Source: Candidatus Omnitrophota bacterium (lineage in GTDB: Bacteria > Omnitrophota > Gorgyraeia > Gygaellales > Profunditerraquicolaceae). From it: a stretch of DNA of 64,000 nucleotides. Made by a program: the position numbers and the translations under genes. Location: assembly GCA_035402765.1 (NCBI GenBank), contig DAONDX010000009.1:10350-74349 (forward strand). The letters are read 5' to 3'. The notes below the pieces were generated by a model that had not been told where the DNA came from, ran no database searches, and saw nothing but the letters and a program-made list of their open reading frames with translations. Positions within the stretch are counted from its first letter, which is position 1. The number at the start of each line of letters is the position of its first letter. Positions 1 to 64,000 of the stretch are shown one piece after another.

Positions 1-123
1 GCCGGCGTGTTATTCTTTAGCTGGAATCGCCAGTCACGTATGATTAAAGATGAACTTTTAGGAGCTAAAAATTCCGCCTTTCCTGAGTCCGGATCCGGGC
101 CTGATGAAGAAGATAAACCTTAA
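1..123 (+). CDS. 3' end of an unidentified CDS (C-terminus ...PESGSGPDEEDKP*), truncated by the window edge
   Basis: An open frame runs from the window start to TAA at 121-123. The tail is hydrophilic and does not look like an ATP synthase a-subunit C-terminus. Confidence 0.3.
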   Translation, partial: AGVLFFSWNRQSRMIKDELLGAKNSAFPESGSGPDEEDKP

Positions 124-138
124 GGAAGGTTAATCTTA

Positions 139-372
139 ATGCTGTTGAATGTTTCAATCTTAAACTTAAGTAAAGTCCTTTTTGAGGGGCAAGCCGGAAG
201 AGTTATTTTGCCCGGGGAAGAAGGTGTATTTGAAATACTCCCGTTCCATAAACGTATTATGAGTCGTTTGATTACGGGAGCGGTAATTGTGGATCAGCAA
301 AGTATTCCGATAAGAAGGGGAGTAGTTAAAGCGGATCAGAATACGGTAACGATTATTCTGGAAGAAAAATGA
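139..372 (+). CDS. atpC: F-type ATP synthase epsilon subunit, N-terminal beta-sandwich domain only (77 aa)
   Basis: The translation matches the epsilon N-domain pattern (VxxP...FxG...LPGxxGxFxILPxHxxxxxxLxxGxxxV...RGxV...VTIL). The C-terminal helical hairpin is absent. It overlaps the c-subunit start by 4 nt (ATGA). Confidence 0.65.
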   Translation: MLLNVSILNLSKVLFEGQAGRVILPGEEGVFEILPFHKRIMSRLITGAVIVDQQSIPIRRGVVKADQNTVTIILEEK

Positions 373-587
373 GTAAAAATATTGCTTTAGTGATAATTTT
401 TGCTTTATGTATATTAGGGCCCTGCGCGGTTTTTGCCGCGGGCAGTTACTCCAGCATTAATGCGCTGGGCCGTAATCCGTCGTCGGCGCCTAAGATCTTT
501 ACCGCGATGATTATTGGATTAGTTTTTGCGCAAAGTTTGGCGATTGTCGCCATGTTGATCGTATTCCAGTTGTTTGGCGCCTCTTAA
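369..587 (+). CDS. atpE: F-type ATP synthase c subunit (72 aa, two TM helices). The conserved ion-binding Glu/Asp is absent: Gln sits in the aligned position.
   Basis: Two hydrophobic helices are joined by a polar loop GRNPS, which matches the c-subunit loop ARQPE. Helix 2 (IIGLVFAQSLAIVAML) aligns to FIGVALVEALPIIGVV of a Bacillus c subunit. There is no D or E in either helix. Confidence 0.7.
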   Translation: MSKNIALVIIFALCILGPCAVFAAGSYSSINALGRNPSSAPKIFTAMIIGLVFAQSLAIVAMLIVFQLFGAS

Positions 588-608
588 TACTTAAAGGAGA
601 TTAAAAAG

Positions 609-1319
609 ATGTTGATGGCTTCGTTTATTATTTTTATTTTGCTGGTTTTTGTGGTATTGGTATTTATGTTAAATAAAATTATGACGCAAAATGTTACTTC
701 GGCTACCCAGCATATTGACGAGTTGAATCAGGATTACACTAAGAAAGACGAAGATATCAACCGCCGTTGGGAAGAAGTTAAAAGGCAGGCCGAGGATATT
801 GTCCGTAAGGCTCAAGAGGAAGGTGAAAAAACCAAGATCGAATTAATTAAAGGGGCTGAAGCCGAGAAAGAGCAAATTATAAAACAAGCCCGCGTAAAAA
901 GCGAAGAGATGGTGGCACAGGCGGAGAAATCTTGCCAGGCTTTGCTTTCGGAGATCGAGGCGCGGATTGCTAAAGAGGCGATGAATAAAGCGGTGGGTTT
1001 GATCCATGATGTCCTTCCGGATAAGTTCAAACGCAACGTGCATAATGAATGGGTAGACGGATTGATCGCTAACGGTTTCAATCAGCTTAATAATATCGGT
1101 ATTCCGGATAATGTTTCGGAGGTTTTGATCTCAGCCGCATTTCCTTTAACCGCTAATCAGCGGGAGGAATTGATCAAAAAGCTTTCCAGTGTTTTGAATC
1201 GTCAGATTACCTTAAAAGAAGAGGTTGATCCAAAATTAGTTGCCGGTTTAGTGATTACGATTGCCAGCCTGGTTTTTGACGGAACCCTGAAAAACAAAAT
1301 TATGGAGAAAGCCCGCTAA
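609..1319 (+). CDS. atpF: ATP synthase b subunit fused to a delta (OSCP) C-terminal domain
   Basis: An N-terminal TM helix is followed by a long charged coiled coil, as in a b subunit. The last ~90 aa (…VDPKLVAGLVITIASLVFDGTLKNKIMEKAR) match the conserved delta C-terminal domain. An RBS AAGGAGA lies upstream and the stop abuts the atpA ATG. Confidence 0.6.
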   Translation: MLMASFIIFILLVFVVLVFMLNKIMTQNVTSATQHIDELNQDYTKKDEDINRRWEEVKRQAEDIVRKAQEEGEKTKIELIKGAEAEKEQIIKQARVKSEEMVAQAEKSCQALLSEIEARIAKEAMNKAVGLIHDVLPDKFKRNVHNEWVDGLIANGFNQLNNIGIPDNVSEVLISAAFPLTANQREELIKKLSSVLNRQITLKEEVDPKLVAGLVITIASLVFDGTLKNKIMEKAR

Positions 1320-2804
1320 ATGTCAAGCGATATAAGATCTTCGGATCCCGGAACAGTTTTTGAGATTCGTGAAGTAGGTTTTATACAGTCTGTCCGTAAG
1401 TTCATTGTTGTGGCTAAGGGGATGCCTAGCTGTATTAACGGCCAGATCGTGGAATTTGCCAGCGGCATACTGGGTTTAGTGATGGGGTTTACCGAGGATA
1501 AAGTCCAAATCCTGGTGTTGGGTGATCCCGTCGGCATCCGCGCCGGCGATGAAGTTTATAATAAGGGAAAGTCCCTTACGCTTCCGGTCGGAGATGCTTT
1601 TGTCGGCAGGGTAGTGGATGCGCTTTGCCGGCCGCTGGATGGGCAAGGCCCGGTGGCAGCCCAGGGCCAGCTTCCGGCATTTATTGTCGCTCCCGGGGTT
1701 ATGGATCGACAACCGGTAAATCAAACTTTGGAATCCGGTACTTTGATTATTGACGCGATTATCCCCTTGGCCAAAGGTCAAAGGCAGCTTTTAATCGGCG
1801 ACCGGATCACCGGGAAAACCAGCGTCGCTTTAGATGCGATAATTAATCAGAAGGGTAAGAATGTCATTTGTATTTACTGCTGCATCGGCAAGCCTTATTC
1901 CAGCCTGGTTAAAGTTTTAAATGTCCTGCGTGAAAAAGAAGCCTTAGATTATGTGATTATAGTTTCCGGGGTAGCCAGCGTTTCAACCGGAGAACAGTAT
2001 TTGGCTCCTTATACTGCCTGTACTTTGGGTGAGTATTTTATGAGCCAGGGCAAAGATGTGCTTTTAGTTGCCGATGATCTAACTAAACATGCCTGGGTCT
2101 ATAGGCAAATTTCTCTTTTGTTGGAACGGGCACCCGGCCGGGAGGCATATCCCGGGGACATTTTTTATTTACACTCTCAGATGATGGAACGTGCCGGGCT
2201 CCTGAAAAAAGACCTCGGCGGCGGTTCAATGACCTTTTTGCCGATCGTGGAAATCCTGCAGGGAGATTTAACCGGATATATTCCCACCAATTTGATTTCC
2301 ATGACCGACGGACAACTTTATTTCTCTACCGGCCTTTTTAACAAAGGGGTAAAGCCGGCGATCGATTTTGGTTTATCGGTTTCCCGTATCGGTAATAAAG
2401 CTCAATGGCCGGCGGTTAAAGGCTTAAGCAAATCTTTACGTCTTGATTATCTGCAGTATAAAGAACTTTTGCAGATGACCCAATTGCGTACTTCCGGGCT
2501 TTCCAAAGAAGCCGAAGCGCGGTTGCGTCGAGGGGAGGCGATCAGCCAGCTGATTACCCAGGATAAAAATCGTCCGGTATCTGTTGAAGAGCAGATCATT
2601 TATTTATATTCGCTGAATCATGGTTTGTTGGATAGTTTATCTACCGCTCAGATCCGCCAGTTTCGTTTGAATATTTTAGCTTATGTTCAGCAGGTCAAGC
2701 CTGAATTCTGTTTAAAAATCCGGCAGACCAAAGAACTTAGCGAAGATCTCCGGGTGATGCTGGAAGAGGCGCTCACGGCATATTTAAGAGAAGAGGTTAA
2801 ATAA
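1320..2804 (+). CDS. atpA: F-type ATP synthase alpha subunit
   Basis: Walker A GDRITGKTS, CCIGKPYSS and overall alpha-subunit architecture are present in 494 aa. Confidence 0.95.
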   Translation: MSSDIRSSDPGTVFEIREVGFIQSVRKFIVVAKGMPSCINGQIVEFASGILGLVMGFTEDKVQILVLGDPVGIRAGDEVYNKGKSLTLPVGDAFVGRVVDALCRPLDGQGPVAAQGQLPAFIVAPGVMDRQPVNQTLESGTLIIDAIIPLAKGQRQLLIGDRITGKTSVALDAIINQKGKNVICIYCCIGKPYSSLVKVLNVLREKEALDYVIIVSGVASVSTGEQYLAPYTACTLGEYFMSQGKDVLLVADDLTKHAWVYRQISLLLERAPGREAYPGDIFYLHSQMMERAGLLKKDLGGGSMTFLPIVEILQGDLTGYIPTNLISMTDGQLYFSTGLFNKGVKPAIDFGLSVSRIGNKAQWPAVKGLSKSLRLDYLQYKELLQMTQLRTSGLSKEAEARLRRGEAISQLITQDKNRPVSVEEQIIYLYSLNHGLLDSLSTAQIRQFRLNILAYVQQVKPEFCLKIRQTKELSEDLRVMLEEALTAYLREEVK

Positions 2805-2808
2805 GCTT

Positions 2809-3669
2809 ATGCAGACCATGGCGGTCATTAAAAAAGATATGGAGTTTAACCAGGGGCTTTCTTCTTTAATTGAGGTGTTGAAGAATATCGCGGTCTCCCA
2901 ATACCGTTCTTTAGAGCATAGATTCGGCGGTTTTGATAAGTTTATGAGCGCTGTGGAAAGTTATTTTGAATTTATTGATTTTAAAGCTGTCCGGCATCCA
3001 TTCCTGGCTCCGACCAATAAAACTCAAGTGGTTGTGGTAGTTACCTCCGACGGCGGTCTTTTGGGCGGTTTAAATATGCAGGTAGTCTCCCGGGCTTTAG
3101 CGGAACTGGCGAGTAATCCCGGCCAATTAGTGGTGATCGGTGAGCGGGGTAAAATGTATGCGCGGGAAAGCGGAGTTCCCTTTGTAGCTTACCCTGGGAT
3201 CAACGACGATGACCGGTTGAACCAGGCTTTTCAGCTAAGGGATTATTTGTTCAGGAACGCCCTGAGGGGAAAGTTCGGATTATTGAAAGTAGTGTACCCT
3301 CACCCGGTATCTTTTACGGTTCAGCGGGTTGAGACAGTAACTTTTTTTCCTTTTTTACCGGAATTTTTAGCCGCTAAACCTCAGGGTCCCGAGAAACTTG
3401 CGATTTTGCAAAATGTGATCTTTGAATCAAAAATCAGCGATATTGTGGAGTATCTGGTTTATTTATGGATGGGCCAGCGGCTTTATGATATTTTTGGCTT
3501 AAGCCGCCTGTCAGAGTTTGCCGCCCGTTACGTCCATCTTGAAGACAGTCTGCGGCGGCTTAAAGAGATGGACGCAAAGCTAAAGCTGCAGTATTTCCGT
3601 GTCCGGCATGAAATTATCGATCAAAGCATGCGGGAATTGTTTAGCGCCAGGCAGTTGTTTAATGCTTAA
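2809..3669 (+). CDS. atpG: F-type ATP synthase gamma subunit
   Basis: At 286 aa it sits between alpha and beta, with the N- and C-terminal helices typical of gamma. Confidence 0.85.
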   Translation: MQTMAVIKKDMEFNQGLSSLIEVLKNIAVSQYRSLEHRFGGFDKFMSAVESYFEFIDFKAVRHPFLAPTNKTQVVVVVTSDGGLLGGLNMQVVSRALAELASNPGQLVVIGERGKMYARESGVPFVAYPGINDDDRLNQAFQLRDYLFRNALRGKFGLLKVVYPHPVSFTVQRVETVTFFPFLPEFLAAKPQGPEKLAILQNVIFESKISDIVEYLVYLWMGQRLYDIFGLSRLSEFAARYVHLEDSLRRLKEMDAKLKLQYFRVRHEIIDQSMRELFSARQLFNA

Positions 3670-3705
3670 TGACCAGATCTGAGATTTTTTATGGGAAGAT
3701 AAACT

Positions 3706-5103
3706 ATGAATAATAAAGCTAAAGGTAAGATTACCGCGGTGCAGGGCCCGGTGGTCGACGTAAAATTTAATTCGGCCGATGATGTGCCGAATGTTTACGC
3801 GATGTTACTTACCCATACTATCGAAGGCAGCGAAGTTTTTTTGGAGGTTGCCGAACATTTACCGGGTAATGTCGCCCGGTGTATTTCGATTAATTCTACG
3901 ACAAATATTCAACGTTATGCCGAAGCTATTTTTTACGGTTCTTCCATTCAAATTCCGGCCGGGGACGGGCTTTACGGTCGCTTGATTAATGTCGTAGGTC
4001 AGCCGATTGACCAGGGAGGGCCGGTTGAACATCAGGAAAAAAGCTCGATCCGTAAAACCGATATGGGCAGCCGGGTCCGGGTCAGTAAAAATAAGGATGA
4101 GCGCCGCAGTTACGAAGTTATGGAAACCGGGATCAAGATTATCGATTTGCTGGCTCCGCTGGTTAAAGGAAGCAAAACCGGTATTTTAGGAGGCGCCGGG
4201 TTAGGCAAAAGCGTGCTGACCCTGGAGATTATCCAGCATATCGTCAAGCGTTATCAGGGGTCTTGCGTTTTTGTCGGTATCGGAGAACGTATCCGCGAAG
4301 GGAACGAATTGTATTATGAATTAAAGAATCATGATGTTCTATCTAAAACAATGATGGTATTCGGCCAGATGAACGAGCCGCCGGGGGCGCGTTTTGCTGT
4401 GGCAATGACCGGGATCACGATGGCTGAAGCGGTGCAGAAAAAGAACCAGGATGTTTTGATGTTTTGTGATAATATTTTTCGTTTTGTCCAGGCCGGTAGC
4501 GAAATCTCAACCCTTCTGGGGCGGGTGCCTTCAGAAACCGGGTATCAGCCTACTTTGCTTTCTGAAGTTAGCGAATTTCATGAACGGATCCGTACGACTA
4601 AGGATGCCGGAGGGTCAATTACTTCTATCGAGGCCGTTTATGTCCCGGCTGATGATTTAACGGACCCTGCAGTTGTGGCGATTTTTAGTTTTTTGGATTC
4701 AGTATTAGTTTTGTCCCGCGAACGGATCCAGCTGGGTTTGTACCCGGCGATTGATCCGCTTTTATCCAGTTCTTCCAATCTGGATATCGATATCGTCGGA
4801 AAACGCCATTTTGAGGTTGCCCAAGGGGTAATCAGGATGTTCCAGCGTTACGAAGAATTGCGGCGCATTGTCCTGGTAGTCGGGATCGACGAACTTTCAT
4901 CCAGCGACCGGATTATCTATGAACGGGCCCGGAAAATGCAAAATTTTCTTACGCAACCGTTTTCCGTTGCGGAAGCTTATACCGGCAAAAAAGGGGTTTA
5001 TGTAACGATTGAACAAACTCTGGAAGGCTGTGAAAAGATTATGTCCGGCAAAATGGATAGCCAGCCGGAGCAGGGATTTTATTTGATCGGGGCTTTACCC
5101 TAA
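3706..5103 (+). CDS. atpD: F-type ATP synthase beta subunit
   Basis: P-loop GGAGLGKSVL, catalytic GIGERIREG and DELSSSD (the DELSEED equivalent) are present. A ~30-aa insertion follows the N-terminal barrel. Confidence 0.95.
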   Translation: MNNKAKGKITAVQGPVVDVKFNSADDVPNVYAMLLTHTIEGSEVFLEVAEHLPGNVARCISINSTTNIQRYAEAIFYGSSIQIPAGDGLYGRLINVVGQPIDQGGPVEHQEKSSIRKTDMGSRVRVSKNKDERRSYEVMETGIKIIDLLAPLVKGSKTGILGGAGLGKSVLTLEIIQHIVKRYQGSCVFVGIGERIREGNELYYELKNHDVLSKTMMVFGQMNEPPGARFAVAMTGITMAEAVQKKNQDVLMFCDNIFRFVQAGSEISTLLGRVPSETGYQPTLLSEVSEFHERIRTTKDAGGSITSIEAVYVPADDLTDPAVVAIFSFLDSVLVLSRERIQLGLYPAIDPLLSSSSNLDIDIVGKRHFEVAQGVIRMFQRYEELRRIVLVVGIDELSSSDRIIYERARKMQNFLTQPFSVAEAYTGKKGVYVTIEQTLEGCEKIMSGKMDSQPEQGFYLIGALP

Positions 5104-5156
5104 ACCTTCGGAAAATAAACTAAATTCACCTAATGACCTGTTATTTAAAATAAAAT

Positions 5157-7316
5157 ATGCCTAAAAAAATTGATTTACAATTAGCGGAAATTTTAGTTGA
5201 AAAAAAACTGATCACCCGTGAAAATGTCGCAGAGCTTCTGCTGGAAGCTGACCGCCTAAAACAGGACCTGCGGCAGGTTTTAGTAAAACATAGTTTGTTC
5301 TCTGAACAAGCCGTCCTGGATTTATTAGCGGAAAAATTAAAACTTACCTGTGTTAATCTTAAGGAGTTATCAATTGACAGATTAATTATTAACAAGGTTC
5401 CTTTAAAAATAGCTTCTTATTATAAATTCATTCCGTTATTCTTAAAAGGCAGGACTTTAACCATCGCTGTAGCTTATCCCCTGGATATTATGACGCTGGA
5501 TGAAATCAGGACTCAGTTAGGTTTAGACATTGAAACGGCTTTGGCTTGTGCCGCCGATGTGGCGGATGATTTAAAAAAATATTATGGTTTAGCCGCTGAT
5601 ACTTTGGAAAAAATAAATTCACAGCAGGTTTCAACTTCGGCTAATGACCAGCAGAGCAGAAACCAGGAGGGGGTAGAGGATATTGAGAAACAGGCTACCG
5701 ATGCCTCGGTAATTAAATTAGTTAATCAAATAATTTTAGAGGCCTGGCGGAAACGGGCCACGGATATTCATATTGAGCCTTACCGGCAAGGCCTGGCGCT
5801 GCGTTATCGGATTGATGGCCTGCTTTATGATGCCAATATTCCCGGTGAAATAAAAAATTTTATGAATGCGATTATTTCCCGGATTAAAATCATGTCTAAC
5901 CTGAACATTGTTGAACGCCGGCTTCCCCAGGATGGCCGGGCAATTGTCAGAGTTCAGGATCAGGTTTTGGATTTGCGGATTTCGACTATTCCCACTCCTT
6001 TCGGCGAAAGTTTGGTTATCAGGATTCTGCCTACCCAGATGCTTTTTAGCTTGGAGAAATTAGGTTTATCCAAGAATGAGCTGCAGATTTTCGAAGGTTT
6101 GGTACAGAAACCGCACGGTATAATTTTTGTTACCGGTCCGACGGGGAGCGGTAAGACCACTACGCTTTACGCCTGTTTGAGCAGGATTAACACTAAGGAC
6201 CGCAAGATCATCACGATCGAGGATCCTATCGAGTATGAGATGAGCGGGATTACTCAGATCCAGGTCCAGCCGGAGATCGGTTTGGATTTTGCCCGCGGGC
6301 TGCGCAGTATCTTAAGGCATGATCCGGACGTGATCATGGTGGGAGAAGTCAGGGATTTTGAAACAGCCGAAACCGCTATCCGGGTGGCTTTGACCGGACA
6401 TTTAGTATTTTCTTCCGTGCACACTAATGATGCGGCTAGCGGCATTGCCCGCTTACAGGATATCGGAGTTGAGCCGTATTTAATTGCTTCCAGTGTTGAG
6501 GCTTTTATTGCGCAACGGTTAATCCGGGTTATCTGTCCGGAATGCCGGTTTGAAGATAAGCAGGCGCCTTTAGAGTTAAGAGAATTAATCGCCCGTGATC
6601 TGGGAATAAAATTAGAAGAAGTTAAAATCTTCCGGGGTAAAGGATGCCCTCATTGTAATTCTACGGGTTATTTTGGCCGCACAGCAATCTATGAAATTTT
6701 AATTGTGGATGAACTGACCAAAGAAATGATTCTCAAGAAAGCTTCTTCCGACCAGATCAAGCGGTTGGCTGTATCTAAAGGGATGCGTACTTTAAGGCAG
6801 GACGGTTGGAGAAAAACCATTGCCGGGGTCACTACTTTTGAGGAGGTGATCCGGGTAACTTCCGCCGAAGAGGAGGTTAGTATTAAAAAAGATACCTCAA
6901 CCGCTGAAAGCAGCTATCCTTATCAAGAGGCCAATCCTGAGCCGGGGACATTAAGCCGGCGGGTTTACCGGCGGCTGGATAAACAGGTGAATGTGAGCTA
7001 TAAGGTCTTTGAAGTAGAGAATGAATTAATTAAACGCAAAGATGCTGTTGAAGAGGCAACGGCCAGTAAAAATATTTCTGCCGGAGGCCTGCTCTTTGTA
7101 GCGAAGGATAAATTAATTATCGGTTCAATACTTGAGCTAAAGATCCAATTACCTAATAGCGATGAGCTGATTGAATGTCTAGCCAGAGTGGTCAGAGTGG
7201 AAGAGCTGATTGAACAAAGAGAATATGATGTTGCCGTCTGTTTCCTGGATTTAACCGGCGCCGAACGGATAAGATTAGATAAGTTTGTAGGGCAGAAACC
7301 GGAGGGCAGGTTATAA
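5157..7316 (+). CDS. pilB: Type II secretion / type IV pilus assembly ATPase (GspE/PilB family) with a C-terminal PilZ domain
   Basis: It has a GspE N-terminal domain, Walker A GPTGSGKTTT, and the tetracysteine CPEC...CPHC motif. The C-terminal ~135 aa carry PilZ motifs RRVYRRLD (RxxxR) and NISAGG (D/NxSxGG). Confidence 0.9.
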   Translation: MPKKIDLQLAEILVEKKLITRENVAELLLEADRLKQDLRQVLVKHSLFSEQAVLDLLAEKLKLTCVNLKELSIDRLIINKVPLKIASYYKFIPLFLKGRTLTIAVAYPLDIMTLDEIRTQLGLDIETALACAADVADDLKKYYGLAADTLEKINSQQVSTSANDQQSRNQEGVEDIEKQATDASVIKLVNQIILEAWRKRATDIHIEPYRQGLALRYRIDGLLYDANIPGEIKNFMNAIISRIKIMSNLNIVERRLPQDGRAIVRVQDQVLDLRISTIPTPFGESLVIRILPTQMLFSLEKLGLSKNELQIFEGLVQKPHGIIFVTGPTGSGKTTTLYACLSRINTKDRKIITIEDPIEYEMSGITQIQVQPEIGLDFARGLRSILRHDPDVIMVGEVRDFETAETAIRVALTGHLVFSSVHTNDAASGIARLQDIGVEPYLIASSVEAFIAQRLIRVICPECRFEDKQAPLELRELIARDLGIKLEEVKIFRGKGCPHCNSTGYFGRTAIYEILIVDELTKEMILKKASSDQIKRLAVSKGMRTLRQDGWRKTIAGVTTFEEVIRVTSAEEEVSIKKDTSTAESSYPYQEANPEPGTLSRRVYRRLDKQVNVSYKVFEVENELIKRKDAVEEATASKNISAGGLLFVAKDKLIIGSILELKIQLPNSDELIECLARVVRVEELIEQREYDVAVCFLDLTGAERIRLDKFVGQKPEGRL

Positions 7317-7318
7317 TC

Positions 7319-8539
7319 ATGGCTAATTATAATTATCGCGCTAAAAAAGGACTGCAAGAGATAATTAACGGTACGATCGAAGCGGTTTCTGAAAAAGAGG
7401 CAATTGAAAAAATCAGTGCGCTGGGTTATCTTCCTATCTCTCTGGAAGAAGCTAAAAATCAGCAGAAATTTTCTCCTGCTCCTGTAGCGTATAAAACGCA
7501 CGGCAGGATCAAGGGCAGGCAAATTACTACTTTTTCCCGGCAGCTTTCCAGCCTTTTAAAATCCGGAGTCCCCATACTGTCGGCGATAAACATTATTAGA
7601 GAACAGTCGGAAAACGTGAATTTAAAAGCCGTCCTTTATGATATTTACAATGTAATTAAGAACGGGGGAACATTTTCTTCGGCTTTGGAGGTTTATCCGA
7701 AATATTTTCCCGTTTTATATATTGCCATGGTGCGTACGGGGGAAAATAGCGGAGCTTTAGCCGCTTCGCTTTTGAGGATCGCCGATTACCGGGCTAAACA
7801 AGAAGAACTGATTTCACGTTTCCGGATGGCGATGGCCTATCCCATATTGATGGCCCTGGTGGGGATAGCTACGGTAGTATTTATGCTTACTTATGTAATG
7901 CCCAGATTAATGGGGATATTCTCTAGTCTAGGGCAGAATTTACCGTTGCCTACCCAAATTCTGTTAGCCCTGAGCAAGGGGTTGCGCCAATGGTGGCCTT
8001 GGATGATTTTAATTATCTTGGCCGCAGTTGTTTTGATCAAGCAGCAGTTAAATACTAAAATGGGCAGGTTAACCTGGAGCGTTTGTAAACTGCGTATTCC
8101 TATATTCGGAAATTTCGCGCTCAAAGCCGATCTGGCTTGTTTTAGCCGGACTTTGGAATTACTGCTTAAAAGCGGCCTGCCGATTTTAAGCGCTTTACAG
8201 ATATCCGTGCAGGTATTGAATAATGAAGTGATCAAAGAAAAATTGATGAAGAGTTACCGGGATCTAGAGCAGGGTGGATCTTTGGGACGGAGTTTGAAAG
8301 ATTCTAAATTGCTTCCCTTGTTTATGGTGAATTTGATCAGCATCGGAGAAGAATCCGGGAATCTGGCTTCTTCTTTGGGGGAAGTCGCCGATTCCTATGA
8401 ACGCGATACCGATGAAATGATCAAGGTGATGAGCAGTTTACTTGAGCCGCTAATGATTTTAGCAATGGGTTTAATCGTCGGTTTTATTGTGATCGCGATG
8501 CTTTTGCCGATCTTCGAAATTAACCTGATGTCTAAATAA
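7319..8539 (+). CDS. pilC: Type II secretion / type IV pilus inner-membrane platform protein (GspF/PilC family)
   Basis: It is 406 aa with duplicated GspF domains and three TM segments. It lies immediately downstream of the ATPase. Confidence 0.9.
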   Translation: MANYNYRAKKGLQEIINGTIEAVSEKEAIEKISALGYLPISLEEAKNQQKFSPAPVAYKTHGRIKGRQITTFSRQLSSLLKSGVPILSAINIIREQSENVNLKAVLYDIYNVIKNGGTFSSALEVYPKYFPVLYIAMVRTGENSGALAASLLRIADYRAKQEELISRFRMAMAYPILMALVGIATVVFMLTYVMPRLMGIFSSLGQNLPLPTQILLALSKGLRQWWPWMILIILAAVVLIKQQLNTKMGRLTWSVCKLRIPIFGNFALKADLACFSRTLELLLKSGLPILSALQISVQVLNNEVIKEKLMKSYRDLEQGGSLGRSLKDSKLLPLFMVNLISIGEESGNLASSLGEVADSYERDTDEMIKVMSSLLEPLMILAMGLIVGFIVIAMLLPIFEINLMSK

Positions 8540-8543
8540 CTTA

Positions 8544-9404
8544 ATGTATAATAGAAAATTAAAATTATTTTTATTTATTTTTTTAGGAATTTTCAGCTTA
8601 ACTGCCGGTTATGCCGATGATTGGAAGGAGAAAAAAAGCGAACATTTTATCGTGTATTTCGAGCAGGATGATGCTTTTGCCCAGTCAGCATTAGACGGCG
8701 CGGAAAAAAATTACCGCAATATCGCTAATGATCTAGGATATGCGCGTTATTCCGAATTTTGGACTTGGGACAAAAGAGTAAAGATCTATATCTATCCGGA
8801 TCATGACGCTTTTTTAAGAGCTACCGGCCAGCCAAGTTGGTCAGAAGGCATGGCGGATTATACCAATAAACAAATAATCAGTTATGTCTGGGGTAAAGGT
8901 TTTATCGAATCTCTCCTTCCGCATGAAATAGCGCATTTGGTTTTCAGGGATTTTGTGGGTTTTAAAGGCGAAATCCCCCTGTGGCTGGATGAAGGGGTGG
9001 CCCAATGGGAGGAGGAAGCTAAAAGAAAAGAAATCAAGAATTTGATCCAGCGTTATTTTCAACAGGATAATTTGTTGTTGGTTAGCGATATCATGAAATT
9101 GAATATTTCGAATTTAAAAGATAAAACCGGGGTGTTGATCAGGGCGACCAAGACCAAAGACGGCAAAGATGGGGTGTTGTTTTTAAGCTCAAACAATCTA
9201 ATCGAAATTTATTATATGGAATCGGTTTCTCTGATCGGCTACTTGATCGAAAAGTTCGGTTCCGCTGCTTTTTCCGGATTTTGCCGTGAATTGCGCGACG
9301 GTAAAAGCGTAGAGGATGCTTTGAAAATATCCTATCCTTTATACATACACAATATTCAGGAATTTGAGGATGGATGGAGAGAATATCTGAAGGCAGGCAA
9401 TTAA
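8544..9404 (+). CDS. Secreted peptidase-MA-like protein (HExxH) of unknown function
   Basis: A signal peptide is present and HEIAHLV is followed by a downstream LDEG, consistent with a gluzincin-like fold. It is embedded between pilC and the pseudopilin genes. Confidence 0.45.
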   Translation: MYNRKLKLFLFIFLGIFSLTAGYADDWKEKKSEHFIVYFEQDDAFAQSALDGAEKNYRNIANDLGYARYSEFWTWDKRVKIYIYPDHDAFLRATGQPSWSEGMADYTNKQIISYVWGKGFIESLLPHEIAHLVFRDFVGFKGEIPLWLDEGVAQWEEEAKRKEIKNLIQRYFQQDNLLLVSDIMKLNISNLKDKTGVLIRATKTKDGKDGVLFLSSNNLIEIYYMESVSLIGYLIEKFGSAAFSGFCRELRDGKSVEDALKISYPLYIHNIQEFEDGWREYLKAGN

Positions 9405-9428
9405 TCAGAGGCTATCAGGAGGAAGACT

Positions 9429-9863
9429 ATGAACAAATTGTATAAGTTTCAAGCGGCAGTGAAAAATCCCGGGGGGTTTACCCTGATCGAATTGATGCTG
9501 GTGGTGGTAATTATCGGAGCGTTAGTGGCGATGGTTACGCCCAGACTTGCCGGTAGAGGGGAACAGGCCAGAGCGGCAGCCGCCAACGCAGATATCAATG
9601 CTAATATTGCTACGGGCCTGAAGCTTTATGAATTGGACAACGGTAATTTCCCGAGTACTTCAGAGGGGTTGAATGCTTTATTGGTTAAACCTGATTCCGC
9701 CCGGAATTGGAACGGCCCATATTTAGAAAAAAAACCCGTTGATCCCTGGGGTAAAGAGTATGAATATAAATCTCCCGGAGAGCATCGTAAAAGCGATTAC
9801 GATCTCTATTCTTTAGGCAAAGACGGAACGGAAAGTGCCGATGATGTCAATAACTGGGAATGA
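9429..9863 (+). CDS. gspG: Major pseudopilin, GspG-like, with a prepilin cleavage/methylation motif
   Basis: GGFTLIELMLVVVIIG is a class III signal peptide. The body matches GspG (NADINANIATGLKLYELDNGNFPS...DPWGKEYEY...DYDLYSLGKDG). Confidence 0.85.
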   Translation: MNKLYKFQAAVKNPGGFTLIELMLVVVIIGALVAMVTPRLAGRGEQARAAAANADINANIATGLKLYELDNGNFPSTSEGLNALLVKPDSARNWNGPYLEKKPVDPWGKEYEYKSPGEHRKSDYDLYSLGKDGTESADDVNNWE

Positions 9864-9882
9864 GGGGTCTTGCAATTTAAAG

Positions 9883-10293
9883 ATGCCGGCCGGTAAAATA
9901 TCCAATCAAAGATCTAAAAAAAAAGGTTTTACTCTTCTGGAAGTAATGATCGCTACTGCCGTTCTGGCGTTGGGGGCGACATTAATTTACCAGTCTTTTT
10001 TTATCGCCGTTAATTCTTTTAATTACTACTCCACGCTTTTGAAAGTATCTCCCTGGATGAATGAAACGATCTGGCAGGCTCAGAATCGCCTCCGACATCT
10101 GGGTTCGGGCGCGACGCTGTCTTCCGGCGGGCTGCTGAATATTAATAATAAAGATCTAAATTGGAGTTTATCCTATAATTCCCTGGATCAAACGGATAGT
10201 TTTTACCGGGTTAATTTAACGGTGGTTTGGCCGCAGGGAACCCGGCAGGTGAAATTATCAAGGTCTGCATATGCGATTTATACGAAAAAATAA
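9883..10293 (+). CDS. Minor pseudopilin (prepilin-type N-terminal domain)
   Basis: KKGFTLLEVMIATAVLALG is a prepilin motif. The start is placed at the ATG at 9883; the ORF-track start at 9835 would overlap gspG. Confidence 0.6.
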   Translation: MPAGKISNQRSKKKGFTLLEVMIATAVLALGATLIYQSFFIAVNSFNYYSTLLKVSPWMNETIWQAQNRLRHLGSGATLSSGGLLNINNKDLNWSLSYNSLDQTDSFYRVNLTVVWPQGTRQVKLSRSAYAIYTKK

Positions 10294-10855
10294 ATTAGGT
10301 TTTAGCCTGGTGGAGTTGTTGGTGGTTACCGGGATGCTCGGGGTAATTTCTTTAGCCATATTTGCGACTTTTAACAATGGGTTTAAGATCTGGAAAAGGA
10401 TCAATCAGCCATTGGCGGATGAGGATTTGGGATTTCTCTTCGATAAACTGGCAGTGGATTTGAACAATTGCCTAAAGTCTAACAGCATTTCTTTTTCCGG
10501 TAGTGAAAATAATTTAAGTGTTCCTACCCTGGTGGATAGCCCGGATCTGGCGGCCAGGACCGTGGGGGCGGTTGTTTATTCCTACGATCAGCCAGCCGGT
10601 TTATTGATCCGGCAGCCTAATGATTTCAGCCAGCTTTATCGCCACCATGAGGATAGCGGAGTTGTCCTGCTTAAAAATATCAGGTCCTTAAAATTCGAGT
10701 ATTATTATTATGATAAACTAAAGTCAGAGTATATTTGGAAAGAAGAATGGTCACAGGCGGGCTTGCCGCTAGCGGTAAGGGTGAGTTTAAATTTAAGGGA
10801 TGCATCTGAAAATGATAAAATTATCCGGACGTTTAATATTCCTATCGGAGGCTAA
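10271..10855 (+). CDS. Minor pseudopilin (prepilin-type N-terminal domain)
   Basis: The prepilin motif KLGFSLVELLVVTGMLGVISLAIFA is present. Confidence 0.6.
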   Translation: MRFIRKNKLGFSLVELLVVTGMLGVISLAIFATFNNGFKIWKRINQPLADEDLGFLFDKLAVDLNNCLKSNSISFSGSENNLSVPTLVDSPDLAARTVGAVVYSYDQPAGLLIRQPNDFSQLYRHHEDSGVVLLKNIRSLKFEYYYYDKLKSEYIWKEEWSQAGLPLAVRVSLNLRDASENDKIIRTFNIPIGG

Positions 10856-11849
10856 AAGCCGAGGCAGCATCCTGATCGTTGCTTTGTGGTCGCTTTGTCT
10901 ACTGTCGGCATTTGCGGTTATTTTGAATTATCAGGTGCGGCAGGAGCTGGCTTTAGCCATTCGCCTTGATCAGCGGGACCGGCTGCGCCTGATTGCCGAA
11001 GCCGGAGTCGATCAGGCAATTATGGAATTAAAAAGCAACCCGGAAAAAATGTATTATTGCTTAGCCGATAGCTGGAGCAATAATCCGGCCGCTTTTAAAA
11101 ATATTCAAGTGGGCAGCGGAGAGTTTAGCCTGACCCATAGCTATCCGGAAAAAAAATCCGGTCTGATGCAGACCGGTTACGGCTGTGTCGATGAAGAAAG
11201 TAAAATTAATATTAATAAGGCTGAGTCCGGAGTATTGGAACGCCTTTTTAGAATTGTTTTAGCTTGTGATGAAATCCAGGCCCAGGAGTTGGCAGCTAGT
11301 ATACTGGATTGGAGAGATGAGGACAGCGCGCTCTCTATTCCGACGGGCAGCGCGGAAGATGATTATTATACTAACCTGCCTTTTCCTTATGCCGCGAAAA
11401 ATTCAGCATTTGAGGTATTGGAAGAATTACTTTTAGTTAAAGGATTTAGTGATAATGTTTTTGAAAAAATAAAAGACTATGTTACTATCTATGGAGAAGG
11501 CAGAGTCAATATTAACACCGCAAATGAAGTTGTGCTTTTTGCTTTAGGGCTGGATGAGAAGATCGTGGATAGGATCGCAGCTTATCGCGCCGGAGAAGAT
11601 GAATTGATCGGCACGCTGGATGATAATGTTTTCGCAGCCGCTTCGGACATTGTGCCGACCTTGAGTCAAATTTATCAGTTCAGTCCTTCCGAGCTGGAGC
11701 GGTTTAATCTGGTGGCTAATTTGTTTTTAGGAGTTAGCTCCAGCAATTTTTTAATTAAGGCTACGGCTAGTTTGACGGAAAAGAATTCACAAACCGTCTT
11801 TTGTGTAGTCAAGCGTGACGGTAAGATTCTTTACTGGCGGGAAGATTAA
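10800..11849 (+). CDS. gspK: GspK-like minor pseudopilin
   Basis: An N-terminal RGSILIVALWSL matches the GspK signature (GxALLxVLW). The C-terminal ININTANEVVLFALGLDEKIVDRIAAYR is the helix-hairpin-helix region typical of GspK. The true start is probably an internal Met near 10812. Confidence 0.65.
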   Translation: MHLKMIKLSGRLIFLSEAKSRGSILIVALWSLCLLSAFAVILNYQVRQELALAIRLDQRDRLRLIAEAGVDQAIMELKSNPEKMYYCLADSWSNNPAAFKNIQVGSGEFSLTHSYPEKKSGLMQTGYGCVDEESKININKAESGVLERLFRIVLACDEIQAQELAASILDWRDEDSALSIPTGSAEDDYYTNLPFPYAAKNSAFEVLEELLLVKGFSDNVFEKIKDYVTIYGEGRVNINTANEVVLFALGLDEKIVDRIAAYRAGEDELIGTLDDNVFAAASDIVPTLSQIYQFSPSELERFNLVANLFLGVSSSNFLIKATASLTEKNSQTVFCVVKRDGKILYWRED

Positions 11850-11853
11850 ATAA

Positions 11854-13332
11854 ATGTTTAAATTTAATATGGATAATTTAAAACTTTTGTCCGGATTAAC
11901 TAACCAGGAATTGGTGGGGGTTAATTTTAACGGGAACAGCTTAAAAATCTCCCATATTAAAATTTCGCCCAATCGTAAAGAAGTAGTTAATCTGCTGAAT
12001 TTAGACATTACCGCTCTTAACGATATAGATATCGCTAAGGCGATCCAGGTTGCCATCGGCGCACTCCGGGGCAGAAAAGTTGAGATCGTGGATGTGGTTC
12101 CGACACAGCTGGTGATCACGAAAAATATCGAAATTCCCTCCATTGACAAGAAAGAGATTAAGGAAATTCTTAATCTGCAGGCCGGCCGGCATACCCCCTA
12201 TTCAAGAGAGGAAATCATTGTTGATTATGTCGAGATCGGCACCTATAAACATAGCTATACTAAGGTGCTGTTGGTGATTGTTGCCCGCTCCGTGGTCAAA
12301 CGGCATTATGAAATATTGGACCGGGCGGGTTTTAAGTTAAAAAAGGCTCTTTTGGCTTCTGAAGGGATGGCACTGGCAATTTCTAAAACCTTAAGGCTAG
12401 AGACAGATAATGCGCCGGTTAATATACTGCACGTTGATGAAAATTTTACGGATTTTAGTATTGTCCTTAAGAATAAGGTTATATTTATTCGTTCTATTCC
12501 TATCGGGACTTCTCAATTAAAGAATGAAAAAGAAGTTTATCAGATTAAATTTGTAGATGAACTGAAAAGGTCTCTGGAGGCTTATTTAGGCGGAGACATT
12601 GAAATAAGTCCGCATATGTTAATTCTAACCGGCGCGGAAGAAGAACTCAAAGAGATTGAAAGCCTGCTGAATAACACGCTGCATTTACCGGTAAAAACTA
12701 TGCCGTATGCTAATATCTTTGGTATTTCAGAATTGGCCCGCGGAGCAATGGCTAAATTCCGGCAGCTGTCTTTTTTTGATGTGATCGCGCCGATTTTAAA
12801 TTGCGGAGAGATGAAAATTGACCTTATCCCGGAAGAAGCCAGGGTGCGCCGGTCCATTGAAGAGAGAGGCAAGGATTTGATTAAAACCGGGATTTTTATT
12901 TTATCCATTTTGATTGTCACTTTTTTTATTCTGACCAGCAAAATTTATTTTAAGGGCGCGCAACTGAATAAATTGGAAAGCAGGTATGCGACAATTAATC
13001 AGGAAGCGAAGAAATTAGAAAAAGATCTTTTAAAGGTCGGTTTGGTAAAAAATTACCTGACCAACCGCGGGTATTCTTTAGAGATACTTACGGAATTGCA
13101 TTCTTTGGTTTCTGAAGATATAGAGTTAAGCGAAATCCGCTATGATGGGGATAAATTTTCGGTAAAAGGCACGGCCAATGCCATGTCTTCAGTTTTTTCT
13201 TTTGTTGATCTTATGGAAAAATCAAAATATTTCAAAGAAGTTAAAACCCGCTATACTACTAAGCGCAAAGATGGTTTAAGAGACTTGACGGATTTTGAAA
13301 TTGTGGCGCAGACCGAAAGGCCGCAAGAATGA
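11854..13332 (+). CDS. PilM-like actin-fold assembly protein fused to a PilN-like TM and periplasmic segment (GspL-equivalent)
   Basis: A ~340-aa cytoplasmic PilM-like domain is followed by a single TM (IFILSILIVTFFIL) and a ~130-aa periplasmic coiled-coil tail. Confidence 0.65.
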   Translation: MFKFNMDNLKLLSGLTNQELVGVNFNGNSLKISHIKISPNRKEVVNLLNLDITALNDIDIAKAIQVAIGALRGRKVEIVDVVPTQLVITKNIEIPSIDKKEIKEILNLQAGRHTPYSREEIIVDYVEIGTYKHSYTKVLLVIVARSVVKRHYEILDRAGFKLKKALLASEGMALAISKTLRLETDNAPVNILHVDENFTDFSIVLKNKVIFIRSIPIGTSQLKNEKEVYQIKFVDELKRSLEAYLGGDIEISPHMLILTGAEEELKEIESLLNNTLHLPVKTMPYANIFGISELARGAMAKFRQLSFFDVIAPILNCGEMKIDLIPEEARVRRSIEERGKDLIKTGIFILSILIVTFFILTSKIYFKGAQLNKLESRYATINQEAKKLEKDLLKVGLVKNYLTNRGYSLEILTELHSLVSEDIELSEIRYDGDKFSVKGTANAMSSVFSFVDLMEKSKYFKEVKTRYTTKRKDGLRDLTDFEIVAQTERPQE

Positions 13333-13898
13333 TAAAACTGCCGAATCTTAAGGCGCTCCAGGTGTTCCTGGGGCGTTTATCAAAAAAAGATAAAATAATT
13401 TTTTATATTGCCGTTTTTGTTGTTTCTTTGATGGTCTTGGACCGGGCGATCATCTCGCCGGTATTTAATAAGATCAGGTCCTTGAATAAAGAAGTTAAAG
13501 ATGAGCAGGCGACGATTAAGAAAAATTTACGTATCCTGGCCCAGAAGGACAGGATATTATCGGAAGGTGCCAAATACAGTTCTTTTCTGGGCGATGCCCA
13601 ACTTAGCGATGATGAACAGATAACTTTGGTTTTAAAGGAAATTGAAAGTTTAGCCAGCAAGAGTTCGGTATATCTGGTGGATATGAAACCTTCCGGGACA
13701 AAAGAATCAGGTTCTTCAAAAAGGATCATGATCAACTTGAATTGTGAAGCCCAGATGGAGCAGCTGGTTGATTTTATGTATAATTTAGAAAATTCGAATA
13801 TTTTGCTTTCTATCGAGAAATATCAACTGACTCCTAAAACTAAAGAATCCAGTGTAGCAAAATGCAGTATTTCGGTTTACAAGGTAGTTGCGTTATAA
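13329..13898 (+). CDS. GspM/PilO-like bitopic assembly protein
   Basis: It has an N-terminal TM, a coiled coil and a C-terminal alpha/beta domain. It lies directly after the GspL-like gene in a translationally coupled operon. Confidence 0.5.
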   Translation: MIKLPNLKALQVFLGRLSKKDKIIFYIAVFVVSLMVLDRAIISPVFNKIRSLNKEVKDEQATIKKNLRILAQKDRILSEGAKYSSFLGDAQLSDDEQITLVLKEIESLASKSSVYLVDMKPSGTKESGSSKRIMINLNCEAQMEQLVDFMYNLENSNILLSIEKYQLTPKTKESSVAKCSISVYKVVAL

Positions 13899-14067
13899 TG
13901 TTTAAGTAAATAAAAAATTAATTTTTAACCGCGGTTTTGGATGATGAGCCGGTTTGGCAGAACGGCCGGGGCGAAGCGCGTAGATTCATATCGCGCGATC
14001 CGCTGGATAGTTATCTCCGGCGCTGTTAAGTACTGCGCCGGTATCCGCTAGGTAGCGGAGAAAGGGG

Positions 14068-14544
14068 ATGGAAATGAAAAAAACATTTTTTTTAGTTTTA
14101 GCTTTAGTGTTGGCCTGGAATTTTTCCGCGCAGGCTTTGGAGACCACCTTGATTGATACCCGCAATGAGATTCTAAAAACATCGGAGGAGCTAAAAACAT
14201 ATTTTACTACCACCCGGGATCCGGTTTTATTGAACAGCCTGTGGGATTCTTCAATTATGGCGGTTTCGCAGCTGGATGCCTATTTTTCTATGTTGGGGAT
14301 ATTTAATACGATAAAAAAAGAAAATTTAGACCAAGCTGCGTTTACTTACCTGATTAAATGGTTGAACCAATTAAAAGACTCCACTGCCTCAAATATAAAA
14401 AGCTTGAGTTCCATCAAGAAGACTACTGATGCCCGCAGTAAAGCTTACGTATTAAAATTAAAGGATATATTTAGTAACCTGGAATCGCGTATTGATAAAG
14501 AACTCCAAAGCGTTACGAAGTATTCGGAATCAATTAAGCAATAA
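14068..14544 (+). CDS. Small secreted hypothetical protein
   Basis: A signal peptide MEMKKTFFLVLALVLAWNFSAQA is followed by a helical, low-complexity body. An RBS GGAGAAAGGGG lies upstream. Confidence 0.4.
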   Translation: MEMKKTFFLVLALVLAWNFSAQALETTLIDTRNEILKTSEELKTYFTTTRDPVLLNSLWDSSIMAVSQLDAYFSMLGIFNTIKKENLDQAAFTYLIKWLNQLKDSTASNIKSLSSIKKTTDARSKAYVLKLKDIFSNLESRIDKELQSVTKYSESIKQ

Positions 14545-14698
14545 TCGGCTGCAGGTTTTAATGTTTTAGCTTGGTAAATGGCTCCAGACAGCTTAAGCTG
14601 ACAGAGCGCCATCGATCAAGTGGCCGGCTTTTTTAGTTATAGCTATCGAAGATTTACCGGGCTTAAAGGGTAGAAGGCCTTAATTAAGGAGAGAAACG

Positions 14699-15541
14699 AT
14701 GCGTAAATTCATCTTGCTATTTCAATGTCAAGACCGCAAAGGGATTGTGGCCAAAATTTCTGATTTTATTCTCAAGGTAGGCGGTAATATTATTACCGCT
14801 GATCAATACAGTACAGACCCGGAAGGCGGGTATTTTTTTATACGGATAGAGTTTGTTTTGGACAGCCAACAGGCTAACTTGCAAAGCCTGGCTTCAGCTT
14901 TTAGCCCGCTAGCCGATGAGTTCGGTGCTAGTTGGAATATCTATGACCGTTCTGAAGTCCTGCGTATGGGTATTTTTGTGTCTGAACCGGATCATTGTTT
15001 AGCGGATGTTTTATATTTATGGAACGCGGGTGAATTAAATGTAAAAATCCCGTTTGTTTTAAGTAATTGCGAAAAACACCGCAAGTTAGTAACTGGATAC
15101 AACCTGCCTTTTTATTATGTGCCGGCCAATAAAGACAATCGCCGCGAGGAAGAGCTATTGGCTTATGCTTCTGATGCGACAGATTTTTTAGTGCTGGCCC
15201 GTTATATGCTGGTGCTTTCGCCGGATTTCCTGCGCAAATATAATAAAGATATAATTAATATTCACCATGGGTTTCTGCCTTCTTTTAAAGGAGTGGATCC
15301 TTACGCCCAGGCACTTAAAAAAGGAGTTAAGGTGATCGGTTCTACCGTCCATTTTGTGAATAATCAACTTGATGAAGGTCCGATCATTGCCCAAGAAGTT
15401 GAGTATATATCACACAAGGATAATCTTGTTGATCTGGTCCGTAAAGGAAAGCAGACGGAAAGAAAGGCCTTGGTGCATGCTTTATCCAGCTACATCGATT
15501 ACCGGATAATTAAACACGAAAATAAAACTATAGTTTTTTAG
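14699..15541 (+). CDS. purU: Formyltetrahydrofolate deformylase
   Basis: An N-terminal ACT domain is followed by a formyltransferase domain. Confidence 0.85.
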   Translation: MRKFILLFQCQDRKGIVAKISDFILKVGGNIITADQYSTDPEGGYFFIRIEFVLDSQQANLQSLASAFSPLADEFGASWNIYDRSEVLRMGIFVSEPDHCLADVLYLWNAGELNVKIPFVLSNCEKHRKLVTGYNLPFYYVPANKDNRREEELLAYASDATDFLVLARYMLVLSPDFLRKYNKDIINIHHGFLPSFKGVDPYAQALKKGVKVIGSTVHFVNNQLDEGPIIAQEVEYISHKDNLVDLVRKGKQTERKALVHALSSYIDYRIIKHENKTIVF

Positions 15542-15569
15542 GCGTTTACAAATATAATCAGGCTGGGAT

Positions 15570-16406
15570 TCAGATGTTTTTTAATTTTTGAATGACCTCT
15601 TGGATGCTGGATTCCGGAGTAGAGGCCCCCGCAGTAATCCCCACGTTTTTGGCATTTTTTAGCCAGGTCTTCTTAATTTCTTGCGCGGAGTTTACCCAAT
15701 AACTATTTTTGTTCAGAGATTTTGAGATTTCGTAAATTCTTTTGGTATTGGCGCTGGTTTTTGAGCCGATGATAATCATCACAGAGTTTTTTTTCGGCAT
15801 AATTTTGACTTCATTCTGCTTGATTCTGGTAGGATTACAGATGGTGTTATGGAAGTCGATTTTGGGAATATATTTACGCAAGATTTCCAGGATCGCCAGG
15901 GCATTATCCAGGTTTTGAGTGGACTGAATAATTATTCCGGCTTTTTTAATCTTTTTGATTTTAGCTAAGGGAATGCTTTGCAGCTTATCGATTACCAGGG
16001 CTTTAGTTTTAAGCTGCCCGATGATCCCCCGGACTTCATCATGCTGTTTGTCCCCGATTATAATTATTTGATCGCCATTATTTTCTAAACTGCGGGCGAT
16101 TCCGTGGATTTCTTTTACCATCGGGCAGGTTGCATCAATAACCTGCCAGCCCAGGTTTTTAGCTTGCTGTAAAGTATGCTTTGATGAGCCGTGCGCGCGG
16201 ATGAGCAATGTCTTGCCTGCTCCCGAAGTAAGACGGCGGATTTTTTTAATTCCGGCATTGCGGATTGATTCTACCACCTTTTCATTGTGCACAATATCTC
16301 CGAGCATGAATACTAATTTCCTGGTTTTAGCGGTTTCTAAAGCTTTAGTGATCGCTTTTCTTACTCCAAAACAGAAACCCGCGGATTTAGCTAAGTTAAT
16401 TTTCAT
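15570..16406 (-). CDS. ispH: 4-hydroxy-3-methylbut-2-enyl diphosphate reductase
   Basis: FCFGVRKAI, DATCPMV and CNPT motifs mark the three Cys ligands of LytB. Confidence 0.9.
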   Translation of the reverse strand: MKINLAKSAGFCFGVRKAITKALETAKTRKLVFMLGDIVHNEKVVESIRNAGIKKIRRLTSGAGKTLLIRAHGSSKHTLQQAKNLGWQVIDATCPMVKEIHGIARSLENNGDQIIIIGDKQHDEVRGIIGQLKTKALVIDKLQSIPLAKIKKIKKAGIIIQSTQNLDNALAILEILRKYIPKIDFHNTICNPTRIKQNEVKIMPKKNSVMIIIGSKTSANTKRIYEISKSLNKNSYWVNSAQEIKKTWLKNAKNVGITAGASTPESSIQEVIQKLKNI

Positions 16407-16459
16407 CGGTTTTTTAAGCTATATTGTTAATTGATAATTTTCGTTGGCAAGCTGCGGAA

Positions 16460-17500
16460 TCAGACTTTCAGGATCTTCCGGGAAAAATCATCCAGCGCCT
16501 GTTTATATCTTTGGTCCATGCCTAAACTATTAATTTGAATTAAGGCCTGTCGGTGCAAGTCTTGAATTTGATTCTGGGCGTAAACTATGGCTCCGCTAGC
16601 CTTAATAATCTTGCGCATTTTAAGCAGTTGTGATTTTTGAGTAATCTTATTTTCCATAATTCTTTTGATTATCTGTCGGTTTTGGGAACTGGTGTGGTGA
16701 TAGGCATACCAGATCAACAATGTCCTTTTGGCTTCCTGAATATCGGTAAGATTGGATTTGCCGGTATCCTTAACTTCGCCGAAAGTTCCGATGATATCAT
16801 CTTTGATCTGAAAGGCTCTGCCCAGAAGTAAACCGTAGTCATTTAGTCTTTTGATCTGCCAGCCGTTTGCTCCCGCTAAAATCGCGCCCATGGTCAGAGG
16901 GGAAGAGAAGGTGTAATTAGCCGTCTTATAATCATAAATTTTATAAATATCCCGGCGGGTGACTTTTTCGATCGGTTTGGTTCCCAGCAATAATTCAATG
17001 AATTCTCCGCTGCCGGTATACAGAGCGGCTAAAAACAGTTTTCGCAGTGCCGCTTCCTTGCGGGCCGGAGCTTCTTTAATTGCCAGAAAGGCGTCCAGAG
17101 CCATTGCGTACATTACGTCGCCGACAACGATCGCCAGATCTTCTCCGTTAAATTTAATTTTTTTATTTTTGCCCAAGGTATTTTTCAGTAAGGTATGCAT
17201 GGAAGGTTTGCCGCGGCGCTGGTCGCTCTTATCGATAATATCGTCGTGGACAAGCATAAAATCGTGGAGCAATTCCAGAGATAGGGCGCTGCGGTAAAGC
17301 CCGGAGGGCATTTTTTTAGAAAATCCCAGGTAACCGATACAAAATAATATCGGCCGGACCCTTTTGCCATCGCGGCAGATAAACTCTTTAATATTTTTAA
17401 AAAGAATAGGAGAGAGTTTATTAAGTGCGTATAGTTTATTGATTGAACCGGTATAGGCTATGAGCTCTTTTTCAAGTTTCTTTTTTATTTTCAAAAACAT
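16460..17500 (-). CDS. Polyprenyl diphosphate synthase (IspA/IspB/GGPPS family)
   Basis: Both aspartate-rich motifs are present: LVHDDIIDKSDQRRG and FQIKDDIIG. Confidence 0.85.
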   Translation of the reverse strand: MFLKIKKKLEKELIAYTGSINKLYALNKLSPILFKNIKEFICRDGKRVRPILFCIGYLGFSKKMPSGLYRSALSLELLHDFMLVHDDIIDKSDQRRGKPSMHTLLKNTLGKNKKIKFNGEDLAIVVGDVMYAMALDAFLAIKEAPARKEAALRKLFLAALYTGSGEFIELLLGTKPIEKVTRRDIYKIYDYKTANYTFSSPLTMGAILAGANGWQIKRLNDYGLLLGRAFQIKDDIIGTFGEVKDTGKSNLTDIQEAKRTLLIWYAYHHTSSQNRQIIKRIMENKITQKSQLLKMRKIIKASGAIVYAQNQIQDLHRQALIQINSLGMDQRYKQALDDFSRKILKV

Positions 17501-17555
17501 AATTTATGTTAACATATAAAGAGTAATTATGCAATTATTTTGGCGGGGTTAGAAA

Positions 17556-18686
17556 ATGAAAAAAATCGTAATTATCGGCGCTGGTTTTGCCGGTTTAAGC
17601 GCTGCCCGAAGATTATCCCGTTGCGGTTTACCCGTAGAAATTACTCTCTTTGACAAAAAGGGCGAGTTTAATTTTTTGCCGCTTTTGCCGAACTGCCTGG
17701 GATGTTTGATTAATCCGGATTTTTTGGTTAATCAGGTTGCCGGTTTCTGCCGTAAACTTAAGATCAAATTTAATCAAGAGGAGATTGTTTCAGTTGATTT
17801 AGCAGCCAGGGAAGTTAAAAGTGGCAAGGCTTCTTATGATTATGATTATTTAGTTATTGCCAGCGGCAGCCAAACGAACTTTTTTGCCAATTCCGCTGCC
17901 CAGGCTTACGGATATTCATTAAATAGCGTGGCGGATATCCAGAGTATTCTTGCGCGCTTGAGGGAAAACAATTTTGAAAATTTGGTTATTTGCGGTGCCG
18001 GGTTCACCGGGATTGAAGCAGCGGCTAATTTGTGGCTATACCTAAAAAAGAAAAGATTATCTAAAAAGATCATTATTGTTGAACGTGCCCCGGATATTTT
18101 ATCAGCTTTGCCCGGCTGGATAAGGGAGTATGTTTCGGAAAATTTAAAGGATTTGGGTATCGAGGTGTTGACCAATTCCATGATCGAAAATATCCAGGCG
18201 GATAAGCTGGAGATTTCCGGAGGAAAAATATTCCAACAGGCAATGTTGATCTGGGTGCCCGGAGTAAGAACCGCAGATTTTATTCAAAAACTAAAGATTG
18301 CCAAGAATCCTCAGGGCAGAATTATAGTAGATGAATATTTAGGCGCCGGAAGTAATTGTTTTTGCGCCGGTGACGCTGCGGCTTTTGGCAAAAACAGCAT
18401 TTTTTTAAGAATGGCTGTTCAGTTTGCGATTACCCAGGGCCATCAGGCGGCCGGGAATATAATTCGGAGCCTAAAGAATCTTCCGCTTAAAAAATACTGT
18501 CCCCAAGATCTAGGCTATATTATTCCGATGGTTAATAATCGATCCTGCGGCCAGGTTTTAGGTTGGAATGTTTCAGGGTTCCTGGCGACATTTTTGCATT
18601 TTACCATGTGTATTTTTCGTTCGCTGGGCTGGAAGAATCGTCGAGGGTTAATGAGCGATCTTTTGAAAGGAGGCGGAAAATGTTAG
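17556..18686 (+). CDS. FAD/NAD(P)-binding oxidoreductase, type II NADH:quinone oxidoreductase (NDH-2)-like
   Basis: An N-terminal Rossmann motif IVIIGAGFAGLSAA is followed by a second GAGFTGIE motif. Confidence 0.7.
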   Translation: MKKIVIIGAGFAGLSAARRLSRCGLPVEITLFDKKGEFNFLPLLPNCLGCLINPDFLVNQVAGFCRKLKIKFNQEEIVSVDLAAREVKSGKASYDYDYLVIASGSQTNFFANSAAQAYGYSLNSVADIQSILARLRENNFENLVICGAGFTGIEAAANLWLYLKKKRLSKKIIIVERAPDILSALPGWIREYVSENLKDLGIEVLTNSMIENIQADKLEISGGKIFQQAMLIWVPGVRTADFIQKLKIAKNPQGRIIVDEYLGAGSNCFCAGDAAAFGKNSIFLRMAVQFAITQGHQAAGNIIRSLKNLPLKKYCPQDLGYIIPMVNNRSCGQVLGWNVSGFLATFLHFTMCIFRSLGWKNRRGLMSDLLKGGGKC

Positions 18687-19075
18687 ATTGGGGAATTTTG
18701 GTCTTGAGGCTGGGGATTGGCGTTATGTTTTCAGCGCATGGCTTGCAAAAAGTCTTTGGTTTTTTTGGCGGCCCGGGGATCAATGGTTTTTCGCAAATGC
18801 TTTCCAGTTTAGGGTTTGTCCCGGCTGCGCCTTGGGCTTATCTTGCCGCTTATACCGAATTATTCGGAGGTATATTTTTGATTTTGGGGTTGTTTACCCG
18901 CTCTAGCGCTGCCTTGCTTTTTGTACTTATTGCTACTGCTGCCGTGAAAGTACATCTTGGCAAAGGGTTCTTTTTATCTAACGGCGGTTTTGAATATACT
19001 TTTGTTATCGCAACTGCCTGTATCGCGCTTATGCTATGCGGTTCCGGAAAATTCAGCATTTTTAAACTGATGTAA
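18680..19075 (+). CDS. DoxX-family membrane protein
   Basis: It has four TM helices and a DoxX-like sequence. The start is the ATG at 18680 after RBS AAGGAGGCGG; the 18563 upstream extension overlaps the previous gene and is rejected. Confidence 0.65.
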   Translation: MLDWGILVLRLGIGVMFSAHGLQKVFGFFGGPGINGFSQMLSSLGFVPAAPWAYLAAYTELFGGIFLILGLFTRSSAALLFVLIATAAVKVHLGKGFFLSNGGFEYTFVIATACIALMLCGSGKFSIFKLM

Positions 19076-19173
19076 GCTGCTGGATAAAAATATTCAGTTG
19101 CTTGAAGAAAATAAAGTGCTATATTCTTGGTGTTTATCTTTTTTAAGGTTGAATCTCAACAAGCGATGAAAAT

Positions 19174-20346
19174 TTGATGAAGAAAAAAAAGTGTAATCTG
19201 GCTGTTTTGTTATTAATTTTACTTTTACCGGTAAAGATCTTTGCGGGTGAGGATGTACAGCCGCCTAAACTGGTTATTTTTTATTCGCCTAGTTGCCATG
19301 AGTGTCTGAGGGTTAAGCAAGAGGTGATGCCAAAGATTGAAAAAGAATTCCAAGGAAAGATTATTTTCCAGTATAGTGATGTCAGCCAGATAGAGAATTA
19401 TAAGATACTGGTAGGTTTATTACAAGATTATTCCTCCCGGCTTAAATACCAGGTCCCGCTTTTTTATCTGGAAGGTAAGTTTTTAACCAGCGAAGGGGAA
19501 GTTGAGAATAACCTGCGTAGTTTTATTTCCGCCGGATTAAATAGAAAGTCCCCGCCAGGATCAAAGCCGGTAGATTTAGTGGCTTACTTCAAAAGTTTTG
19601 TCCCGGCGGCAGTTATCTTTGCCGGGCTTAGCGACGGGATCAATCCTTGCGCTTTTACCGTTATTGTATTTTTTATTTCTTTTTTGGCTTTACAGGGCTA
19701 CCGTAAAAAAGAACTGATTTTAATCGGTTTAACATTTATTCTTGGGGTATTCCTGACTTATCTTGGCCTGGGGCTGGGAATTTTTAATTTCTTTTACCGT
19801 TCTTCAGGATTTTGGATAATTACGCAATTATTAAATATCATGATCGGAATCTTAAGCATTGTCCTGGGGATTTTCGCGGTTTATGATTTTATTGAATTTA
19901 AGAAAACCGGCTCGACCGCAGGGCTGCTCCTGCAGCTGCCTAAGCCCATAAAAGAACGCATTCATATCCTGGTAGGTTTCTTTTACCGCAAAAGCCATCA
20001 GGAGAAGCAGGAAAAATCCAAGCCGGTTTTAGCCAAGCTTATTTTGAGCGCCCTGATTACCGGATTTTTAGTTTCACTCCTGGAAGCGGTTTGCACAGGC
20101 CAGGTATATCTGCCGACGATATCCTTTGTTCTGAAATCTACTTCGTTAAAACTGGAGGCCCTGGGATATCTTTTGTTATATAATATTATGTTTATTATTC
20201 CGCTGGTTGTAATCTTGATTTTGGCCCTGCTGGGTATTACCAGCGGGCAGTTTTCCGGCTTTTTAAAGAAGTACCTGGGATTGATTAAAATTTTAATGGC
20301 GGTTTTGTTCTTTAGTTTAGGGATATTCCTGCTTTGGAGGGCTTAA
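19174..20346 (+). CDS. Thioredoxin-fold domain (CHEC) fused to a DsbD/CcdA-like transmembrane thiol-disulfide transporter
   Basis: After a signal peptide, SPSCHEC carries a CxxC motif. The multi-TM region has Cys in GINPCAF and AVCTGQVYLP, as in the DsbD_2/CcdA family. Confidence 0.7.
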   Translation: MMKKKKCNLAVLLLILLLPVKIFAGEDVQPPKLVIFYSPSCHECLRVKQEVMPKIEKEFQGKIIFQYSDVSQIENYKILVGLLQDYSSRLKYQVPLFYLEGKFLTSEGEVENNLRSFISAGLNRKSPPGSKPVDLVAYFKSFVPAAVIFAGLSDGINPCAFTVIVFFISFLALQGYRKKELILIGLTFILGVFLTYLGLGLGIFNFFYRSSGFWIITQLLNIMIGILSIVLGIFAVYDFIEFKKTGSTAGLLLQLPKPIKERIHILVGFFYRKSHQEKQEKSKPVLAKLILSALITGFLVSLLEAVCTGQVYLPTISFVLKSTSLKLEALGYLLLYNIMFIIPLVVILILALLGITSGQFSGFLKKYLGLIKILMAVLFFSLGIFLLWRA

Positions 20347-20720
20347 TGCGTAAAGGAATAATATTATTTTTATTAGTTTTTTTTATGTTGCCGCCGGTTT
20401 TTGCCCAAGAAGCGCAAGTCGATCCTAATCAGTGGGATTTCGGTAAGGTTAAAGCCGGGGTAGTTTTGAGGCATGATTTTATCCTTAAAAACCAGACCAA
20501 TGATATCCTAGAAATAGTTAATATTCATACTTCTTGCGGGTGCACTGTTTCGCAATCGGCTAAGAAATCTCTCTTACCGCAAGAAAGTACGCCGATCAAC
20601 GTAAGTTTTGATTCCAAGGGGTACTCGGGTCAGGTTTCGCAGTTTGTATACGTGCATACGGACAATCTTGATTTTGGCATTATTAAATTTACAATTAAAG
20701 CCGAAGTGGTAAAGGATTAA
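20346..20720 (+). CDS. DUF1573 domain secreted protein
   Basis: It has a signal peptide and the DUF1573 hallmark HTSCGCT. The ATG overlaps the upstream stop (TAATG). Confidence 0.65.
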   Translation: MRKGIILFLLVFFMLPPVFAQEAQVDPNQWDFGKVKAGVVLRHDFILKNQTNDILEIVNIHTSCGCTVSQSAKKSLLPQESTPINVSFDSKGYSGQVSQFVYVHTDNLDFGIIKFTIKAEVVKD

Positions 20721-20754
20721 GCTGCCGGAAGTCTTCGGCCTTAGAAGCTATAGC

Positions 20755-20830
20755 AAAATTCTCTAAAATTTTGGCATATGCGGCGGGATAAATTCGCAGA
20801 CGGTCTATACTTACGCGGCTATCGCTCTGT
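20755..20830 (+). promoter_or_regulatory. Conserved upstream element (copy 1) upstream of htpX
   Basis: The same three conserved blocks (10, 12 and 9 nt) appear with 21- and 20-nt spacers. Confidence 0.5.
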
Positions 20831-20864
20831 AAGTTGTTTGCTCATTTAAAAAAGGAGTAGTCAA

Positions 20865-21827
20865 ATGTGGTCATTGCAGTTAAGAATGTGGTTGTTGGTA
20901 TCCCTGCTTTTTGGGATTATTTATGCTTTAGTGGTGGTTGTGGGCAGAAGTGTTTTACACACGGGAGGTTTTAGTTTTTATTTAATTATCTCGTTGGTTA
21001 TGATGCTGATTCAATATATGCTGGGTCCTAAAATTGTTGAATGGAGCATGCGGGTAAAATATATCAAAAGGGAAGAAAATCCGCGCTTATTTCAGATGGT
21101 TGAGAGTTTAAGCCAGCGCGCCAATATCCCGATGCCCAGAATCGGAATCGCTCAAATTGAGATTCCTAACGCTTTTGCCTTTGGCCGCGGCATCAAAGAC
21201 GGCCGGGTTTGCCTGACCAGCGGAATTATGAATTTGCTCGACGAAGAGGAATTAAAAGCCGTGCTGGGGCATGAATTAAGCCATTTAAAGAACCACGATG
21301 TGCTTACGATCACTTTGCTTTCGGTCATCCCGATGGTGATGTACCGGATTGCCTGGCAGTTTTTATTCTATGGCCGTCGGCGCGATGAGCGGGGAGGTAA
21401 CACAATCTTAATCGGTATAGCAGCGTTTCTCTTTTATTTCATAACCAATCTTTTAGTGCTCTATGCTTCGCGGATCCGGGAATATTTTGCTGATCGGGGC
21501 TCTGTGCTTTTGGGAAATCAACCCAAGGCTTTAGCCTCCAGTCTTTATAAGCTGGCCTACGGAGCGGCGAGAATGAATAAAGAAGAGTTAAAACAAACCG
21601 AAGGCCTAAAAGCCTTCTTTATCAATGATCCGTCTCAAGGGCGTAAGGAAGTGCTGGAATTGGCGCAATTAGATATGGATAAAAGCGGCACCATTGATTC
21701 TTCAGAGCTGGAGCTGCTTAGAGGATCAAAAATTCGTTTAAATTTAGGGGACAAGATGATGGAGATTTTAAGCACTCACCCGAATATGCTTAAACGGATA
21801 AAGAAGCTTTCAGAATATAAGGTTTAA
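20865..21827 (+). CDS. htpX: M48 zinc metalloprotease HtpX
   Basis: Four TM helices are present with HELSHLKNHD (HExxH). Confidence 0.85.
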   Translation: MWSLQLRMWLLVSLLFGIIYALVVVVGRSVLHTGGFSFYLIISLVMMLIQYMLGPKIVEWSMRVKYIKREENPRLFQMVESLSQRANIPMPRIGIAQIEIPNAFAFGRGIKDGRVCLTSGIMNLLDEEELKAVLGHELSHLKNHDVLTITLLSVIPMVMYRIAWQFLFYGRRRDERGGNTILIGIAAFLFYFITNLLVLYASRIREYFADRGSVLLGNQPKALASSLYKLAYGAARMNKEELKQTEGLKAFFINDPSQGRKEVLELAQLDMDKSGTIDSSELELLRGSKIRLNLGDKMMEILSTHPNMLKRIKKLSEYKV

Positions 21828-21854
21828 TAAGTAAAAGAAAGTTAACAAAAGATG

Positions 21855-21894
21855 GGGAGGTTGATTTTATGAATCTTCCCTTTTTTGTTTTTTA
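21855..21894 (+). terminator. Rho-independent terminator after htpX
   Basis: Stem GGGAGG/CTTCCC (with one GU pair) is followed by TTTTTTGTTTTTTATT. Confidence 0.5.
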
Positions 21895-22019
21895 TTAAAA
21901 GCTAAATTTTATAGATTAAAGGTGCCTTGGGTATTTTCGCGGCGGCTTTAAGGCCGGAAAATATCCAAGCGCCGGCCGATTTTCCTAAAGAAATCCAACT
22001 TTCTCCGTCCTGTTTTCTT

Positions 22020-22048
22020 TTGACATAACCCCAAATATACTATATAAT
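22020..22048 (+). promoter_or_regulatory. Consensus sigma70-type promoter for lysS (TTGACA-N17-TATAAT)
   Basis: Perfect -35 and -10 hexamers with 17-nt spacing lie 10 nt upstream of the lysS ATG region. Confidence 0.6.
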
Positions 22049-22057
22049 TACTAAACT

Positions 22058-23512
22058 ATGGATATTAACGAGATAATACAACAGCGAATAGCTAAATTAG
22101 AGGCGTTGGAGGGTAAAAACGTGCTAGTTTATCCTGCTAATGTGCCTGAGCACATCAGGATTAAAGAGGCCTTAAGCAGCTTTGAAGAAGGCAAAAAAGT
22201 CACTCTCTGCGGTAGGATTATGGCTAACCGGGGGCACGGTAAAATAAGCTTCATGGATTTTAGAGATGCCACCGGTAAGATCCAGCTTTATATTAAGCGG
22301 GATATCATCGGAGAGGAAAAAGCGGCATTGCTTGATCAGTTGGATATTGCCGATATTTTGAGTGTTAGCGGTGAACTGTTTAAGACGCATACCGGAGAAT
22401 TTACGGTGAAAGTTCAGGATTTTACCGTTTTAGCTAAGGCTTTACGGCCCTTGCCTGAAAAATGGCATGGTTTAAAGGACGTAGAATTGCGTTACCGGCA
22501 GCGTTATTTAGACTTACTTACTAATGAAGAGGTCAAAAAAGTTTTTTTATTGCGCTCCAAGATCATCCAGTCTATCCGCAGTTTTCTGGATACCCGGGGT
22601 TTCTTAGAAGTAGAAACTCCGATGATGCATGATATAGCCGGGGGGGCTGCCGGACGGCCTTTTAAGACTTTTCATAATGAATATAGTATGGATTTATATT
22701 TAAGGATCGCTCCGGAGTTGTTCTTAAAACGTCTTTTGGTCGGCGGTCTTGACCGGGTCTATGAGATTAACCGCTCTTTCCGTAATGAAGGCGTCTCCAC
22801 GCGGCATAATCCGGAATTTACTATGCTGGAAGTTTACCAAGCTTACGCCGATTATGAAGATATGGTTAATTTGACCCAGGATTTAATTTGCCATGTTGCC
22901 GGCGAAGTTTTAGGCACCCAAGAATTGCTTTATCAGGGTAAGACGATCGACCTGAAAACTCCCTGGAAGAGACAATCTTTTGCCGGGTTGGTTAAGGAGA
23001 AATTTGGTATCGAGCCGCAGGATGACCCGGCGGTGATGTTGACTAAATTACAGGCGCATGGGTTAGCTAAGGATCAAAACCGCTTGAGCCGTTCTCAGAT
23101 TAATAAGATTGTGGAAGATGCCCTGGAACAGGATCTCTGGGTTAATCCGACGTTCATCACGGATTATTTTACCAGCCTGTGTCCTTTAGCCAAAACCAGA
23201 AAAGATAATCCTTTAATTTCTGAGCGGTTTGAACTTTATCTGGCCGGTATGGAGATCGCCAACGCTTATTCTGAGTTAAATGATCCTCAGGAACAGCGCC
23301 GGCGTTTTGAAGAAGAAGTTAAGGGCCTCAACTCTGAAGAAAATAAAAACGTAGATGAAGATTACCTCCTGGCTTTAGAGCACGGTATGCCTCCGGCCGG
23401 AGGGTTAGGCATCGGTATTGACCGTTTGGTAATGTTAATTTGTGATCAACCGTCAATCCGGGATGTAATTCTATTTCCTCTTTTGCGTACGCAAGAAGAA
23501 GAAAAAACCTGA
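22058..23512 (+). CDS. lysS: Lysyl-tRNA synthetase (class II)
   Basis: An N-terminal OB-fold anticodon-binding domain is followed by class II motifs 1-3. Confidence 0.95.
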   Translation: MDINEIIQQRIAKLEALEGKNVLVYPANVPEHIRIKEALSSFEEGKKVTLCGRIMANRGHGKISFMDFRDATGKIQLYIKRDIIGEEKAALLDQLDIADILSVSGELFKTHTGEFTVKVQDFTVLAKALRPLPEKWHGLKDVELRYRQRYLDLLTNEEVKKVFLLRSKIIQSIRSFLDTRGFLEVETPMMHDIAGGAAGRPFKTFHNEYSMDLYLRIAPELFLKRLLVGGLDRVYEINRSFRNEGVSTRHNPEFTMLEVYQAYADYEDMVNLTQDLICHVAGEVLGTQELLYQGKTIDLKTPWKRQSFAGLVKEKFGIEPQDDPAVMLTKLQAHGLAKDQNRLSRSQINKIVEDALEQDLWVNPTFITDYFTSLCPLAKTRKDNPLISERFELYLAGMEIANAYSELNDPQEQRRRFEEEVKGLNSEENKNVDEDYLLALEHGMPPAGGLGIGIDRLVMLICDQPSIRDVILFPLLRTQEEEKT

Positions 23513-23513
23513 C

Positions 23514-24725
23514 ATGTTTTCAGAATTATGGCTTAGCCAGAGATATCTGCGCGCCGGGAAAAAAGAGAAGATTATCTCGATTACCGCGTTGATTTCCATA
23601 ATCGGAATCGCGATCGGAGTGATGGTGCTGATCGTGGTAATTTCAGTCATGAGTGGATTTGACCGGTTCCTCGAGGAGAAAATGGTGGGCACGAATGCTC
23701 ATCTAGCGCTGGAGTTTTACAGCGGGACAAGAAATTCATCCGAAGTAATCGCTAAATTAAAAACTTTTCCTTACGTTAAAGGCGTTTCGCCTTTTATTGA
23801 CGGCCAGGCTTTGGTGAAGGCGGGTAAGTCTTTTTTTGGGGTGGCGGTTCGCGGGATTGACCCCCAGTCGCAAGCAGAGACATCCAAATTTAATGAATAT
23901 TTAAAAACCGGCAGCTACGCGCTAGCAGGTAATCAAGCGGCTTTAGGCAGCGAGCTGGCTTTACGCCTGGGGATGGGGGTGGGGGATACTTTGAGTTTGA
24001 TCTCCCCGGTAACTTTAGATAAAACTGATTTCTATATTCAGGGAATTTTTAATAGCGGGATGTACCTTTACGATTCCAGTTTAGTGTTAACCAGCATTAA
24101 AGGAGCGCAGGATTTTTATAAAATGTCCGGAATGATAAGCGGGATTGCTGTTTCTGTCCCGGATGTTTATAAAGTTGATAATATCAAAGAAGATATCTAC
24201 CGGGACTTAACCGGTTTTGGCCCTTACCAGGTGCGTACCTGGATCGATGCGAATAAAAATTTTATTGAAGCTTTGAAACTTGAGAAAATCGTCATGTTTA
24301 TCGTGGTGACGATGACTACGGTTGTGGCGGCATTCGGCATTGTGAGTACTTTAATTATGTCGGTGATGAGCCGGGTTAAGGACATCGGCATCTTGCGCTC
24401 GGTAGGCGCCAGAACTAAGAGCATTCTGCAAATTTTTATTTTTCAAGGTATGGCGATCGGGGTTACCGGTATTCTGGCGGGGCTTTTGGCTGGAATTTCC
24501 CTGGCGCTTTCATTAGATAAAGTAGTGGAGATCATATCTAAAATTATCGGCAGGAGCCTGATCCCCAAAGATATTTATTATTTCGACCGGATTCCGGTTA
24601 ATATTAACGTCAGCGATGTAAGCGTGATCATAATTTCCGCCTTACTGATAACTTTAGGGGCGAGTATTTATCCGGCATATTACGCCAGCCGGATAATCCC
24701 CAGCGAGGCGGTCAGGCATGAATGA
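23514..24725 (+). CDS. lolE: Lipoprotein-releasing ABC transporter permease (LolC/LolE, FtsX family)
   Basis: It has an N-terminal TM, a large periplasmic MacB-like domain and three C-terminal TM helices. Confidence 0.8.
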   Translation: MFSELWLSQRYLRAGKKEKIISITALISIIGIAIGVMVLIVVISVMSGFDRFLEEKMVGTNAHLALEFYSGTRNSSEVIAKLKTFPYVKGVSPFIDGQALVKAGKSFFGVAVRGIDPQSQAETSKFNEYLKTGSYALAGNQAALGSELALRLGMGVGDTLSLISPVTLDKTDFYIQGIFNSGMYLYDSSLVLTSIKGAQDFYKMSGMISGIAVSVPDVYKVDNIKEDIYRDLTGFGPYQVRTWIDANKNFIEALKLEKIVMFIVVTMTTVVAAFGIVSTLIMSVMSRVKDIGILRSVGARTKSILQIFIFQGMAIGVTGILAGLLAGISLALSLDKVVEIISKIIGRSLIPKDIYYFDRIPVNINVSDVSVIIISALLITLGASIYPAYYASRIIPSEAVRHE

Positions 24726-25398
24726 AGAGATAATCAAAGTTAATTCAATTTGTAAAAGTTACCGGGATAATGCAAATGATCTGGAAGTGCTCAAAGATAT
24801 AAATTTTACGGTTTCCGCAGGCGAGTTTTTAGTAATCCAGGGGCCCAGCGGGGCCGGGAAGTCGACACTTTTACATATTCTGGGCGGGTTGGATAGCCCT
24901 ACCCGGGGCAAGGTTTATTTCCGGGGTATGGATATTTATGCGATAGACGAAAATAGGCGTTCTGTTTTTCGCAATAAAGAAGTCGGTTTTGTTTTTCAAT
25001 TTTTTCACCTTTTGCCGGAATTAAACGCTCTGGAGAATGTTTTGCTCCCGGGAATTTTAAAATCCTGGTGGGAAAGAAAAAAATTTTTAGGCAGCGCGCT
25101 TGAGCTTTTGGAGGAATTAGGGCTGTCCGCCAGGCTTAAACACCGGCCAGGGGCTTTGTCCGGAGGTGAGCAGCAGAGAGTAGCTCTTGCCCGGGCGTTA
25201 ATTAATCATCCGAAGCTTTTACTTTGCGATGAACCTACGGGTAATTTAGATTCGGAAAACGGAAAAAATATTTTAAGGCTTCTATCCCGGCTTAATCAGA
25301 GCCAGAAGATCACGATTGTTATGGTCACTCATGATCCGGATATCGCTTGCGGCGCCGGAAGGGTCATGCATTTAAAAGACGGGGTTATTTTAAATTAA
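24718..25398 (+). CDS. lolD: Lipoprotein-releasing ABC transporter ATP-binding protein
   Basis: Walker A GPSGAGKST, signature LSGGEQQR and Walker B LLLCDEPT are present. Confidence 0.85.
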   Translation: MNEEIIKVNSICKSYRDNANDLEVLKDINFTVSAGEFLVIQGPSGAGKSTLLHILGGLDSPTRGKVYFRGMDIYAIDENRRSVFRNKEVGFVFQFFHLLPELNALENVLLPGILKSWWERKKFLGSALELLEELGLSARLKHRPGALSGGEQQRVALARALINHPKLLLCDEPTGNLDSENGKNILRLLSRLNQSQKITIVMVTHDPDIACGAGRVMHLKDGVILN

Positions 25399-25415
25399 TT
25401 TTAAAATGCTTTAGG

Positions 25416-25442
25416 TCCTGCTTCGCCTTCGGCTACGCAGGA
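25416..25442 (+). terminator. Hairpin after lolD (possible terminator)
   Basis: Stem TCCTGC/GCAGGA encloses a GC-rich loop and is followed by TTTCG. Confidence 0.3.
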
Positions 25443-25483
25443 TTTCGCTAGATAAAAACTTTAAGTGCTCAAGGAGGAAAAAA

Positions 25484-26353
25484 ATGAAAATTTACATCAA
25501 TGGAAAATTTTATGATAAAGAAAATGCTAAAGTTTCCGTGTTTGACCACGGACTGCTTTACGGTGACGGAGTTTTTGAGGGCATCCGTTCTTATAATTGC
25601 CGTGTGTTTAAATTAAGCGAGCATATTGACCGGCTCCTTGAGTCTGCTCAGAGTATTATGTTAAAGATCCCTTTGAGCAAAGAGCAGTTAATCAAGGCGG
25701 TCGTGGATACGCTTAAGGCTAACAAATTGGAAAATGCTTATATCCGCCTGGTGGTTTCCCGCGGCGTAGGTGATCTGGGCCTTGATCCGCGTAAATGTAA
25801 TCAGGGGCCGACAATCATTGTGATTGCCGATAAAATTGCTTTGTATCCGGAAAAACTTTATCGTGAGGGTTTGGCAATTGTTACCGTGCCGACGGTGCGT
25901 AATCTGCCGGAGGCGCTCAATCCTCAGATCAAGTCTTTGAATTATTTAAATAATATCATGGCTAAGATGGAAGCCGCCAACGCCGGTTGCGATGAAGCAA
26001 TCATGCTGGATTCTTTAGGGTATGTGGCGGAGTGTACCGGAGATAATATCTTTGTGGTAAAAAACGGCCAGCTTTATACCCCTCCGCAGTGCATGGGGAC
26101 TTTACGCGGGATTACCCGGGATGCTATTTTGGAAATTGCCCATCAGAATAAGATCCCGGCGCATGAGCATGTGATTACGCGCCACGAGGTTTATATTTCC
26201 GACGAATGTTTCCTTACCGGAACCGCCGCCGAGCTTATTCCCGTGGTTAAAGTTGACGGGCGGATTATCGGTTCAGGTAAACCGGGTAAGCTGACCTATG
26301 CTCTGATGAAGAAATTTAAAGAACTGACCGTTAAGGATGGAGTTAAATATTAA
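25484..26353 (+). CDS. ilvE: Class IV aminotransferase (branched-chain amino acid / D-amino acid aminotransferase family)
   Basis: The fold-type IV PLP aminotransferase is recognised from FDHGLLYGDGVFEGIRSY. Confidence 0.8.
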   Translation: MKIYINGKFYDKENAKVSVFDHGLLYGDGVFEGIRSYNCRVFKLSEHIDRLLESAQSIMLKIPLSKEQLIKAVVDTLKANKLENAYIRLVVSRGVGDLGLDPRKCNQGPTIIVIADKIALYPEKLYREGLAIVTVPTVRNLPEALNPQIKSLNYLNNIMAKMEAANAGCDEAIMLDSLGYVAECTGDNIFVVKNGQLYTPPQCMGTLRGITRDAILEIAHQNKIPAHEHVITRHEVYISDECFLTGTAAELIPVVKVDGRIIGSGKPGKLTYALMKKFKELTVKDGVKY

Positions 26354-26354
26354 G

Positions 26355-26870
26355 ATGTTATGTGATATCTGCGGTAAAAATCCGGCCACCGTGCATTTGA
26401 CCGAAATTATTGATGAGCAAATGAATGAGCTGCATCTGTGCGAAGATTGCGCCAGGAATAAGAGCGCGGCGATGGAGCAGCAGTTTGGCTTAAGTGATTT
26501 GCTGGCGGGGATGGCGGATTTTGAGAAGCCTTCCAGCAAAGAGGAAGAGGTGGTTACTGTTAAGTGCCCTAGTTGCGGTTTAACCTATGCTGACTTTAAG
26601 AAAATCGGGCGTCTGGGTTGCGGTGATTGCTACAATACTTTTCGTAAATACCTGGCTCCTTTGTTAAAACGTATACACGGTTCCAACCAGCATATTGGCA
26701 AGAACCCGGCCAAAATTAAAACTTCCGCCAGGGTTTATAAAAAGAAATCCGGTTTACCGGAATTAAAGAATCAGCTGCAAAAGGCGATTTCCGAAGAAGC
26801 TTTTGAAGAAGCAGCGCGTCTGCGCGACCAGATCAAAGAGTTGGAAGCTAAACAGGAAAAAGAAAGCTAA
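26355..26870 (+). CDS. mcsA: McsA-like protein (zinc-finger and UVR motif activator of McsB)
   Basis: Tandem CxxC zinc-ribbon motifs (CDICG...CEDC; CPSCG...CGDC) are followed by a C-terminal UVR motif FEEAARLRDQIKELE. Confidence 0.75.
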   Translation: MLCDICGKNPATVHLTEIIDEQMNELHLCEDCARNKSAAMEQQFGLSDLLAGMADFEKPSSKEEEVVTVKCPSCGLTYADFKKIGRLGCGDCYNTFRKYLAPLLKRIHGSNQHIGKNPAKIKTSARVYKKKSGLPELKNQLQKAISEEAFEEAARLRDQIKELEAKQEKES

Positions 26871-26874
26871 TCAG

Positions 26875-27927
26875 ATGCAGATTAACGATTTAATTAATCA
26901 TACCAGTGAATGGTTAAAGGGCACCGGGCCGAATTCGGACGTGGTGATCTCCAGCAGAATACGTCTGGCCAGGAACCTGAATAAATTTCCTTTTCCGCAT
27001 TGGGCATCCAAGCCGCAGTTAAACGCGGTGTTGGATAAAACCAGCCAGGCGATGGAAAAAGTAGACGCGCTTAAGAGCTCCACGCTTTTTGTTTTGGCCA
27101 GTTTAGACAGTATTGATAAACAGCTGCTCGTTGAAAGGCATCTGATGTCGATTGAGCATACGCAAAAGACAGAACAAAAAGCGGTGCTGATTAATGATGA
27201 AGAAAATATTTCCGTGATGATCAACGAAGAAGACCATCTGCGTATTCAGCTGATGCAGTCGGGTTTTAATCTTTTCGAGGCCTGGGAGATTATTAACGGT
27301 ATTGATGATGCTTTAGCCAAGCTTTTGGATTATGCGTATTTGGATGATTTCGGTTATCTTACCGCCTGCCCGACCAATACCGGTACGGGTATGCGCGGCT
27401 CAGTGATGTTACATTTGCCGGCATTAGTAATGAGCCGGCAGATCGAGCGGGTGTTAGCGGCGATTGCCAAATTGAGTTTTACTACCCGCGGGCTTTATGG
27501 CGAAGGCACGCAAGCCAGCGGTAATTTTTTTCAGATCTCTAACCAGGTTTCTTTAGGCCATAGCGAGAATGAGATTATTGAGAATATTAACGGTTTGATC
27601 CGTCAGATTATCGAGCAGGAGACGCAGGCCAGGGAGATTATGCTGGCTAAAAGCAAAGAGATCCTGGAGGATAGAGTCGGCCGTTCACTGGGCATTTTAA
27701 AAAGCGCCCGCATCATCACCAGCCAGGAGACGATTGAATTATTATCAATGGTCAGGCTAGGAAGCGATTTGGGCATGATTAAAGATATTGACCGGCGCAC
27801 GATCAATGAACTTTTTATTATTACGCAACCGGCACATTTGCAGAAGCTGGAGAATGTCAAGCTTTCCAGCGACCAGAGGGATTTAAAAAGGGCGGAATTA
27901 ATAAGGAAGAAGCTAAATTTATTATAA
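26875..27927 (+). CDS. mcsB: Protein-arginine kinase McsB (ATP:guanido phosphotransferase family)
   Basis: The phosphagen-kinase catalytic domain pattern is present (CPTNTGTGMRGSVMLHLP). It immediately follows mcsA. Confidence 0.85.
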   Translation: MQINDLINHTSEWLKGTGPNSDVVISSRIRLARNLNKFPFPHWASKPQLNAVLDKTSQAMEKVDALKSSTLFVLASLDSIDKQLLVERHLMSIEHTQKTEQKAVLINDEENISVMINEEDHLRIQLMQSGFNLFEAWEIINGIDDALAKLLDYAYLDDFGYLTACPTNTGTGMRGSVMLHLPALVMSRQIERVLAAIAKLSFTTRGLYGEGTQASGNFFQISNQVSLGHSENEIIENINGLIRQIIEQETQAREIMLAKSKEILEDRVGRSLGILKSARIITSQETIELLSMVRLGSDLGMIKDIDRRTINELFIITQPAHLQKLENVKLSSDQRDLKRAELIRKKLNLL

Positions 27928-27950
27928 TGATCCTGTACCTAGGCACTCGA

Positions 27951-28030
27951 AAAATTCTCTGGAATTTTATCGTAGGTTCAGGATAAATTCGCGGAGGCTC
28001 CGGTTTGCCGGAGCTATCGCTGGCATCATC
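27951..28030 (+). promoter_or_regulatory. Conserved upstream element (copy 2) in the mcsB-clpC intergenic region
   Basis: Three blocks AAAATTCTCT / GGATAAATTCGC / GCTATCGCT occur with the same spacing as at 20755-20830, upstream of htpX. Confidence 0.5.
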
Positions 28031-28071
28031 ATTTGATGTTGCAAGCGATCCGCTCATTTAGGAGATCAACC

Positions 28072-30492
28072 ATGTTTAATCGTTTTACGGAAAGAGCAAG
28101 AAAAGTAATCATTTTAGCTAAGGAAGAGGCCCGGCGTTTTAATCACGATTACATCGGTACTGAGCATATCCTTTTGGGATTAATCCGCGAAGGGGAAGGA
28201 GTAGCGGCGGCGGTATTGCAAAAGCTGGAGGTTTCACTTGAAAATATCCGCCTGGAGATTGAAAAGCTGGTCCAACCCGGTCCGACTACTCAAATTATCG
28301 GGGATATTCCTTTTACTCCGCGGGCTAAAAAAGCTTTAGAGCTTGCCGCCGAAGAAGCCCGTTCTTTGGGGCATAATTATATCGGTACGGAACATCTTTT
28401 ACTGGGTTTAATCCGGGAAGGCGAGGGGATCGCTTCGCAGGTTTTATTAAATTTAGGCATGGATTTAAATTCTGTGCGAAATGAAGTGATGAGCCTTTTG
28501 GGTTCGGCTTTACCGGGGATGAGCCCGCAAGGGGCCTCCGCATCAAAATCTAAGACTCCGGCCCTGGATGCTTTCGGGCGGGATCTTACGGCTTTGGCCC
28601 GTGAAAATAAATTGGATCCGGTAATTGACCGTTCGCAGGAAATTGAACGGGTCGTTCAGATCTTAAGCCGCCGGACTAAAAATAACCCGGTACTGTTAGG
28701 TGAAGCGGGGGTAGGAAAAACTGCGATCGTGGAAGGTTTGGCGCAGCTAATTATCCTGGGGAATATCCCGGAGGTTTTAAGAGGCAAGCGGATTGTAGTT
28801 TTGGACCTGGCTTTAATGGTCGCCGGTACTAAATACCGCGGACAGTTTGAGGAAAGAATTAAAGCGATTATGGAGGAGATTAAACGTTCCCAGGATGTAA
28901 TTATCTTTATCGATGAATTGCATACCTTAGTGGGGGCAGGCGCGGCCGAAGGGGCGATCGATGCTTCTAATATTATGAAGCCGGCGCTTTCCCGCGGAGA
29001 GATGCAATGTATCGGGGCCACGACCATCAATGAATACCGTAAATACATCGAGAAGGACGCGGCTTTAGAGCGCCGTTTTCAGACGATTATGGTCGAACCG
29101 CCGACGGTAGAGCAGACGGTTGAGATCTTAAAAGGCCTGCGCGATAAATACGAAGCGCACCACCGGGTTACTTTTAAGGATGAAGCTCTGGAGGCTGCCG
29201 CGGTATTGAGTGATCGTTATATTACAGGAAGGTTTATGCCCGATAAAGCGATCGACCTGATTGATGAAGCCGGATCCCGCGCGCGTTTAAATGTTTTGAT
29301 TGTTCCGGACAATATTAAGAGGATCGAAGCTAATGTCGAATCATTAAGAAAAGAAAAAGAAGCTTATATTAAAAGCCAGGATTTTGAAAAAGCGGCTTCC
29401 CTGCGGGATCAGGAACGTTCCTCCCGCCAGGAGTTGGAACGGTTAAATAAAGAATGGAGCCAGGCTAAAGATAAAATGCGCCCGGAGGTAACCGCCGAGG
29501 ATATTGCCAAAATTTTAGCGCAATGGACCGGGATTCCCGTTTTCAGATTAGAGGAAAAAGAAAGCGAGAAGCTGCTTAAGATCGAAGAGGAACTGCATAA
29601 GCGCGTGGTGGGCCAAAATGAAGCAATCGAAGCCATTGCTCACGCGGTGAGGCGTTCACGGGCCGGGATTAAAGATCCTAAGCGGCCGATAGGTTCATTT
29701 ATCTTCCTAGGTCCTACCGGGGTTGGTAAAACTCTCCTGGCCCGCGCTTTAGCGGAATTTATGTTCGGCGATCAGGATGCGTTGCTGCAGTTGGATATGT
29801 CGGAATATATGGAAAAATTTAATGTTTCACGTTTGATCGGTGCCCCTCCGGGGTATGTAGGATACGAAGAGGGCGGACAGCTTACAGAACGTGTACGCCG
29901 CAGGCCTTATGCGGTTATACTTTTGGATGAGATTGAAAAAGCTCACCCGGATGTTTTTAGTTTGTTGCTTCAGGTTTTTGAAGAAGGCCGCCTTACCGAC
30001 AGTTTCGGCCGGAAGGTAAACTTTAAAAATACGATTATTATTATGACTTCGAATGTCGGTGCTGAACTTATCCGTAAGACCGGCTCGCTGGGTTTTAAGT
30101 CGCAAAAAGAAGAGGGCACTTACCAGGATATGAAAGAGAAACTCCTGGAATCTGTTAAACATGCTTTTAAGCCTGAATTTTTAAACCGTATCGATGATAT
30201 TATTGTTTTTAGGCAGTTGATCCGCGAGGATCTGACTAAGATCATCGATATTGAAATCGGTTATGTTATTCAGCGCCTAAAGGAACAAAAAATAAGTTTG
30301 GAGGTCAGTCAGGAGGCCAAAGATCTTTTAATTGAAAAAGGATTTGATCCGGTATTTGGCGCCCGGCCTTTAAAAAGAACGATTCAAAGGTACCTGGAAG
30401 ATTCCCTGGCTAATGAGATTATTTCCAAGAAATTTAAGGAGGGCTCTTTGATTAAAGTAACGCGTAAAAATGAAGAGCTTATTTTTGAATAA
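28072..30492 (+). CDS. clpC: ATP-dependent Clp protease ATP-binding subunit ClpC
   Basis: Duplicated Clp_N repeats, two AAA+ modules (GEAGVGKTAIVEGLA; GPTGVGKTLLARALA) and a UVR linker are present. Confidence 0.95.
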   Translation: MFNRFTERARKVIILAKEEARRFNHDYIGTEHILLGLIREGEGVAAAVLQKLEVSLENIRLEIEKLVQPGPTTQIIGDIPFTPRAKKALELAAEEARSLGHNYIGTEHLLLGLIREGEGIASQVLLNLGMDLNSVRNEVMSLLGSALPGMSPQGASASKSKTPALDAFGRDLTALARENKLDPVIDRSQEIERVVQILSRRTKNNPVLLGEAGVGKTAIVEGLAQLIILGNIPEVLRGKRIVVLDLALMVAGTKYRGQFEERIKAIMEEIKRSQDVIIFIDELHTLVGAGAAEGAIDASNIMKPALSRGEMQCIGATTINEYRKYIEKDAALERRFQTIMVEPPTVEQTVEILKGLRDKYEAHHRVTFKDEALEAAAVLSDRYITGRFMPDKAIDLIDEAGSRARLNVLIVPDNIKRIEANVESLRKEKEAYIKSQDFEKAASLRDQERSSRQELERLNKEWSQAKDKMRPEVTAEDIAKILAQWTGIPVFRLEEKESEKLLKIEEELHKRVVGQNEAIEAIAHAVRRSRAGIKDPKRPIGSFIFLGPTGVGKTLLARALAEFMFGDQDALLQLDMSEYMEKFNVSRLIGAPPGYVGYEEGGQLTERVRRRPYAVILLDEIEKAHPDVFSLLLQVFEEGRLTDSFGRKVNFKNTIIIMTSNVGAELIRKTGSLGFKSQKEEGTYQDMKEKLLESVKHAFKPEFLNRIDDIIVFRQLIREDLTKIIDIEIGYVIQRLKEQKISLEVSQEAKDLLIEKGFDPVFGARPLKRTIQRYLEDSLANEIISKKFKEGSLIKVTRKNEELIFE

Positions 30493-31277
30493 TGTTTAAT
30501 CTATTTTTCATGGATTTGGGGCGTAAAGTACTTTCTTTTATGTACTTCTTAGGCGGTTTAGCCAGCTTAACCGGCCAGACGGCGTATCAGACTTTTAAAC
30601 CTCCGTATAAATATGACCATATCATTGAGCAGTCTAAAAAAGCCGGTTATGACAGCCTGCCGATTGTTTCGGTTGTCGCTTTGTTTATCGGTTTTATTTT
30701 CGCTTTGCAGTTCGGTTATTTTATGCAACGCATCGGTTCGGAGATGTATATTGCCAGTCTAGTGGCTTTGGCGATTGTGCGGGAACTGGGCCCGGTAATT
30801 ACGGCTTTGATTGTTGCCGGAAGAGTCGGCGCGGCCAACACCGCAGAACTGGGGTCAATGCAGGTCACCGAGCAAATCGACGCTTTGGAAACTTTAGCGA
30901 CTAACCCGGTAAAATATTTAGTAGTGCCGCGTTTTGTAGCGTTAGGGTTCATGCTTCCTTTGTTGACTTTATATGCCAATCTTGTCGGGATCGCGGGCAG
31001 CTATCTTATCTGTGTTTTTAAATTAGGAATTACCAGCAGCATGTATCGGAATATGACTTTTTCCGCCCTGCTGCATAAAGATCTATTTACCGGATTATTT
31101 AAGGCCTGGATTTTCGGGATGGTAATCGCCCTGGTCAGTTGTTATGAAGGCTTTAACGTTGAAGGCGGAGCGGTGGGGGTAGGCCGGGCGACTACCCGTT
31201 CGGTAGTTTTTAGCTTTTTGATGATTTTGGCCGCGGATTGTATTATTACCGCGCTATTTTATTTTATCTTTCCTTAA
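30492..31277 (+). CDS. mlaE: Mla ABC transporter permease
   Basis: The sequence is MlaE-like with multiple TM helices, and the ATG overlaps the clpC stop. Confidence 0.8.
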   Translation: MFNLFFMDLGRKVLSFMYFLGGLASLTGQTAYQTFKPPYKYDHIIEQSKKAGYDSLPIVSVVALFIGFIFALQFGYFMQRIGSEMYIASLVALAIVRELGPVITALIVAGRVGAANTAELGSMQVTEQIDALETLATNPVKYLVVPRFVALGFMLPLLTLYANLVGIAGSYLICVFKLGITSSMYRNMTFSALLHKDLFTGLFKAWIFGMVIALVSCYEGFNVEGGAVGVGRATTRSVVFSFLMILAADCIITALFYFIFP

Positions 31278-31279
31278 AA

Positions 31280-32041
31280 ATGATCGAAATACAGAATTTA
31301 AGTAAAAAGTTTAATAACAATCTGGTTCTGGATGGATTAAGCCTGGATGTTGCCACCGGTCAAACCTGTGTAATTATCGGCAGATCCGGTTGCGGTAAAT
31401 CCGTTTTACTTAAGACTATCGTAGGATTATTGAAACCGGATGCGGGCCGGGTTTTAGTTGAAGGTAAAGAAGTGGGTAAGCTACAGGAACTGGAGCTGGT
31501 GGCTTTACGTTCAAAAATCAGCATGGTTTTTCAGGGCGGGGCGCTTTTTGATTCAATGGATGTGACGGAAAATGTCGGGTTTTCGCTGCTGGAGCATACG
31601 CACTTAAACCGTAAAGAAATTTTAGGCCGGGTAGAGGAATCTTTGTCTTTGGTTGGTTTAGGCGGTATCGGTAATCTTATGCCCTCAGAGTTAAGCGGGG
31701 GGATGAAGAAGCGCGTGGCTTTGGCCAGGGCAATCTGTATCCGCCCGGAAATTATTCTTTATGATGAGCCGACCACCGGAGTTGATCCGATCACCGGTGA
31801 TAGTATTAATGAATTGATCCGTTCCTTGCATGATAAATTGCAGGTTACTTCAGTAGTCGTTACTCACGATATGAAAAGCGCTTATCATATTGCCGATAAG
31901 ATTGCGATGATGTATAAAGGAAAAATAATTTTAGAAGGCGCTCCTGATGAGATTCAGAAGACTCAGGATCCGGTGGTACACCAGTTTATTAACGGGCTTT
32001 CTAAGGGTCCGATTACTGAAATTGTCGATACTTTTAAATAA
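31280..32041 (+). CDS. mlaF: Mla ABC transporter ATP-binding protein
   Basis: Walker A GRSGCGKS and signature LSGGMKKR are present. Confidence 0.85.
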   Translation: MIEIQNLSKKFNNNLVLDGLSLDVATGQTCVIIGRSGCGKSVLLKTIVGLLKPDAGRVLVEGKEVGKLQELELVALRSKISMVFQGGALFDSMDVTENVGFSLLEHTHLNRKEILGRVEESLSLVGLGGIGNLMPSELSGGMKKRVALARAICIRPEIILYDEPTTGVDPITGDSINELIRSLHDKLQVTSVVVTHDMKSAYHIADKIAMMYKGKIILEGAPDEIQKTQDPVVHQFINGLSKGPITEIVDTFK

Positions 32042-32053
32042 GCGGAGGTTTAA

Positions 32054-32668
32054 ATGATTTTTGGTAAAACTAAATTAGAGCTTAAGGTAGGCACTTTTGT
32101 TTTTATCGGTCTTATCGTTTTAGTTATTTTTGTGTTATCCATCGGCGGATTTAAAACCTGGAGTTCGGGTTATAAGGTTAATTTGATTTTTAATTTTGCC
32201 AACGGGGTGAGGATCGGAGCGCCTGTGCGTTTTGCCGGTGTGGATGTGGGGGTAGTCAAAAACATCAATCTGCAGTTTAACCCGGATAAAGACCATTCGG
32301 ATGTGCGTCTGGAAGTTTGGATCAGGGATACGGTTAAGATCCCGGTTGATTCTACGGTCTGGATAAATACTTTGGGGTTGTTGGGGGAGAAATACGTAGA
32401 GGTGATGCCGGGTAAAGATTCCGCTCATATCCTTAAGGCGAATCAGGATTTAGCCGGGATTGATCCTGTGCCTACACATGAGTTATTTAGTAAAGCCGAA
32501 GCGATTATGGGGAATTTAGATAACGGAATCGCTAAAATCGTAAATAAAGAAGGCACGCTAGGCCGGCTGCTTTATGATGAAAAAATTTATAATGAATTAG
32601 AAGCCTTAGTTACGGATGTGCGTAAAAATCCCTGGAAGTTATTAATTAAGACTAAAGAAAAAAAATAA
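32054..32668 (+). CDS. mlaD: MlaD (MCE-domain periplasmic protein)
   Basis: An N-terminal TM is followed by an MCE domain. Confidence 0.8.
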   Translation: MIFGKTKLELKVGTFVFIGLIVLVIFVLSIGGFKTWSSGYKVNLIFNFANGVRIGAPVRFAGVDVGVVKNINLQFNPDKDHSDVRLEVWIRDTVKIPVDSTVWINTLGLLGEKYVEVMPGKDSAHILKANQDLAGIDPVPTHELFSKAEAIMGNLDNGIAKIVNKEGTLGRLLYDEKIYNELEALVTDVRKNPWKLLIKTKEKK

Positions 32669-32672
32669 TTAA

Positions 32673-32712
32673 CCCCGCACCTTCTTTTAATTAAACATCA
32701 GAAGGCGCAGGG
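32673..32712. repeat. Intergenic hairpin element, copy 1 (stem CCCCGCACCTTCT / AGAAGGCGCAGGG)
   Basis: An imperfect (11/13) copy of the stem shared with copies 2 and 3 encloses an AT-rich 15-nt loop and is followed by TTT. Confidence 0.6.
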
Positions 32713-32741
32713 TTTAGAATTAATGAATAGAGAGAAGGCGC

Positions 32742-34142
32742 ATGGTGAAGACTAAAACCATTTTTAGCTGTTCGGCTTGCGGTTATCAATCGCCTAAATG
32801 GCTGGGGCGGTGCCCGGATTGTAACAACTGGAATACTTTCAGTGAAGAAGACTATGCTCCGGTTTCTTCAAACAGCAAAGAGCGGGTGAGTTTATATAAA
32901 GACGGACCGGTGCTTTTGAAAGATGTGGTGGCCAGGGATGAAGACAGGCTAAAGACTAATATTGTTGAGCTGGACCGGGTTTTAGGCGGAGGGATTGTCC
33001 GCGGATCCGTAATTTTGATCGGCGGAGATCCCGGGGTAGGAAAATCTACTATCTCTCTGCAGGTTTCCAATCACCTGACTAAGCAGGGGATCGGAGTGCT
33101 TTATGTCAGCGGTGAAGAATCGGTAGCCCAGACTAAGTTACGCGCAAAACGTTTAGGTGAATCCGGAACCGATAACCTGTATATCGTCAATCAAACAGAT
33201 CTTTCTTTAATCATTGAATATATAAAAAAATTAAAACCTCAGGTTGTGGTGATTGATTCTATCCAGGTGGTTTTTGATCCAATGATCAGTTCCTCTCCGG
33301 GCAGCGTAAGCCAGGTCAGGGAATGCGCCGCCAGCCTTACGCAATTAGCTAAAACTACCGGAACTTCAATTTTTATTATCGGCCATGTAACCAAAGAAGG
33401 CACGCTGGCTGGCCCGCGCGTTTTAGAGCATATCGTAGACACCGTGCTTTATTTTGAAGGCGACCGTTTTGCGATCTACAGAATATTGCGCGCGGTAAAG
33501 AACCGGTTTGGCTCGACTAATGAGATCGGGGTATTTGAAATGGCTCCGGAGGGGTTACTGGAAGTAAAAAATCCTTCCGAGATCTTTCTTTCTGAGCGGC
33601 CGTCTAATGTTTCCGGCACTATTGTTACTTCCATCCTGGAAGGTTCCCGGCCTTTATTGGTTGAGATCCAATCTTTAGTTTCCAGAAGCAGTTTTGGTTA
33701 TGCGCGCCGCCGCGCGCAAGGTTTTGATTTTAACCGGTTATCTTTATTGGTTGCGGTTCTGGAAAAACGCATGGGTTTGGCTTTGGAGGCTGAAGATATA
33801 TTTATTAATGTTACCGGCGGGATTAAGATTGAAGATCCGGCGGCGGATCTGGCGGTCTGCGCGGTGATTGCTTCCAGTTTTCGCGATCAGGAAGTGCTGC
33901 CTAAAGCGGTAGTTTTGGGAGAAGTAGGATTAAGCGGAGAAATCAGAAGCATTTCGCAGGTGCTTACGCGGATCAATGAAGCCGAGAAGTTGGGCTTCCA
34001 GCATTGTATTCTGCCCAAAAACAGCATTAAGAACCTTAAATTAAAAAAATCGGATATGGAGATTATCGCCGTTTCGACTTTAAAAGAAGCCTTAGATATT
34101 ATTCTAAAATCATCAATCAAGCAGCAAGGCATTTCTGGTTAA
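32742..34142 (+). CDS. radA: DNA repair protein RadA/Sms
   Basis: An N-terminal zinc ribbon CSACGY...CPDC, a RecA-like Walker A GDPGVGKST, KNRFG and a C-terminal Lon-like domain are present. Confidence 0.9.
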   Translation: MVKTKTIFSCSACGYQSPKWLGRCPDCNNWNTFSEEDYAPVSSNSKERVSLYKDGPVLLKDVVARDEDRLKTNIVELDRVLGGGIVRGSVILIGGDPGVGKSTISLQVSNHLTKQGIGVLYVSGEESVAQTKLRAKRLGESGTDNLYIVNQTDLSLIIEYIKKLKPQVVVIDSIQVVFDPMISSSPGSVSQVRECAASLTQLAKTTGTSIFIIGHVTKEGTLAGPRVLEHIVDTVLYFEGDRFAIYRILRAVKNRFGSTNEIGVFEMAPEGLLEVKNPSEIFLSERPSNVSGTIVTSILEGSRPLLVEIQSLVSRSSFGYARRRAQGFDFNRLSLLVAVLEKRMGLALEAEDIFINVTGGIKIEDPAADLAVCAVIASSFRDQEVLPKAVVLGEVGLSGEIRSISQVLTRINEAEKLGFQHCILPKNSIKNLKLKKSDMEIIAVSTLKEALDIILKSSIKQQGISG

Positions 34143-34168
34143 GAAGTTACCTGGCGTTTATGGTTAAG

Positions 34169-34299
34169 CCGCGTTAAGTTGAATTGCGTGGGTGTCTGTT
34201 GGGTAACGGAGAATAGCGCTGGTGTCCCTTAATATGGGCGCGTGGATATGCCATTGCACCCGACGCTAGTTGGAATTGCGTCGGTGTTGTGTACGTACA
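34169..34299 (+). promoter_or_regulatory. Leader with two copies of a hairpin motif (loop TTRGTTGRAATT) and a 12-bp palindrome GTGTACGTACAC upstream of yacL
   Basis: The hairpins are CCGCG-ttaagttgaatt-GCGTGG at 34169-34191 and CGACGC-tagttggaatt-GCGTCG at 34261-34283, each followed by GTGT. The palindrome at 34288-34299 abuts the RBS. Confidence 0.4.
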
Positions 34300-34314
34300 C
34301 AAGGAGGCAAACAG

Positions 34315-35295
34315 ATGAATTTATTATTAGCACGGCTTTTGTTTATTTTTGGCAGCATGTTTATCGGCTATCAGGCAACGGTAGTCGGAGGTAACGGTCT
34401 GGCGGGTATAATGATCGGTGCGTTGGCAGCGATGATAATGATTTTTATTGAAGTAGGCTTGCGTAAAGTTTCAGTCAGCGGTTTATCCAGCGCGGTATTC
34501 GGCTTAATTTTAGGTTTGATCATGGCTAAGTTAGTCGGAGATGCTTTTAGCCTGGCTCCAGTGGATGCCGGTACGCTTTCCCGGATCCGGGTGGGATTAA
34601 CTTTGATCTTTTGTTATTTGGGCATGGTAATGGCTTTGCGCGGAAAAGATGAATTTAATATTATTATTCCTTATGTGCGCTTGCGCCGGCAGGATCAATC
34701 GCAGGATGTCATTCTCCTGGATACCAGCGTAATTATTGACGGAAGGATCGTGGATATCTGTAAAACGCGTTTTTTAGGCGGAAAAGTAGTTATCCCTAAA
34801 TTTGTGCTTAGAGAATTGCAGCAGATCGCGGATTCTACCGATCCGATCAAACGGCAACGCGGCAGACGGGGTTTGGAGATTTTGAATACTATTCAAAACG
34901 AACCGGGGATGGATATTGCTATTCATGAACAGGATTTCACGGAGACCTCAGAAGTAGATGCGAAATTAGTTTTGTTAGCTAAGTTGCTGGAAGCTAAAAT
35001 CCTGACCGTAGATTTTAATTTAAATCGCGTAGCCAGCATTCAGGGGATTAAAGTATTGAATATTAATGAGTTGGCCAATGCCCTTAAACCGGTGGTTTTC
35101 CCCGGGGAAGAGATGAATATCAAGTTGATTAAAGAAGGCAAGGAGCATAACCAGGCGGTAGGCTATCTGGATGACGGTACGATGGTGGTAGTGGAAGATG
35201 CCCGGCGTTTAATCGGCCAGGATGTTAAGGTAGCGGTCACTTCAGTTTTGCAAACCCAGGCCGGCCGGATGATCTTTACCAAAGTTGAAAAATAA
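34315..35295 (+). CDS. yacL: Membrane-anchored PIN and TRAM domain protein (YacL family)
   Basis: N-terminal TM helices are followed by a PIN domain ([14 protein letters not shown]) and a C-terminal TRAM-like beta-barrel. The start is at 34315 after RBS AAGGAGG. Confidence 0.75.
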
Positions 35296-35981
35296 TGCTT
35301 AGCGCGATTATTGTGGCTGCCGGAAGCGGCAGGCGATTAAAATCTGTCGTCTCCAAACCTTTGGTTAAAATCGGTAAATTGCCGGTAATTAATTATTCTT
35401 TGAGTGTTTTAGACAAACATCCGGCGATTAGCGAGATTATCGTGGTAGTCAATGCTCAGAACCGCCCGGCGATCAAACGCCTGCTTAATAATTGCTCTTT
35501 TAAAAAAGTTAAGCCTTTGGTGCTCGGTGGGAAGCGGCGGCAGGATTCAGTCTATCGGGGGTTAAAAGCGGTCAGCGTAAACAGCGCTTGGGTGTTGATC
35601 CATGATGCCGCCCGGCCGTTCATCGATAAGGCAATGATATCTTCAGTCGTTTCGGCGGCTAAAAAAACCGGCTCAGCCGTTGTGGCTGTGCAACCAAAAG
35701 CAACGATAAAATTATCGCAAAAGAATAATATCGTTCAGAAAACTTTAGACCGGGAAAAACTTTGGGAAATTCAGACTCCGCAGGTTTTCAAAAAAGAATT
35801 AATTTGGCGGGCCTATGAAAAGTATGCCGGTAGCTGTGTTACTGATGATGCGGCTTTGATCGAAAAATTGGGCAGGCCAGTTGAGCTGGTCAGGGGTAAG
35901 TATGAAAATATCAAGATTACTACGGCTGAAGATCTGCTGTTGGCCGGATTAATTGCTGAAAGGTTAAAAAATGCGGTATAA
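35295..35981 (+). CDS. ispD: 2-C-methyl-D-erythritol 4-phosphate cytidylyltransferase
   Basis: IIVAAGSGRRL and the IspD fold are present. Confidence 0.85.
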   Translation: MLSAIIVAAGSGRRLKSVVSKPLVKIGKLPVINYSLSVLDKHPAISEIIVVVNAQNRPAIKRLLNNCSFKKVKPLVLGGKRRQDSVYRGLKAVSVNSAWVLIHDAARPFIDKAMISSVVSAAKKTGSAVVAVQPKATIKLSQKNNIVQKTLDREKLWEIQTPQVFKKELIWRAYEKYAGSCVTDDAALIEKLGRPVELVRGKYENIKITTAEDLLLAGLIAERLKNAV

Positions 35982-36453
35982 AATTGGTATAGGTTATGAT
36001 ATCCACCGCCTGGTTGAAGGAAGAAAGCTGCTTTTAGGGGCAGTGGAGATTCCTTATTCTAAAGGCCTGCTGGGGCATTCCGACGGGGATGCGCTCATCC
36101 ATGCGCTTTGCGATGCGATATTAGGCGCTTTAGCTTTCGGTGATATCGGCGAACATTTCCCGGATACGGATCCTAAATATAAAGATATTGCCAGCAGCCA
36201 GCTGTTAACCATGGTTAAGGAATTTTTAGATGATAGCGGATATAAAATCAATAACCTGGATGTAATTATTATTGCCCAGGAGCCCAAATTGCTGCTTTAT
36301 AAAAAACAAATGCGGGAAAATATCTGTGAACTTTTAGGGATCCGGCGGGATCTTTTAAATATCAAAGCCAAGACTAATGAAGGGTTAGGGGAGCTGGGCC
36401 GTTGCGAAGCAATTGCCTGCTATGTTACAGCGTCATTAATTAAGGGAGAGTGA
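35971..36453 (+). CDS. ispF: 2-C-methyl-D-erythritol 2,4-cyclodiphosphate synthase
   Basis: [10 protein letters not shown] and [10 protein letters not shown] match the IspF metal site. Confidence 0.9.
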
Positions 36454-36454
36454 G

Positions 36455-37135
36455 ATGGCTTATCTTATCTGCATTTTTATTATATTATTAACGATATTTC
36501 TAATTAAGCTGATACTTATTTCCGTATTCTTTTATGCGGATATCCGGGCGGCGCAGAAAAGAGATCCGGCAGCCAAGAGTTTTCTGGAGGTAATTTTACT
36601 TTACCCTGGCTTGCACGCTTTAATTTATTATCGTATTGCGCATGCTTTCTATAGCATAAGGTTATTTTTTTTAGCGCGCCTGTTATCTCAAATTGCCAGG
36701 TTTTCTACCGGTATCGAGATCCATCCGGGAGCTCGAATCGGCAAGCGTTTTTTTATCGATCATGGGCTAGGGGTGGTGATCGGAGAGACGACGATTATTG
36801 GAAATGATGTTTTGCTTTATCAGGGCTCGACTTTAGGCGGTACCGGGATCGTCGGTGGTAAGCGCCATCCGACGATCGGTAATAATGTGGTGATCGGCGC
36901 CGGAGCCAAAGTTTTAGGCAATATTGTAATCGGAGATAATTCCTATATCGGAGCAAACGCGGTAGTGGTCAAAGATGTACCGCCGAATTCCACAGTGGTC
37001 GGTATTCCCGGTAGAATTACTAAACAGGATGGCAAAAAAATGGACACCGACCTGGACCATGCGCGGATACTGGACCCGATTATGCAGACGATTGAAGAAC
37101 TGCAGGATAGAATTAAGAATTTAGAGAAAAATTAA
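36455..37135 (+). CDS. cysE: Serine O-acetyltransferase
   Basis: A left-handed beta-helix with hexapeptide repeats and the SAT N-terminal region are present. Confidence 0.8.
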
Positions 37136-37150
37136 TCAGCGGTAAGTTGT

Positions 37151-37184
37151 AAGCCGTAAGCTTTAAGCTTAAAACTTACGGCTT
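37151..37184 (+). promoter_or_regulatory. Strong hairpin between cysE and cysS (10-bp stem AAGCCGTAAG/CTTACGGCTT)
   Basis: A perfect 10-bp stem encloses a 14-nt loop containing AAGCTT. No T-tract follows. Confidence 0.4.
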
Positions 37185-37222
37185 ATCGCTTATAGCTAAC
37201 TTAGATTTCGGATTTAACCATC

Positions 37223-38662
37223 ATGCCTATCTTTATATATAATTCCCTCAAAAGAGAAAAAGAAGAATTTATTCCTCTGGACCCTAAAGGCAAAGAGGTT
37301 AAAATGTATGTCTGCGGCCCGACGGTTTATGATGCGCCGCATATCGGCCACGCCCGCAGCGCTTACATATTTGATGTAGTCAGAAGGTATTTAGAATACC
37401 GGGACTATAAAGTTAAGTTTGTCAGAAATGTGACGGATGTTGATGATAAAATTATTGATAAAGCGAAAAAAGAATATGCGGGAGAAGATCTGAATTCTGC
37501 CGTGAGCAAAGTTTCTGCCAAATATCTTGATCTCTACCATGAAGATATGAAAAGCTTAGGCATTCTTGATCCGGATGTTGAGCCTAAGGCTACCGAATAT
37601 GTATGCCCGGATAAACCTTTAATGCAGAAATTTATCCAGCAATTGATTGATAAGGGCTGCGCCTATGTTTCCGAAGGCGATGTGTATTTTGATATCAAAA
37701 AAGCCAAAGGCTATGGCAAGTTGTCTAACCAGGCGATAGAAAAAATGGAATCCGGAGCAAGGATCGCGCTCGGTGAAAAAAAGAAAGATCCGCTGGATTT
37801 CGCGTTATGGAAATCCGCTAAGCCCGGAGAGCCGGCTTGGGATAGCCCTTGGGGGCTTGGCCGTCCGGGCTGGCATATAGAGTGTTCGGTAATGAGTTCG
37901 GATATTTTAGGGGATGAATTTGATATTCACGGGGGAGGAATTGACCTTATTTTCCCGCACCATGAAAATGAAATCGCTCAGTCTGAGGGCGCCGGTAAAA
38001 AATTTGCCCATTACTGGATACATCACGGTTTACTGACCATTAATGGCCAGAAGATGTCCAAGTCTTTAGGGAATTTTATAACGGTAAAAGATTTTATTAA
38101 TAAACACAAATATTCTGATTTATTGAAACTGTTATTTCTTTCTACGCATTATTCCCACCCCGTAGATTATACAGAGGAAAAGGTCGAAGAAGCCAAAAGC
38201 GCCTACGCCGGGATTATAAACTTAATGCATAGGTTAGATAAGGAATACGGCTCTCGACAGAAGATTAGCGGAGGCGGCAGCGGAGCCATCCAGCAGTTTA
38301 AAATAAGATTTGATGAATACATGGATGATGATTTTAATACTCCCCGGGCTCTTTCTGTGCTTTTTGAAATGGTAAAACTTTGTAATATAGAGTTTGATAG
38401 TAAGGATGTCCATAAGGCAGAAAAATTAAATTACGCATTTTCAGTAATTAAAGAAATGGCAGAAATTTTAGGCTTGGATTTTATTATTGATGTCCCTAAA
38501 GAAATTTCTGATGATGACATAGAGTTTAAGATTTCCGCAAGGAAGGTTTTAAAGGGAGAAAAGAAATTTACTGAGGCTGATCAGGTTAGAAAAGAATTAG
38601 AGTCCAAAGGTATAATTCTAGAAGATACTAAAGATGGCACAACTTGGCGAAGAAAATTATGA
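37223..38662 (+). CDS. cysS: Cysteinyl-tRNA synthetase
   Basis: HIGHARS and KMSKS class I motifs are present. Confidence 0.95.
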   Translation: MPIFIYNSLKREKEEFIPLDPKGKEVKMYVCGPTVYDAPHIGHARSAYIFDVVRRYLEYRDYKVKFVRNVTDVDDKIIDKAKKEYAGEDLNSAVSKVSAKYLDLYHEDMKSLGILDPDVEPKATEYVCPDKPLMQKFIQQLIDKGCAYVSEGDVYFDIKKAKGYGKLSNQAIEKMESGARIALGEKKKDPLDFALWKSAKPGEPAWDSPWGLGRPGWHIECSVMSSDILGDEFDIHGGGIDLIFPHHENEIAQSEGAGKKFAHYWIHHGLLTINGQKMSKSLGNFITVKDFINKHKYSDLLKLLFLSTHYSHPVDYTEEKVEEAKSAYAGIINLMHRLDKEYGSRQKISGGGSGAIQQFKIRFDEYMDDDFNTPRALSVLFEMVKLCNIEFDSKDVHKAEKLNYAFSVIKEMAEILGLDFIIDVPKEISDDDIEFKISARKVLKGEKKFTEADQVRKELESKGIILEDTKDGTTWRRKL

Positions 38663-39267
38663 AAGGCAAATTCATCACATTTGAAGGCTCCGAGGGCTGC
38701 GGCAAAAGCACGCAGTCTGAGATGCTGTTTACTTATCTTAAAAGTAAAGGGCATAAGGTGATTTATTTGCGTGAGCCCGGCGGGGTAAAGTTAAGTGAAA
38801 ATATCAGGACAATCCTGCTGGATCCTAAAAATAAGATATCGGCTCCGGCTGAAACTTTACTTTATATGGCTGCCCGGGCCCAGGTTGTTGATGAGATAAT
38901 TAAGCCGGCCCTGGAAGAGGGTAAGACAGTGGTTTGCGACCGGTTTCTCGATTCAACTGTCGCTTACCAGGGGTTTGGGTTGGGTGTAGATATAAAGTTA
39001 ATTAAAGTTATCGGTGATTTTGCTACTCAAAGTATACAACCGGATTTGACTATTTTTTTAGACTTACCGCTTGAAAAGGGGCTAGAGTGCCGTAATAATT
39101 GCCCGGACCGCATTGAACAGCGTAGTTTAAGTTACCATGAAAAGGTCCGCCAGGGGTATCTGACGCTGGCCGAACAAGAGCCGGGCAGGATTAAAGTCGT
39201 AAAAGTTTTAGCGGATAAACTGGATACACAGAATAAAATCCGGGAGATCGTTCTCAATGCGTTTTAA
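38659..39267 (+). CDS. tmk: Thymidylate kinase
   Basis: P-loop FEGSEGCGKST is present. The ATG overlaps the cysS stop (ATGA). Confidence 0.85.
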   Translation: MKGKFITFEGSEGCGKSTQSEMLFTYLKSKGHKVIYLREPGGVKLSENIRTILLDPKNKISAPAETLLYMAARAQVVDEIIKPALEEGKTVVCDRFLDSTVAYQGFGLGVDIKLIKVIGDFATQSIQPDLTIFLDLPLEKGLECRNNCPDRIEQRSLSYHEKVRQGYLTLAEQEPGRIKVVKVLADKLDTQNKIREIVLNAF

Positions 39268-40216
39268 TGAAGTTTTAGGACATGACCGCGCGTTAAGCAT
39301 TGTTAAAGCGCATTTAGCTAATAACCGTTTTTCCGGAGCATATATCTTCAGCGGCCCGGAAGGGATCGGAAAGAAGATGGTGGCTAAAATTATCGCGCAA
39401 TATCTTAATTGCACCGGCCAAGGCGATTGGCCGTGTGAAAATTGCGGTTCATGTTTAAAGATCCAGAAAGAGCAGCATCCTGATCTGCATATAATTCAAA
39501 ATGAACAGTCCCAGATTAAAATCGAGGATATCCGCCAGATCCTAAGGCAGGCAAATTTTCGCCCGTATGAAGGCAGGGCTAAAGTTTTTATTATCGATAA
39601 TGCGCATAAATTAAATATTGAAGCGGCTAATTCTTTACTTAAAGTGTTAGAAGAGCCGCCTAAAGATGTGCTGATTATTTTAATTACCCATAAGCCTCAA
39701 AATATCATTAAAACCGTGCTTTCCCGCTGTAAGGTCATAAAATTTCCGCCTTTGGTCAGGTCTGAGTTAGAAGAAATTTTAGTAAAGCAATACGCTTTAG
39801 ATAGGACTTCGGCGCATTTTTTGGCTTATTACGCAGAAGGCCGTTTAGGTTTGGCTTTAAAATTAAAGGATACTCCTTTGTTGCAGGAAAAGAATAAGCT
39901 CTTCGATGCTTTTATCCTTTCGGCAAAACCTTTGGATCGGAGTATCATGAGCCAGAATAAAGAACAATTGCAGGTAAGCTTGAATATTCTGGCTTCCTGG
40001 TTTCGGGATATCTATTTATTGAAATGCGGAGCAAGCGAAAAAGAGACAATTCATTTAGACCGGCATAGCGATTTACTAAAGCTAATACCCAAGTTTTCTT
40101 TTAAGCAGCTGGATGATATTATGCTGGCGCTTTCAGAAAGCTCTTTGTATCTGGAAAAGAATATTAACAGTAAATTGCTTTTGCATAATTTGGGGGCGCA
40201 ACTATGGAAGGTATGA
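39257..40216 (+). CDS. holB: DNA polymerase III delta-prime subunit
   Basis: It is AAA+ clamp-loader-like (GPEGIGKKMVA) with a zinc module CTGQGDWPCENCGSC. Confidence 0.8.
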   Translation: MRFNEVLGHDRALSIVKAHLANNRFSGAYIFSGPEGIGKKMVAKIIAQYLNCTGQGDWPCENCGSCLKIQKEQHPDLHIIQNEQSQIKIEDIRQILRQANFRPYEGRAKVFIIDNAHKLNIEAANSLLKVLEEPPKDVLIILITHKPQNIIKTVLSRCKVIKFPPLVRSELEEILVKQYALDRTSAHFLAYYAEGRLGLALKLKDTPLLQEKNKLFDAFILSAKPLDRSIMSQNKEQLQVSLNILASWFRDIYLLKCGASEKETIHLDRHSDLLKLIPKFSFKQLDDIMLALSESSLYLEKNINSKLLLHNLGAQLWKV

Positions 40217-41010
40217 TCCTGGTTCAACTTAATAATTCCGGTATTGTTCAATTTTATCAGGCGGGTAATTTAAACTTAAAAGTCGGCGATTATGTGATTG
40301 TTGAACATGACCGAGGCCTGGATTGCGGCTGCGTAATCCCTAATTGTAAAGCGCATTGCGGGCATGAAGATATGCCTAAAGAGCTGCCTAAAAAAATAAT
40401 CCGCCTGGCCAAGGAAAGCGACCTTAAGCAGGTTGCGGATAATGCTATTCGCGCCAAAGAAGCGTTTAACGCCTGTGAAAAGAAGATCTTTGAGCACAAG
40501 CTGGATATGAAATTGGTAAAAGCGGAGTATTCTTTCGACCGCTCCAAGATCCTGTTTTATTTTACTTCTGACGGCCGGGTGGATTTCCGTGACCTGGTTA
40601 AAGATTTAGCTAAAGTATTTAAAGCTCGCATTGAATTAAGGCAGATCGGAGTCAGGGATGAAGCCCGGCTTTTCGGCGGGTACGGTTCCTGCGGACGTGA
40701 GCTTTGCTGTAAAAAATTCTTAAAAGATTTTGAGCCGGTAACCATCAAGATGGCTAAAGAAGAGGGGCTGCCGCTTAATCCTCCTAAAATTTCCGGATTA
40801 TGCGGCAGGTTAATGTGTTGTTTATCTTATGAATATGAAACTTATAAGCTGCTTTCTAAAGGATTGCCGCGCGAGGGTGAACATTTAAGTACCCCTGAAG
40901 GCAAGGGTAAAGTAATGAATGTAAATGTTTTTAAACGCCTGGTCGGCGTGCAGCTGGATGAAGGCGGTTATATCGAGGTAAGCTATAAGGAAAAAGAACA
41001 TGTCAAATAA
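40204..41010 (+). CDS. ricT: PSP1 C-terminal domain protein (RicT/YaaT family)
   Basis: A PSP1 domain with conserved Cys clusters (CGRELCC...CGRLMCC) is present. It follows holB, as in Bacillus. Confidence 0.75.
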   Translation: MEGMILVQLNNSGIVQFYQAGNLNLKVGDYVIVEHDRGLDCGCVIPNCKAHCGHEDMPKELPKKIIRLAKESDLKQVADNAIRAKEAFNACEKKIFEHKLDMKLVKAEYSFDRSKILFYFTSDGRVDFRDLVKDLAKVFKARIELRQIGVRDEARLFGGYGSCGRELCCKKFLKDFEPVTIKMAKEEGLPLNPPKISGLCGRLMCCLSYEYETYKLLSKGLPREGEHLSTPEGKGKVMNVNVFKRLVGVQLDEGGYIEVSYKEKEHVK

Positions 41011-42499
41011 ATTCTATATTACGACGCCTATTTATTATGTGAATGCTTCTCCGCATATCGGGCATTCTTATACCACTATCGCCGCGGATGTTTTAACCAG
41101 GTTTAAACGCCGGGTTTTGGGTAAAGAAAATGTCCGGTTCCTGACCGGTACCGATGAACACGGCCAAAAGATCCAGAAAGCCGCCGATGCCGCCAAACTT
41201 TCGGCCCAAAGTTTTGTCGATCAAACAAGCCAGCAGTTCAGGGACCTTTGGAAATCGCTGGATGTTTCTTATGACGATTTTATCCGTACGACACAGCCGC
41301 GGCATGTTAAAGTCGTGCAGAAGTGTTTGGAGATCATTTTTAAAAAGGGCGATATTTATGAAGGTAAATATGAAGGATTATATTGCACTCCTTGTGAAAC
41401 ATTCTGGCTTGAAGCCCAGGCTGTAGGAGGCTTGTGCCCGGATTGCCATCGGCCGGTGGAGCGGATTGTGGAAACCAACTACTTTTTTAAATTGACCAAA
41501 TACCAGGATTGGCTTTTAGGCTATCTTAGGGAGAACCCGGATTTTATTAAGCCCGGCAGCCGCTACGAAGAAACTCTGCGCTTTCTGGAGTTAAATAAAT
41601 TAAATGATTTATGTATTTCCCGGCCTAAAGAAAGGCTTAGTTGGGGGATACCTTTACCTTTTGCTCCGGAGCATGTGACCTATGTTTGGTTTGACGCTTT
41701 AGTCAATTATATTAGCGCAGTCGGTGAATTCGATGCCCGGGATAATTATGTTTCTAAATGGTGGCCGGCTGAATTACATTTGATGGCCAAGGATATTTTA
41801 AGGCAGCATACAGTGTATTGGCCGATAATGCTGCACGCTTTAAATATCGAGCTTCCTAAGAGAGTGTTTGCGCATGGCTGGTGGATGTTGAATGAAGATA
41901 AGATGTCTAAATCCAGGGGTAACGTGGTTAATCCGCTTGAGATGGTGGAAAAATACGGTTTGGATGCCTATCGATATTTTCTTCTGCGGGAGGTTCCTTT
42001 CGGCCTGGACGGTAACTTTTCGGAAGAAGGGATCATTAAACGTTATAACAGCGATTTAGCCAATGACCTGGGGAATTTAGTTTATCGTACCCTGACAATG
42101 GTAGAGAAATATTTTGACGGAAATATTCCTGATCTAAAATTAAACGGCAGTACCAAATCGGTTGCAGAAATTTTAGCAAAGATAGAGCATTTGCCAGTGC
42201 GGGTTTTTTCGGCCCTGGATGAACAAAATTTTAGTTTGGCGCTGGAATCAATTTGGGAATTAATCGGCATGGCCAATAAGCATGTTGAAGAAACTAAACC
42301 TTGGAATTTAGCTAAAGAAAATAAGCAGGAAGACTTAAAAGAATTTATCCGCCTGTTAGTTGATGTGATCCGGGCAGTAGCCGATAAACTGGAAATTTTT
42401 ATTCCCCAGACCGCTGCATCGATCCAGGAGCAGTTTGTTGGAGATAAGGTTAAAAAAGGTAACCCGTTATTTCCGCGCATCGAAACTAAAAAGAAGTAG
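41000..42499 (+). CDS. metG: Methionyl-tRNA synthetase (short form, no C-terminal tRNA-binding domain)
   Basis: HIGHSYT and KMSKS are present, with a zinc knuckle CTPCE...CPDCH. Confidence 0.95.
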   Translation: MSNKFYITTPIYYVNASPHIGHSYTTIAADVLTRFKRRVLGKENVRFLTGTDEHGQKIQKAADAAKLSAQSFVDQTSQQFRDLWKSLDVSYDDFIRTTQPRHVKVVQKCLEIIFKKGDIYEGKYEGLYCTPCETFWLEAQAVGGLCPDCHRPVERIVETNYFFKLTKYQDWLLGYLRENPDFIKPGSRYEETLRFLELNKLNDLCISRPKERLSWGIPLPFAPEHVTYVWFDALVNYISAVGEFDARDNYVSKWWPAELHLMAKDILRQHTVYWPIMLHALNIELPKRVFAHGWWMLNEDKMSKSRGNVVNPLEMVEKYGLDAYRYFLLREVPFGLDGNFSEEGIIKRYNSDLANDLGNLVYRTLTMVEKYFDGNIPDLKLNGSTKSVAEILAKIEHLPVRVFSALDEQNFSLALESIWELIGMANKHVEETKPWNLAKENKQEDLKEFIRLLVDVIRAVADKLEIFIPQTAASIQEQFVGDKVKKGNPLFPRIETKKK

Positions 42500-42501
42500 T
42501 C

Positions 42502-43263
42502 ATGCTGATTGATACGCATTGTCATTTAGATTTTCCCGCCTTTGATCCGGACCGTGACCAGGTTATCCGGCGCGCCTTGGATACAGAAATAAAATATTTT
42601 ATTAATATTGGCGCCACCCTGGAGTCTTCGGCCGCCGCAGTAGCCCTGGCCGGCAAATACCCGGAAGTTTATGCCAGCGTCGGCGTGCATCCGCATGATG
42701 CGGATACTTTTGATCTGGCCGCGGAAGGCCTGTTAAGGCAGCTGGCCGCCGGAAAAAAAGTAGTGGCGATCGGAGAAACGGGGCTGGATTATTACCGGAA
42801 TCTCTCCAGCCGGGAAAATCAAAAGCGGGTATTTTGTAAACAGATTGATCTAGCCAAAGAGCTGGATTTACCACTAGTAATACATTCTCGGGAGGCTTTT
42901 GAAGAAACCCTGCAGATTTTAAAGCCGGCTTTACCTTTGCGGGCTGTAGTGCATTGTTTCTCCGGAGATGAGAATTTTTTAAAAGCCTGTTTGGATTACG
43001 GATTTTTTATTTCTTACACCTGTAATATTACTTATAAAAAAGCCGCATTTTTAAGAGAGATGGTTAATTTAACTCCCTTGGATAGGTTGATGCTGGAAAC
43101 TGACGCTCCTTATTTGTCTCCGGAAGGGTCGCGCGGCCAGCGCAATGAACCGGCTCAGATTGAATTATTAGCCCGGCAGGTCAGCCAAATTAAAGGGGTT
43201 AGTTTTGAGAAAATAGCGGATCAAACTACTTGTAACGCCAAAGGATTTTTTAATCTGAAATGA
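42502..43263 (+). CDS. tatD: TatD-family metal-dependent DNase
   Basis: IDTHCHLDF and conserved His/Asp/Glu metal ligands are present. Confidence 0.85.
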   Translation: MLIDTHCHLDFPAFDPDRDQVIRRALDTEIKYFINIGATLESSAAAVALAGKYPEVYASVGVHPHDADTFDLAAEGLLRQLAAGKKVVAIGETGLDYYRNLSSRENQKRVFCKQIDLAKELDLPLVIHSREAFEETLQILKPALPLRAVVHCFSGDENFLKACLDYGFFISYTCNITYKKAAFLREMVNLTPLDRLMLETDAPYLSPEGSRGQRNEPAQIELLARQVSQIKGVSFEKIADQTTCNAKGFFNLK

Positions 43264-44384
43264 GCGCAAAGATCTCAGTTGTTAAATGTAATGGTTATCA
43301 TCCGGAGTTAGTCTTGCAGGCAACCAGAAGATCGCTTGAGCTTTTGGGCGGGATTGAAGCGTTTATTAAACCCAATTCCAGCGTATTAGTTAAGCCGAAT
43401 CTTTTATTGTCAAAGAGCCCGGAGTATGGGATTACTACGCATCCGGAAGTGGTTAGGGCGGTGATCCGGATATTAAAAGAAATTGGCTGTAAAATTACCG
43501 TAGGCGATGGTCCGAGCGTCTGGGGCCAGTATATTGAAAATGCGGATGAAGTCTATGCCGCTACCGGGATAAAAGGAGTTTGCCGGGATGAAGATGTAAG
43601 GCTGGTAAATTTTGATAAACGCCGGATGCATAATAAATTCCCCCTTACCAGCTGGCTGGATGAGTGTGATTATTTAGTCAATCTGCCTAAATTTAAAACT
43701 CACGAGTTTACTTTAATAACCGGAGGGATAAAAAATCTTTTCGGTTTGGTTTCCGGTACCTTTAAAATTGAGCTGCATAAGAGTCATTTTGCGCCGGCGG
43801 ATTTTTCAAAAGTCCTGGTCGATATTTATCAGGAGGTAAGGCCGCATTTAACGATTATTGACGGGATATTAGCCATGGAAGGGGACGGGCCTTCTACCAG
43901 CGGAAAAACCCGCCAACTTAATCTCCTGCTTGCCGGTTATGATTGCGTAGCTTTGGATACAGTAATGGCCGAAATAATGGGCATTGCTCCGGGAGCGGTG
44001 CTTTCGACAAAAGAAGCGGTATTACGTAATTTAGGGGAAGGCCAGCTAAGCAATATCCGGATCGTCGGTGAAGACATTAAAAAATTAAATATCCGGCCGT
44101 TTATTTTACCGAAAAATTCAACCCTGGTAAGTAAGATCCCCGGCCCGATTAAGAAAATAATTAAAGCGTTAGTTAAATATTATCCTTATTCACTACGCCT
44201 GAAATGTACGCGTTGCGGTCATTGCGTTAAAGTTTGTCCGCAAAAATGCATCCGGCTGAAAAAACAAGGGATTAATTTCGATTATAAAAGATGTATTGCC
44301 TGCTTTTGCTGTCAGGAAGCTTGTCCGGAAGCCGCCATCGGCGTAAAGAAGAGCCTTCTGGCTAAATTAATTGAATTTATTTAA
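43260..44384 (+). CDS. DUF362 domain protein with two C-terminal 4Fe-4S ferredoxin motifs
   Basis: A DUF362-like N-terminal region is followed by CTRCGHCVKVCP and CIACFCCQEACP. Confidence 0.6.
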   Translation: MSAKISVVKCNGYHPELVLQATRRSLELLGGIEAFIKPNSSVLVKPNLLLSKSPEYGITTHPEVVRAVIRILKEIGCKITVGDGPSVWGQYIENADEVYAATGIKGVCRDEDVRLVNFDKRRMHNKFPLTSWLDECDYLVNLPKFKTHEFTLITGGIKNLFGLVSGTFKIELHKSHFAPADFSKVLVDIYQEVRPHLTIIDGILAMEGDGPSTSGKTRQLNLLLAGYDCVALDTVMAEIMGIAPGAVLSTKEAVLRNLGEGQLSNIRIVGEDIKKLNIRPFILPKNSTLVSKIPGPIKKIIKALVKYYPYSLRLKCTRCGHCVKVCPQKCIRLKKQGINFDYKRCIACFCCQEACPEAAIGVKKSLLAKLIEFI

Positions 44385-44387
44385 TTC

Positions 44388-45443
44388 ATGCGTATCCGCA
44401 CTATAGACTGGAAGAATAATAAGATCAGGATTATTGATCAATCGCAAATACCGCTGAAAGTAGTTTATCTTGATCTTAATTGTCTGAAAGATCTTTGGCA
44501 GGCGATCAAGTCCATGCGGGTGCGCGGCGCTCCGGCTTTAGGTGCCGCCGCCGGATTAGGAATGTATCTGGGGGTAAAGAGTTGTGTTTGTTCTGATTGG
44601 ACCGGATTCAGCCGGAGATTGAATACGGTAGCAAAATTCCTGGGTAGTTCCCGGCCGACTGCCAGGAATTTATTCTGGGGGATTGAAAGAATAAAAGCAA
44701 CCGCCCTGGCTAATAAAGAAAGGCCTGTCGCTAAGATCAAACAGGCTATTTTAGCCGAGGCCCTGTCGATTATGCGCCAGGATATGGCCGCTTGCCGTAA
44801 GCTCGGTGATTACGGAGCCAAGCTGCTTAAAAATAATAACCGGGTATTAACGATCTGTAATGCCGGAATATTGGCGACCATTGATTATGGCACTGCCTTG
44901 GGAGTTATTTATTCTGCCTGCGCGCAAGGCAAACAGATAAAAGTTTTTGCCTCAGAAACGCGGCCTTTATTGCAGGGTGGGCGGCTATCCTCATGGGAGT
45001 TGCATAAACAAGGTATCGATGTTACTTTAATTCCGGATAATACTGCCGCCAAACTCATGCAAGATGGCCAGATCGATATGGTGATTACCGGAGCAGACCG
45101 GATTGCTGCTAATGGTGATACCGCCAATAAGATCGGTACTTTAAATCTGGCAGTTTTGGCTAAATACCACAAGGTGCCTTTTTATGTTGCTGCGCCTAAA
45201 ACTACCTTTGATTTGGCGCTTCAAGATAAAACCGGAATCAAGATCGAAATGCGCAAAGCCCAGGAGGTAAGCAGTATTCTTTTCAGAAGAAAAGTCGCTC
45301 CGCAAGGAGCCAAAATACTTAATCCGGCTTTTGATGTAACCGCGCACCAGTTGATTAGCGGCATAATTACGGATGAGGGGATTATCCGGCCGCCGTATTT
45401 ACAAAATATCAGGAAAATTTTAAAGGAAAATAAATGCAAATAA
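44388..45443 (+). CDS. mtnA: S-methyl-5-thioribose-1-phosphate isomerase (eIF-2B alpha/beta/delta family)
   Basis: MtnA/e2b2-like sequence is recognised from CNAGILATIDYGTALG and TGADRIAANGDTANKIGT. Confidence 0.75.
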   Translation: MRIRTIDWKNNKIRIIDQSQIPLKVVYLDLNCLKDLWQAIKSMRVRGAPALGAAAGLGMYLGVKSCVCSDWTGFSRRLNTVAKFLGSSRPTARNLFWGIERIKATALANKERPVAKIKQAILAEALSIMRQDMAACRKLGDYGAKLLKNNNRVLTICNAGILATIDYGTALGVIYSACAQGKQIKVFASETRPLLQGGRLSSWELHKQGIDVTLIPDNTAAKLMQDGQIDMVITGADRIAANGDTANKIGTLNLAVLAKYHKVPFYVAAPKTTFDLALQDKTGIKIEMRKAQEVSSILFRRKVAPQGAKILNPAFDVTAHQLISGIITDEGIIRPPYLQNIRKILKENKCK

Positions 45444-46330
45444 AAGATATCGGCGAATTTGGATTAATTAAAAGATTTCAGAAAATGATTAAAGTTAATT
45501 CTTCGGTCATTGAGGGCAGCGGTGATGATTGCGCGGTTTTAAAATACAACCGGAGCAGTTATCAATTATTTACCTGCGACATGATCGTAGAGGGGGTAGA
45601 TTTTTATAAAACCGCCGATTTTAGATTAGTGGGGAGGAAGGCTTTAGCGGTATCGATTAGCGATATTGCTGCCTGCGGCGGAATCCCAAAACATGCGGTA
45701 GTATCCTTAGGCCTGCCTAAACATACTCCGGTTAGCCGGGTAGATCTTTTAGCTAAAGGCCTATTCGGCCTGGCGAATAAATTTAATATTAATATTGTCG
45801 GAGGAGATATTTCGGTTTCGGATAAATTGATTATTGATGTGAGTATGCTGGGAGAGGTGGCTTGTGATAAACTTTGTTTACGCCGGGGGGCTAAGCCCGG
45901 TGATATCCTGATGGTGACTGGAGAATTCGGCGGATCAATTAAAGGCAAGCATCTGAAATTTACGCCGCGTTTAAAAGAAGCGCAATTTTTAGTGAATCAT
46001 TTTAAGATTAATGCCATGATTGATGTTTCCGACGGCTTGCTCCAGGATCTCGGGCATATTTTAAAACAGAGTTCGGTGGGGGCGGTTTTATATGAGACCC
46101 TTCTTCCTTTAAGTAAGCAGGCTCAAGGCACGGATGAGGCGCTTTGTTCGGGGGAAGAGTTTGAGCTGCTTTTTTGCGCTTCCCGTGATCAGGCGGGTAA
46201 AATTATCAAGAACGCGAAATACCGTTTTAAGGTCATCGGGGAAATTATGCCGGAAGCATTCGGTCTAAGATTAATTAACTATAAAAATAAATATTCTAAG
46301 CTTAAGCTGAAAGGTTATCGCCATTTTTGA
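45434..46330 (+). CDS. thiL: Thiamine-monophosphate kinase
   Basis: The AIR-synthase-related fold is present with GDDCAVL and GGDIS. Confidence 0.8.
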   Translation: MQIKDIGEFGLIKRFQKMIKVNSSVIEGSGDDCAVLKYNRSSYQLFTCDMIVEGVDFYKTADFRLVGRKALAVSISDIAACGGIPKHAVVSLGLPKHTPVSRVDLLAKGLFGLANKFNINIVGGDISVSDKLIIDVSMLGEVACDKLCLRRGAKPGDILMVTGEFGGSIKGKHLKFTPRLKEAQFLVNHFKINAMIDVSDGLLQDLGHILKQSSVGAVLYETLLPLSKQAQGTDEALCSGEEFELLFCASRDQAGKIIKNAKYRFKVIGEIMPEAFGLRLINYKNKYSKLKLKGYRHF

Positions 46331-46797
46331 TGGAAAAATTGTCTATATCGGTTAATCAAACATTAAGATTAGGTAAACGGATCGCCGCTAATCTTTCCGG
46401 CGGAGAGATTATCCTTTTATCCGGACAGTTGGGAGCGGGAAAGACGATTTTAGCCAAAGGAATCGCTCAAGGGTTAGGGATCAATAAGGATGATGTGGTC
46501 AGTCCGACCTTTGTTTTATTGAGGCTTTATCCAGGGAAGCTTCTCTTACAGCATTTTGATTTTTACCGTATTAAAAGCCCGCAAGATATTTTTGCTTTAG
46601 GTTATCAGGAATATTTGTATTCTGATGCCGTAACGGTTATCGAGTGGCCCGAACGTTTAAAATTCCTCTTGCCAAAGGAATTTTTAAAGATTAAGCTAGT
46701 GCTTAAAGCTAAAGATCAAAGATATTTTAAATTCACGGCTAAAGGCCCCAGGTATAAAGAATTGCTAAAAAAGATTCAGGCCTCTTGTATTTTCTAA
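46327..46797 (+). CDS. tsaE: tRNA threonylcarbamoyladenosine biosynthesis ATPase TsaE
   Basis: P-loop GQLGAGKT is present. Confidence 0.85.
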   Translation: MMEKLSISVNQTLRLGKRIAANLSGGEIILLSGQLGAGKTILAKGIAQGLGINKDDVVSPTFVLLRLYPGKLLLQHFDFYRIKSPQDIFALGYQEYLYSDAVTVIEWPERLKFLLPKEFLKIKLVLKAKDQRYFKFTAKGPRYKELLKKIQASCIF

Positions 46798-46856
46798 ATA
46801 GTTATTGTTTAAAAAGAAGAAGGGAATGGTTATAAATAAAAGAAGGCAGGGATGAA

Positions 46857-46926
46857 CCCCGCACCTTCTAGTTATCCAATATGAAAGTCGCATGGTTTTA
46901 TGATTAAATAGAAAGAAGGTGCGGGG
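46857..46926. repeat. Intergenic hairpin element, copy 2 (perfect 13-bp stem CCCCGCACCTTCT / AGAAGGTGCGGGG with a 44-nt AT-rich loop)
   Basis: The 3' arm contains the tsaB RBS (GAAGGTG) and ends at the GTG start codon. Confidence 0.65.
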
Positions 46927-47600
46927 TGAAGATACTCGGAATTGATACTACTACTAAACTTCTTTGTCTGGGGTTGTATATAGACGGTAAGTTCTATGAA
47001 TACAGCCTGCAGGCCGGCCGCAGCCTTTCCAAATTATTGGTTCCTACGATTCAGCGGGTAATCGGCGCTTTAGATCTAAAAATATCGGATATTGATTATT
47101 TTGCCTGTGGTTTAGGGCCGGGTTCTTTTACCGGGATGCGTATCGGTTTGGCTACGATAAAAGGATTAAGCGTGGTCGCCAACCAGCCGGTGCTTGGGAT
47201 TCCGACATTGGATATCCTGGCCAGAAATGCTGATGTTTTCGACCGCCCGATCATTACCGCGCTGGATGCCCGGCGGGGCCTGATCTATTGCAGTTGTTAT
47301 AAATATGAAAAAGGTATTTTAAAACGCAAGAGTGATTATTTACTCTTGCGTCCGGATGAATTGGCCAAGAAGTTTCCGGCTAAAGCTGTGATTTTGGGGG
47401 ATGCTGCGGCTTTATATAAGGATCAGCTATTGTCGCGTATGAAAGGCGCCATAGTTTTGGACAAAGATTATTGGAGCCTCCGGGCGTATCATCTTATAGA
47501 TTTAGCGCAAGCCAAGCTCCGGGCCAGGCAGTTTTCTTCCGCTTTAACGATCAAACCGATTTATTTATACCCAAAAGAATGCCAAATCAAAAAGAAATAG
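46926..47600 (+). CDS. tsaB: tRNA threonylcarbamoyladenosine biosynthesis protein TsaB
   Basis: It has a YeaZ-like actin fold (ILGIDTTT) and a GTG start. Confidence 0.8.
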   Translation: MKILGIDTTTKLLCLGLYIDGKFYEYSLQAGRSLSKLLVPTIQRVIGALDLKISDIDYFACGLGPGSFTGMRIGLATIKGLSVVANQPVLGIPTLDILARNADVFDRPIITALDARRGLIYCSCYKYEKGILKRKSDYLLLRPDELAKKFPAKAVILGDAAALYKDQLLSRMKGAIVLDKDYWSLRAYHLIDLAQAKLRARQFSSALTIKPIYLYPKECQIKKK

Positions 47601-48703
47601 GTTACCGGCCCACCTGGGCAGAGGTTAACCTGAATAATCTGGAGTATAATTTTAAAAAGGTTAAATCTTTGCTGTCGCCTCAAACTAAAGTATTGGTTAC
47701 GGTCAAGGCTGATGCTTACGGGCATGGTTTGATTCCGGTAGCCTCCAGATTAGTTGCCAGCGGCCTGGATTATTTAGGCGTAGCTTCTATTGATGAAGGA
47801 ATAAAATTAAGAAAAGCCGGCATCAGCACGCCGATTTTAATTTTGGGGGTGATTTTGAAGGAAGCTATCCGGCCGCTTTTTACTTACCGGCTGACTCCGA
47901 CTGTTTGTGACTATAAAATGGCGTTTGCGCTTAATCGTTTCGCCGCGGCTTTTAAGCAAAGGATGCCGGTGCATATTAAAGTAGACACCGGAATGGGCAG
48001 GATCGGGGTTTTACCCGGCGAAGCTTTCAAACTGGTAACTGATATTTATAAGCTAAAGCATATCGAAATCCAGGGCATCTTTACGCATTTTCCTCTGGCG
48101 GATGTTGACCAAAATTTCACTTCCAAACAAATTAATTTATTCAATAAATTGGTCGGCAGTTTAAAAGAGCAGGGTATACATATTCCTTTGGTGCATGCTG
48201 CCAATAGTATTGGATTAATCCGTCATGCCAATAGCCATTTTACTATGGTGCGGCCCGGTTTAGTAATCTACGGGTTATATCCGAAAAAGAATTTAGGCCT
48301 GAATTTAAAACCGGTGTTAAGCCTTAAAACCCGTATCGTTTTTATTAAACAGGTAGGAGGGGCAGTTGGGATAAGTTACGGATTAACTTATCGCACTAAG
48401 CGCCCAACGCGCATTGTAACTTTACCGATTGGCTACGGCGATGGCTATCCGCGTAATCTTTCTAATCTTGCCTGGCTTTTAATCGGCGGCAGGCGTTTTA
48501 AGATCAGCGGTAGGATTTGTATGGATCAAATTATGGTCGATGTCGGAAATTTCCGGCCCCAGGTCGCCGATGAGGTTATTTTGATCGGGAAACAAGGTAA
48601 ACAAAAAGTTACTGCCGAAGAGCTCGCTAAGTTATCCGGGACAATCTCTTACGAGATTGTTTGTGGATTAGGAAGCAGGATCCCGCGTGTATATAAGCCT
48701 TAA
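47579..48703 (+). CDS. alr: Alanine racemase
   Basis: The PLP-binding motif VKADAYGHG is present with YRPTWAEVNL at the N-terminus. The start is at the internal ATG at 47579 (a 22-nt overlap with tsaB). Confidence 0.85.
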   Translation: MPNQKEIGYRPTWAEVNLNNLEYNFKKVKSLLSPQTKVLVTVKADAYGHGLIPVASRLVASGLDYLGVASIDEGIKLRKAGISTPILILGVILKEAIRPLFTYRLTPTVCDYKMAFALNRFAAAFKQRMPVHIKVDTGMGRIGVLPGEAFKLVTDIYKLKHIEIQGIFTHFPLADVDQNFTSKQINLFNKLVGSLKEQGIHIPLVHAANSIGLIRHANSHFTMVRPGLVIYGLYPKKNLGLNLKPVLSLKTRIVFIKQVGGAVGISYGLTYRTKRPTRIVTLPIGYGDGYPRNLSNLAWLLIGGRRFKISGRICMDQIMVDVGNFRPQVADEVILIGKQGKQKVTAEELAKLSGTISYEIVCGLGSRIPRVYKP

Positions 48704-48776
48704 TCCCGCACCTTCTTCTTATTAAATAACTTTAGAGATAAAATTTTTAGAAACGGAATATACAGAAGGTGCGGGA
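48704..48776. repeat. Intergenic hairpin element, copy 3 (perfect 13-bp stem TCCCGCACCTTCT / AGAAGGTGCGGGA with a 47-nt AT-rich loop) between the convergent alr and lptG stops
   Basis: It exactly fills the gap between the two stop codons and probably acts as a bidirectional terminator. Confidence 0.65.
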
Positions 48777-49877
48777 TTAAGGTAATCGCGCGATAAGATA
48801 GAGGCTGCCGGTTAGAATAATAATATGGCTTAGTGAAGCGGCTAGAATAGGGGCCAGCAATCCGGATTTTCCGATGGCCAGGCAAATAGCATCCAGGACA
48901 TAATAGAGGAACCCTACCATAATCGATACTCCGATCGCCGACATGCCGGTAGCGCGTTTGCGCATGAGTAAAGAAAAAGGGATGCCCAGGAGTATGATAA
49001 TGATGCTGGTGAATGGCGAAATAAAACGCTGGTAAAGATCTACTTTTAAATTCCGGATTACGGTAGTTGCCCCGCTTTTTGAAAGTATCCAGATATAATC
49101 CTGCATTTGGCGGATATTCATCTGTTCCGGCTTTTGCCTTAAGGAAGAAAGATTCTCGGGGGTTTCCGGGATACTCATAATTTCTTCTTCAAGATAATTC
49201 GGCTCATCGATTACCTGCCCGTTGTTGTCAAATTGATAGGTAATGCTTTGATAGAATTTCCATAATCCATCCTGATAAACTCCTTTGGTGGCGATAACCT
49301 TTTTAGTCAAATTCTGATTTTCATCCTGCTCCAGGATAGTGATCCCCTCCATGGTTTTGGTGGCCGGGGAAAACTTGCTGATAAAAAACAGCCGGTTTCT
49401 TAAACCGTAGAGGGTAAGATTGGTGATTGATTCGTTTTTCTTGGATTTATTTTTGTTTGTGCCTTCCTCGATCTGAATCTTAATCTTTTGATTTTCCGCG
49501 GAGGCTACGGGAACGAACCGGTCGCTTACCCAGAATACCGCTAGGCTTATCAGGAAGCCGAAAATCAAAGCATTGCGTGCGATTTCAAATATGCTTAAGC
49601 CGCTGGAACGCATGGCAATTATTTCATTGTTATGATTAAGTTTTCCGAAGGTGTAAACCGTGCTTAACAGGCAGGCAAAAGGAGAGACTTGCACAAACAT
49701 GATCGGAAGATAGGTAATGTAGTAACGCACCAGGAGCGTAAAAGTTGCCTGGTGCTTTAATATTTCATCTAAATTAGAAAGCAGGTCGATGACAACATAC
49801 AGAAATAGAAAGACAAAAATACAGGAAATAAATATAGAAATAACTGATTTTAAAATGTAGCGGTCTAAGATGCGCAT
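48777..49877 (-). CDS. lptG: LPS export ABC transporter permease LptG
   Basis: It is LptF/LptG family, with six TM helices and a periplasmic beta-jellyroll. Confidence 0.8.
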   Translation of the reverse strand: MRILDRYILKSVISIFISCIFVFLFLYVVIDLLSNLDEILKHQATFTLLVRYYITYLPIMFVQVSPFACLLSTVYTFGKLNHNNEIIAMRSSGLSIFEIARNALIFGFLISLAVFWVSDRFVPVASAENQKIKIQIEEGTNKNKSKKNESITNLTLYGLRNRLFFISKFSPATKTMEGITILEQDENQNLTKKVIATKGVYQDGLWKFYQSITYQFDNNGQVIDEPNYLEEEIMSIPETPENLSSLRQKPEQMNIRQMQDYIWILSKSGATTVIRNLKVDLYQRFISPFTSIIIILLGIPFSLLMRKRATGMSAIGVSIMVGFLYYVLDAICLAIGKSGLLAPILAASLSHIIILTGSLYLIARLP

Positions 49878-50998
49878 AGTTTATAGGTTAAATATGTTCC
49901 GATACCGGCAAAGAGAATATTCGGCAGCCAGAGGGCAAAAGCAGCCGGCAAGACCCCTTCCATGGCCAGCGCGGTTAAGCCGATGTACATAGGATAATAA
50001 CAGACAATGATCAATACGGCAATTCCGATATTAATGGTTTTTTCGCGGCGCCGGGTAATAATTCCCAGGGAGGACCCCAGCAGCATGAAGACAAAACAAG
50101 AGAAGGCCAAAGCCAGTTTTTCATGAATTTTAGTAATGATGGGGGCCGGGCTAATGCCTTCGGATTTAAGTTTAAGCGCCTCTTTTTTCAATTCATGGAT
50201 GGTCATCTCTTTATATTTTTTCTCAACTACCTTATCCTGCATTTGAGCGATATCCAGGTTCATGAAATAAGTCCGGAAATTAAGCTTATAAAAGTTGGTA
50301 GGATTCTCCGGATCCGGTTCATCGCTGGTTCCGTCAATAAGTTTTAATTTTATGGCATTTTGCCCGGGGATCGTGATGAATTCTCCGGCTTTGGCCACAA
50401 TTGTGCGCGTTGGCCGCTCTTCCCCCTGAGGTTCATAGATGCGGATGTTATTCAACCGGTTCTTTTTTTGATCGACATGGTAAATAAAGAGGATGTATTT
50501 TTTAAAGGAATCGATAAATACTCCTTCTTCAAAGGCAGCGGTAGGATTTTTAATACCCATTTCTTGTAAAGTCTTACGGTAAGCAAAATGTGAATAAGAA
50601 GCTGCCTGGTCATTAAATACCGCTAAGGCCAGGCTTAAGGCCAGGCCGATTACTAATAAAGGCAAGATTAATTTAAATAAATTTATACCGCTGGCGCGTA
50701 TAGCGATTATCTCGTTATCTCCGCTTAATCTGCCCAGGGCCAGTAATATAGCTACCAATATTGATATCGGCAGGGTATAGGTAACAATATAGGGGGTAAG
50801 ATAAATAAAGATCTGGATTACGCTAAATATATCTACGCCTTTATTGATAACCAGATCCGCAATGCGCTTTAAATTGCCGATCAATACCATCACAAAGGTT
50901 AATAACCCCAGGCATAATAGCAGCGGCCCGAGGAATTCTTTTAAGATGTAATTACGCAGGATTTTCACCCTGTACCTTCTTTCCGGTTTGTTTATCAA
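49865..50998 (-). CDS. lptF: LPS export ABC transporter permease LptF
   Basis: It is LptF/LptG family and is adjacent to, and overlapping, lptG. Confidence 0.8.
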   Translation of the reverse strand: MINKPERRYRVKILRNYILKEFLGPLLLCLGLLTFVMVLIGNLKRIADLVINKGVDIFSVIQIFIYLTPYIVTYTLPISILVAILLALGRLSGDNEIIAIRASGINLFKLILPLLVIGLALSLALAVFNDQAASYSHFAYRKTLQEMGIKNPTAAFEEGVFIDSFKKYILFIYHVDQKKNRLNNIRIYEPQGEERPTRTIVAKAGEFITIPGQNAIKLKLIDGTSDEPDPENPTNFYKLNFRTYFMNLDIAQMQDKVVEKKYKEMTIHELKKEALKLKSEGISPAPIITKIHEKLALAFSCFVFMLLGSSLGIITRRREKTINIGIAVLIIVCYYPMYIGLTALAMEGVLPAAFALWLPNILFAGIGTYLTYKLCAS

Positions 50999-51044
50999 TC
51001 CGTACAGCTTGCCGGTCTTAATATAAACTGCACGGGTTGATAGG

Positions 51045-51770
51045 TTAACTAGCTAAAGTCAAAAGGATCACTTTGTGCGCCCCTGCTTCTTTTAAACATT
51101 TGGCTGCCTCATTTGCGGTAGCCCCGGTAGTGAGAACATCATCAACCAGTAATAAATCCGCCCCCTGAATTAATTCCGGACTGGAGACGATAAAACTTTT
51201 TTCCAGGTTCAGGCAGCGCTGCGGGAAATTTAAATTCGTCTGCGTTTTGGTAGGCTTAACCCTGAGCAGTACATTGGTTAAGACTGTTTTATCAAATTCG
51301 CCGGCGATTTGGCGGCTTAAAATTTCCGCCTGGTTAAATTCTCTTTCCCGTTTTCGGCTTTTGTGCAGCGGTACCGGAAGAATAAAATCCAGGTATTTGA
51401 CGGGAATCTGATAATCCCGGATAAAGGCGTTTATTAATTTACCTAAAAACTCACCCAAATAATCTTTACCCGAATATTTAAATTCCCGGATCAGTGTTTT
51501 TACGGATCCGGTATATACGCAGGGGCTGAAAGCCCGGTCAAAATAAAAATTTAAATTTGCGCAAGCCGGACAAATATTTTTTTCAATCGCTTCGCTAGTT
51601 AAGTGTCTGCCGCAGTTTGCGCAAAAAGGGGGAGGATTTTTCTCGATTTTATCCTGACATCCGGAACAGATTAATTGCTGTTGGTCAGGAGACTGAATTC
51701 GATTCTTGCAAATTAAGCAGAAATTAGGATAAATTAAATCCCGCAATCCTTTAAATAACCCCCGCAGCAT
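51045..51770 (-). CDS. comFC: ComF-family protein (double zinc ribbon plus phosphoribosyltransferase domain)
   Basis: N-terminal CxxC x4 (CLICKN...CSGC...CANCG...CPAC) is followed by a C-terminal PRTase motif LLVDDVLTTGAT. Confidence 0.75.
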   Translation of the reverse strand: MLRGLFKGLRDLIYPNFCLICKNRIQSPDQQQLICSGCQDKIEKNPPPFCANCGRHLTSEAIEKNICPACANLNFYFDRAFSPCVYTGSVKTLIREFKYSGKDYLGEFLGKLINAFIRDYQIPVKYLDFILPVPLHKSRKREREFNQAEILSRQIAGEFDKTVLTNVLLRVKPTKTQTNLNFPQRCLNLEKSFIVSSPELIQGADLLLVDDVLTTGATANEAAKCLKEAGAHKVILLTLAS

Positions 51771-51823
51771 AAAGATATGATATCAATGAAAATTAGGTTT
51801 GTCAAAGTAATTGGACGCATTCG

Positions 51824-51872
51824 GCGACAAGTATTCCAGGCTTGTCGCTTCAGTATCAATACGAATTGATAC
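51824..51872. promoter_or_regulatory. Two adjacent perfect palindromes in the comF/pyrE divergent region
   Basis: GCGACAAG-tattccagg-CTTGTCGC lies at 51824-51848 and GTATCAAT-acga-ATTGATAC at 51853-51872. A TTGACA-N17-TAGAAT promoter-like sequence follows at 51880-51908. Confidence 0.35.
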
Positions 51873-51906
51873 GAAGGTGTTGACAGCCCGCTTTATCGAT
51901 AGTAGA

Positions 51907-52476
51907 ATGAAAACCATGGAAAAACTGACTACCGCGGAATTGAAAGAAAAATTGTTTAATTTACTCAATGAAGTGGCTTTAAAAAGAGGCAAATTCGTGC
52001 TTTCCTCCGGCAAGGAGAGTAATTATTATTTGGATGGACGTTTAATTACTCTGAGTCCGCAAGGTGCTTATTTAGTGTCCAGTATAATTTTGGATATGAT
52101 TAAAGATGAAGCTTTGGATGCTATCGGCGGACCAACCTTAGGGGCGGATCCTATTACCGGAGCCCTGGCAGCATTAAGTTATATCAATGGGCAGCCGGTT
52201 AAAACTTTTATTGTGCGTAAGCAGGCTAAAGAGCATGGGACCCAGCAGCAGGTGGAGGGGCCGGAGCTTAAAAGGGGCAGCCGGGTAATTTTGATTGATG
52301 ATGTCGCCACCAGCGGTAAAGCGATCCTGGAAGCTAAACAAGCTTTGGATAAAATCGGGGTAATTGCCGATCGGGCGATTGTAATTGTCGACCGTAATCA
52401 GGGCGCCGTAACTAATTTAGCTAAAGTTGGCATAAAACTGCAATCAATCTTTAAGATCGCGGACTTCGGTTTATAG
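51907..52476 (+). CDS. pyrE: Orotate phosphoribosyltransferase
   Basis: The PRPP-binding motif VILIDDVATSGKA is present. The start is at ATG 51907 or 51916; the ORF-track start at 51811 is rejected. Confidence 0.85.
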   Translation: MKTMEKLTTAELKEKLFNLLNEVALKRGKFVLSSGKESNYYLDGRLITLSPQGAYLVSSIILDMIKDEALDAIGGPTLGADPITGALAALSYINGQPVKTFIVRKQAKEHGTQQQVEGPELKRGSRVILIDDVATSGKAILEAKQALDKIGVIADRAIVIVDRNQGAVTNLAKVGIKLQSIFKIADFGL

Positions 52477-52485
52477 AATATTATC

Positions 52486-53730
52486 GTGGAAAAAATAAGA
52501 ATTGTAGTCGTAGGCGGCGGGCCAAGCGGTATGATGGCGGCGATCCGGGCAGCAACTCTTGGCCGGGAAGTTATCCTGCTGGAAAAAAAGAATGCCCTCG
52601 GCAATAAACTCCTCTTGAGCGGCAAAGGCCGCTGTAATCTTACCAATACGCAAGATCTCTCCAATTTTCTTAAGCGTTTCTCTAATAACGGCGATTTTTT
52701 AAGGGATGCTTTTAAAAAATTCTTTAATCAAGAATTGATCTCTTTCTTTGAAGAGCGGGGTTTAAAGCTTAAGGTTGAACGTCAACTGCGGGTATTCCCC
52801 CAAAGTGACAGATCATCCAGCATCCTGGAGGTATTAGAAAAAGAAATGATTAAGTTGGGGGTGCGGGTAATTTGTCGCAGTAAAGCGGTAGAGTTGATTA
52901 TCTCCGCCGGCCGGGTCAGCGGGGTACGCTTGGAGAATGGCCAGGATATTCTGGGCGAACGGATTATTTTGGCTTCCGGGGGAGCAAGCTACAGTTTTAC
53001 CGGTTCGGATGCTTCAGGCATCAATATTGTTAAAAGATTAGGCCATACTATTGTGCCTTTGCGGGCGGGTTTAATTCCGCTGGATGTTAAGCAGGGCTAT
53101 ATTAAAAAATTGGAAGGGTTAACTTTACGCAACATTGAACTTAAATTCTCAGACGGAAAAAAGGAAATTATTTCTGAGATCGGGGAGATGGTTTTTACCT
53201 CTACCGGGATTTCCGGACCGTTGGTGATTACTTTGAGCGGCAAAGTTATCGATTTATTGTCTCCGGAGAAGTCAGTTTTTGTAGATATCGATTTGAAGCC
53301 CGCTTTATCGATGCAGCAGTTGGATGCCCGGCTGTTGCGGGAATTTAAATTAAATTCAAAAAAAGGCATCAAAAATATGCTCAAGGAATTATTACCCTTG
53401 CGTTTAATTATGATTTTTATTACTGTTGCCGGAATCGATCCGCTGAAAAAATGCAGCCAGATCACCCAGGAAGAAAGAGAGAAGATCGTTTCTTTGCTTA
53501 AAGGTTTCCGCCTGGAGATCTCCGGGCCGCGTCCGCTGGAAGAGGGAATGGTTACCCGCGGAGGGGTAAGTCTGAAACAAATAGATCCGCGTACGATGCA
53601 GTCGCGCCTGATCAAAGGTTTGTATCTTTGCGGAGAAATGATCGATGTGGATGCCGATACCGGAGGATTTAACCTTCAGGCAGCTTTTTCGACCGGTTAT
53701 CTTGCCGGAGAAAGCGCCGCGTTAAGTTAG
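52486..53730 (+). CDS. HI0933-family FAD-dependent flavoprotein (BaiN/aminoacetone oxidase-like)
   Basis: VVVGGGPSGMMAA with GKGRCNLTN identifies the HI0933 family. Confidence 0.7.
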   Translation: MEKIRIVVVGGGPSGMMAAIRAATLGREVILLEKKNALGNKLLLSGKGRCNLTNTQDLSNFLKRFSNNGDFLRDAFKKFFNQELISFFEERGLKLKVERQLRVFPQSDRSSSILEVLEKEMIKLGVRVICRSKAVELIISAGRVSGVRLENGQDILGERIILASGGASYSFTGSDASGINIVKRLGHTIVPLRAGLIPLDVKQGYIKKLEGLTLRNIELKFSDGKKEIISEIGEMVFTSTGISGPLVITLSGKVIDLLSPEKSVFVDIDLKPALSMQQLDARLLREFKLNSKKGIKNMLKELLPLRLIMIFITVAGIDPLKKCSQITQEEREKIVSLLKGFRLEISGPRPLEEGMVTRGGVSLKQIDPRTMQSRLIKGLYLCGEMIDVDADTGGFNLQAAFSTGYLAGESAALS

Positions 53731-53796
53731 CGGTTATTAAGTTTTGATTTGCCCGGCCTGCCGCCGGGAATGCCGCCTGCAAATAAATCATGCCTT

Positions 53797-55164
53797 ATGG
53801 AAAAGATATATTTAGCCTCCAAATCTAAAGCCAGAAAAAAACTATTAGAAAAATTTGGCCTGAAATTTAAAGTCTTGCCGGCGACAGTTAAGGAAAAAAG
53901 CCGGCGGGGTAATTTATCTTATTCTCAACTTGTCCAGAATAATGCCCGGCAGAAAGCCGAAGCGGCAGCCGCCAGGGTTGCCGGGGGAATTATCATTGCC
54001 GCAGATACGATTTGCGTGCAGGACGGTAAAATATTCGGTAAACCGAAAGACCTGCCGGGTGCCCGCCGGATGCTTAAAAAATTATCCAGTAAACCGCAAT
54101 GGCTTTATACCGGCTTGGCAGTGATCCATAAAACCCCGGGTAAACAGAGACGGATTTTGGGTTGTGAAAAAACAAAAGTTTACATGGATAAGTTAAGCGG
54201 CAAGCAGATTGACCGTTATTTTAAACAGGTCTCTCCTTTAGATAAAGCGGGGAGCTTTGACATCCAAGGTCAAGGGGCATTTTTTATTAAAAGAATTGAG
54301 GGATGCTTCTATAATGTCGTTGGCCTGCCCTTAAGAAAACTTTATTTAATGCTTGAAAAGCTTGATCTTAAGCTGTTCTCGCTTTTTCTAACTAGCGCCT
54401 GCTTATTATCTACCGTTATTCTATCCGGATGTTCCACTGAGTATAATTTAGTTACTAAACAGGAAGAAAAATATTATTACAGTACCGATAAAGAAGTGCA
54501 GATGGGCCAGTCGATTAACCGGCGGGTAGAGAAGGAATTAGTATTTTCCGGTGACCCTTTGCAGCAAAAACGCGTAGAAGAGGTGGGTAAAAAAATAGCC
54601 GCCGTCAGCGACAGGAAAGAGATTGATTATTATTTCCGGGTGCTTGATGATGAACAGATTAATGCCGTCTCTTTGCCCGGAGGTTATGTTTATGTGAATA
54701 GCGGGCTGCTGGATAAGGTGGATAATGATAACGAATTGGCTTGTATTCTGGCGCACGAAGTCGGCCATATTGTTGCCAGGCATAGCATCAAAAAACTTCA
54801 AGCTATGCAAAGTTATTCTATTTTAAGAGTGCTGGTGGCGGTTGCTCCCGCCGGGTCGGCTGAAGTGGGAAGCGCTGCGGATGCCGCTTTTACCCAATTT
54901 CTGCTTGGTTATAGCCGCGAAGATGAGTTATTGGCAGATCAATTGGGGGCCCGTTATGCTAAATTAGCCGGTTATGATCCGCATGGCATGATCGTTTTTT
55001 TGACTAAATTACAGGATATTAACCGGCGAATGCCGGTTAGGGAGCAGTCATATTATAAAACTCATCCCTATGTTCCCGACCGGATCAGGGTGGTTAAACA
55101 GGAATTGGGGGAGCAGATTGATTTCGGAGATTATATCAACATTGAACAAGAAACTCATCAATAA
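53797..55164 (+). CDS. maf: Maf-like nucleoside-triphosphate pyrophosphatase in the same open frame as an M48 lipoprotein metallopeptidase (apparent fusion or lost stop)
   Basis: A Maf domain (IYLASKSKARKKLL...FDIQGQGAFFIKRIEGCFYNVVGLP) runs without a stop into a segment that begins at the internal ATG 54349. That segment has a lipoprotein signal peptide (MLEKLDLKLFSLFLTSACLLSTVILSGC) and HEVGH. Confidence 0.55.
   Translation: MEKIYLASKSKARKKLLEKFGLKFKVLPATVKEKSRRGNLSYSQLVQNNARQKAEAAAARVAGGIIIAADTICVQDGKIFGKPKDLPGARRMLKKLSSKPQWLYTGLAVIHKTPGKQRRILGCEKTKVYMDKLSGKQIDRYFKQVSPLDKAGSFDIQGQGAFFIKRIEGCFYNVVGLPLRKLYLMLEKLDLKLFSLFLTSACLLSTVILSGCSTEYNLVTKQEEKYYYSTDKEVQMGQSINRRVEKELVFSGDPLQQKRVEEVGKKIAAVSDRKEIDYYFRVLDDEQINAVSLPGGYVYVNSGLLDKVDNDNELACILAHEVGHIVARHSIKKLQAMQSYSILRVLVAVAPAGSAEVGSAADAAFTQFLLGYSREDELLADQLGARYAKLAGYDPHGMIVFLTKLQDINRRMPVREQSYYKTHPYVPDRIRVVKQELGEQIDFGDYINIEQETHQ
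54349..55164 (+). CDS. M48-family lipoprotein zinc metallopeptidase (BepA/YfgC-like) as a possibly independent translation unit within the Maf reading frame
   Basis: Lipobox ILSGC, HEVGHIVARH and downstream EDELLAD (third ligand region) are present. Confidence 0.5.
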   Translation: MLEKLDLKLFSLFLTSACLLSTVILSGCSTEYNLVTKQEEKYYYSTDKEVQMGQSINRRVEKELVFSGDPLQQKRVEEVGKKIAAVSDRKEIDYYFRVLDDEQINAVSLPGGYVYVNSGLLDKVDNDNELACILAHEVGHIVARHSIKKLQAMQSYSILRVLVAVAPAGSAEVGSAADAAFTQFLLGYSREDELLADQLGARYAKLAGYDPHGMIVFLTKLQDINRRMPVREQSYYKTHPYVPDRIRVVKQELGEQIDFGDYINIEQETHQ

Positions 55165-56278
55165 GATAATCTGTTGTTCGGCGGTGATTTTATTAACTTT
55201 TTCTGCCCTTCAAGCTGCGGAAATTCCGCGTAAGGAAAATATGAAAAATAATCCGGCTAAAAATTTAAGTCAAGCTAATTTGGAGAACCCCTTCGGAGTT
55301 TTAGAATTTCTGCATTGGAGCCACTCCTGGAATAATTATAAATATCCCGGTGACCGTGATCTGAAAAAAGCTATTTCTTTAATGCAAAGTGCCGGAGTAG
55401 GCTGGATACGGTTAGATTTTTTATGGGAGGATATTGAGCCGCAGGAGGGCAGGTTTGATTTTGCCAAATATGATAATTTGGTCAAATTGCTTACCGATCG
55501 AGGCATTAATATTTTAGGCATATTGCATTATAGTACCAATTGGGCTTCTTCCTGCGGGGAATGGAACTGCCCTCCTAAAAATAATAAAATATTTGTTAAT
55601 TATGCCGCTCAAGTTATTCAGCGTTATAAGGGTCAGGTTAGCTATTGGGAGGTTTGGAATGAACCGGATTCAGCGATCTATTGGAAACAGCAGGATTGTC
55701 TGAAATCCTATTGTGAGTTATTAAAAGAAGTTTATGTCGCGGCTAAAAAAATCGATCCGGAATGTAAAATTCTAAACGGGGGGATTGCTAACGGATTGGC
55801 CAGTATTAACCATCTGTATGACAATGGGGCTAAAGATTATTTTGATATATTGAACTTGCATTTTTTCGAAAGTCCGCTGCATGGTAAGAATGCTATAAAG
55901 GCGGTGGCTAGTTACCCTAAGCTGGCTTATAAAATAATGGTACGTAACGGGGATGCCCGCAAGAAAATTTGGATTACTGAAATTGGCTGCCCGGGGGTTA
56001 GAGCGGGATTAAAAACTAATAATTGGTGGCTGGGCCAGAATCCTAATGAGCAGCAGCAGGCGGTATGGGTAAAGGAAGTTTATGCTGAATTATTAAAAAA
56101 TCCGCAGGTGGCCAAGATTTTTTGGGCTTTTTTCCGCGATACCAAAAAACATTGGGATAACGGAGTCGATTATTTCGGTTTGGTGCGCTGGGATTACACG
56201 CCTAAGCCTTCTTTTAAAGCCTACAAAAAGTATTTTGGGCAGTGGAAAAGTACGAAAGGAGTTCCATCGGATTCTTGA
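55070..56278 (+). CDS. Clan GH-A glycoside hydrolase (GH5/GH39-like), probably secreted
   Basis: YWEVWNEPD carries the NEP acid/base motif and KIWITEIGC the TE nucleophile motif. A signal-like segment KKLINKIICCSAVILLTFSALQAAE is present. The 5' end overlaps the previous gene by 95 nt, so the start is uncertain. Confidence 0.6.
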   Translation: MFPTGSGWLNRNWGSRLISEIISTLNKKLINKIICCSAVILLTFSALQAAEIPRKENMKNNPAKNLSQANLENPFGVLEFLHWSHSWNNYKYPGDRDLKKAISLMQSAGVGWIRLDFLWEDIEPQEGRFDFAKYDNLVKLLTDRGINILGILHYSTNWASSCGEWNCPPKNNKIFVNYAAQVIQRYKGQVSYWEVWNEPDSAIYWKQQDCLKSYCELLKEVYVAAKKIDPECKILNGGIANGLASINHLYDNGAKDYFDILNLHFFESPLHGKNAIKAVASYPKLAYKIMVRNGDARKKIWITEIGCPGVRAGLKTNNWWLGQNPNEQQQAVWVKEVYAELLKNPQVAKIFWAFFRDTKKHWDNGVDYFGLVRWDYTPKPSFKAYKKYFGQWKSTKGVPSDS

Positions 56279-56417
56279 GTGGGACTTTCCTCAGGACATA
56301 TATGCGGGAGGAGCCCCATCGGATTCTTGAGTGGGACTTTCCTCGGGAGATATATGCGGGAGGAGCCCCATCGGATTCTTAAGTGGGACTTTCCTCGGGA
56401 GATATGTGCGGGAGGAG
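56260..56417. repeat. Three tandem copies of a 52-nt unit abutting the tRNA-Leu 3' end, each carrying the tRNA's 3'-terminal 11 nt
   Basis: The unit is ccccatcggattcttgagtgggactttcctcgggagatatatgcgggaggag, with 2-4 substitutions between copies. The first copy overlaps the GH gene stop and the last merges into the tRNA. Confidence 0.8.
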
Positions 56418-56487
56418 GGAGTTGAACCCTCAAGGGTTTCCCCACACGCTTCTGAGACGTGCGCGTATGCCATTCCGCCACTCCCGC
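56407..56487 (-). tRNA. tRNA-Leu (anticodon CAG), class II with a long variable arm; CCA is not encoded
   Basis: The manually folded cloverleaf has acceptor GCGGGAG/CTCCCGC, D-stem GCG/CGC, anticodon stem CACGT/GCGTG with loop CUCAGAA, a 13-nt variable arm and T-stem GAGGG/CCCTC with loop TTCAACT. Confidence 0.85.
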
Positions 56488-56500
56488 GAAAATCCTCATA

Positions 56501-56529
56501 AGTATATCTTAGCCTTCCTCTTCTGTCAA
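56501..56529 (-). promoter_or_regulatory. Sigma70-type promoter for tRNA-Leu (TTGACA-N17-TATACT on the minus strand)
   Basis: The -10 element ends ~13 nt upstream of the tRNA 5' end. Confidence 0.5.
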
Positions 56530-56616
56530 TTAGTTATCGGGAACTAGCAGATATCGCCTGCTCGAAGGAGGGAACCTTATTTTTCGGGCAGCTTGTTTTA
56601 AATAAATTGCGGCAAG

Positions 56617-56645
56617 GTTTCTTTGCTGTTATAATACTATTTTAA
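56617..56645 (+). promoter_or_regulatory. Sigma70-type promoter (TTGCGG-N17-TATAAT) upstream of the AEC transporter gene
   Basis: The hexamers are spaced 17 nt apart and lie ~35 nt upstream of the ATG. Confidence 0.45.
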
Positions 56646-56679
56646 TAAAACTGGTGTTTTTAAACAAGCGGGGAGGATA

Positions 56680-57636
56680 ATGTTCCTAGAACAATTCAAA
56701 ATTACAGGCCTGGCAATGGTCCAGATATTTATTTTAGGCGCGCTGGGTTATATTTTAGTTAGGAAAAATATACTTTCCCATGGAGGCTTGGAGGCCTTAA
56801 GCCGCCTGGTTATCCAGATAATTTTTCCGGCTTTGGTTTTTGCTCAGATGCTCAAAGGTTTTACTTTCAGCCTGTATCCTGATTGGTGGATTTTTCCTCT
56901 GGTCAGCCTGGTGATTACCCTGGCGGGTCTGGTTGTCGGTTGGCTGCTGCTTAAAATTTCGGGGTTAAAAAACCATAAACTGCAGTTTTTGAGTTTAGTG
57001 GCCTTTCAGAATTCCGGGTATCTTCCTTTAGCCATGGCCGCGGCAATCTTTACGGGCCAGCAGGCCAGTGACATATTTATTTTTATCTTTTTGTTTTTGT
57101 TAGGTTTTGATTTAGTGGCCTGGTCATTAGGTATTTATATGCTTACTTATGAAAAACACATTAAATTCCGGCTGCGCAGCTTGTTTAGTCCGCCGGTAAT
57201 TGCGAATTTAACCAGTTTAATTTTAATTGCTTTGGGGTTAAATAAATTTATTCCTGAGGTTGTATTTAAACCTTTAACCATGGTGGGCAACTGTACGCTT
57301 CCTTTGGCAATGTTAGTGGTCGGAGGCAATGTGGCTTTAGTCGAGCTTAAGCATATTGATAAAAAAACCACGTTGATATTATTATTGGGAAAATTAATTA
57401 TTCTCCCGGCGCTGGGTATAGCACTGGTGTTAAAATTTGGCTTACCGTATTTATTGGGTTTTTTGATCGTAATGCAGCTGGCGATGCCTTCGGCAACTTC
57501 TTTATCCGTAATTATCCGGCGTTTTAACAAGCATGACGCTTTGATCAGCCAGGGGATATTTTTCAGCCATGTTATCGGATTGTTTACCATACCCTTATTT
57601 TTAAGTTTATATTTATACTTGGTTATGCTAAAATGA
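56680..57636 (+). CDS. AEC-family (auxin efflux carrier / malate permease-like) membrane transporter
   Basis: It has ~10 TM helices and AEC-family sequence features. Confidence 0.7.
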   Translation: MFLEQFKITGLAMVQIFILGALGYILVRKNILSHGGLEALSRLVIQIIFPALVFAQMLKGFTFSLYPDWWIFPLVSLVITLAGLVVGWLLLKISGLKNHKLQFLSLVAFQNSGYLPLAMAAAIFTGQQASDIFIFIFLFLLGFDLVAWSLGIYMLTYEKHIKFRLRSLFSPPVIANLTSLILIALGLNKFIPEVVFKPLTMVGNCTLPLAMLVVGGNVALVELKHIDKKTTLILLLGKLIILPALGIALVLKFGLPYLLGFLIVMQLAMPSATSLSVIIRRFNKHDALISQGIFFSHVIGLFTIPLFLSLYLYLVMLK

Positions 57637-58088
57637 GCAATATTATTGCCACTAACCGTAAGGCTTACCGGGACTATGAGGTGTTGGAGTCTTTAGAGTG
57701 CGGTATTGAATTAAAAGGCTCCGAAGTGAAGTCTTTACGCGCAGCCAGAATTAATTTGAATGATAGTTTTGCCCGTTTTGAGGAGCGGGAGATCTTTTTA
57801 TATAACGCGCATATCAGCCAATACGCGCAAGCCAGCTATCTAAATGTTAATTCGGACAGGATCCGGAAACTGCTTTTACACAAGAATCAGATTGAAAGAA
57901 TCAACGGTAAACTTACCCAAAAAGGTCTGACCTTAATTCCATTAAAAATTTATTTTAATGAACGGGGTTTCGCGAAAATAGAGCTTGGGCTTTGTAAAGG
58001 TAAAAAACTTTATGATAAGCGGGAAGATATTAAGCGCAGGGAAACGGATAAACAGCTGCGCCGGGTGATCAAGAATCGAAGAGGCTAA
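57633..58088 (+). CDS. smpB: SsrA-binding protein
   Basis: It matches the SmpB family (NRKAYRDYEV...GIELKGSEVKSLR) and is followed directly by tmRNA. Confidence 0.9.
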   Translation: MSNIIATNRKAYRDYEVLESLECGIELKGSEVKSLRAARINLNDSFARFEEREIFLYNAHISQYAQASYLNVNSDRIRKLLLHKNQIERINGKLTQKGLTLIPLKIYFNERGFAKIELGLCKGKKLYDKREDIKRRETDKQLRRVIKNRRG

Positions 58089-58122
58089 AGGAAGTTTTCC
58101 GGGCATTGTTATTTGATAATTT

Positions 58123-58520
58123 GGGGGTGAAAGGGTTCGACTTAAGATATGTCGGATAAAAGCAGCATGCCGCGGATGTAAGGTTAGCCGCGTTAACAAT
58201 CCTTGCACAATATAAACGCAAACACGACAGTGTTCAACCGCCTAGCACCAATGGCAACATTGATGCCAGCGGGCGTACCAGCCTTAGCGTTTAATTAAAC
58301 GCTAAGCCCCTGACTGTCCTGCCTACGGGATAGATTAGGGCTCAAGTAGGATAGTTCCGGCGGTTAGCCTTCCAAACCGGAGCGAAATCGAAAAGGCTGC
58401 CGTTTGCAAATCCTGCCGGGTAGGAGTTGCAAAACTAAGTGTTAAATTACCGGGCTAAGCATGTAGCGGCTTCTATGCGATTACTTAAGGACGGCGGTCC
58501 AATTCCGCCCACCTCCACCA
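58123..58520 (+). ncRNA. ssrA: tmRNA (transfer-messenger RNA, SsrA)
   Basis: The 5' GGGGGTGAAAGGGTTCGAC pairs with the 3' GGCGGTCCAATTCCGCCCACCTCCACCA (T-arm and acceptor, with encoded CCA). A candidate resume codon GCA at 58218 (tag starts AN...) lies before the stop in the AGCGTTTAATTAAACGCT hairpin. The position directly after smpB supports the call. Confidence 0.8.
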
Positions 58521-58541
58521 AAATTTTATGAATTTTTCACA

Positions 58542-59624
58542 ATGATTAAAAAATTAAATATACTATTCTTCTTAACGATACTTTTCTTTTCCGGATGCGT
58601 GACTGTTCCTACGGGTGAGAATATTGCGTCTTATTCCATTGACGGGGTAACTTATTATCCTCTGGTTACTTTATGCGATTTACGTTCGGTCTCGATGCAG
58701 TATGATCCGATTTTGCGTACCGCTTATTTAAGCAAGGATGCTCAGCACGTAAGTTTACGGATTGGCGATGCTTTGGTCTTGGTTAATGATAATGCCCTGC
58801 ATTTGAATTCTCCGGTGGATGTTTACCAGGGCGCAATTGCGGTACCCCGTCAATTTAAGGAGCAGGTTTTTGACTTGTTGTTTAGAAAAACTACCTTTGT
58901 GCATCGTCGTCCGGGAGCGGGGAAAATAAAATTAAAAAAGGTCGTCATTGATCCCGGACATGGAGGCAATGACCCCGGAGCCTTGAGTAGAAGCGGGCTC
59001 AGAGAAAAGAATGTAAACTTAGATATTGCAAAAAAATTAAGCGCTCTTTTGAGGGCCGAAGGGGTGCAAACTGTGCTTACCCGTTCAACGGATAAGTTTA
59101 TCCCGCTTTCTTCGCGGGTGAGTATTGCCAACCGTTCCGGAGCGGATTTGTTTATCAGTATTCATTCTAATGCCGCCCGTTCGCGTTCTTTATCGGGATT
59201 TGAAGTTTATTATGTCGCTCCCAGCGTGAGCGATTCTAAGCGCGCTGCTTTTACCGCGCGCAGTACCTCTTTGAATCTAAAAGATACTGTTTTTTCCAGT
59301 GATACCCAGGATTTAAAAGCGATTATCTGGGATATGATCTATACTAATAGCCGGGCAGAGTCAATTGAACTGGCGCGTTCTTTATGTAGAATCATGGATT
59401 CTAATATTGACGCTAATATTCTGGGAGTAAAGAATGCCCGTTTTCAGGTATTAAAGGGGATTACTATGCCGGGGATATTAGTAGAGGTGGGTTTTCTCTC
59501 TAATGCAAATGAAGAAAGACTGTTAAGAACCGATGCCTATCGGGAAAAATTAGCGGTAGGCATATTAGAAGGGATCAGGGATTATTCGCAGGATATGGCT
59601 TTAGTGGAGATGACCTCAAGATAG
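58542..59624 (+). CDS. amiC: N-acetylmuramoyl-L-alanine amidase (Amidase_3 family) lipoprotein
   Basis: A lipoprotein signal FFSGC is followed by an N-terminal AMIN-like domain and a catalytic domain VVIDPGHGGNDPGA. Confidence 0.8.
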   Translation: MIKKLNILFFLTILFFSGCVTVPTGENIASYSIDGVTYYPLVTLCDLRSVSMQYDPILRTAYLSKDAQHVSLRIGDALVLVNDNALHLNSPVDVYQGAIAVPRQFKEQVFDLLFRKTTFVHRRPGAGKIKLKKVVIDPGHGGNDPGALSRSGLREKNVNLDIAKKLSALLRAEGVQTVLTRSTDKFIPLSSRVSIANRSGADLFISIHSNAARSRSLSGFEVYYVAPSVSDSKRAAFTARSTSLNLKDTVFSSDTQDLKAIIWDMIYTNSRAESIELARSLCRIMDSNIDANILGVKNARFQVLKGITMPGILVEVGFLSNANEERLLRTDAYREKLAVGILEGIRDYSQDMALVEMTSR

Positions 59625-59687
59625 CCCGGTTTAATGCCGTGCGTTTTTAAGCTTAAGGCTTAATGTATAAGAAAGAGAGTATATAGC

Positions 59688-60479
59688 ATGAGCGCGATTG
59701 GAGTTTTTGATTCTGGTGTAGGCGGGCTTACCGTAGCCAGGGAAATAATCCGTCAGCTTCCTGATGAGAATATAATTTATTTTGGTGATACTGCCCGGGT
59801 TCCTTACGGCATTAAATCTCCTCAAACCGTGGTGCGTTTGTCTATCGAAAATATTCTATTTTTATTAAAACATGATGTTAAACTGATTTGCGTGGCTTGT
59901 AATACTGCTTCCAGTTTTGCTCTTCCGGTCATTAAAAATAATTTTCGTGTGCCGGTTATCGGTGTGATTACTCCCGGAGCCAGAGAGGCAGTTTATGCCT
60001 CGCAAAATAAACGGATTGGAGTAATCGGAACTAAAGGTACGATTAAGAGCCGTACCTATGAAATAGAAATTAAGCAGCTTGATCCTAAAGTTAAGGTTAC
60101 GGCGGTAGCTTGCCCATTATTTGTTCCTTTTGTCGAAGAAGGCTGGCTCTCTGGAGAAGTAGTCCTGAGCGTAGCCAGAAAATATTTAGCCCCGCTGCGC
60201 CGGGCCGGGGTGGACACGGTAATTTTGGGCTGTACGCATTATCCTTTACTCAAGCCGGTAATTCAGGAGATCCTGGGGAAAAAAGTTACGTTAATTGATT
60301 CGGCCAAACAGGTAGCTTTTGAAATTAAAAAGATCTTAGTGAGTGAAGATCTGCTTAACCGCGGTAAAGGCGGCCGGCATAAATTTTATGTCAGCGATAA
60401 TCCGGAATGGTTTAGTTCGCTGGCGCAGAGATTCATGGGCAAAAAATTAATGCAAGTGAGAAAGGTGGACAATGTATAG
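59688..60479 (+). CDS. murI: Glutamate racemase
   Basis: VFDSGVGGLTV and CNTAS with GCTHYP mark the two catalytic Cys. Confidence 0.9.
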   Translation: MSAIGVFDSGVGGLTVAREIIRQLPDENIIYFGDTARVPYGIKSPQTVVRLSIENILFLLKHDVKLICVACNTASSFALPVIKNNFRVPVIGVITPGAREAVYASQNKRIGVIGTKGTIKSRTYEIEIKQLDPKVKVTAVACPLFVPFVEEGWLSGEVVLSVARKYLAPLRRAGVDTVILGCTHYPLLKPVIQEILGKKVTLIDSAKQVAFEIKKILVSEDLLNRGKGGRHKFYVSDNPEWFSSLAQRFMGKKLMQVRKVDNV

Positions 60480-60828
60480 TTTAAAAGTGCAAGGTACTTT
60501 CAGTTCTGCGCATAATCTCAGGGGATATAAAGGCAAATGTGAGGATTTGCATGGCCACAATTGGCTAGTGGAAATCATTGTTAAATCCGCAGAGCTTGAT
60601 GATATCGGTATGGTTTTAGATTTTAAACTCCTCAAGAAGAAACTCAACGCCTGTTTAGAGGAAATGGATCATCAATACCTCAATAAGTTAGATTATTTTA
60701 AAAAGATTAATCCGACATCCGAGAATATCGCTAAATATATCTATAAACAACTTAAAACCCGAATTCCTTTACTGAGCTGCGTGACGGTTTGGGAAAATAG
60801 TTCAAGCAGCGCTAATTATGAAGAATAA
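60472..60828 (+). CDS. queD: 6-carboxy-5,6,7,8-tetrahydropterin synthase
   Basis: The PTPS fold is present with the zinc motif CEDLHGHNW. Confidence 0.85.
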   Translation: MYSLKVQGTFSSAHNLRGYKGKCEDLHGHNWLVEIIVKSAELDDIGMVLDFKLLKKKLNACLEEMDHQYLNKLDYFKKINPTSENIAKYIYKQLKTRIPLLSCVTVWENSSSSANYEE

Positions 60829-61477
60829 AGTTTCTAAAAGGGCGGTCGTGCTTTTGTCGGGGGGTTTGGATTCGGCTACGGCGTTATATTCTGCCAAAGC
60901 TTGCGGGTTTGACTGCCAGGTTTTAATTTTTGACTACGGTCAAAGACATAAACAAGAAATAACCCGGGCGGTGAAGATCGCCCGAGCCTGCGGTTGCTTT
61001 TACAAAATTCTTAAGATTAATTTTCCCTGGAAGGGGTCGGCGCTTTTAGATAAAAAAATTAAAGTGCCTGAAGAAATCTCTTCCGGAATCCCGGCGACCT
61101 ATGTGCCGGGGCGTAATATTATATTTTTAAGTTTTGCTTTATCCATGGCTGAAGCAACCGGCGCCGGAGCGATCTTTATCGGTGCGCATGCTCAAGACTA
61201 CTCGGGTTATCCTGATTGCCGGCCGGATTTTTTTAAGGCTTTTATCAAAATGGCCGCAAAAGGGATCGCCGCGAAACATAAAATCCGGATTCTTGCTCCT
61301 TTATTAAGAAAGAGCAAAGCTCAGATTATCAAATTAGGTGCTAAACTGGGTGTGCCTTTTAATTTAACCTGGTCATGTTACCGCGCCGGGAGGAAGCCTT
61401 GCGGAAAATGCGATAGCTGTTATTACCGGGCTAAAGGCTTTAAAGAGGCCGGTTTAGCCGATCCATTAACCAGTTAA
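60818..61477 (+). CDS. queC: 7-cyano-7-deazaguanine synthase
   Basis: PP-loop VVLLSGGLDS is present with a C-terminal Cys cluster CGKCDSC. Confidence 0.9.
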   Translation: MKNKVSKRAVVLLSGGLDSATALYSAKACGFDCQVLIFDYGQRHKQEITRAVKIARACGCFYKILKINFPWKGSALLDKKIKVPEEISSGIPATYVPGRNIIFLSFALSMAEATGAGAIFIGAHAQDYSGYPDCRPDFFKAFIKMAAKGIAAKHKIRILAPLLRKSKAQIIKLGAKLGVPFNLTWSCYRAGRKPCGKCDSCYYRAKGFKEAGLADPLTS

Positions 61478-61557
61478 TGGATCGATATATCTTCTTTGTA
61501 TTTAGAAATTAAGCAGATGCAATGGTCAGGGTAAATTAATTAAGGAGAAAGTGCAGA

Positions 61558-62229
61558 GTGAAAGCCAGGATCAACGAAATATTTGATAGCGTACAGGGAG
61601 AAGGGCTTTATTTGGGAGAGAAACAGATTTTTGTGCGTTTCTTTAACTGTAATCTTAGCTGCGCTTACTGCGATACTAAAATGGACCGGTTTACAGAATA
61701 TGATCCCGGTGAGCTTTTTGAAGAAATCAAGCTTTACCGTGATAAGTACCATTCGATTTCTTTCACCGGCGGCGAGCCGCTTTTATACGCAGATTTTCTA
61801 AAAGAAATCCTTAAGCTTACTTCGGCTTGTGGCCACAAACATTATCTGGAAACTAATGGCACGCTATTTTCTGAATTGGAACAGCTGATTGACCGGATCG
61901 ATATTATTGCGATGGATCTAAAGTTTCCCAGTTCAAGCGGGATGGGTAATCTCTGGAATTTGCACAGGAAGTTTTTAAAAATTGCCGCCAAAAAAGAAGT
62001 GTTCCTTAAGGCGATCATTTGTCAGTCAACCTATGAAGAGGATTTACGGGAAGGGCTGGCGATAATTAAAGAGATCAGTCCGGCCAGTGTTTTGGTTTTG
62101 CAGCCGAACAGTTATGAGAATCAGACTGTCTTACATGAAAAATTATTAAATTTTAAAGAGATTGCTAACCGGCAAGGGGTGATGACTTGTGTTATCCCCC
62201 AGATCCACAAAATAATGGGGTTACGATGA
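61558..62229 (+). CDS. queE: 7-carboxy-7-deazaguanine synthase (radical SAM)
   Basis: CNLSCAYCDT is present. It has a GTG start after RBS AAGGAGAAAG. Confidence 0.85.
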   Translation: MKARINEIFDSVQGEGLYLGEKQIFVRFFNCNLSCAYCDTKMDRFTEYDPGELFEEIKLYRDKYHSISFTGGEPLLYADFLKEILKLTSACGHKHYLETNGTLFSELEQLIDRIDIIAMDLKFPSSSGMGNLWNLHRKFLKIAAKKEVFLKAIICQSTYEEDLREGLAIIKEISPASVLVLQPNSYENQTVLHEKLLNFKEIANRQGVMTCVIPQIHKIMGLR

Positions 62230-62621
62230 AAAATAAATCTGATTATGAAGGTTTGCAAAATAATGTCCGGAAATTAAAGACTCCGGAAATCGAGGTCTGG
62301 CGGAATCAGTATGCGGATAAGCTTTATATGATTAATCTGGACATCCCGGAGTTTACTTGTATTTGCCCCAAGACCGGTTTACCGGATTTCGCGGTTATCC
62401 GCATCGAGTATTCTCCGAACAAATTCTGTGTCGAATTGAAATCTTTTAAACTTTATACCATAGCTTTCCGCAACATTGGTATTTTTCATGAGCACTTGAT
62501 TAACAAAATGCTTGAGGATTTTGTAAGTTCCGTCAAACCGCGCTGGGTAAAGATTAGCGGGATTTTTAATCCCCGCGGAGGAATTACGACTACGGTATCT
62601 GCGGAATATAAAACCAGATGA
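62226..62621 (+). CDS. queF: NADPH-dependent 7-cyano-7-deazaguanine reductase (unimodular YkvM type)
   Basis: The catalytic Cys lies in ICPKTGLPDF and the QueF motif E(S/L)K(S/A)hK(L/Y) matches ELKSFKLY. Confidence 0.85.
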   Translation: MKNKSDYEGLQNNVRKLKTPEIEVWRNQYADKLYMINLDIPEFTCICPKTGLPDFAVIRIEYSPNKFCVELKSFKLYTIAFRNIGIFHEHLINKMLEDFVSSVKPRWVKISGIFNPRGGITTTVSAEYKTR

Positions 62622-63439
62622 GACAATTAAAAGCCAAAGCGATAACCCAAGCGATTGTCGAATTAGTAAAACGTGCTAATTTCTTTCTGCGTAAAGATGT
62701 CCTGTTTGCCCTGCGCCAGGCGAATTTGCGTGAAAAAAACAGGCGGGCAAAAACTATTCTCAAGGCGATATTGGATAATGCTGCTTATGCGCGAAAAGAA
62801 AATCTGGCGATCTGCCAGGATACAGGCATGCCGGTAGTTTTTGTGCAGGTCGGTCAGGATTTAAAGATATCCGGAAATCTGAAAGCGGCGATTAATCAAG
62901 GTATCGCAGCCGGGTATAAGAAATATGCTTTAAGAAATTCTATCGTTAGCGATCCTTTGCAAAGAGGGAAGCCCGGATTTTCTCCCTGTGTTATACACGC
63001 TGATATTGTTTCGGGCAATAAAATAAAATTAACTTTATTACCCAAAGGTTTTGGCTGTGAGAATAAATCGCTCCTTAAAATGTTTAAGCCGACCGCCAGC
63101 TTAGCTGAGATTAAGCAATTTATTATTGAGGCAGTCAAGAGCGCCGGGCCGGATGCCTGTCCACCGTATATCATCGGAGTAGGTATTGGAGGTACGGCGG
63201 ATTATGCAGCGCAGATGTCTAAAAAAGCTTTACTGATTAAATTGTCAGCCAAACACTCAAAGCTGGAGAAAGATTTATTAAAACAAATTAATCAAACCGG
63301 TCTGGGGCCTATGGGATTGGGTGGCAAGACTACGGCTTTAGCGGTGAATATTCTGACTTACCCTACGCATATCGCCGGGTTACCGGTTAGCGTAAATATC
63401 AGCTGTCATGCTTTAAGGAGCGCGGAAATAGTTTTATGA
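62618..63439 (+). CDS. Fe-S hydro-lyase alpha subunit (class I fumarate hydratase / L(+)-tartrate dehydratase family)
   Basis: CQDTGMPVVFV is present, as in the FumA N-terminal / TtdA family. Confidence 0.8.
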   Translation: MRQLKAKAITQAIVELVKRANFFLRKDVLFALRQANLREKNRRAKTILKAILDNAAYARKENLAICQDTGMPVVFVQVGQDLKISGNLKAAINQGIAAGYKKYALRNSIVSDPLQRGKPGFSPCVIHADIVSGNKIKLTLLPKGFGCENKSLLKMFKPTASLAEIKQFIIEAVKSAGPDACPPYIIGVGIGGTADYAAQMSKKALLIKLSAKHSKLEKDLLKQINQTGLGPMGLGGKTTALAVNILTYPTHIAGLPVSVNISCHALRSAEIVL

Positions 63440-63972
63440 AAATAATAAATACGCCGTTAGATTTTAATAAAATCAAGTTTTTAAAAGCCGGGCAGGAGGT
63501 ACTGTTAAGCGGAACGATTTATACTGCCCGGGATCAAGCGCATAAAAAGTTAGTTCAGGGGATCCAGGCGCGCCAAACCCTGCCTTTTAATCTGGTTGAT
63601 GCGGTTATTTACTATTGCGGTCCTACGCAAACTCCCCGCGGTAAGGTCATCGGTTCTTGCGGCCCGACGACCAGCTCACGCATGGATACTTTTACAGGTT
63701 CTATGCTGGCTAAGGGTTTAAGGGGGATGATCGGTAAAGGCAGCCGTTCTGTTGAAGTCAGGAACGCAATTAAGAAGCATAAGGGGATTTATTTTGTCAC
63801 GTATGCCGGATGCGGCGCTTTATTAAGTAAATATGTTAAGTGCGCTCAACAGATTGCTTATGGTGAATTGGGGCCGGAGGCGGTTTTTAAATTGGAAGTT
63901 GAGAACTTTCCTTTGATCGTAGCGATTGATTATTCAGGAAACGATATTTATAAAGGGACAAGCGCCCTATAG
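63436..63972 (+). CDS. Fe-S hydro-lyase beta subunit (class I fumarate hydratase / tartrate dehydratase family)
   Basis: It matches the FumA C-terminal / TtdB family and overlaps the alpha-subunit stop. Confidence 0.8.
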   Translation: MKIINTPLDFNKIKFLKAGQEVLLSGTIYTARDQAHKKLVQGIQARQTLPFNLVDAVIYYCGPTQTPRGKVIGSCGPTTSSRMDTFTGSMLAKGLRGMIGKGSRSVEVRNAIKKHKGIYFVTYAGCGALLSKYVKCAQQIAYGELGPEAVFKLEVENFPLIVAIDYSGNDIYKGTSAL

Positions 63973-64000
63973 TTTTTATCTAGCGAAGCCCTCCGTAGCC

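Follow-up and report, generated by a model that had tools for sequence, protein, structure and literature searches.

The window, by which we mean the whole 64-kb stretch of DNA analysed, carries a co-directional string of housekeeping genes of approximately 25–27 kb that runs nearly without gaps, most junctions being overlaps or gaps of 12 nt or less. All features described below are on the plus strand unless noted otherwise. NCBIfam and Pfam scans recovered every gene named in an earlier sequence-only reading, all on the plus strand and in the order given there: mcsA-mcsB-clpC-mlaEFD-radA-yacL-ispD-ispF-cysE-cysS-tmk-holB-ricT-metG-tatD. GC content lies between 0.40 and 0.48 and GC skew is uniformly positive, with no compositional break. 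The string begins with lysS (22058..23512), a class II lysyl-tRNA synthetase gene recognized by a tRNA-synt_2 domain plus OB fold and by synteny, followed by a LolCE-like permease (23514–24725; best match TIGR02212, 328 bits) and a LolD-like ATPase (24718–25398; best match TIGR02211, 266 bits), both slightly under their equivalog cut-offs. The branched-chain amino acid aminotransferase gene ilvE (25484..26353; PRK08320, 464 bits, exceeding the cut-off of 363) ends with a TAA at 26351–26353 and is separated from the mcsA ATG at 26355 by a single G at 26354, making the gap 1 nt and not the 2 nt first reported.

The activator of protein arginine kinase, McsA (26355..26870), scored 172 bits against NF053706, under the cut-off of 210, and 119 bits against the McsA chain 8wtb_B (residues 1–165), and carries a pair of four-cysteine zinc motifs plus a UVR/coiled coil at its C-terminal end. 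The protein arginine kinase McsB (26875..27927; 350 aa) exceeds the NF002194 cut-off of 385 with 454 bits, aligns near full length with the McsB structures 8wtb, 6tv6 and 6fh1 (325 bits) and conserves the NEEDH motif and C165. The class I AAA+ unfoldase ClpC (28072..30492; 806 aa) matched B. subtilis ClpC (3j3s, residues 1–797) with 1060 bits; both GTEH motifs are present in its N-domain, and in the alignment an LGF lies opposite the VGF of the ClpP-docking loop. Using the motif definitions of PMC11046695, the three proteins, which match Bacillus structures over almost their whole length, are, as judged by sequence, clear orthologues of the Bacillus proteins with intact catalytic and docking motifs. 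Between mcsB and clpC lies a strongly structured spacer of 144 nt (27928..28071; fold z = −4.6), in which the Shine-Dalgarno is unpaired and which none of 200 shuffles matched in folding. The spacer is not conserved in relatives (it is 43–71 nt in loci L002 and L004), no further copy was found, and the structured form is lineage-specific.

The stop codon of clpC runs into the start codon of mlaE (TAATG), and mlaE (30492–31277; TIGR00056, 236 bits, exceeding the cut-off of 212), mlaF (31280–32041) and mlaD (32054–32668) make up an MCE-type lipid ABC transporter (30492..32668), the latter two having MlaF and MlaD as best matches under the equivalog cut-offs. The claim of an outer-membrane organism was confirmed by the Lol-like genes, by LptF/LptG on the minus strand (48777–50998) and by T2SS/T4P genes, all within the window. 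Next is the DNA repair gene radA/sms (32742–34142; TIGR00416, 613 bits, exceeding the cut-off of 403), followed by a 172-nt spacer (34143..34314) with three imperfect 24-nt direct repeats of 67–79% identity. This spacer had been read as a repeat-containing leader replacing disA; the repeats are there and disA is missing, but in most relatives the spacer is 6–20 nt, and here it gave no fold signal (z = −0.4). It is lineage-specific and unstructured, with no indication of conserved function. The yacL-like gene (34315–35295; Pfam PIN) encodes a protein with 45–56% identity to the one whose gene, in Paenibacillus and Alicyclobacillus, separates disA from ispD, and its relatives match YCF81_N, PIN and, faintly, TRAM. 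There follow ispD (35295–35981; TIGR00453), ispF (35971–36453; TIGR00151), cysE (36455–37135; TIGR01172) and cysS (37223–38662; TIGR00435), with no gltX between ispF and cysE in the window, and then tmk (38659–39267; TIGR00041), holB (39257–40216; TIGR00678) and ricT/yaaT (40204–41010; NF041131), whose stop and start codons overlap, metG (41000–42499; NF008900) and a tatD-family hydrolase gene (42502–43263; TIGR00010). The string continues with DUF362-ferredoxin, mtnA, thiL and tsaE (43260..46797), an order retained in 30 related metagenome contigs wherever the contig reaches.

The reported lack of ctsR upstream of mcsA and of disA between radA and yacL held up. When every ORF of 100 aa or longer in the window was scanned against Pfam, none matched CtsR or DisA, and tblastn of the window with CtsR and DisA probes returned noise alone (E > 1). 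The CtsR operator pattern was no commoner in the window than in shuffled sequence, and the window has no CIRCE element. It had been suggested that a ctsR just upstream, outside the window, would close the regulatory gap; however, the window spans 26 kb upstream of mcsA, and none of the PVC loci with 10 kb of contig upstream of mcsA has a ctsR in that interval. Probes detected ctsR in all 13 Bacillota loci and disA in every one of them that extends far enough, and neither gene in any of the approximately 70 PVC loci probed.

The window has a single 12/12 sigma-70 site, a perfect consensus promoter (TTGACA-17-TATAAT; 22020..22048) whose end lies 9 nt ahead of the lysS ATG, and 16 of 18 Omnitrophota loci have a site matching at least 11/12 positions upstream of lysS. 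It is likely the main promoter of the string, and the lysS mRNA would be leaderless or near-leaderless. We infer the operon structure from the spacing and this one promoter, and internal promoters could lie in the spacers of 144, 73, 172 and 87 nt. Transcription would start largely at lysS, with weaker internal promoters contributing, and mcsAB-clpC would then be expressed with housekeeping genes and not through CtsR-mediated heat-shock derepression; the consensus sigma-70 site at lysS would probably drive expression, in place of the CtsR-repressed promoters of B. subtilis.

Synteny was examined in the 80 loci with the greatest similarity to the query, with taxon labels as given in the database records, some of which are evidently wrong. 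The order lysS-lolCD-ilvE-mcsAB-clpC-mlaEFD-radA-yacL-ispDF-cysES is found again in Omnitrophota loci whose McsB identities are approximately 46–93%, and all 30 metagenome contigs with a length of 12 kb or more have the same order as far as each reaches. Verrucomicrobiota have lolD-ilvE-mcsAB-clpC...mlaEFD-yacL in common with Omnitrophota, and anammox Planctomycetota keep mcsAB-clpC-radA. Most non-anammox Planctomycetota have mcsA-mcsB alone, without clpC or the remaining string, and the ancestral PVC state is therefore not settled. The missing ctsR, the missing disA and mlaEFD had been read as departures from a Bacillus-type order, but they are old and common to Omnitrophota and largely to Verrucomicrobiota: mlaEFD does sit between clpC and radA, only not through a local insertion. 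An ilvE directly before mcsA, lolCD further upstream, mlaEFD after clpC and the absence of ctsR and disA from the locus are ancestral features of the lineage.

The resemblance to the Bacillus blocks was also borne out. Nine genes are colinear, in the same orientation, with the ctsR-mcsA-mcsB-clpC-radA-disA-...-yacL-ispD-ispF block of Paenibacillus and Alicyclobacillus loci, a colinearity with Bacillota far beyond chance. Compared with the B. subtilis clpC block, mcsA, mcsB, clpC, radA, yacL, ispD, ispF, cysE and cysS are alike in order and orientation, whereas the Omnitrophota string lacks ctsR, the CtsR operator, disA and gltX, has lolCD-ilvE upstream and mlaEFD between clpC and radA, and belongs to a PVC diderm. 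In B. subtilis, too, lysS precedes the ctsR-led operon. For the downstream part of the string, the counterpart in B. subtilis 168 is presumably tmk...holB-yaaT(ricT)...metS-yabD(tatD), with ricT after holB and a metG-type gene before tatD as here, and with yaaQ, yaaR, yabA, yabB, yazA, yabC and abrB, we assume, intervening. In the window the five genes adjoin one another directly, their codons overlapping, and come after cysS, while the B. subtilis block is elsewhere relative to the clpC block. The likeness of this part to Bacillus stands but is not specific to it, as E. coli K-12 has tmk-holB followed by the TatD-family gene ycfH. The Mycobacterium tuberculosis region Rv3598c-Rv3580c, which we take to read lysS-(lsr2)-clpC1...radA-disA...carD-ispD-ispF-cysS1, implies that the proximity of lysS, clpC, radA, ispDF and cysS predates Firmicutes and is no Bacillus peculiarity. 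Actinobacteria presumably lack mcsAB and keep disA, the opposite of Omnitrophota.

Such an order could point to a Firmicute with an outer membrane, from Negativicutes, Halanaerobiales or Limnochordia (the sequence-only reading had allowed for a Negativicutes-like one), but the order is the one observation in favour of that origin, and we reject it as next to impossible. Among the best 120 McsB homologues (74–93% identity), every one with an organism name is from Omnitrophota, and an identical copy of the window RadA occurs on a JGI metagenome contig with matching layout. Every sampled Bacillota locus has ctsR, unlike this one, and neighbour-joining trees (100 bootstraps, unrooted, built without chlamydial sequences) place Bacillota in a separate clade with bootstraps of 99 for McsB and 100 for ClpC. 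The source is an uncultured diderm of Candidatus Omnitrophota (PVC group).

The trees also bear on transfer between phyla. Omnitrophota, Verrucomicrobiota and Planctomycetota each form a clade with 100 bootstrap in the ClpC tree which, with Bacillota apart, argues against recent transfer. Omnitrophota McsB is 47–50% identical to Bacillota and 46–53% to other PVC phyla, and the deep nodes of the unrooted trees are without support, which leaves room for an ancient transfer. A Firmicute-type mcsAB-clpC-radA-yacL-ispDF-cysES could have reached an Omnitrophota or PVC ancestor, with ctsR and disA then lost and the diderm genes inserted; McsAB is mainly Gram-positive in the published view (PMC11046695), and horizontal acquisition of mcsAB has been suggested for Chlamydia by the authors of PMC10128030. 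We nonetheless consider this unlikely, since Bacillota stand apart with good support in both trees, each PVC phylum is coherent for ClpC, radA, ispDF, cysS and lysS are essential single-copy housekeeping genes for which block replacement is rare, no compositional anomaly was seen, and the lolCD-ilvE and mlaEFD context is common to two PVC phyla, so that any transfer would be older than their split.

It is also conceivable, although quite improbable, that the order was maintained or convergently assembled for joint function, for example of McsAB-ClpC with Mla/Lol, making mlaEFD after clpC an adaptive operon fusion. The overlap of clpC and mlaE in the window, the clpC...mlaEFD neighbourhood in Omnitrophota, Verrucomicrobiota and one planctomycete (L035), and lolCD within the same string are consistent with this. 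However, clpC and mlaE are approximately 2 kb apart in Verrucomicrobiota, with genes for a XerC-like recombinase and a putative lipoprotein on the opposite strand between them, which excludes co-transcription there. In deeper Omnitrophota a further, variable gene stands between the two, and mlaEFD is missing from the site in one Omnitrophota locus (L009). Many other adjacencies in the string, such as cysS-tmk and radA-yacL-ispD, likewise have no functional rationale, and we know of no functional link between McsAB-ClpC and Mla/Lol trafficking.

We therefore favour a very old neighbourhood of genes, retained by vertical descent, as the likely source of the Bacillus likeness, the PVC form being long-standing. 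The retained parts would be lysS...(mcsAB-)clpC-radA-yacL-ispDF-cysES and tmk-holB-ricT...metG-tatD, and the PVC form would have lolCD-ilvE upstream of mcsA at the place of ctsR in Bacillota, an MCE/Mla-type transporter after clpC, and neither disA nor gltX. McsAB and ClpC in a diderm are phylogenetically informative, as had been proposed, but not exceptional: they are documented in Chlamydia trachomatis (PMC10128030, PMC11708050), and McsAB is widespread across Planctomycetota and Verrucomicrobiota. Chlamydia trachomatis, a PVC-group diderm with McsA/McsB (CT676/CT675) and ClpC, has no ctsR-led clpC operon, like Omnitrophota, but its mcsAB is flanked by tRNA genes and unlinked from clpC, while in the window mcsA-mcsB-clpC are contiguous within a conserved housekeeping string. 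Chlamydial ClpCP2P1 degrades arginine-phosphorylated casein (PMC10128030), making the pathway logic plausible in the PVC superphylum. McsA-activated McsB would phosphorylate arginines on damaged or regulatory proteins, and the ClpC N-domain would bind the phospho-arginine and deliver the substrates to ClpP; B. subtilis works in this way, and for Chlamydia ClpC part of it has been shown. The Bacillus-like layout, shared among Omnitrophota relatives and probably inherited, is a useful, not startling, extension of known biology.

An ORF listing combined with NCBIfam and Pfam scans recovered every gene that the sequence-only reading had named, in the order it gave and all on the + strand. The string opens with lysS (22058-23512), a LolCE-like permease (23514-24725), a LolD-like ATPase (24718-25398) and ilvE (25484-26353), runs through mcsA (26355-26870), mcsB (26875-27927), clpC (28072-30492), mlaE (30492-31277), mlaF (31280-32041), mlaD (32054-32668), radA (32742-34142) and the gene for a PIN-domain YacL-like protein (34315-35295), and continues with ispD, ispF, cysE, cysS, tmk, holB, ricT, metG and a tatD-family hydrolase gene ending at 43263, past which it extends into DUF362-ferredoxin, mtnA, thiL and tsaE. 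Most neighbouring genes of the string overlap or lie no more than 12 nt apart, with 1 nt between ilvE and mcsA, 4 nt between mcsA and mcsB, and the clpC stop overlapping the mlaE start; the longer spacers are lolD-ilvE (85 nt), mcsB-clpC (144 nt), mlaD-radA (73 nt), radA-yacL (172 nt) and cysE-cysS (87 nt). No compositional island was found in the window, where GC stays between 0.40 and 0.48 and GC skew is positive throughout. Elsewhere in the window, a 236-aa ATP synthase ORF with a b-subunit-like N-terminus and a delta/OSCP C-terminus (609-1319) precedes the ATP synthase alpha, gamma and beta subunit genes. A single 471-aa ORF at 53749-55164 encodes a fusion of two domains, a Maf-like nucleotide pyrophosphatase (residues 19-204) and an M48 peptidase (270-451), and a second, stand-alone M48 peptidase is encoded at 20865-21827.

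The window McsB scores 454 bits against NF002194 (cut-off 385), and its residues 10-349 align to residues 13-353 of 8wtb_A with 325 bits, the Bacillus-group McsB structures 6tv6 and 6fh1 also being matched. According to a 2024 structural paper, the catalytic site of McsB consists of the NEEDH motif and a catalytic cysteine (C167 in B. subtilis), and the homologues listed there are confined to some gram-negative Proteobacteria and, rarely, archaea (PMC11046695). In a set of 42 diverse members of the family, the window protein among them, E118, E119, D120 and C165 never vary and N117 and H121 hardly do, and the window McsB keeps a phosphagen-kinase-type catalytic domain with both the motif and the cysteine. 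The C-terminal dimerisation domain McsB_C (PF27454) is recorded on the protein of L001, a near-identical contig, and on all close homologues, and the 8wtb_A alignment reaches residue 353 of that structure. Of the representatives of McsB clusters at 50% identity, almost none have an organism name, one being an Opitutales protein and another an animal taurocyamine kinase, and they say little about the wider taxonomy. McsA, with its coiled-coil/UVR region, is encoded directly upstream of mcsB; it stays under the equivalog cut-off of NF053706 (172 bits against 210), and its residues 1-165 align to the McsA chain 8wtb_B (119 bits) with the CxxC pairs kept in both four-cysteine zinc domains.

The 806-aa ClpC aligns over residues 1-797 in a single piece to B. 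subtilis ClpC (3j3s, 1060 bits) and has the full-length architecture of N-domain, D1, short middle domain and D2, at close to the ~810 aa expected of a ClpC and shorter than ClpB. ClpB structures give weaker matches (777 bits or less), and with none of them is there one continuous alignment above threshold. In the ClpP-docking loop the window reads 'gsLGFksq' where B. subtilis has 'kyVGFnvq' (LGF versus VGF), and both N-domain 'IGTEH(I/L)LLGL(I/V)REGEG' repeats, which we take to be the phospho-arginine binding sites, are conserved. ClpC1 proteins from bacteria that have no McsB keep the same N-domain residues as well, so that these are necessary and not sufficient. Reportedly, E32 and E106 of the B. 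subtilis ClpC N-domain were identified by Trentini et al. in 2016 as the two phospho-arginine binding sites. All components of the McsAB-ClpC phospho-arginine tagging and degradation pathway are thus present and look intact, and from their sequences we infer that the pathway is active.

The closest known system to the window string is the B. subtilis clpC operon with its downstream neighbours, from which it differs in being without ctsR, disA and gltX and in adding lolCD-ilvE and mlaEFD. No ORF of the 64-kb window matches CtsR, the repressor of the Bacillota clpC operon, or DisA. As tblastn probes we used the B. subtilis CtsR and DisA sequences, validated only by strong matches in all Bacillota control loci, and relatives were covered for up to 10 kb on either side of each match. 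The CtsR probe had no match in the window or in any sampled locus of the PVC superphylum (Omnitrophota, Planctomycetota and Verrucomicrobiota), versus matches directly upstream of mcsA in 13/13 Bacillota loci, and the DisA probe matched after radA in every Bacillota control locus extending far enough. Across ~70 PVC loci and 30 Omnitrophota metagenome contigs neither probe found a match, even at E = 1e-3. A search of the window for the CtsR operator (RGTCAAA-NAN-RGTCAAA tandem heptad) returned only matches with three mismatches, at chance level (11 versus 7.5 +/- 2.5 expected) and none of them upstream of lysS, mcsA or clpC, and no CIRCE element was found in the window. With neither ctsR in first place nor its operator, the string does not match a CtsR-controlled class III heat-shock clpC operon of the Bacillota type.

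To place the layout among relatives, a diverse McsB alignment was scanned against one genome per GTDB species, and the 80 best loci were taken together with flanks of 10 kb or less on each side and with taxon labels as titled in the records. These belong to Omnitrophota, Planctomycetota (Pirellulales, Gemmataceae, Isosphaeraceae and the anammox Kuenenia, Jettenia and Scalindua), Verrucomicrobiota (Chthoniobacterales, Udaeobacter, Limisphaerales, Prosthecobacter) and Bacillota. By tblastn synteny, Omnitrophota loci (McsB 46-93% identity) read lysS-lolC-lolD-ilvE-mcsA-mcsB-clpC-(X)-mlaEFD-radA-yacL-ispD-ispF-cysE-cysS, where X is a variable membrane protein. In Verrucomicrobiota, ~2 kb of genes on the opposite strand separate (lysS-lolC-)lolD-ilvE-mcsA-mcsB-clpC from the mlaEFD-yacL that follows; anammox Planctomycetota have mcsA-mcsB-clpC-radA, an uncultured planctomycete (L035) mcsAB-clpC-mlaEFD and other Planctomycetota mcsA-mcsB only, and Bacillota read ctsR-mcsA-mcsB-clpC-radA-disA-...-yacL-ispD-ispF. 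Most non-anammox Planctomycetota thus carry mcsA-mcsB with no adjacent clpC, and three loci from Gemmataceae and Isosphaeraceae (L030, L049, L055) have two mcsA-like genes in tandem upstream of mcsB. When metagenomes were scanned with RicT, 30 contigs of 12 kb or more were obtained (RicT identity 70-96%), and mlaEFD-radA-yacL-ispDF-cysES-tmk-holB-ricT-metG-tatD-DUF362-mtnA-thiL-tsaE is kept in 30/30 wherever the contig reaches. The sequence-only reading had described a Bacillus-type order interrupted by mlaEFD and deprived of ctsR and disA; since the same features recur throughout the Omnitrophota loci and the metagenome contigs, they are stable properties of the lineage and not events in the window genome. 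Six loci titled Planctomycetales or Planctomycetia (L006, L008, L010, L011, L013, L015) cluster inside Omnitrophota, and two titled Bifidobacteriaceae or Bifidobacterium (L074, L083) inside Verrucomicrobiota; because their position in the trees and their synteny are those of these phyla, the MAGs are likely mislabelled.

That the host is a diderm, as had been claimed, is borne out by LptF/LptG (48777-50998, minus strand) and by T2SS/T4P genes in the window, which make the outer-membrane inference sound. Within the T2SS/T4P cluster, at 5157-7316, lies a 719-aa T2SSE ATPase with MshEN and a C-terminal PilZ, both c-di-GMP-binding modules. Among the 120 best McsB homologues, at 74-93% identity, every named one is from Candidatus Omnitrophota/Omnitrophica, a PVC-group phylum, so the host is a non-Firmicute diderm; an identical RadA is encoded on a 22.9-kb contig of a JGI metagenome that has this layout too. 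Unrooted neighbour-joining trees (Kimura-corrected distances, 100 bootstraps) were built from proteins extracted from the sampled loci. Bacillota form a clade of their own at 99% bootstrap for McsB and 100% for ClpC, and with the closest relatives all Omnitrophota, a Negativicutes-like Firmicute, which had been put forward as the case that would reduce the novelty, or any other diderm Firmicute has practically no chance of being the source. In the ClpC tree Omnitrophota, Verrucomicrobiota and four Planctomycetota each make one clade at 100%, and the McsB tree is broadly phylum-coherent with two strays (L059 and L021). Judging from these trees, a recent transfer from Bacillota is excluded. Omnitrophota McsB is about equidistant from Bacillota and other PVC phyla (46-53% identity), and the deep nodes of both trees lack support, which leaves an ancient transfer of the block into the lineage as an unlikely alternative. 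We consider it probable that the string goes back by vertical descent to an ancient neighbourhood of housekeeping genes, kept here in the PVC form together with a CtsR-independent McsAB-ClpC pathway.

The leader between radA and yacL had been proposed to replace disA. Its repeats are real, three imperfect and weak 24-nt direct repeats, and its replacing disA in function is not borne out, the spacer being neither conserved (absent or tiny in relatives, 6-20 nt in most) nor structured (z = -0.4, no better than shuffles). A regulatory RNA or leader as a conserved element of this spacer was rejected on the same grounds. Rfam at gathering thresholds returned only a tmRNA and one tRNA for the whole window and nothing in this spacer; at 57633-58520 smpB is directly followed by the gene for this tmRNA (155 bits), whose tag peptide is ANTTVFNRLAPMATLMPAGVPALAFN, with a tRNA-Leu(CAG) gene nearby (56406-56487, minus strand). 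The 144-nt mcsB-clpC spacer (27928-28071) folds much more stably than its shuffles (-55.8 kcal/mol, z = -4.6), with two long domains of hairpins and the Shine-Dalgarno left free. Only the window strain and L001 have it; it cannot be aligned to relatives, the closest of which have much shorter spacers here (43 nt in L002, 71 nt in L004), and has no second copy that we found; this structured spacer is outside the conserved system. Gene callers placed a 44-aa ORF in the L001 spacer, which is probably spurious.

The 64-kb window has a single perfect sigma-70 consensus, TTGACA-17-TATAAT at 22020-22048, with 9 nt between its end and the start codon (ATG) of lysS. A match of at least 11/12 lies upstream of lysS in 16/18 Omnitrophota loci, often at the same 9-nt distance (sites include L002, L004, L005, L006, L009, L011, L012, L018, L021 and L040). 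By its position the perfect site would mark the head of the gene string, and its closeness to the ATG implies a lysS mRNA that is leaderless or nearly so, with a 1-3 nt leader. Two further 11/12 sites end 6 nt before a minus-strand gene starting at 51770 and 13 nt before the tRNA-Leu gene. Terminator-like hairpins are no commoner in the window than in shuffled sequence. From this anatomy we infer that mcsAB-clpC would be expressed with the housekeeping genes and would not rely on derepression of the CtsR type; weaker promoters inside the longer spacers may contribute.

MlaE exceeds the cut-off of TIGR00056 (236 bits against 212), and MlaF and MlaD are best matches yet under their equivalog cut-offs (223 bits versus 441 and 91 bits versus 135). 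No MlaB, MlaC or MlaA was found among the scanned ORFs of the window, and MCE/MlaEFD-type ABC transporter is the safest name for the product. A functional coupling of clpC to the adjoining mla and lol genes could also be read from the layout, and we regard it as very improbable. The membrane protein X (330-634 aa), absent from the window, occupies the clpC-mlaE interval of deeper Omnitrophota (L013, L016, L018, L019, L020, with shorter versions in L009 and L021). X is fast-evolving and carries a membrane anchor at the N-terminus and, at the C-terminus, a conserved '...G(V/I/F)E.K..F' tail; NCBIfam and Pfam assign it to no family beyond a YhdP/AsmA-like hint below threshold (20.8 bits), and it may assist the MCE system in lipid transport as a partner protein. 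Downstream, a PilZ-T2SSE ATPase gene is inserted between mlaD and radA in some relatives (L002, 15719-17107; also L104, L109, L116 and L117, with a ~1.4-kb gap there).

Parts of the neighbourhood recur well beyond this group. E. coli K-12 has tmk-holB followed by a TatD-family gene, as in the window, and mycobacteria presumably keep lysS-clpC1 ... radA-disA ... ispDF-cysS in proximity, which suggests that the backbone is older than Firmicutes. The string reveals no new kind of system or mechanism, and is an extra data point for reconstructing very old gene neighbourhoods. McsAB and ClpC are already documented in a diderm, Chlamydia trachomatis, where ClpCP degrades arginine-phosphorylated casein; in that species mcsAB and clpC are not linked, and horizontal acquisition has been suggested for mcsAB (PMC10128030, PMC11708050). 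A more far-reaching reading would make the McsA/McsB/ClpC pathway ancestral to the whole PVC superphylum, with the chlamydial copy inherited, hard-wired in Omnitrophota without CtsR into one constitutive, near-leaderless ~27-kb housekeeping-envelope super-operon whose Lol/Mla-type neighbourhood would be a real link between quality control and outer-membrane biogenesis; taken as a whole, we find this improbable. Omnitrophota, Verrucomicrobiota and Planctomycetota have intact McsA/McsB/ClpC, phylum-coherent ClpC, a shared PVC context and no CtsR, which widens the range in which the pathway is to be expected, corrects the common 'Gram-positive only' picture of McsAB and is relevant to the question of where the chlamydial copy came from. 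The locus and its relatives offer a CtsR-free diderm setting in which the arginine-phosphorylation pathway can be studied.

Follow-up and report, generated by a model that had tools for sequence, protein, structure and literature searches.

A hairpin family at gene starts in Candidatus Omnitrophota is probably a miniature, MITE-like transposon

Three intergenic hairpins with the same GC-rich stem, YCCCGCACCTTCT/AGAAGGTGCGGGR, occur in a stretch of 64,000 nucleotides from an Omnitrophota genome (the window, i.e., the whole stretch of DNA analyzed). Their recurrence raises the question of whether they are terminators, regulatory leaders, or copies of a mobile repeat, and what their placement against gene starts entails. 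We confirmed that all three hairpins are present where a sequence-only reading of this DNA had located them. The chance expectation for the full hairpin pattern is 0, and the 11-mer CCGCACCTTCT occurs five times in the window compared to 0.78 expected (five or more occurrences in 0 of 100 shuffles). All five belong to the arms of the three hairpins, and none is solitary. Taking the evidence as a whole, we consider it likely that the hairpins are a miniature, non-autonomous MITE-like transposon that is widespread in Candidatus Omnitrophota.

Results

Structure and distribution of the hairpin family

A pattern scan recovered at least 77 loci of this hairpin family in at least 42 species-level (species-representative) MAGs, Omnitrophota nearly throughout, with up to seven loci per assembly among the matches listed. 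The pattern used to gather this sample demanded perfect arms, which makes the stem invariant in the sample by design and skews the sample towards young copies. The repeated unit is 70–73 nt long and is bounded by 13-bp perfect terminal inverted repeats, which continue imperfectly inward as TATTCA/TGAATA. Among the listed elements, lengths range from 46 to 101 nt with a mode of 73 nt. The interior is asymmetric and conserved, can be aligned across 47 copies, and contains a third, Shine-Dalgarno (SD)-like arm. With strokes separating the element from its flanks, the consensus reads TGAA / Y CCCGCACCTTCT AAATATTCAA..ATT AGAAGGTGTGGGGTTTAA TAnATGAATAAGAA AGAAGGTGCGGG R / TGAA. The only reading frame is a mini-ORF of ~26 codons or fewer, and no transposase is encoded. 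Both tandem and nested copies are present. Elements occur at a density of ~0.08 per kb, and none of the intact copies found lay within coding sequence.

Copies and relics in the window

The window holds three intact copies and up to three relics, among which a decay series is seen:

32668–32670: former ATG before copy 1, now ATT
32669–32672: left flank of copy 1, TTAA, a decayed TGAA
32673–32745, plus strand: copy 1, full 73-nt element at the radA start (sequence; nhmmer full length, E 6.6e-12)
32673–32685: copy 1, 5' arm CCCCGCACCTTCT
32700–32712: copy 1, internal arm AGAAGGCGCAGGG
32733–32745: copy 1, 3' arm AGAAGGCGCATGG, diverged, abutting the radA start
32746–32749: right duplication of copy 1, TGAA
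46783–46852, plus strand: presumed older, decayed tandem copy of 70 nt before copy 2 (similarity to the consensus, judged by eye)
46852–46884, plus strand: putative mini-ORF, ATG AAC CCC GCA CCT TCT AGT TAT CCA ATA TGA (MNPAPSSYPI*) (sequence)
46853–46856 and 46927–46930: TGAA duplications of copy 2
46857–46926, plus strand: copy 2, intact 70-nt element at the tsaB start (nhmmer E 2.1e-16)
46857–46869 and 46914–46926: copy 2, 5' and 3' arms
48700–48703 and 48777–48780: TTAA duplications of copy 3, containing both stop codons
48704–48776, interior on the minus strand: copy 3, intact 73-nt element between the convergent alr and lptG
50968–51040 (approximate), minus strand: possible, weak relic at the lptF start (nhmmer E 0.44; sequence)
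61483–61558, plus strand: probable relic, low confidence (nhmmer E 0.018; sequence)

Copy 1 had been described as a hairpin at 32673–32712 with a 15-nt loop. This hairpin exists, but its loop is 14 nt and it comprises only the 5' arm and the internal arm of an element that extends to 32745. The radA start is the GTG at 32745 (or the ATG at 32742), and the 465-aa database protein begins at GTG 32745. For copy 2, the sequence-only reading had recognized the 3' arm as the tsaB SD; this holds, and the final base of the element, G46926, opens the tsaB GTG, a start that matches the public gene calls.

In the older tandem copy, for which nhmmer gave no separate report, the 3' arm AGAAGGCAGGGA (46841–46852) likely serves as an SD, and its final A begins the mini-ORF ATG; the mini-ORF spans the entire 5' arm of copy 2. 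The 5' arm of this older copy has decayed to TCTTGTATTTTCT and now codes for the last TsaE residues and the stop codon; no other overlap of the family with coding sequence was found.

As had been noted, copy 3 occupies exactly the space separating the stop codons of alr and lptG, and no gene starts there; nhmmer scored it at 46.0 bits on the minus strand compared to 37.7 bits on the plus strand. The probable relic at 61483–61558 retains a 3' arm, AGAAAGTGCAGAG (61546–61558), with TGAA after it where the gene at 61558 begins with GTG; its 5' arm is a decayed CGATATATCTTCT. The relic at lptF consists of AGAAGGTACAGGG (50980–50968, minus strand) followed by TGAA, and the 367-aa public gene call begins at that GTG.

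Target-site duplications and empty sites

In 51 of the 75 copies among the matches listed, the 4-nt sequences on the two sides of the element are identical direct repeats, usually TGAA. Permutation of the flanks yielded a mean of 16.8 matches and a maximum of 30, and 51 matches were reached in 0 of 10,000 permutations. The matching flanks include nine non-canonical tetranucleotides, i.e., TGAG (four copies), TGGA (three copies), TTGA, and TTAA. A perfect 4-nt duplication is absent from 24 of the 75 copies, and apparent duplications of 5–6 nt are seen in a few (L006, L101, and L109).

Orthologous loci in relatives lack the element. In six relatives, tsaE and tsaB overlap with the junction ...ATGAA(A/G)AT; the window carries 148 extra nucleotides at this position, i.e., 2 × (70 + 4), corresponding to two elements and two duplications. 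The mlaD/radA site is empty in two relatives (AAATAATGAAGG and AAATAATGAGGA in L129 and L130), where the junction reads TAATGAAG or TAATGAGG. At the site orthologous to copy 3, the nearest relatives carry an unrelated, classical hairpin with a T-run. The sequence-only reading had pointed to such loci, should they hold unrelated terminators and no further copies exist, as a sign of chance similarity: an unrelated hairpin was indeed found for copy 3, but the sites of copies 1 and 2 are empty and the family is not due to chance. For a mobile element, sites that are empty or differently occupied are the expected presence/absence polymorphism rather than evidence of chance. A point against the transposon reading is that the same starts are occupied in different species at radA (four), tsaB (three), and rpmJ (three), with nearer relatives empty, which calls for either extremely specific targeting or precise loss on repeated occasions.

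The dispersed family, its target-site duplications, and the empty sites in relatives together argue for a MITE-like transposon and not a terminator module, in agreement with the earlier proposal of a dispersed, MITE-kind repeat rather than independent terminators. The defining features of MITEs are listed in PMC3049150; here we find small size without transposase coding, terminal inverted repeats, target-site duplication, and dispersed polymorphic copies.

Position and orientation at start codons

A real ORF lies directly after 63 of the 75 intact copies among the matches listed (~84%), and, with respect to the gene, 58 copies have their interior in the forward orientation and two in the reverse. 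All 20 downstream ORFs tested are housekeeping equivalogs (alaS, gatB, pheT, prs, rpmJ, rplQ, rplI, pth, tsaB, tsaE, radA, and others); the alignments begin at residue 1–8 in 19 of these and at residue 40 in pheT. The elements are sited at authentic N-termini with a strong orientation bias.

The upstream flank is A-T-G-A-A in 51–59 of 67 copies, with a purine-rich tract 8–14 nt before it. The new start codon consists of the last repeat base (G or A) plus the TG of the duplication, and AGAAGGTG within the right repeat is the SD of the downstream gene. The gene's old SD and ATG stay upstream and open a mini-ORF (MNPAPS...) through the left repeat, which at canonical length ends at a TGA overlapping the new start (RTGA). 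This MNPAPS... beginning is present in 56 of 67 elements elsewhere. Since the mini-ORF is equally open with the element reversed (25/56 vs 21/56), its openness is a property of the consensus and no proof of selection. At gene starts, right arms standing alone are commoner than left arms standing alone, by ~11 to 2 as counted by reading.

Predicted folding of the transcript

In the mRNA, the two repeats are predicted to pair as a 14-bp helix that would bury the SD and the start codon. Copy 2 has a predicted fold of −33 kcal/mol (z −3.8) with the SD and start inside the 14-bp stem. The predicted mean probability of the SD-plus-start bases being unpaired is 0.12, and opening them would cost ~15 kcal/mol. 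The claim that the copy 2 hairpin would occlude tsaB initiation is thereby supported at the level of predicted structure. Copy 3 has a predicted fold of −40.7 kcal/mol (z −8.8), and the window copies fold at z −3.8 to −8.8.

Alternative explanations

We considered whether the hairpin is a REP/REPIN, i.e., an inverted REP doublet moved as single-stranded DNA by a host Y1 (IS200-like) RAYT; REP had been one of the labels suggested from the sequence. Bertels and Rainey are said to have described REPINs with RAYT transposases in 2011, and the Omnitrophota element resembles them as an inverted doublet of GC-rich repeats around a spacer that forms a long hairpin, lies outside genes, and is conserved within a lineage. 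Y1_Tnp genes are common in Omnitrophota, and in two relatives one occupies the alr-lptG gap that holds copy 3 in the window. However, a hairpin of another family accompanies the RAYT-like genes of this clade: GGGGACGKTTCT...AGAAMCGTCCCC is present at 74 of 83 Y1_Tnp loci (233 kb, 231 arms), whereas the start-codon element is represented in these loci by only one stray arm with one mismatch. The other hairpin also flanks the Y1 gene on the 1.19-Mb contig of an element-bearing locus (L094). It is complete on both sides of the Y1 gene in L125, and in L132 it is complete downstream with only a half-arm upstream. No Y1 gene lies within the window. Furthermore, single-strand transposition by Y1 enzymes produces no target-site duplication, whereas the variable flanks of the element match on both sides. 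On the evidence of these Y1_Tnp loci and of the flanks, a REP in the strict REP/RAYT sense is not supported, and we regard such an origin as improbable.

A vertically inherited cis-regulatory RNA leader, resembling a riboswitch, thermometer, or attenuator, would switch between pairings of the three arms and would not be mobile. The predicted sequestration of the SD and start fits this reading, as does sequence conservation over at least 42 species; moreover, the conserved internal arm could replace the 3' arm in pairing with the 5' arm, as predicted for copy 1. Thermodynamic folding did not show the internal arm freeing the SD in any copy other than the decayed copy 1, and RNAalifold supported the outer stem only, plus one covarying pair. 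At the gathering score, the window passes Rfam 15 only for tmRNA and a tRNA, and around copy 2 there are solely sub-threshold matches to generic microRNA-precursor hairpins. Also against this reading, close relatives have empty sites, the element makes target-site duplications and occurs in tandem and nested copies, the downstream genes are unrelated in function, copy 3 has no gene behind it, and old copies lose the 5' arm by decay. We judge an immobile leader to be improbable; a leader function could still have been acquired secondarily, by exaptation of the transposon.

Copy 3 could suggest a conserved transcription terminator module, intrinsic or bidirectional, or a stabilizer of 3' ends: a very stable hairpin there fills a convergent gap at which relatives carry a classical hairpin and T-run. 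Yet none of the three stems leads into a U-tract, their loops measure 14, 44, and 47 nt, and the hairpins are absent from the terminator-scan list. Most copies lie directly before start codons, many of them in operons such as tsaE-tsaB, where termination would be harmful. The bidirectional terminator module raised by the sequence-only reading is thus not borne out, and we give it very little credence. Paired DNA-uptake sequences (Neisseria DUS or Haemophilus USS type) with incidental hairpins would account for a 12-mer conserved in many species, often as inverted pairs, and AGAAGGTGCGGG may loosely resemble the Haemophilus USS core, but the scarcity of solitary arms (none in the window, 18 of 202 elsewhere), the low density, the lack of intact copies found in coding sequence, the conserved interior, the duplications, and the empty sites leave this reading a negligible probability.

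Discussion

The MITE-like transposon that we favor shares many features with known bacterial MITEs, e.g., Neisseria Correia elements, cyanobacterial Nezha, and pneumococcal RUP. Like them, it is small and lacks a transposase gene, has terminal inverted repeats and a target-site duplication, occurs many times per genome, gives a strongly folded transcript, is present in some relatives and absent from others, and may affect the expression of neighbors. The Omnitrophota element differs in being much shorter (70–73 nt), in landing on the start codon itself in one orientation, in having a repeat end that doubles as the SD and as the first position of the new start codon, and in a repeat identical across dozens of candidate-phylum species, with perfect arms set by the search. 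We know of no cognate insertion sequence. A search of ~0.6 Mb of Omnitrophota loci turned up neither an autonomous element nor a transposase with these repeats; the one long-range arm pair there encloses mnmE and folC and no transposase. Neisseria REP2 and the Borrelia IR are likewise dispersed repeats directly upstream of many unrelated genes, according to the parts of Delihas (2011; PMC3184786) consulted. REP2 is described there as carrying a promoter and lacking terminal inverted repeats, with duplications going unmentioned in those parts; in contrast, the Omnitrophota element combines perfect inverted repeats with duplications and empty sites, and we found no promoter evidence for it.

Insertion, mostly at a start codon, A/TGAA, generates the 4-bp target-site duplication, most often TGAA; we propose that the mover would be a DDE-type transposase. 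The right repeat supplies a replacement SD and the first start base, leaving the old ATG upstream. In known cases of translational coupling, an upstream ribosome opens an SD-occluding hairpin, whether from a leader peptide or an overlapping gene. Ribosomes on the putative mini-ORF may similarly unwind the helix and hand over to the gene, and insertion into essential genes would be tolerated because the helix is opened in this way. As in such systems, the strand complementary to the downstream SD lies within the upstream ORF, and stop and start overlap as RTGA; the difference is that the proposed arrangement would arrive ready-made by transposon at many genes rather than through local gene evolution. 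Over time, the left arm would decay and the right arm would be retained as the gene's SD.

More tentatively, the element may do more than survive at start codons and actively target SD...ATGAA in a fixed orientation, as a self-contained "replacement initiation cassette" that combines an SD and a start base with an anti-SD arm, a decoy arm, and an in-frame mini-ORF closing in RTGA, and the common hairpin handle could serve global translational control. We consider this extension possible but doubtful. If true, dozens of Omnitrophota housekeeping genes would share one identical SD-occluding hairpin, which might be used by the cell or by a parasite or host factor.

Regions upstream of genes normally hold few transposons, since insertions there disrupt promoters and ribosome-binding sites (Plague, 2010; PMC2942039). 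The Omnitrophota element shows the opposite, in that it sits on the start codons of alaS, gatB, pheT, prs, pth, tsaB, and ribosomal protein genes, a site of insertion that is unusual for a transposon, and replaces the initiation signals of essential genes with its own. Were the proposed coupling to operate, the element would be a natural, portable translation-initiation module, and a clear instance of selfish DNA that neutralizes its own cost and is then kept as a gene's SD. Such hairpins should not be taken for terminators or riboswitches. The element could be used as a marker for gene-start annotation and strain-level polymorphism, and it accounts for an excess of GTG starts and of "MNPAPS" mini-ORFs in Omnitrophota MAGs.

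Dispersed Hairpins of the Window Belong to a Large Element Family

The sequence-only reading had described three hairpins in the window as copies of a dispersed repeat. All three are present where it placed them, and the 64-kb window contains the 11-mer CCGCACCTTCT five times (0.78 expected), a count reached in 0 of 100 shuffles. All five occurrences (5/5) are arms of the three hairpins; the expected chance count of the whole hairpin pattern is 0. The tsaB start is, as also proposed, the GTG ending the 3′ arm of copy 2, and public gene calls on the same contig agree. Homologues of the window TsaB and RadA proteins are 71–95% identical, and those with a named source are labelled Candidatus Omnitrophota or Omnitrophica. 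The window copies are as follows:

32673–32745: copy 1, at the radA start
46783–46852: older decayed tandem copy, 70 nt plus a 4-nt duplication, defined by alignment with relatives
46857–46926: copy 2, at the tsaB start, 70 nt plus a 4-nt duplication, in tandem with the older decayed copy
46852 (ATG) to 46884 (TGA): mini-ORF of copy 2 (MNPAPS...), running across the 5′ arm
48704–48776: copy 3, in the alr–lptG gap

We scanned one genome per species for the pattern CCGCACCTTCT-N(11–71)-AGAAGGYGCRGG, which returned at least 117 stretches; removal of high-GC matches confined to one strand left at least 77 loci in at least 42 assemblies. The dispersed family is thus borne out across species, and it is both real and large, in a sample that the search pattern skews toward perfect, young copies. 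Among the 42 assemblies listed, 32 are labelled Omnitrophota or Omnitrophica and the others Planctomycetes-like or otherwise; at least one assembly labelled otherwise encodes an N-terminus nearly identical to that of an Omnitrophota MAG. Assemblies carry up to at least seven loci among the matches listed. Density is uneven, with a single stray arm across 233 kb of other Omnitrophota DNA, and viral contigs contained zero copies.

The high-GC matches (Actinomycetes, Chloroflexi, and others; genomes of 71–75% GC) lie on a single strand within long open frames and have a constant 45-nt GC-rich spacer, on which grounds they were set aside as unrelated. Loci L007, L012, L016, L018, and about 35 others from such genomes read CCGCACCTTCT-45–48 nt-AGAAGG(C/T)GCAGG, with 45 nt in most, and probably represent a conserved coding segment that matches the search pattern by chance.

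Oriented by the following gene, copies align over their full length to the consensus (A)TGAA + Y CCCGCACCTTCT AAATATTCAA..ATT AGAAGGTGTGGGGTTTAA TAnATGAATAAGAA AGAAGGTGCGGG R + TGAA, with a modal length of 73 nt among the matches listed. The inverted ends, formed by the terminal repeat YCCCGCACCTTCT, are 13 bp long and perfect, as the search pattern demands of every copy in this sample. The base adjoining them varies as a pair (C-G 43, T-A 14, mismatched 10, among the matches listed). The interior is asymmetric and holds a third arm resembling the 3′ arm; the 14-bp outer stem is the only conserved structure that RNAalifold found.

The Element Supplies Start Codons

A real ORF follows directly after 63 of the 75 intact copies listed, and its start codon is composed of the element's last base (G 45, A 21, T 1; n = 67 among the matches listed) and the TG of the flanking duplication. 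All 20 downstream ORFs tested (20/20) are housekeeping equivalogs: alaS, rpmC, prs, gatB, rpmJ, coaE, mnmA, pheT, radA, rplQ, ptsH, rplI, hisG, pth, tsaE, tsaB, prmC, rpiB, nifS, and hypD. Their alignments begin at residue 1–8 in 19 of the 20, and at residue 40 for pheT. Some starts recur in different species (radA four times, tsaB and rpmJ three times each, among the matches listed). Upstream of the element, 51–59 of the 67 copies listed have A-T-G-A-A, with a purine-rich tract 8–14 nt before it; these are the gene's former start codon and Shine-Dalgarno (SD) sequence. Such placement is the opposite of the depletion upstream of genes that is usual for insertion sequences (PMC2942039).

Relative to the gene, the interior faces one way in 58 copies and the other way in 2, among the matches listed. 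Read in the forward sense of the element, the flanks of the few copies off starts are TAAA, TCAA, TAAAAA, or TTAA, a weak hint that orientation may follow an asymmetric target. Copy 3 has TTAA on each side, and the stop codons of the two convergent genes fall one in each TTAA. We rejected the possibility that the module is the general initiation region of this genome, since other window genes have ordinary GGAG-type SDs.

Flanking Duplications and Empty Sites Show That the Element Is Mobile

The 4-nt direct repeats outside both ends are identical in 51 of the 75 copies listed, compared with a mean of 16.8 and a maximum of 30 in 10,000 trials of partner shuffling. Matching flanks are mostly TGAA, with TGAG (four), TGGA (three), TTGA, and TTAA also seen and 5–6-nt duplications apparent in three copies, all among the matches listed. 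Flanks that vary between copies yet match within them are the signature of target-site duplication by a staggered cut.

Empty sites agree. In six relatives (TsaB 71–79% identical), tsaE and tsaB overlap at the junction ...AAAATTYATGAARAT... and no element is present; the window has 148 bases more at exactly that point, corresponding to two tandem 70-nt elements with a 4-nt duplication each. Likewise, two relatives read AAATAATGAAGG and AAATAATGAGGA at the mlaD/radA junction, where the radA ATG overlaps the mlaD stop, and the window reads AAATAAT(T)AA[73 nt]TGAAGACT. These data show that the element is mobile DNA. The insertion before tsaB also replaced the last six TsaE residues, which the alignment gives as ...KIYEDIRD* in the relative L123 and ...KIQASCIF* in the window. 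These residues and the stop are encoded at window 46778–46797 by the older element's 5′ arm and duplication, both decayed; transposon-derived sequence has become TsaE coding sequence.

Tandem or nested arrays sharing one common TGAA occur at other genomes' loci (L035:7520–7545, L050:5887–5912, L114:2568–2602, and L008/L068). This arrangement suggests that the start codon rebuilt by one copy becomes the insertion site of the next, as with the two copies before tsaB in the window. The mlaD–radA junction is a hot spot, with the element in four species and two relatives empty; other spacers there are an unrelated 49-nt sequence in one relative (L128:1452–1500) and 85 nt of TGTGTAATG-like tandem repeats in another (L131:1416–1500).

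Predicted Folding and Proposed Translational Coupling

The 3′ repeat supplies AGAAGGTG four bases ahead of the new start. In the transcript, the two repeats are predicted to form a helix that would bury the SD and start: over the 63 copies listed, predicted mean unpaired probability is 0.12 and forced opening costs about 15 kcal/mol. Predicted folds reach –33 kcal/mol for copy 2 (z = –3.8) and –40.7 kcal/mol for copy 3 (z = –8.8). Since many genes behind the element are essential, something must open the helix. Judged from sequence and folding, the obvious candidate is a ribosome still initiating at the old SD and ATG, which would translate the MNPAPS... mini-ORF right across the 5′ arm and, at canonical element length, would finish at a TGA that overlaps the new start (RTGA).

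Of the 67 copies listed, 37 have an element length of 1 mod 3; among the matches listed, 31 of these retain an upstream start codon, and 17 of the 31 have a mini-ORF open to the overlapping TGA. Frame 0 is open in 21/56 copies, compared with 2 and 4 in the other frames, among the matches listed; we discounted this openness as a sign of selection, the reversed element being equally open (25/56). We also rejected the idea that the internal arm acts as a thermodynamic decoy to free the SD, as equilibrium folding leaves the SD paired in intact copies.

The SD is free in predicted folds of the decayed copy 1 only. There, ATT has replaced the old ATG, the 3′ arm carries three changes, and the internal arm is predicted to pair with the 5′ arm, leaving the radA SD free. 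In the older tandem copy and two putative relics (at the starts of lptF and of the gene at 61558), decay has affected the 5′ arm while the SD-bearing arm persists; solitary arms at gene starts outside the window are 3′ versus 5′ by about 11 to 2. Sequences and predicted folds together point to an insertion that was probably selfish, its cost buffered by the proposed coupling and its right end later kept as the gene's SD, and not to a hairpin preserved for regulation.

Alternative Explanations

A serious alternative was a REP/REPIN repeat moved by a REP-associated Y1 transposase (RAYT), since a Y1_Tnp gene occupies the alr–lptG gap in two relatives; the sequence-only reading had also named a REP/MITE-like family. 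That gene, however, is flanked on both sides by another hairpin, GGGGACGGTTCTC...GAGAACCGTCCCC, whose family is found at 74 of 83 Y1_Tnp loci, with a stray arm of the start-codon element at one. Even the Y1 gene that shares a contig with an element-bearing locus adjoins the other hairpin, complete downstream and as a half-arm upstream. Y1 enzymes make no target-site duplications, whereas the element has them. We therefore reject this explanation for the Y1 family sampled.

The second hairpin family, GGGGACG(G/T)TTCT...AGAA(A/C)CGTCCCC, is itself dispersed and flanks IS200-like, RAYT-like Y1_Tnp genes in Omnitrophota. It comprises 231 arms at the 74 of 83 loci, is absent from the window, and resembles a REP/RAYT system of the phylum that has yet to be described. 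Its hairpins also occur alone, as in the window's relatives, where a terminator-like hairpin with a T-run, unrelated to the element, lies in the alr–lptG gap. Examples are:

L125:5782–5829 and 6443–6483: second-family hairpins
L132:2935–2955 and 3608–3662: second-family hairpins
L122–L127, about 5780–5850: second-family hairpins

The terminator module that had been suggested for the window hairpins is contradicted by an unsuitable loop length, an absent U-tract, and positions inside operons. The idea of a riboswitch-like leader inherited vertically fails in the face of the empty sites in relatives, the flanking duplications, unrelated downstream genes, and a lack of covariation. Paired DNA-uptake sequences fail because solitary copies are absent from the window and few elsewhere.

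Classification and Other Features of the Window

The mobile start-codon element is a MITE by the features that define one, its cognate insertion sequence alone missing: in about 0.6 Mb of Omnitrophota loci, following up solitary arms and arm pairs 0.4–4 kb apart to find a complete insertion sequence gave a lone match, a chance pair around mnmE/folC (L113). Open-access full text searched with the arm sequences returned unrelated primers only, and open-access papers dealing with repeats in Omnitrophota, or with MITEs that involve a ribosome-binding site or start codon, did not describe this family or a start-codon-replacing MITE. Functionally, the nearest published analogues are Neisseria REP2 and the Borrelia IR repeats, which place a ribosome-binding site and ATG upstream of many genes; both are described with a promoter and REP2 without inverted ends (PMC3184786).

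At gathering scores, Rfam matched just a tmRNA and a tRNA in the whole window and left the element unmatched; around copy 2, with E up to 10, it gave at most sub-threshold microRNA-like hairpins. The matched genes are:

56406–56487: tRNA-Leu(CAG) gene
58123–58520: tmRNA gene, tag peptide ANTTVFNRLAPMATLMPAGVPALAFN

Two further palindromes were observed in the window. GTAAGC-like units form a long imperfect palindrome or tandem (37126–37209; 46-nt arms, 76% complementary), unrelated to the element, in the gap between the end of an ORF (37135) and the start of the Cys-tRNA ligase gene (37223). The tmRNA gene contains a perfect 24-nt palindrome, CTTAGCGTTTAATTAAACGCTAAG, at 58283–58306.

Follow-up and report, generated by a model that had tools for sequence, protein, structure and literature searches.

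The three 52-nt tandem units that lie against the 3′ end of tRNA-Leu(CAG) in the 64-kb window of Candidatus Omnitrophota MAG DNA analysed here (the window being the whole of this stretch) are best explained, with slightly more confidence than doubt, as an older small module, inserted at this tRNA end, that was amplified in tandem within this one lineage. The array is genuine sequence, and it is no sign of a genomic island or of a resident mobile element. Comparison with other species supports the view that the tRNA-Leu(CAG) 3′ end is a hotspot of recombination and insertion across Omnitrophota, where related modules, different inserts and empty sites are all found at the same position.

Anatomy and genomic setting of the array

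The tRNA-Leu(CAG) gene occupies the minus strand at 56406/56407-56487 (ARAGORN; Rfam RF00005, 54.7 bits). Read on its own strand, it ends in ...GGGTTCAACTCCCTCCTCCCGCA, with the discriminator A at 56407, and continues into CAT, so that CCA is not encoded. The features of the region are listed below, where R denotes the 11-nt tail of the tRNA or a copy of it and S a 41-nt spacer.

55070..56278, plus strand: convergent clan GH-A glycoside hydrolase (GH) gene (open reading frame; Pfam Glyco_hydro_42/10 and Cellulase)
56251..56261, minus strand: R′, decayed copy CTCCTTTCGTA of the tail (8/11); the plus strand encodes GH residues T-K-G (compare the distal junction of L009)
56262..56302, minus strand: S3, the most diverged spacer; the plus strand supplies the final five codons of GH (VPSDS) and its stop
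56303..56313, minus strand: R2, perfect copy of the tRNA 3′ end (exact-match search)
56314..56354, minus strand: S2, spacer of unit 2 (unit comparison)
56355..56365, minus strand: R1, perfect copy of the tRNA 3′ end (exact-match search)
56366..56406, minus strand: S1, 41-nt spacer of unit 1, consisting of the linker CATATCTCCC, the tail-complementary GAGGA, a 23-nt loop insert and GGGG
56360..56396, minus strand: predicted unit hairpin GAGGA..AGUCCCA / UGGGGC UCCUC (single-unit fold)
56407..56417, minus strand: R0, the tRNA's own last 11 nt, CTCCTCCCGCA (exact-match search)
56407..56487, minus strand: tRNA-Leu(CAG) gene (ARAGORN, Rfam and sequence)
56501..56529, minus strand: sigma-70-like promoter TTGACA-17-TATACT (promoter scan, 11/12 matches)

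The three units span 56262-56417 and each consists of CTCCTCCCGCA and 41 nt, as a preliminary description of this DNA had proposed; Tandem Repeats Finder gives a period of 52, 3.1 copies, 94% matches and no indels over 56257-56417. Exact matches to the 11-mer number three in 64 kb against a chance expectation of 0.02, all of them at the array (56407-17, 56355-65 and 56303-13), and the repeat is statistically unambiguous. The first match belongs to the tRNA itself, whose last 11 nt comprise 3 nt of T stem, 7 nt of acceptor and the discriminator, so that only two extra perfect tail copies exist. On the tRNA strand the order is R0-S1-R1-S2-R2-S3-R′, in which R′ is an in-register, decayed fourth tail copy within the coding tail of the GH gene. 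Units 1 and 2 differ at 2/52 positions and the distal unit at 7-9, which agrees with the few substitutions described earlier, and R1 and R2 are perfect although the spacers have slightly diverged. The tail copies match the tRNA from a point within the 3′ strand of its T stem onward; the preceding bases are GGGG in the copies versus CTCC in the tRNA. The 41-nt spacer has no other copy within the window, no match in IMG/VR and no match in metagenome_contigs, the last being a weak negative because JGI contigs known to have the array are evidently missing from that collection.

The AEC permease protein beside the tRNA is encoded on nine public contigs. The identical three-copy array, including the unit-specific substitutions, is present in ENA ERZ27257423 (a 78-kb contig), JGI 3300010352 and JGI 3300025858; these spanning assemblies (L001, L002 and L004; L numbers designate individual loci) come from different samples and pipelines and show no variation in copy number. 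Three further assemblies of the same species (L003, L005 and L006) end within the array; short-read assemblers often stop at repeats.

The stop codon of the GH gene (TGA, 56276-56278) lies inside the distal unit, confirming the overlap that had been noted; the metagenome gene call starts this gene at 55118. Its product ends in ...QWKSTKG-VPSDS*, with the last five codons and the stop encoded by S3. The distance from the GH stop to the tRNA is 129 nt in the window, which is the array, versus 2-21 nt in insert-free relatives (2 nt from the tRNA discriminator in L090, L092 and L102). The array thus appears to have pushed the convergent gene away from the tRNA and to have donated the end of its coding sequence.

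The suggestion that this neighbourhood is accessory-like was not borne out and is rejected. The gene order pyrE-HI0933-Maf/M48-GH-tRNALeu-AEC-SmpB-tmRNA recurs in many Omnitrophota species (50-80% identity for GH), and the GH gene is therefore a conserved neighbour and not accessory DNA. The window is gene-dense and housekeeping in content (ATP synthase, aminoacyl-tRNA synthetases, Lpt proteins and queuosine genes), and whole-window family scans yielded only housekeeping families among the best 25 of 114 Pfam and the best 25 of 46 PHROG families. Pfam calls found no integrase within ±6 kb of the tRNA, and none stands among the best 25 of the 114 Pfam families, in keeping with the earlier statement that the window contains none. 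Phage_integrase is likewise absent from the families with at least three hits among 84 open reading frames behind the tRNA in ∼45 species. A resident integrase or island was rejected on these grounds.

Inserts at the same tRNA end in other Omnitrophota

In ∼16 of ∼80 species-level loci, a short insert flanked by tRNA-tail copies lies exactly at the tRNA-Leu 3′ end. The tmRNA gene of these loci served as a control: in only one of 52 cases does a copy of its tail occur within 600 nt. The smallest inserts are 30-nt modules (two units in L009; also L010, L088 and L119), each composed of a tail, a ∼10-nt linker, a 6-9-nt tail-complementary segment and a second tail. An element of ∼100 nt with two hairpins is found in L033, L038 (four units), L043, L070, L088, L089 and L116 and, more weakly, in L098 and L073. 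Larger units comprise 131 nt in L046 and L050 and 121 nt, present twice, in L087, while L107 carries a fragment spanning the T arm to CCA. The GH gene abuts the tRNA with no insert in L090, L092, L121 and L123. The same three repeats in related genomes would, according to the preliminary description, have spoken against it; they were not found in other species, which have different modules or none, and the description is not refuted on that score.

A covariance model of the two-hairpin element (R1; GTTCTCCCG, hairpin 1, hairpin 2, AACTCCC...CGCA) finds it nowhere else in 751 kb of related DNA, and its hairpins show compensatory base-pair changes. Some members of the clade that has the 30-nt module carry this element in place of the small module. 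The best match of R1 in the window is the tRNA's own tail (18.6 bits, E 0.065), and membership of the window array in the two-hairpin family was rejected. In IMG/VR the pattern hits are chance matches, with no model match and no tRNA. A reading of the two-hairpin units as tRNA-like minihelices was dropped because the acceptor-like pairing partner is not conserved (unit 2 of L038). The tail-complementary segment of the trailer is strong (7-9 nt) only in L009, L010 and L012, with 6-7 nt in a few unrelated loci, and was rejected as a phylum-wide trait.

The inserts have a polarity. In L010, L033, L038, L043 and L070 the proximal tail lacks CCA and the distal copy has CCA together with the native trailer or terminator; in L033, L038, L087 and L116 the distal copies begin in the T loop; and in L116 (A versus B), L043, L070 and L119 the proximal and distal tails are different tRNA alleles. 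A clean filled-versus-empty pair is provided by L116 and L121/L090: in L116 a 107-nt block (A-type T arm, tail and two-hairpin element) precedes the native B-type tail AAGTCTCTTCCTCCGCA, from which point onward the locus is collinear with the empty sites. The resident T stem of L116 is foreign on both strands. The junction between GH and tRNA is a synteny breakpoint in many species. The tRNA 3′-half alleles and the modules are distributed patchily on a tree of the AEC protein (a single-gene neighbour-joining tree, indicative only), which points to exchange of tRNA 3′ halves between lineages.

Origin of the array

Aligned with the 30-nt modules of L119, L009, L088 and L010, the window unit shows a single insertion, a 23-nt block in the loop, and it contains all the parts of the tail/anti-tail module of this clade (tail, ∼10-nt linker, complement and second tail). 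The aligned rows read CATAT-CTCCCGAGGA-AAGTCCCACTTAAGAATCCGAT (the loop insert)-GGGG-CTCCTCCCGCA in the window, TTTAA-CTCCCGAGGA-GGGA-TTCCTTCCGCA in L119 and TAAAA-CTCATGAGGA-GGGA-CTCCTCCCGCA in L009, and CTCCCGAGGA is identical between the window and L119. L009 and L010 have the same hairpin architecture with covarying pairing (CTCCTC/GAGGAG versus CTCTCC/GGAGAG). From the alignment with L119 and L009, the window unit therefore represents a 30-nt module enlarged by ∼23 nt in its loop. Copies of the small module in the clade (AEC identity 86-100%) number zero (L090, L092, L121 and L123), one (L119, L010 and L088) or two (L009); because clade members have no, one or two units or another module, the triplication is specific to the window lineage. 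The loop insert resembles the trailer of L012 and the end of a response-regulator gene (TCCCACCTTAGAAT...CCGAT, p∼0.01), a likeness that is only suggestive of homology to the 3′ end of such a gene, as in L012.

An old event at the tRNA 3′ end would thus have created a tail-spacer-tail arrangement, the hairpin loop of the 30-nt module would have been enlarged to give the 52-nt unit in the window lineage, and unequal crossing-over or replication slippage between the 11-nt tail copies would probably have triplicated that unit. Decay is greater in the distal unit and R′ than in units 1 and 2, which share 96% identity, a pattern that fits amplification from the tRNA side. Near-identical units, with tail copies only 41 nt apart, favour the local amplification of a single module over repeated integration and excision. 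The contrast between tRNA-Leu and tmRNA in the frequency of tail copies lends support to this explanation, as do the failure to find cargo or an integrase and the absence of the spacer from IMG/VR and from the rest of the window. The array itself would be nearly neutral. Transcribed from the tRNA promoter, it would form a 3′ trailer that is cut off as the tRNA matures; with no CCA encoded, maturation would involve a cut behind the discriminator and then the addition of CCA. Two observations are less easily accommodated: the perfect internal R copies beside diverged spacers could reflect selection or gene conversion and not youth, and the same copy number in the three spanning assemblies gives no sign of continuing instability.

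More broadly, short tail-bounded inserts have arisen or spread many times at this recombination-prone site across Omnitrophota. The proposal that the tRNA end is prone to integration thus survives in part: the recurrent inserts, the empty sites and the displaced CCA ends uphold it as a hotspot, whereas repeated integration and excision describes the window array less aptly than amplification does. The founding module may nevertheless derive from site-specific recombination, as was originally suggested. The T-loop junctions, displaced CCA ends and allele differences in relatives speak for such an origin; the structure of L116 and the lack of an integrase or cargo weaken it. Homology-assisted transfer through the conserved tRNA body and template switching at a stalled replication fork are alternative origins for this module.

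A different reading holds that the copies themselves are att scars, left after elements using a tyrosine recombinase entered the tRNA-Leu(CAG) 3′ end, brought replacement tails and were later lost. In the window, direct repeats of the 3′ part of the tRNA do lie behind an intact gene (two perfect copies and one decayed), and relatives provide empty sites; the near identity of the units (94-96%) across 41-nt intervals nevertheless indicates amplification and not three integrations. Williams is said to have distinguished, in 2002, sublocation classes in which the att block extends to the tRNA end from a crossover point in either the anticodon loop or the T loop. The distal copies that start in the T loop in L033, L038, L087 and L116 are what T-loop crossovers would be expected to leave, but the window repeats no more than 11 nt of the tail, starting within the T stem. 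The separation of a CCA-less proximal tail from a distal tail with CCA and native trailer, the allele differences between these tails, the filled and empty sites of L116 and L121/L090, the incongruence of tRNA 3′-half alleles with the tree of the neighbouring AEC gene and the synteny breakpoint are all in accord with integration in relatives; in L116, however, a T stem that is foreign on both strands would require more than a single T-loop crossover. Between the window repeats there is no foreign cargo, only the 41-nt spacer, which is homologous to the trailer modules of sister species, and neither the ±6 kb around the tRNA (Pfam) nor the best 25 Pfam and best 25 PHROG families of the window include an integrase or its remnant; among 84 downstream open reading frames of ∼45 species, Phage_integrase is not one of the families with at least three hits. 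IMG/VR contains neither the spacer nor the two-hairpin element. Successive integrations marked by partial tRNA copies are known, for example in tycheposons, where such repeats are left behind (bioRxiv 10.1101/2020.12.28.424599). On balance, an origin of the window copies as att scars is judged unlikely.

It is also conceivable that the tRNA-Leu(CAG) 3′ end is a dedicated target of undescribed, integrase-free miniature modules. Such modules (the 30-nt hairpins and the ∼100-nt element) would come with a tRNA 3′ end of their own as a replacement, pass from lineage to lineage and multiply in tandem, and the threefold 52-nt array would be an amplified member. Alternatively or additionally, modules could arise by template switching where replication meets a head-on, heavily transcribed tRNA gene, an orientation that tyrT/tyrV of E. 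coli has as well. From its minus-strand position amid plus-strand genes (61/66 open reading frames) and a GC skew that is positive over the whole window, tRNA-Leu(CAG) is probably transcribed head-on to replication; this orientation, together with the presence of both inverted and direct copies of the tail, is the reason that template switching fits. Taken jointly, dedicated miniature modules and their template-switching variant are regarded as improbable.

A further possibility is that selection maintains the array for a function within the tRNA-Leu transcript, comparable to that of a 3′ external transcribed spacer. The strong, near-consensus promoter lies just upstream of the tRNA, and a scan for terminator-like sites found no intrinsic terminator between the tRNA and the GH gene, so the promoter would drive the tRNA and, with nothing intervening, the array. 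The unit hairpin, in which the start of the next R copy forms the 3′ arm that pairs with GAGGA, is predicted again at 56308-56344 and in weakened form at 56256-56292. Possible roles of such hairpins and of the C-rich tracts (the trailer is moderately C-rich on the tRNA strand, C/G 1.3-1.9) are to stop or insulate antisense transcription into GH, for example by Rho-dependent termination, or to yield rtT-like small RNAs.

A function is possible because the hairpin architecture of the unit is common to sister species, as the covarying tail/complement pairing of L009 and L010 illustrates; the compensatory changes in the ∼100-nt relatives and the E. coli tyrT repeats, which give an annotated sRNA, RttR, and a small open reading frame, tpr (PMC3318445), point in the same direction. 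The z-scores of the folds are weak. Single-unit folds of -14.1, -16.4 and -7.9 kcal/mol correspond to z-scores of -1.0, -2.0 and +0.2, the distal hairpin being the decayed one, and z-scores of -2.2 and -1.2 for the whole array offer weak support for significant structure. An Rfam scan of 55900-58700 recovered only the tRNA and tmRNA, so that assignment of the repeats to a known RNA family was discarded. Moreover, unit length, copy number and sequence are not conserved among species, and the close relatives L090, L092, L121 and L123 dispense with the module altogether, their GH gene ending 2 nt from the tRNA. Selection for such a function is accordingly held to be distinctly unlikely.

That an assembler collapsed or expanded the repeat is hardly credible and was ruled out: three assemblies of the species do break inside the array, but it is only ∼156 nt long, its units can be told apart and three independent assemblies carry it identically, which also provides the assembly support for three copies that had been sought.

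For the window, the result is mainly a clarification: the repeat is genuine but signals no genomic island and no resident mobile element. It also illustrates how a convergent gene can acquire a new C-terminus and stop codon when a tRNA trailer is duplicated. The broader and more novel lead is that small tail-bounded insertions recur at a single tRNA across a phylum that is uncultured and poorly known. A structured ∼100-nt element seen only at the tRNA-Leu(CAG) end, in combination with the evidence for exchange of tRNA 3′ halves, would make a tractable comparative system, in which it could be asked whether tyrT-like repeats and partial-tRNA arrays arise by site-specific recombination, homology-assisted transfer or replication-transcription conflict, and whether tRNA trailers gain RNA functions.

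Comparison with known systems

Among integrative systems that target tRNA genes, attL/attR direct repeats, with tandem accretion in ICE/CIME arrays and tycheposons, resemble the window in having an intact tRNA followed by partial copies of its 3′ end and resemble the relatives in the distal displacement of the native end, the patchy distribution and the empty sites. They differ in that no integrase, excisionase or cargo was found here and in that the spacers are 19-130 nt and not kilobases; furthermore, the window copies are near-identical tandem units, and the repeated block is shorter than typical att identity.

The 3′ETS-leuZ of E. coli, an sRNA sponge, exemplifies a functional 3′ external transcribed spacer of a tRNA. 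Like it, the array is a structured trailer of a tRNA-Leu gene, predicted to be co-transcribed with the tRNA; unlike it, the array showed no target, conservation or terminator hairpin, and a function would be hypothetical. The ∼100-nt two-hairpin element of other Omnitrophota shares the insertion point, orientation and tail-bounded form of the window array and can also be amplified in tandem (four units in L038), whereas its sequence and structure are different.

The closest precedent is the tyrT-tyrV 3′ repeats of E. coli. Inspection of the MG1655 genome showed a 178-bp tandem repeat of 3.1 copies that starts in the 3′ end of tyrV, with each unit ending in AATCCTTCCCCCACCACCA, the last 19 nt of tRNA-Tyr, and with RttR and tpr annotated in the region. 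From the MG1655 coordinates and the positions of oriC and dif, the tRNA gene also lies on the strand opposite to the local majority or to the direction of replication. As in E. coli, the window array starts within the 3′ end of the tRNA itself, a copy of the tRNA terminus closes every unit (R-S-R-S-R-S-R), the copies number about three and the array lies within what is predicted to be the tRNA transcription unit. The differences are of size and content: the unit is 178 bp in E. coli versus 52 nt in the window, the tail is 19 nt, from the T loop and with CCA versus 11 nt, from the T stem and without CCA, and the E. coli units hold a T-arm-like remnant and a small open reading frame that the window units lack. 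Processing of the RNA and Rho-dependent termination have been demonstrated experimentally for the tyrT repeats (PMC3318445). The two arrays belong to unrelated phyla and have no sequence similarity. The window array thus shares the architecture of the tyrT repeats and not their sequence, unit size or CCA, and is an instance of a kind of repeat that is already known.

Structure and distribution of the two-hairpin element

A conserved two-hairpin element of ~100 nt lies directly 3' of tRNA-Leu(CAG) in related Omnitrophota loci (L-numbered here), in one orientation throughout.

Positions of the two-hairpin element in related tRNA-Leu(CAG) loci
L038:2709-3125, two-hairpin element
L033:3679-3772, two-hairpin element
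L043:3702-3798, two-hairpin element
L070:3150-3227, two-hairpin element
L088:2510-2613, two-hairpin element
L089:2586-2688, two-hairpin element
L116 (~1113-1219), two-hairpin element
L098:4581-4705, weak match
L073:3780-3893, weak match

Within the element GTTCTCCCG is invariant, hairpin 1 has the form CCCGnn/nnCGGG with compensatory changes, the loop of hairpin 2 is often CCAAAAGGTTTAATCTAG (L038, L088, L089 and L116) and AAnTCCCTCC..CGCA follows hairpin 2. Its spread over the tree of AEC, a neighbour beyond the tRNA, is patchy. No further copies were found in 751 kb of Omnitrophota loci, no Rfam family matched it and it was not found in IMG/VR.

The spacer of the window array gave no exact-pattern match in the metagenome_contigs collection. 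This negative is weak, since the JGI contigs Ga0116247_10010380 and Ga0209099_1018559, in which the spacer is present, gave no match there.

Filled and empty sites and the alleles of tRNA-Leu(CAG)

Comparison of a filled site (L116:1000-1245) with two empty sites (L121:1100-1238 and L090:2530-2666) shows that in L116 an A-type T arm and an A-type tail, together with the two-hairpin element, lie ahead of the native B-type tail. The resident T stem of L116 carries the foreign allele on both strands, and a single crossover in the T loop is therefore insufficient to account for this arrangement. The 3' half of tRNA-Leu(CAG) occurs as two strongly divergent alleles, GAGGGTTCAACTCCCTCCTCCCGCA and AAGAGTTCAAGTCTCTTCCTCCGCA, intermixed among close relatives in the AEC tree (L088/L090, L014/L018, L089, L092 and L121), and the 5' two-thirds of the tRNA hardly differ; this pattern of alleles suggests replacement of the 3' half from one lineage to another.

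On the minus strand at L073:~3780-3885, the body of tRNA-Leu is joined at the T loop straight to the hairpin 2 loop of the element (...GAGAGTT|AGGTTTAATTTAGAGAAACGGGAAACTCCCTCCTCCCGCACCA). ARAGORN called no tRNA at this site; the tRNA-Leu(CAG) gene is either broken here or has been misassembled.

Genes flanking the tRNA

The frame of the convergent glycoside hydrolase (GH) gene is able to extend into the sequence behind tRNA-Leu (L089:~2500-2617 and L040:~3800-3828). The two-hairpin element encodes the final ~16 residues before the GH stop in L089, and in L040 the open frame extends into the tRNA tail itself (...GAGGGS*). Other genes occupy the interval from GH to the 3' end of tRNA-Leu: an ORF6N-domain gene in L013, a small response-regulator gene in L012, L018 and L119, and, in two loci, a reverse-transcriptase ORF (Pfam RVT_1, 486 aa) together with an ORF of ~205-228 aa without a Pfam match.

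Insertions containing the RVT_1 ORF and the ~205-228 aa ORF
L057:1595-3725
L059:1467-3655

On the other side of the tRNA, the trailer of the tmRNA makes up a long, almost perfect palindrome with the mature CCACCA terminus included, as in CCACCAAAATTTTCC-GACA-GGAAAATTTTGGTGG.

Loci with the tmRNA trailer palindrome
L009, L018, L023, L037, L040, L043, L050, L070, L073, L078, L083, L099, L100

This palindrome may act as a terminator or as a hairpin for processing that overlaps the mature 3' terminus, and is analogous to the tail-complementary segments behind tRNA-Leu in L009, L010 and L012, which pair with the tRNA tail. The tag peptide predicted for the window tmRNA (58123-58520), ANTTVFNRLAPMATLMPAGVPALAFN, is unusually long at 26 aa. 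Just downstream of the SmpB-tmRNA pair, two close relatives contain a LAGLIDADG_3-like ORF (134 aa; weak Pfam match) that is absent from the window.

LAGLIDADG_3-like ORF
L089:4968-5372
L119:3455-3859

Orientation relative to replication

Strand bias in the window (1-64000) is extreme, 61 of its 66 ORFs being encoded on the plus strand, and the GC skew keeps a positive sign over the whole length; the minus-strand tRNA-Leu (56407-56487) is thus probably transcribed head-on to replication. The classic reiterated tRNA tails of Escherichia coli, at tyrT/tyrV (1.287 Mb), likewise lie on the minus strand, which, given the positions of oriC and dif, is also head-on to replication.
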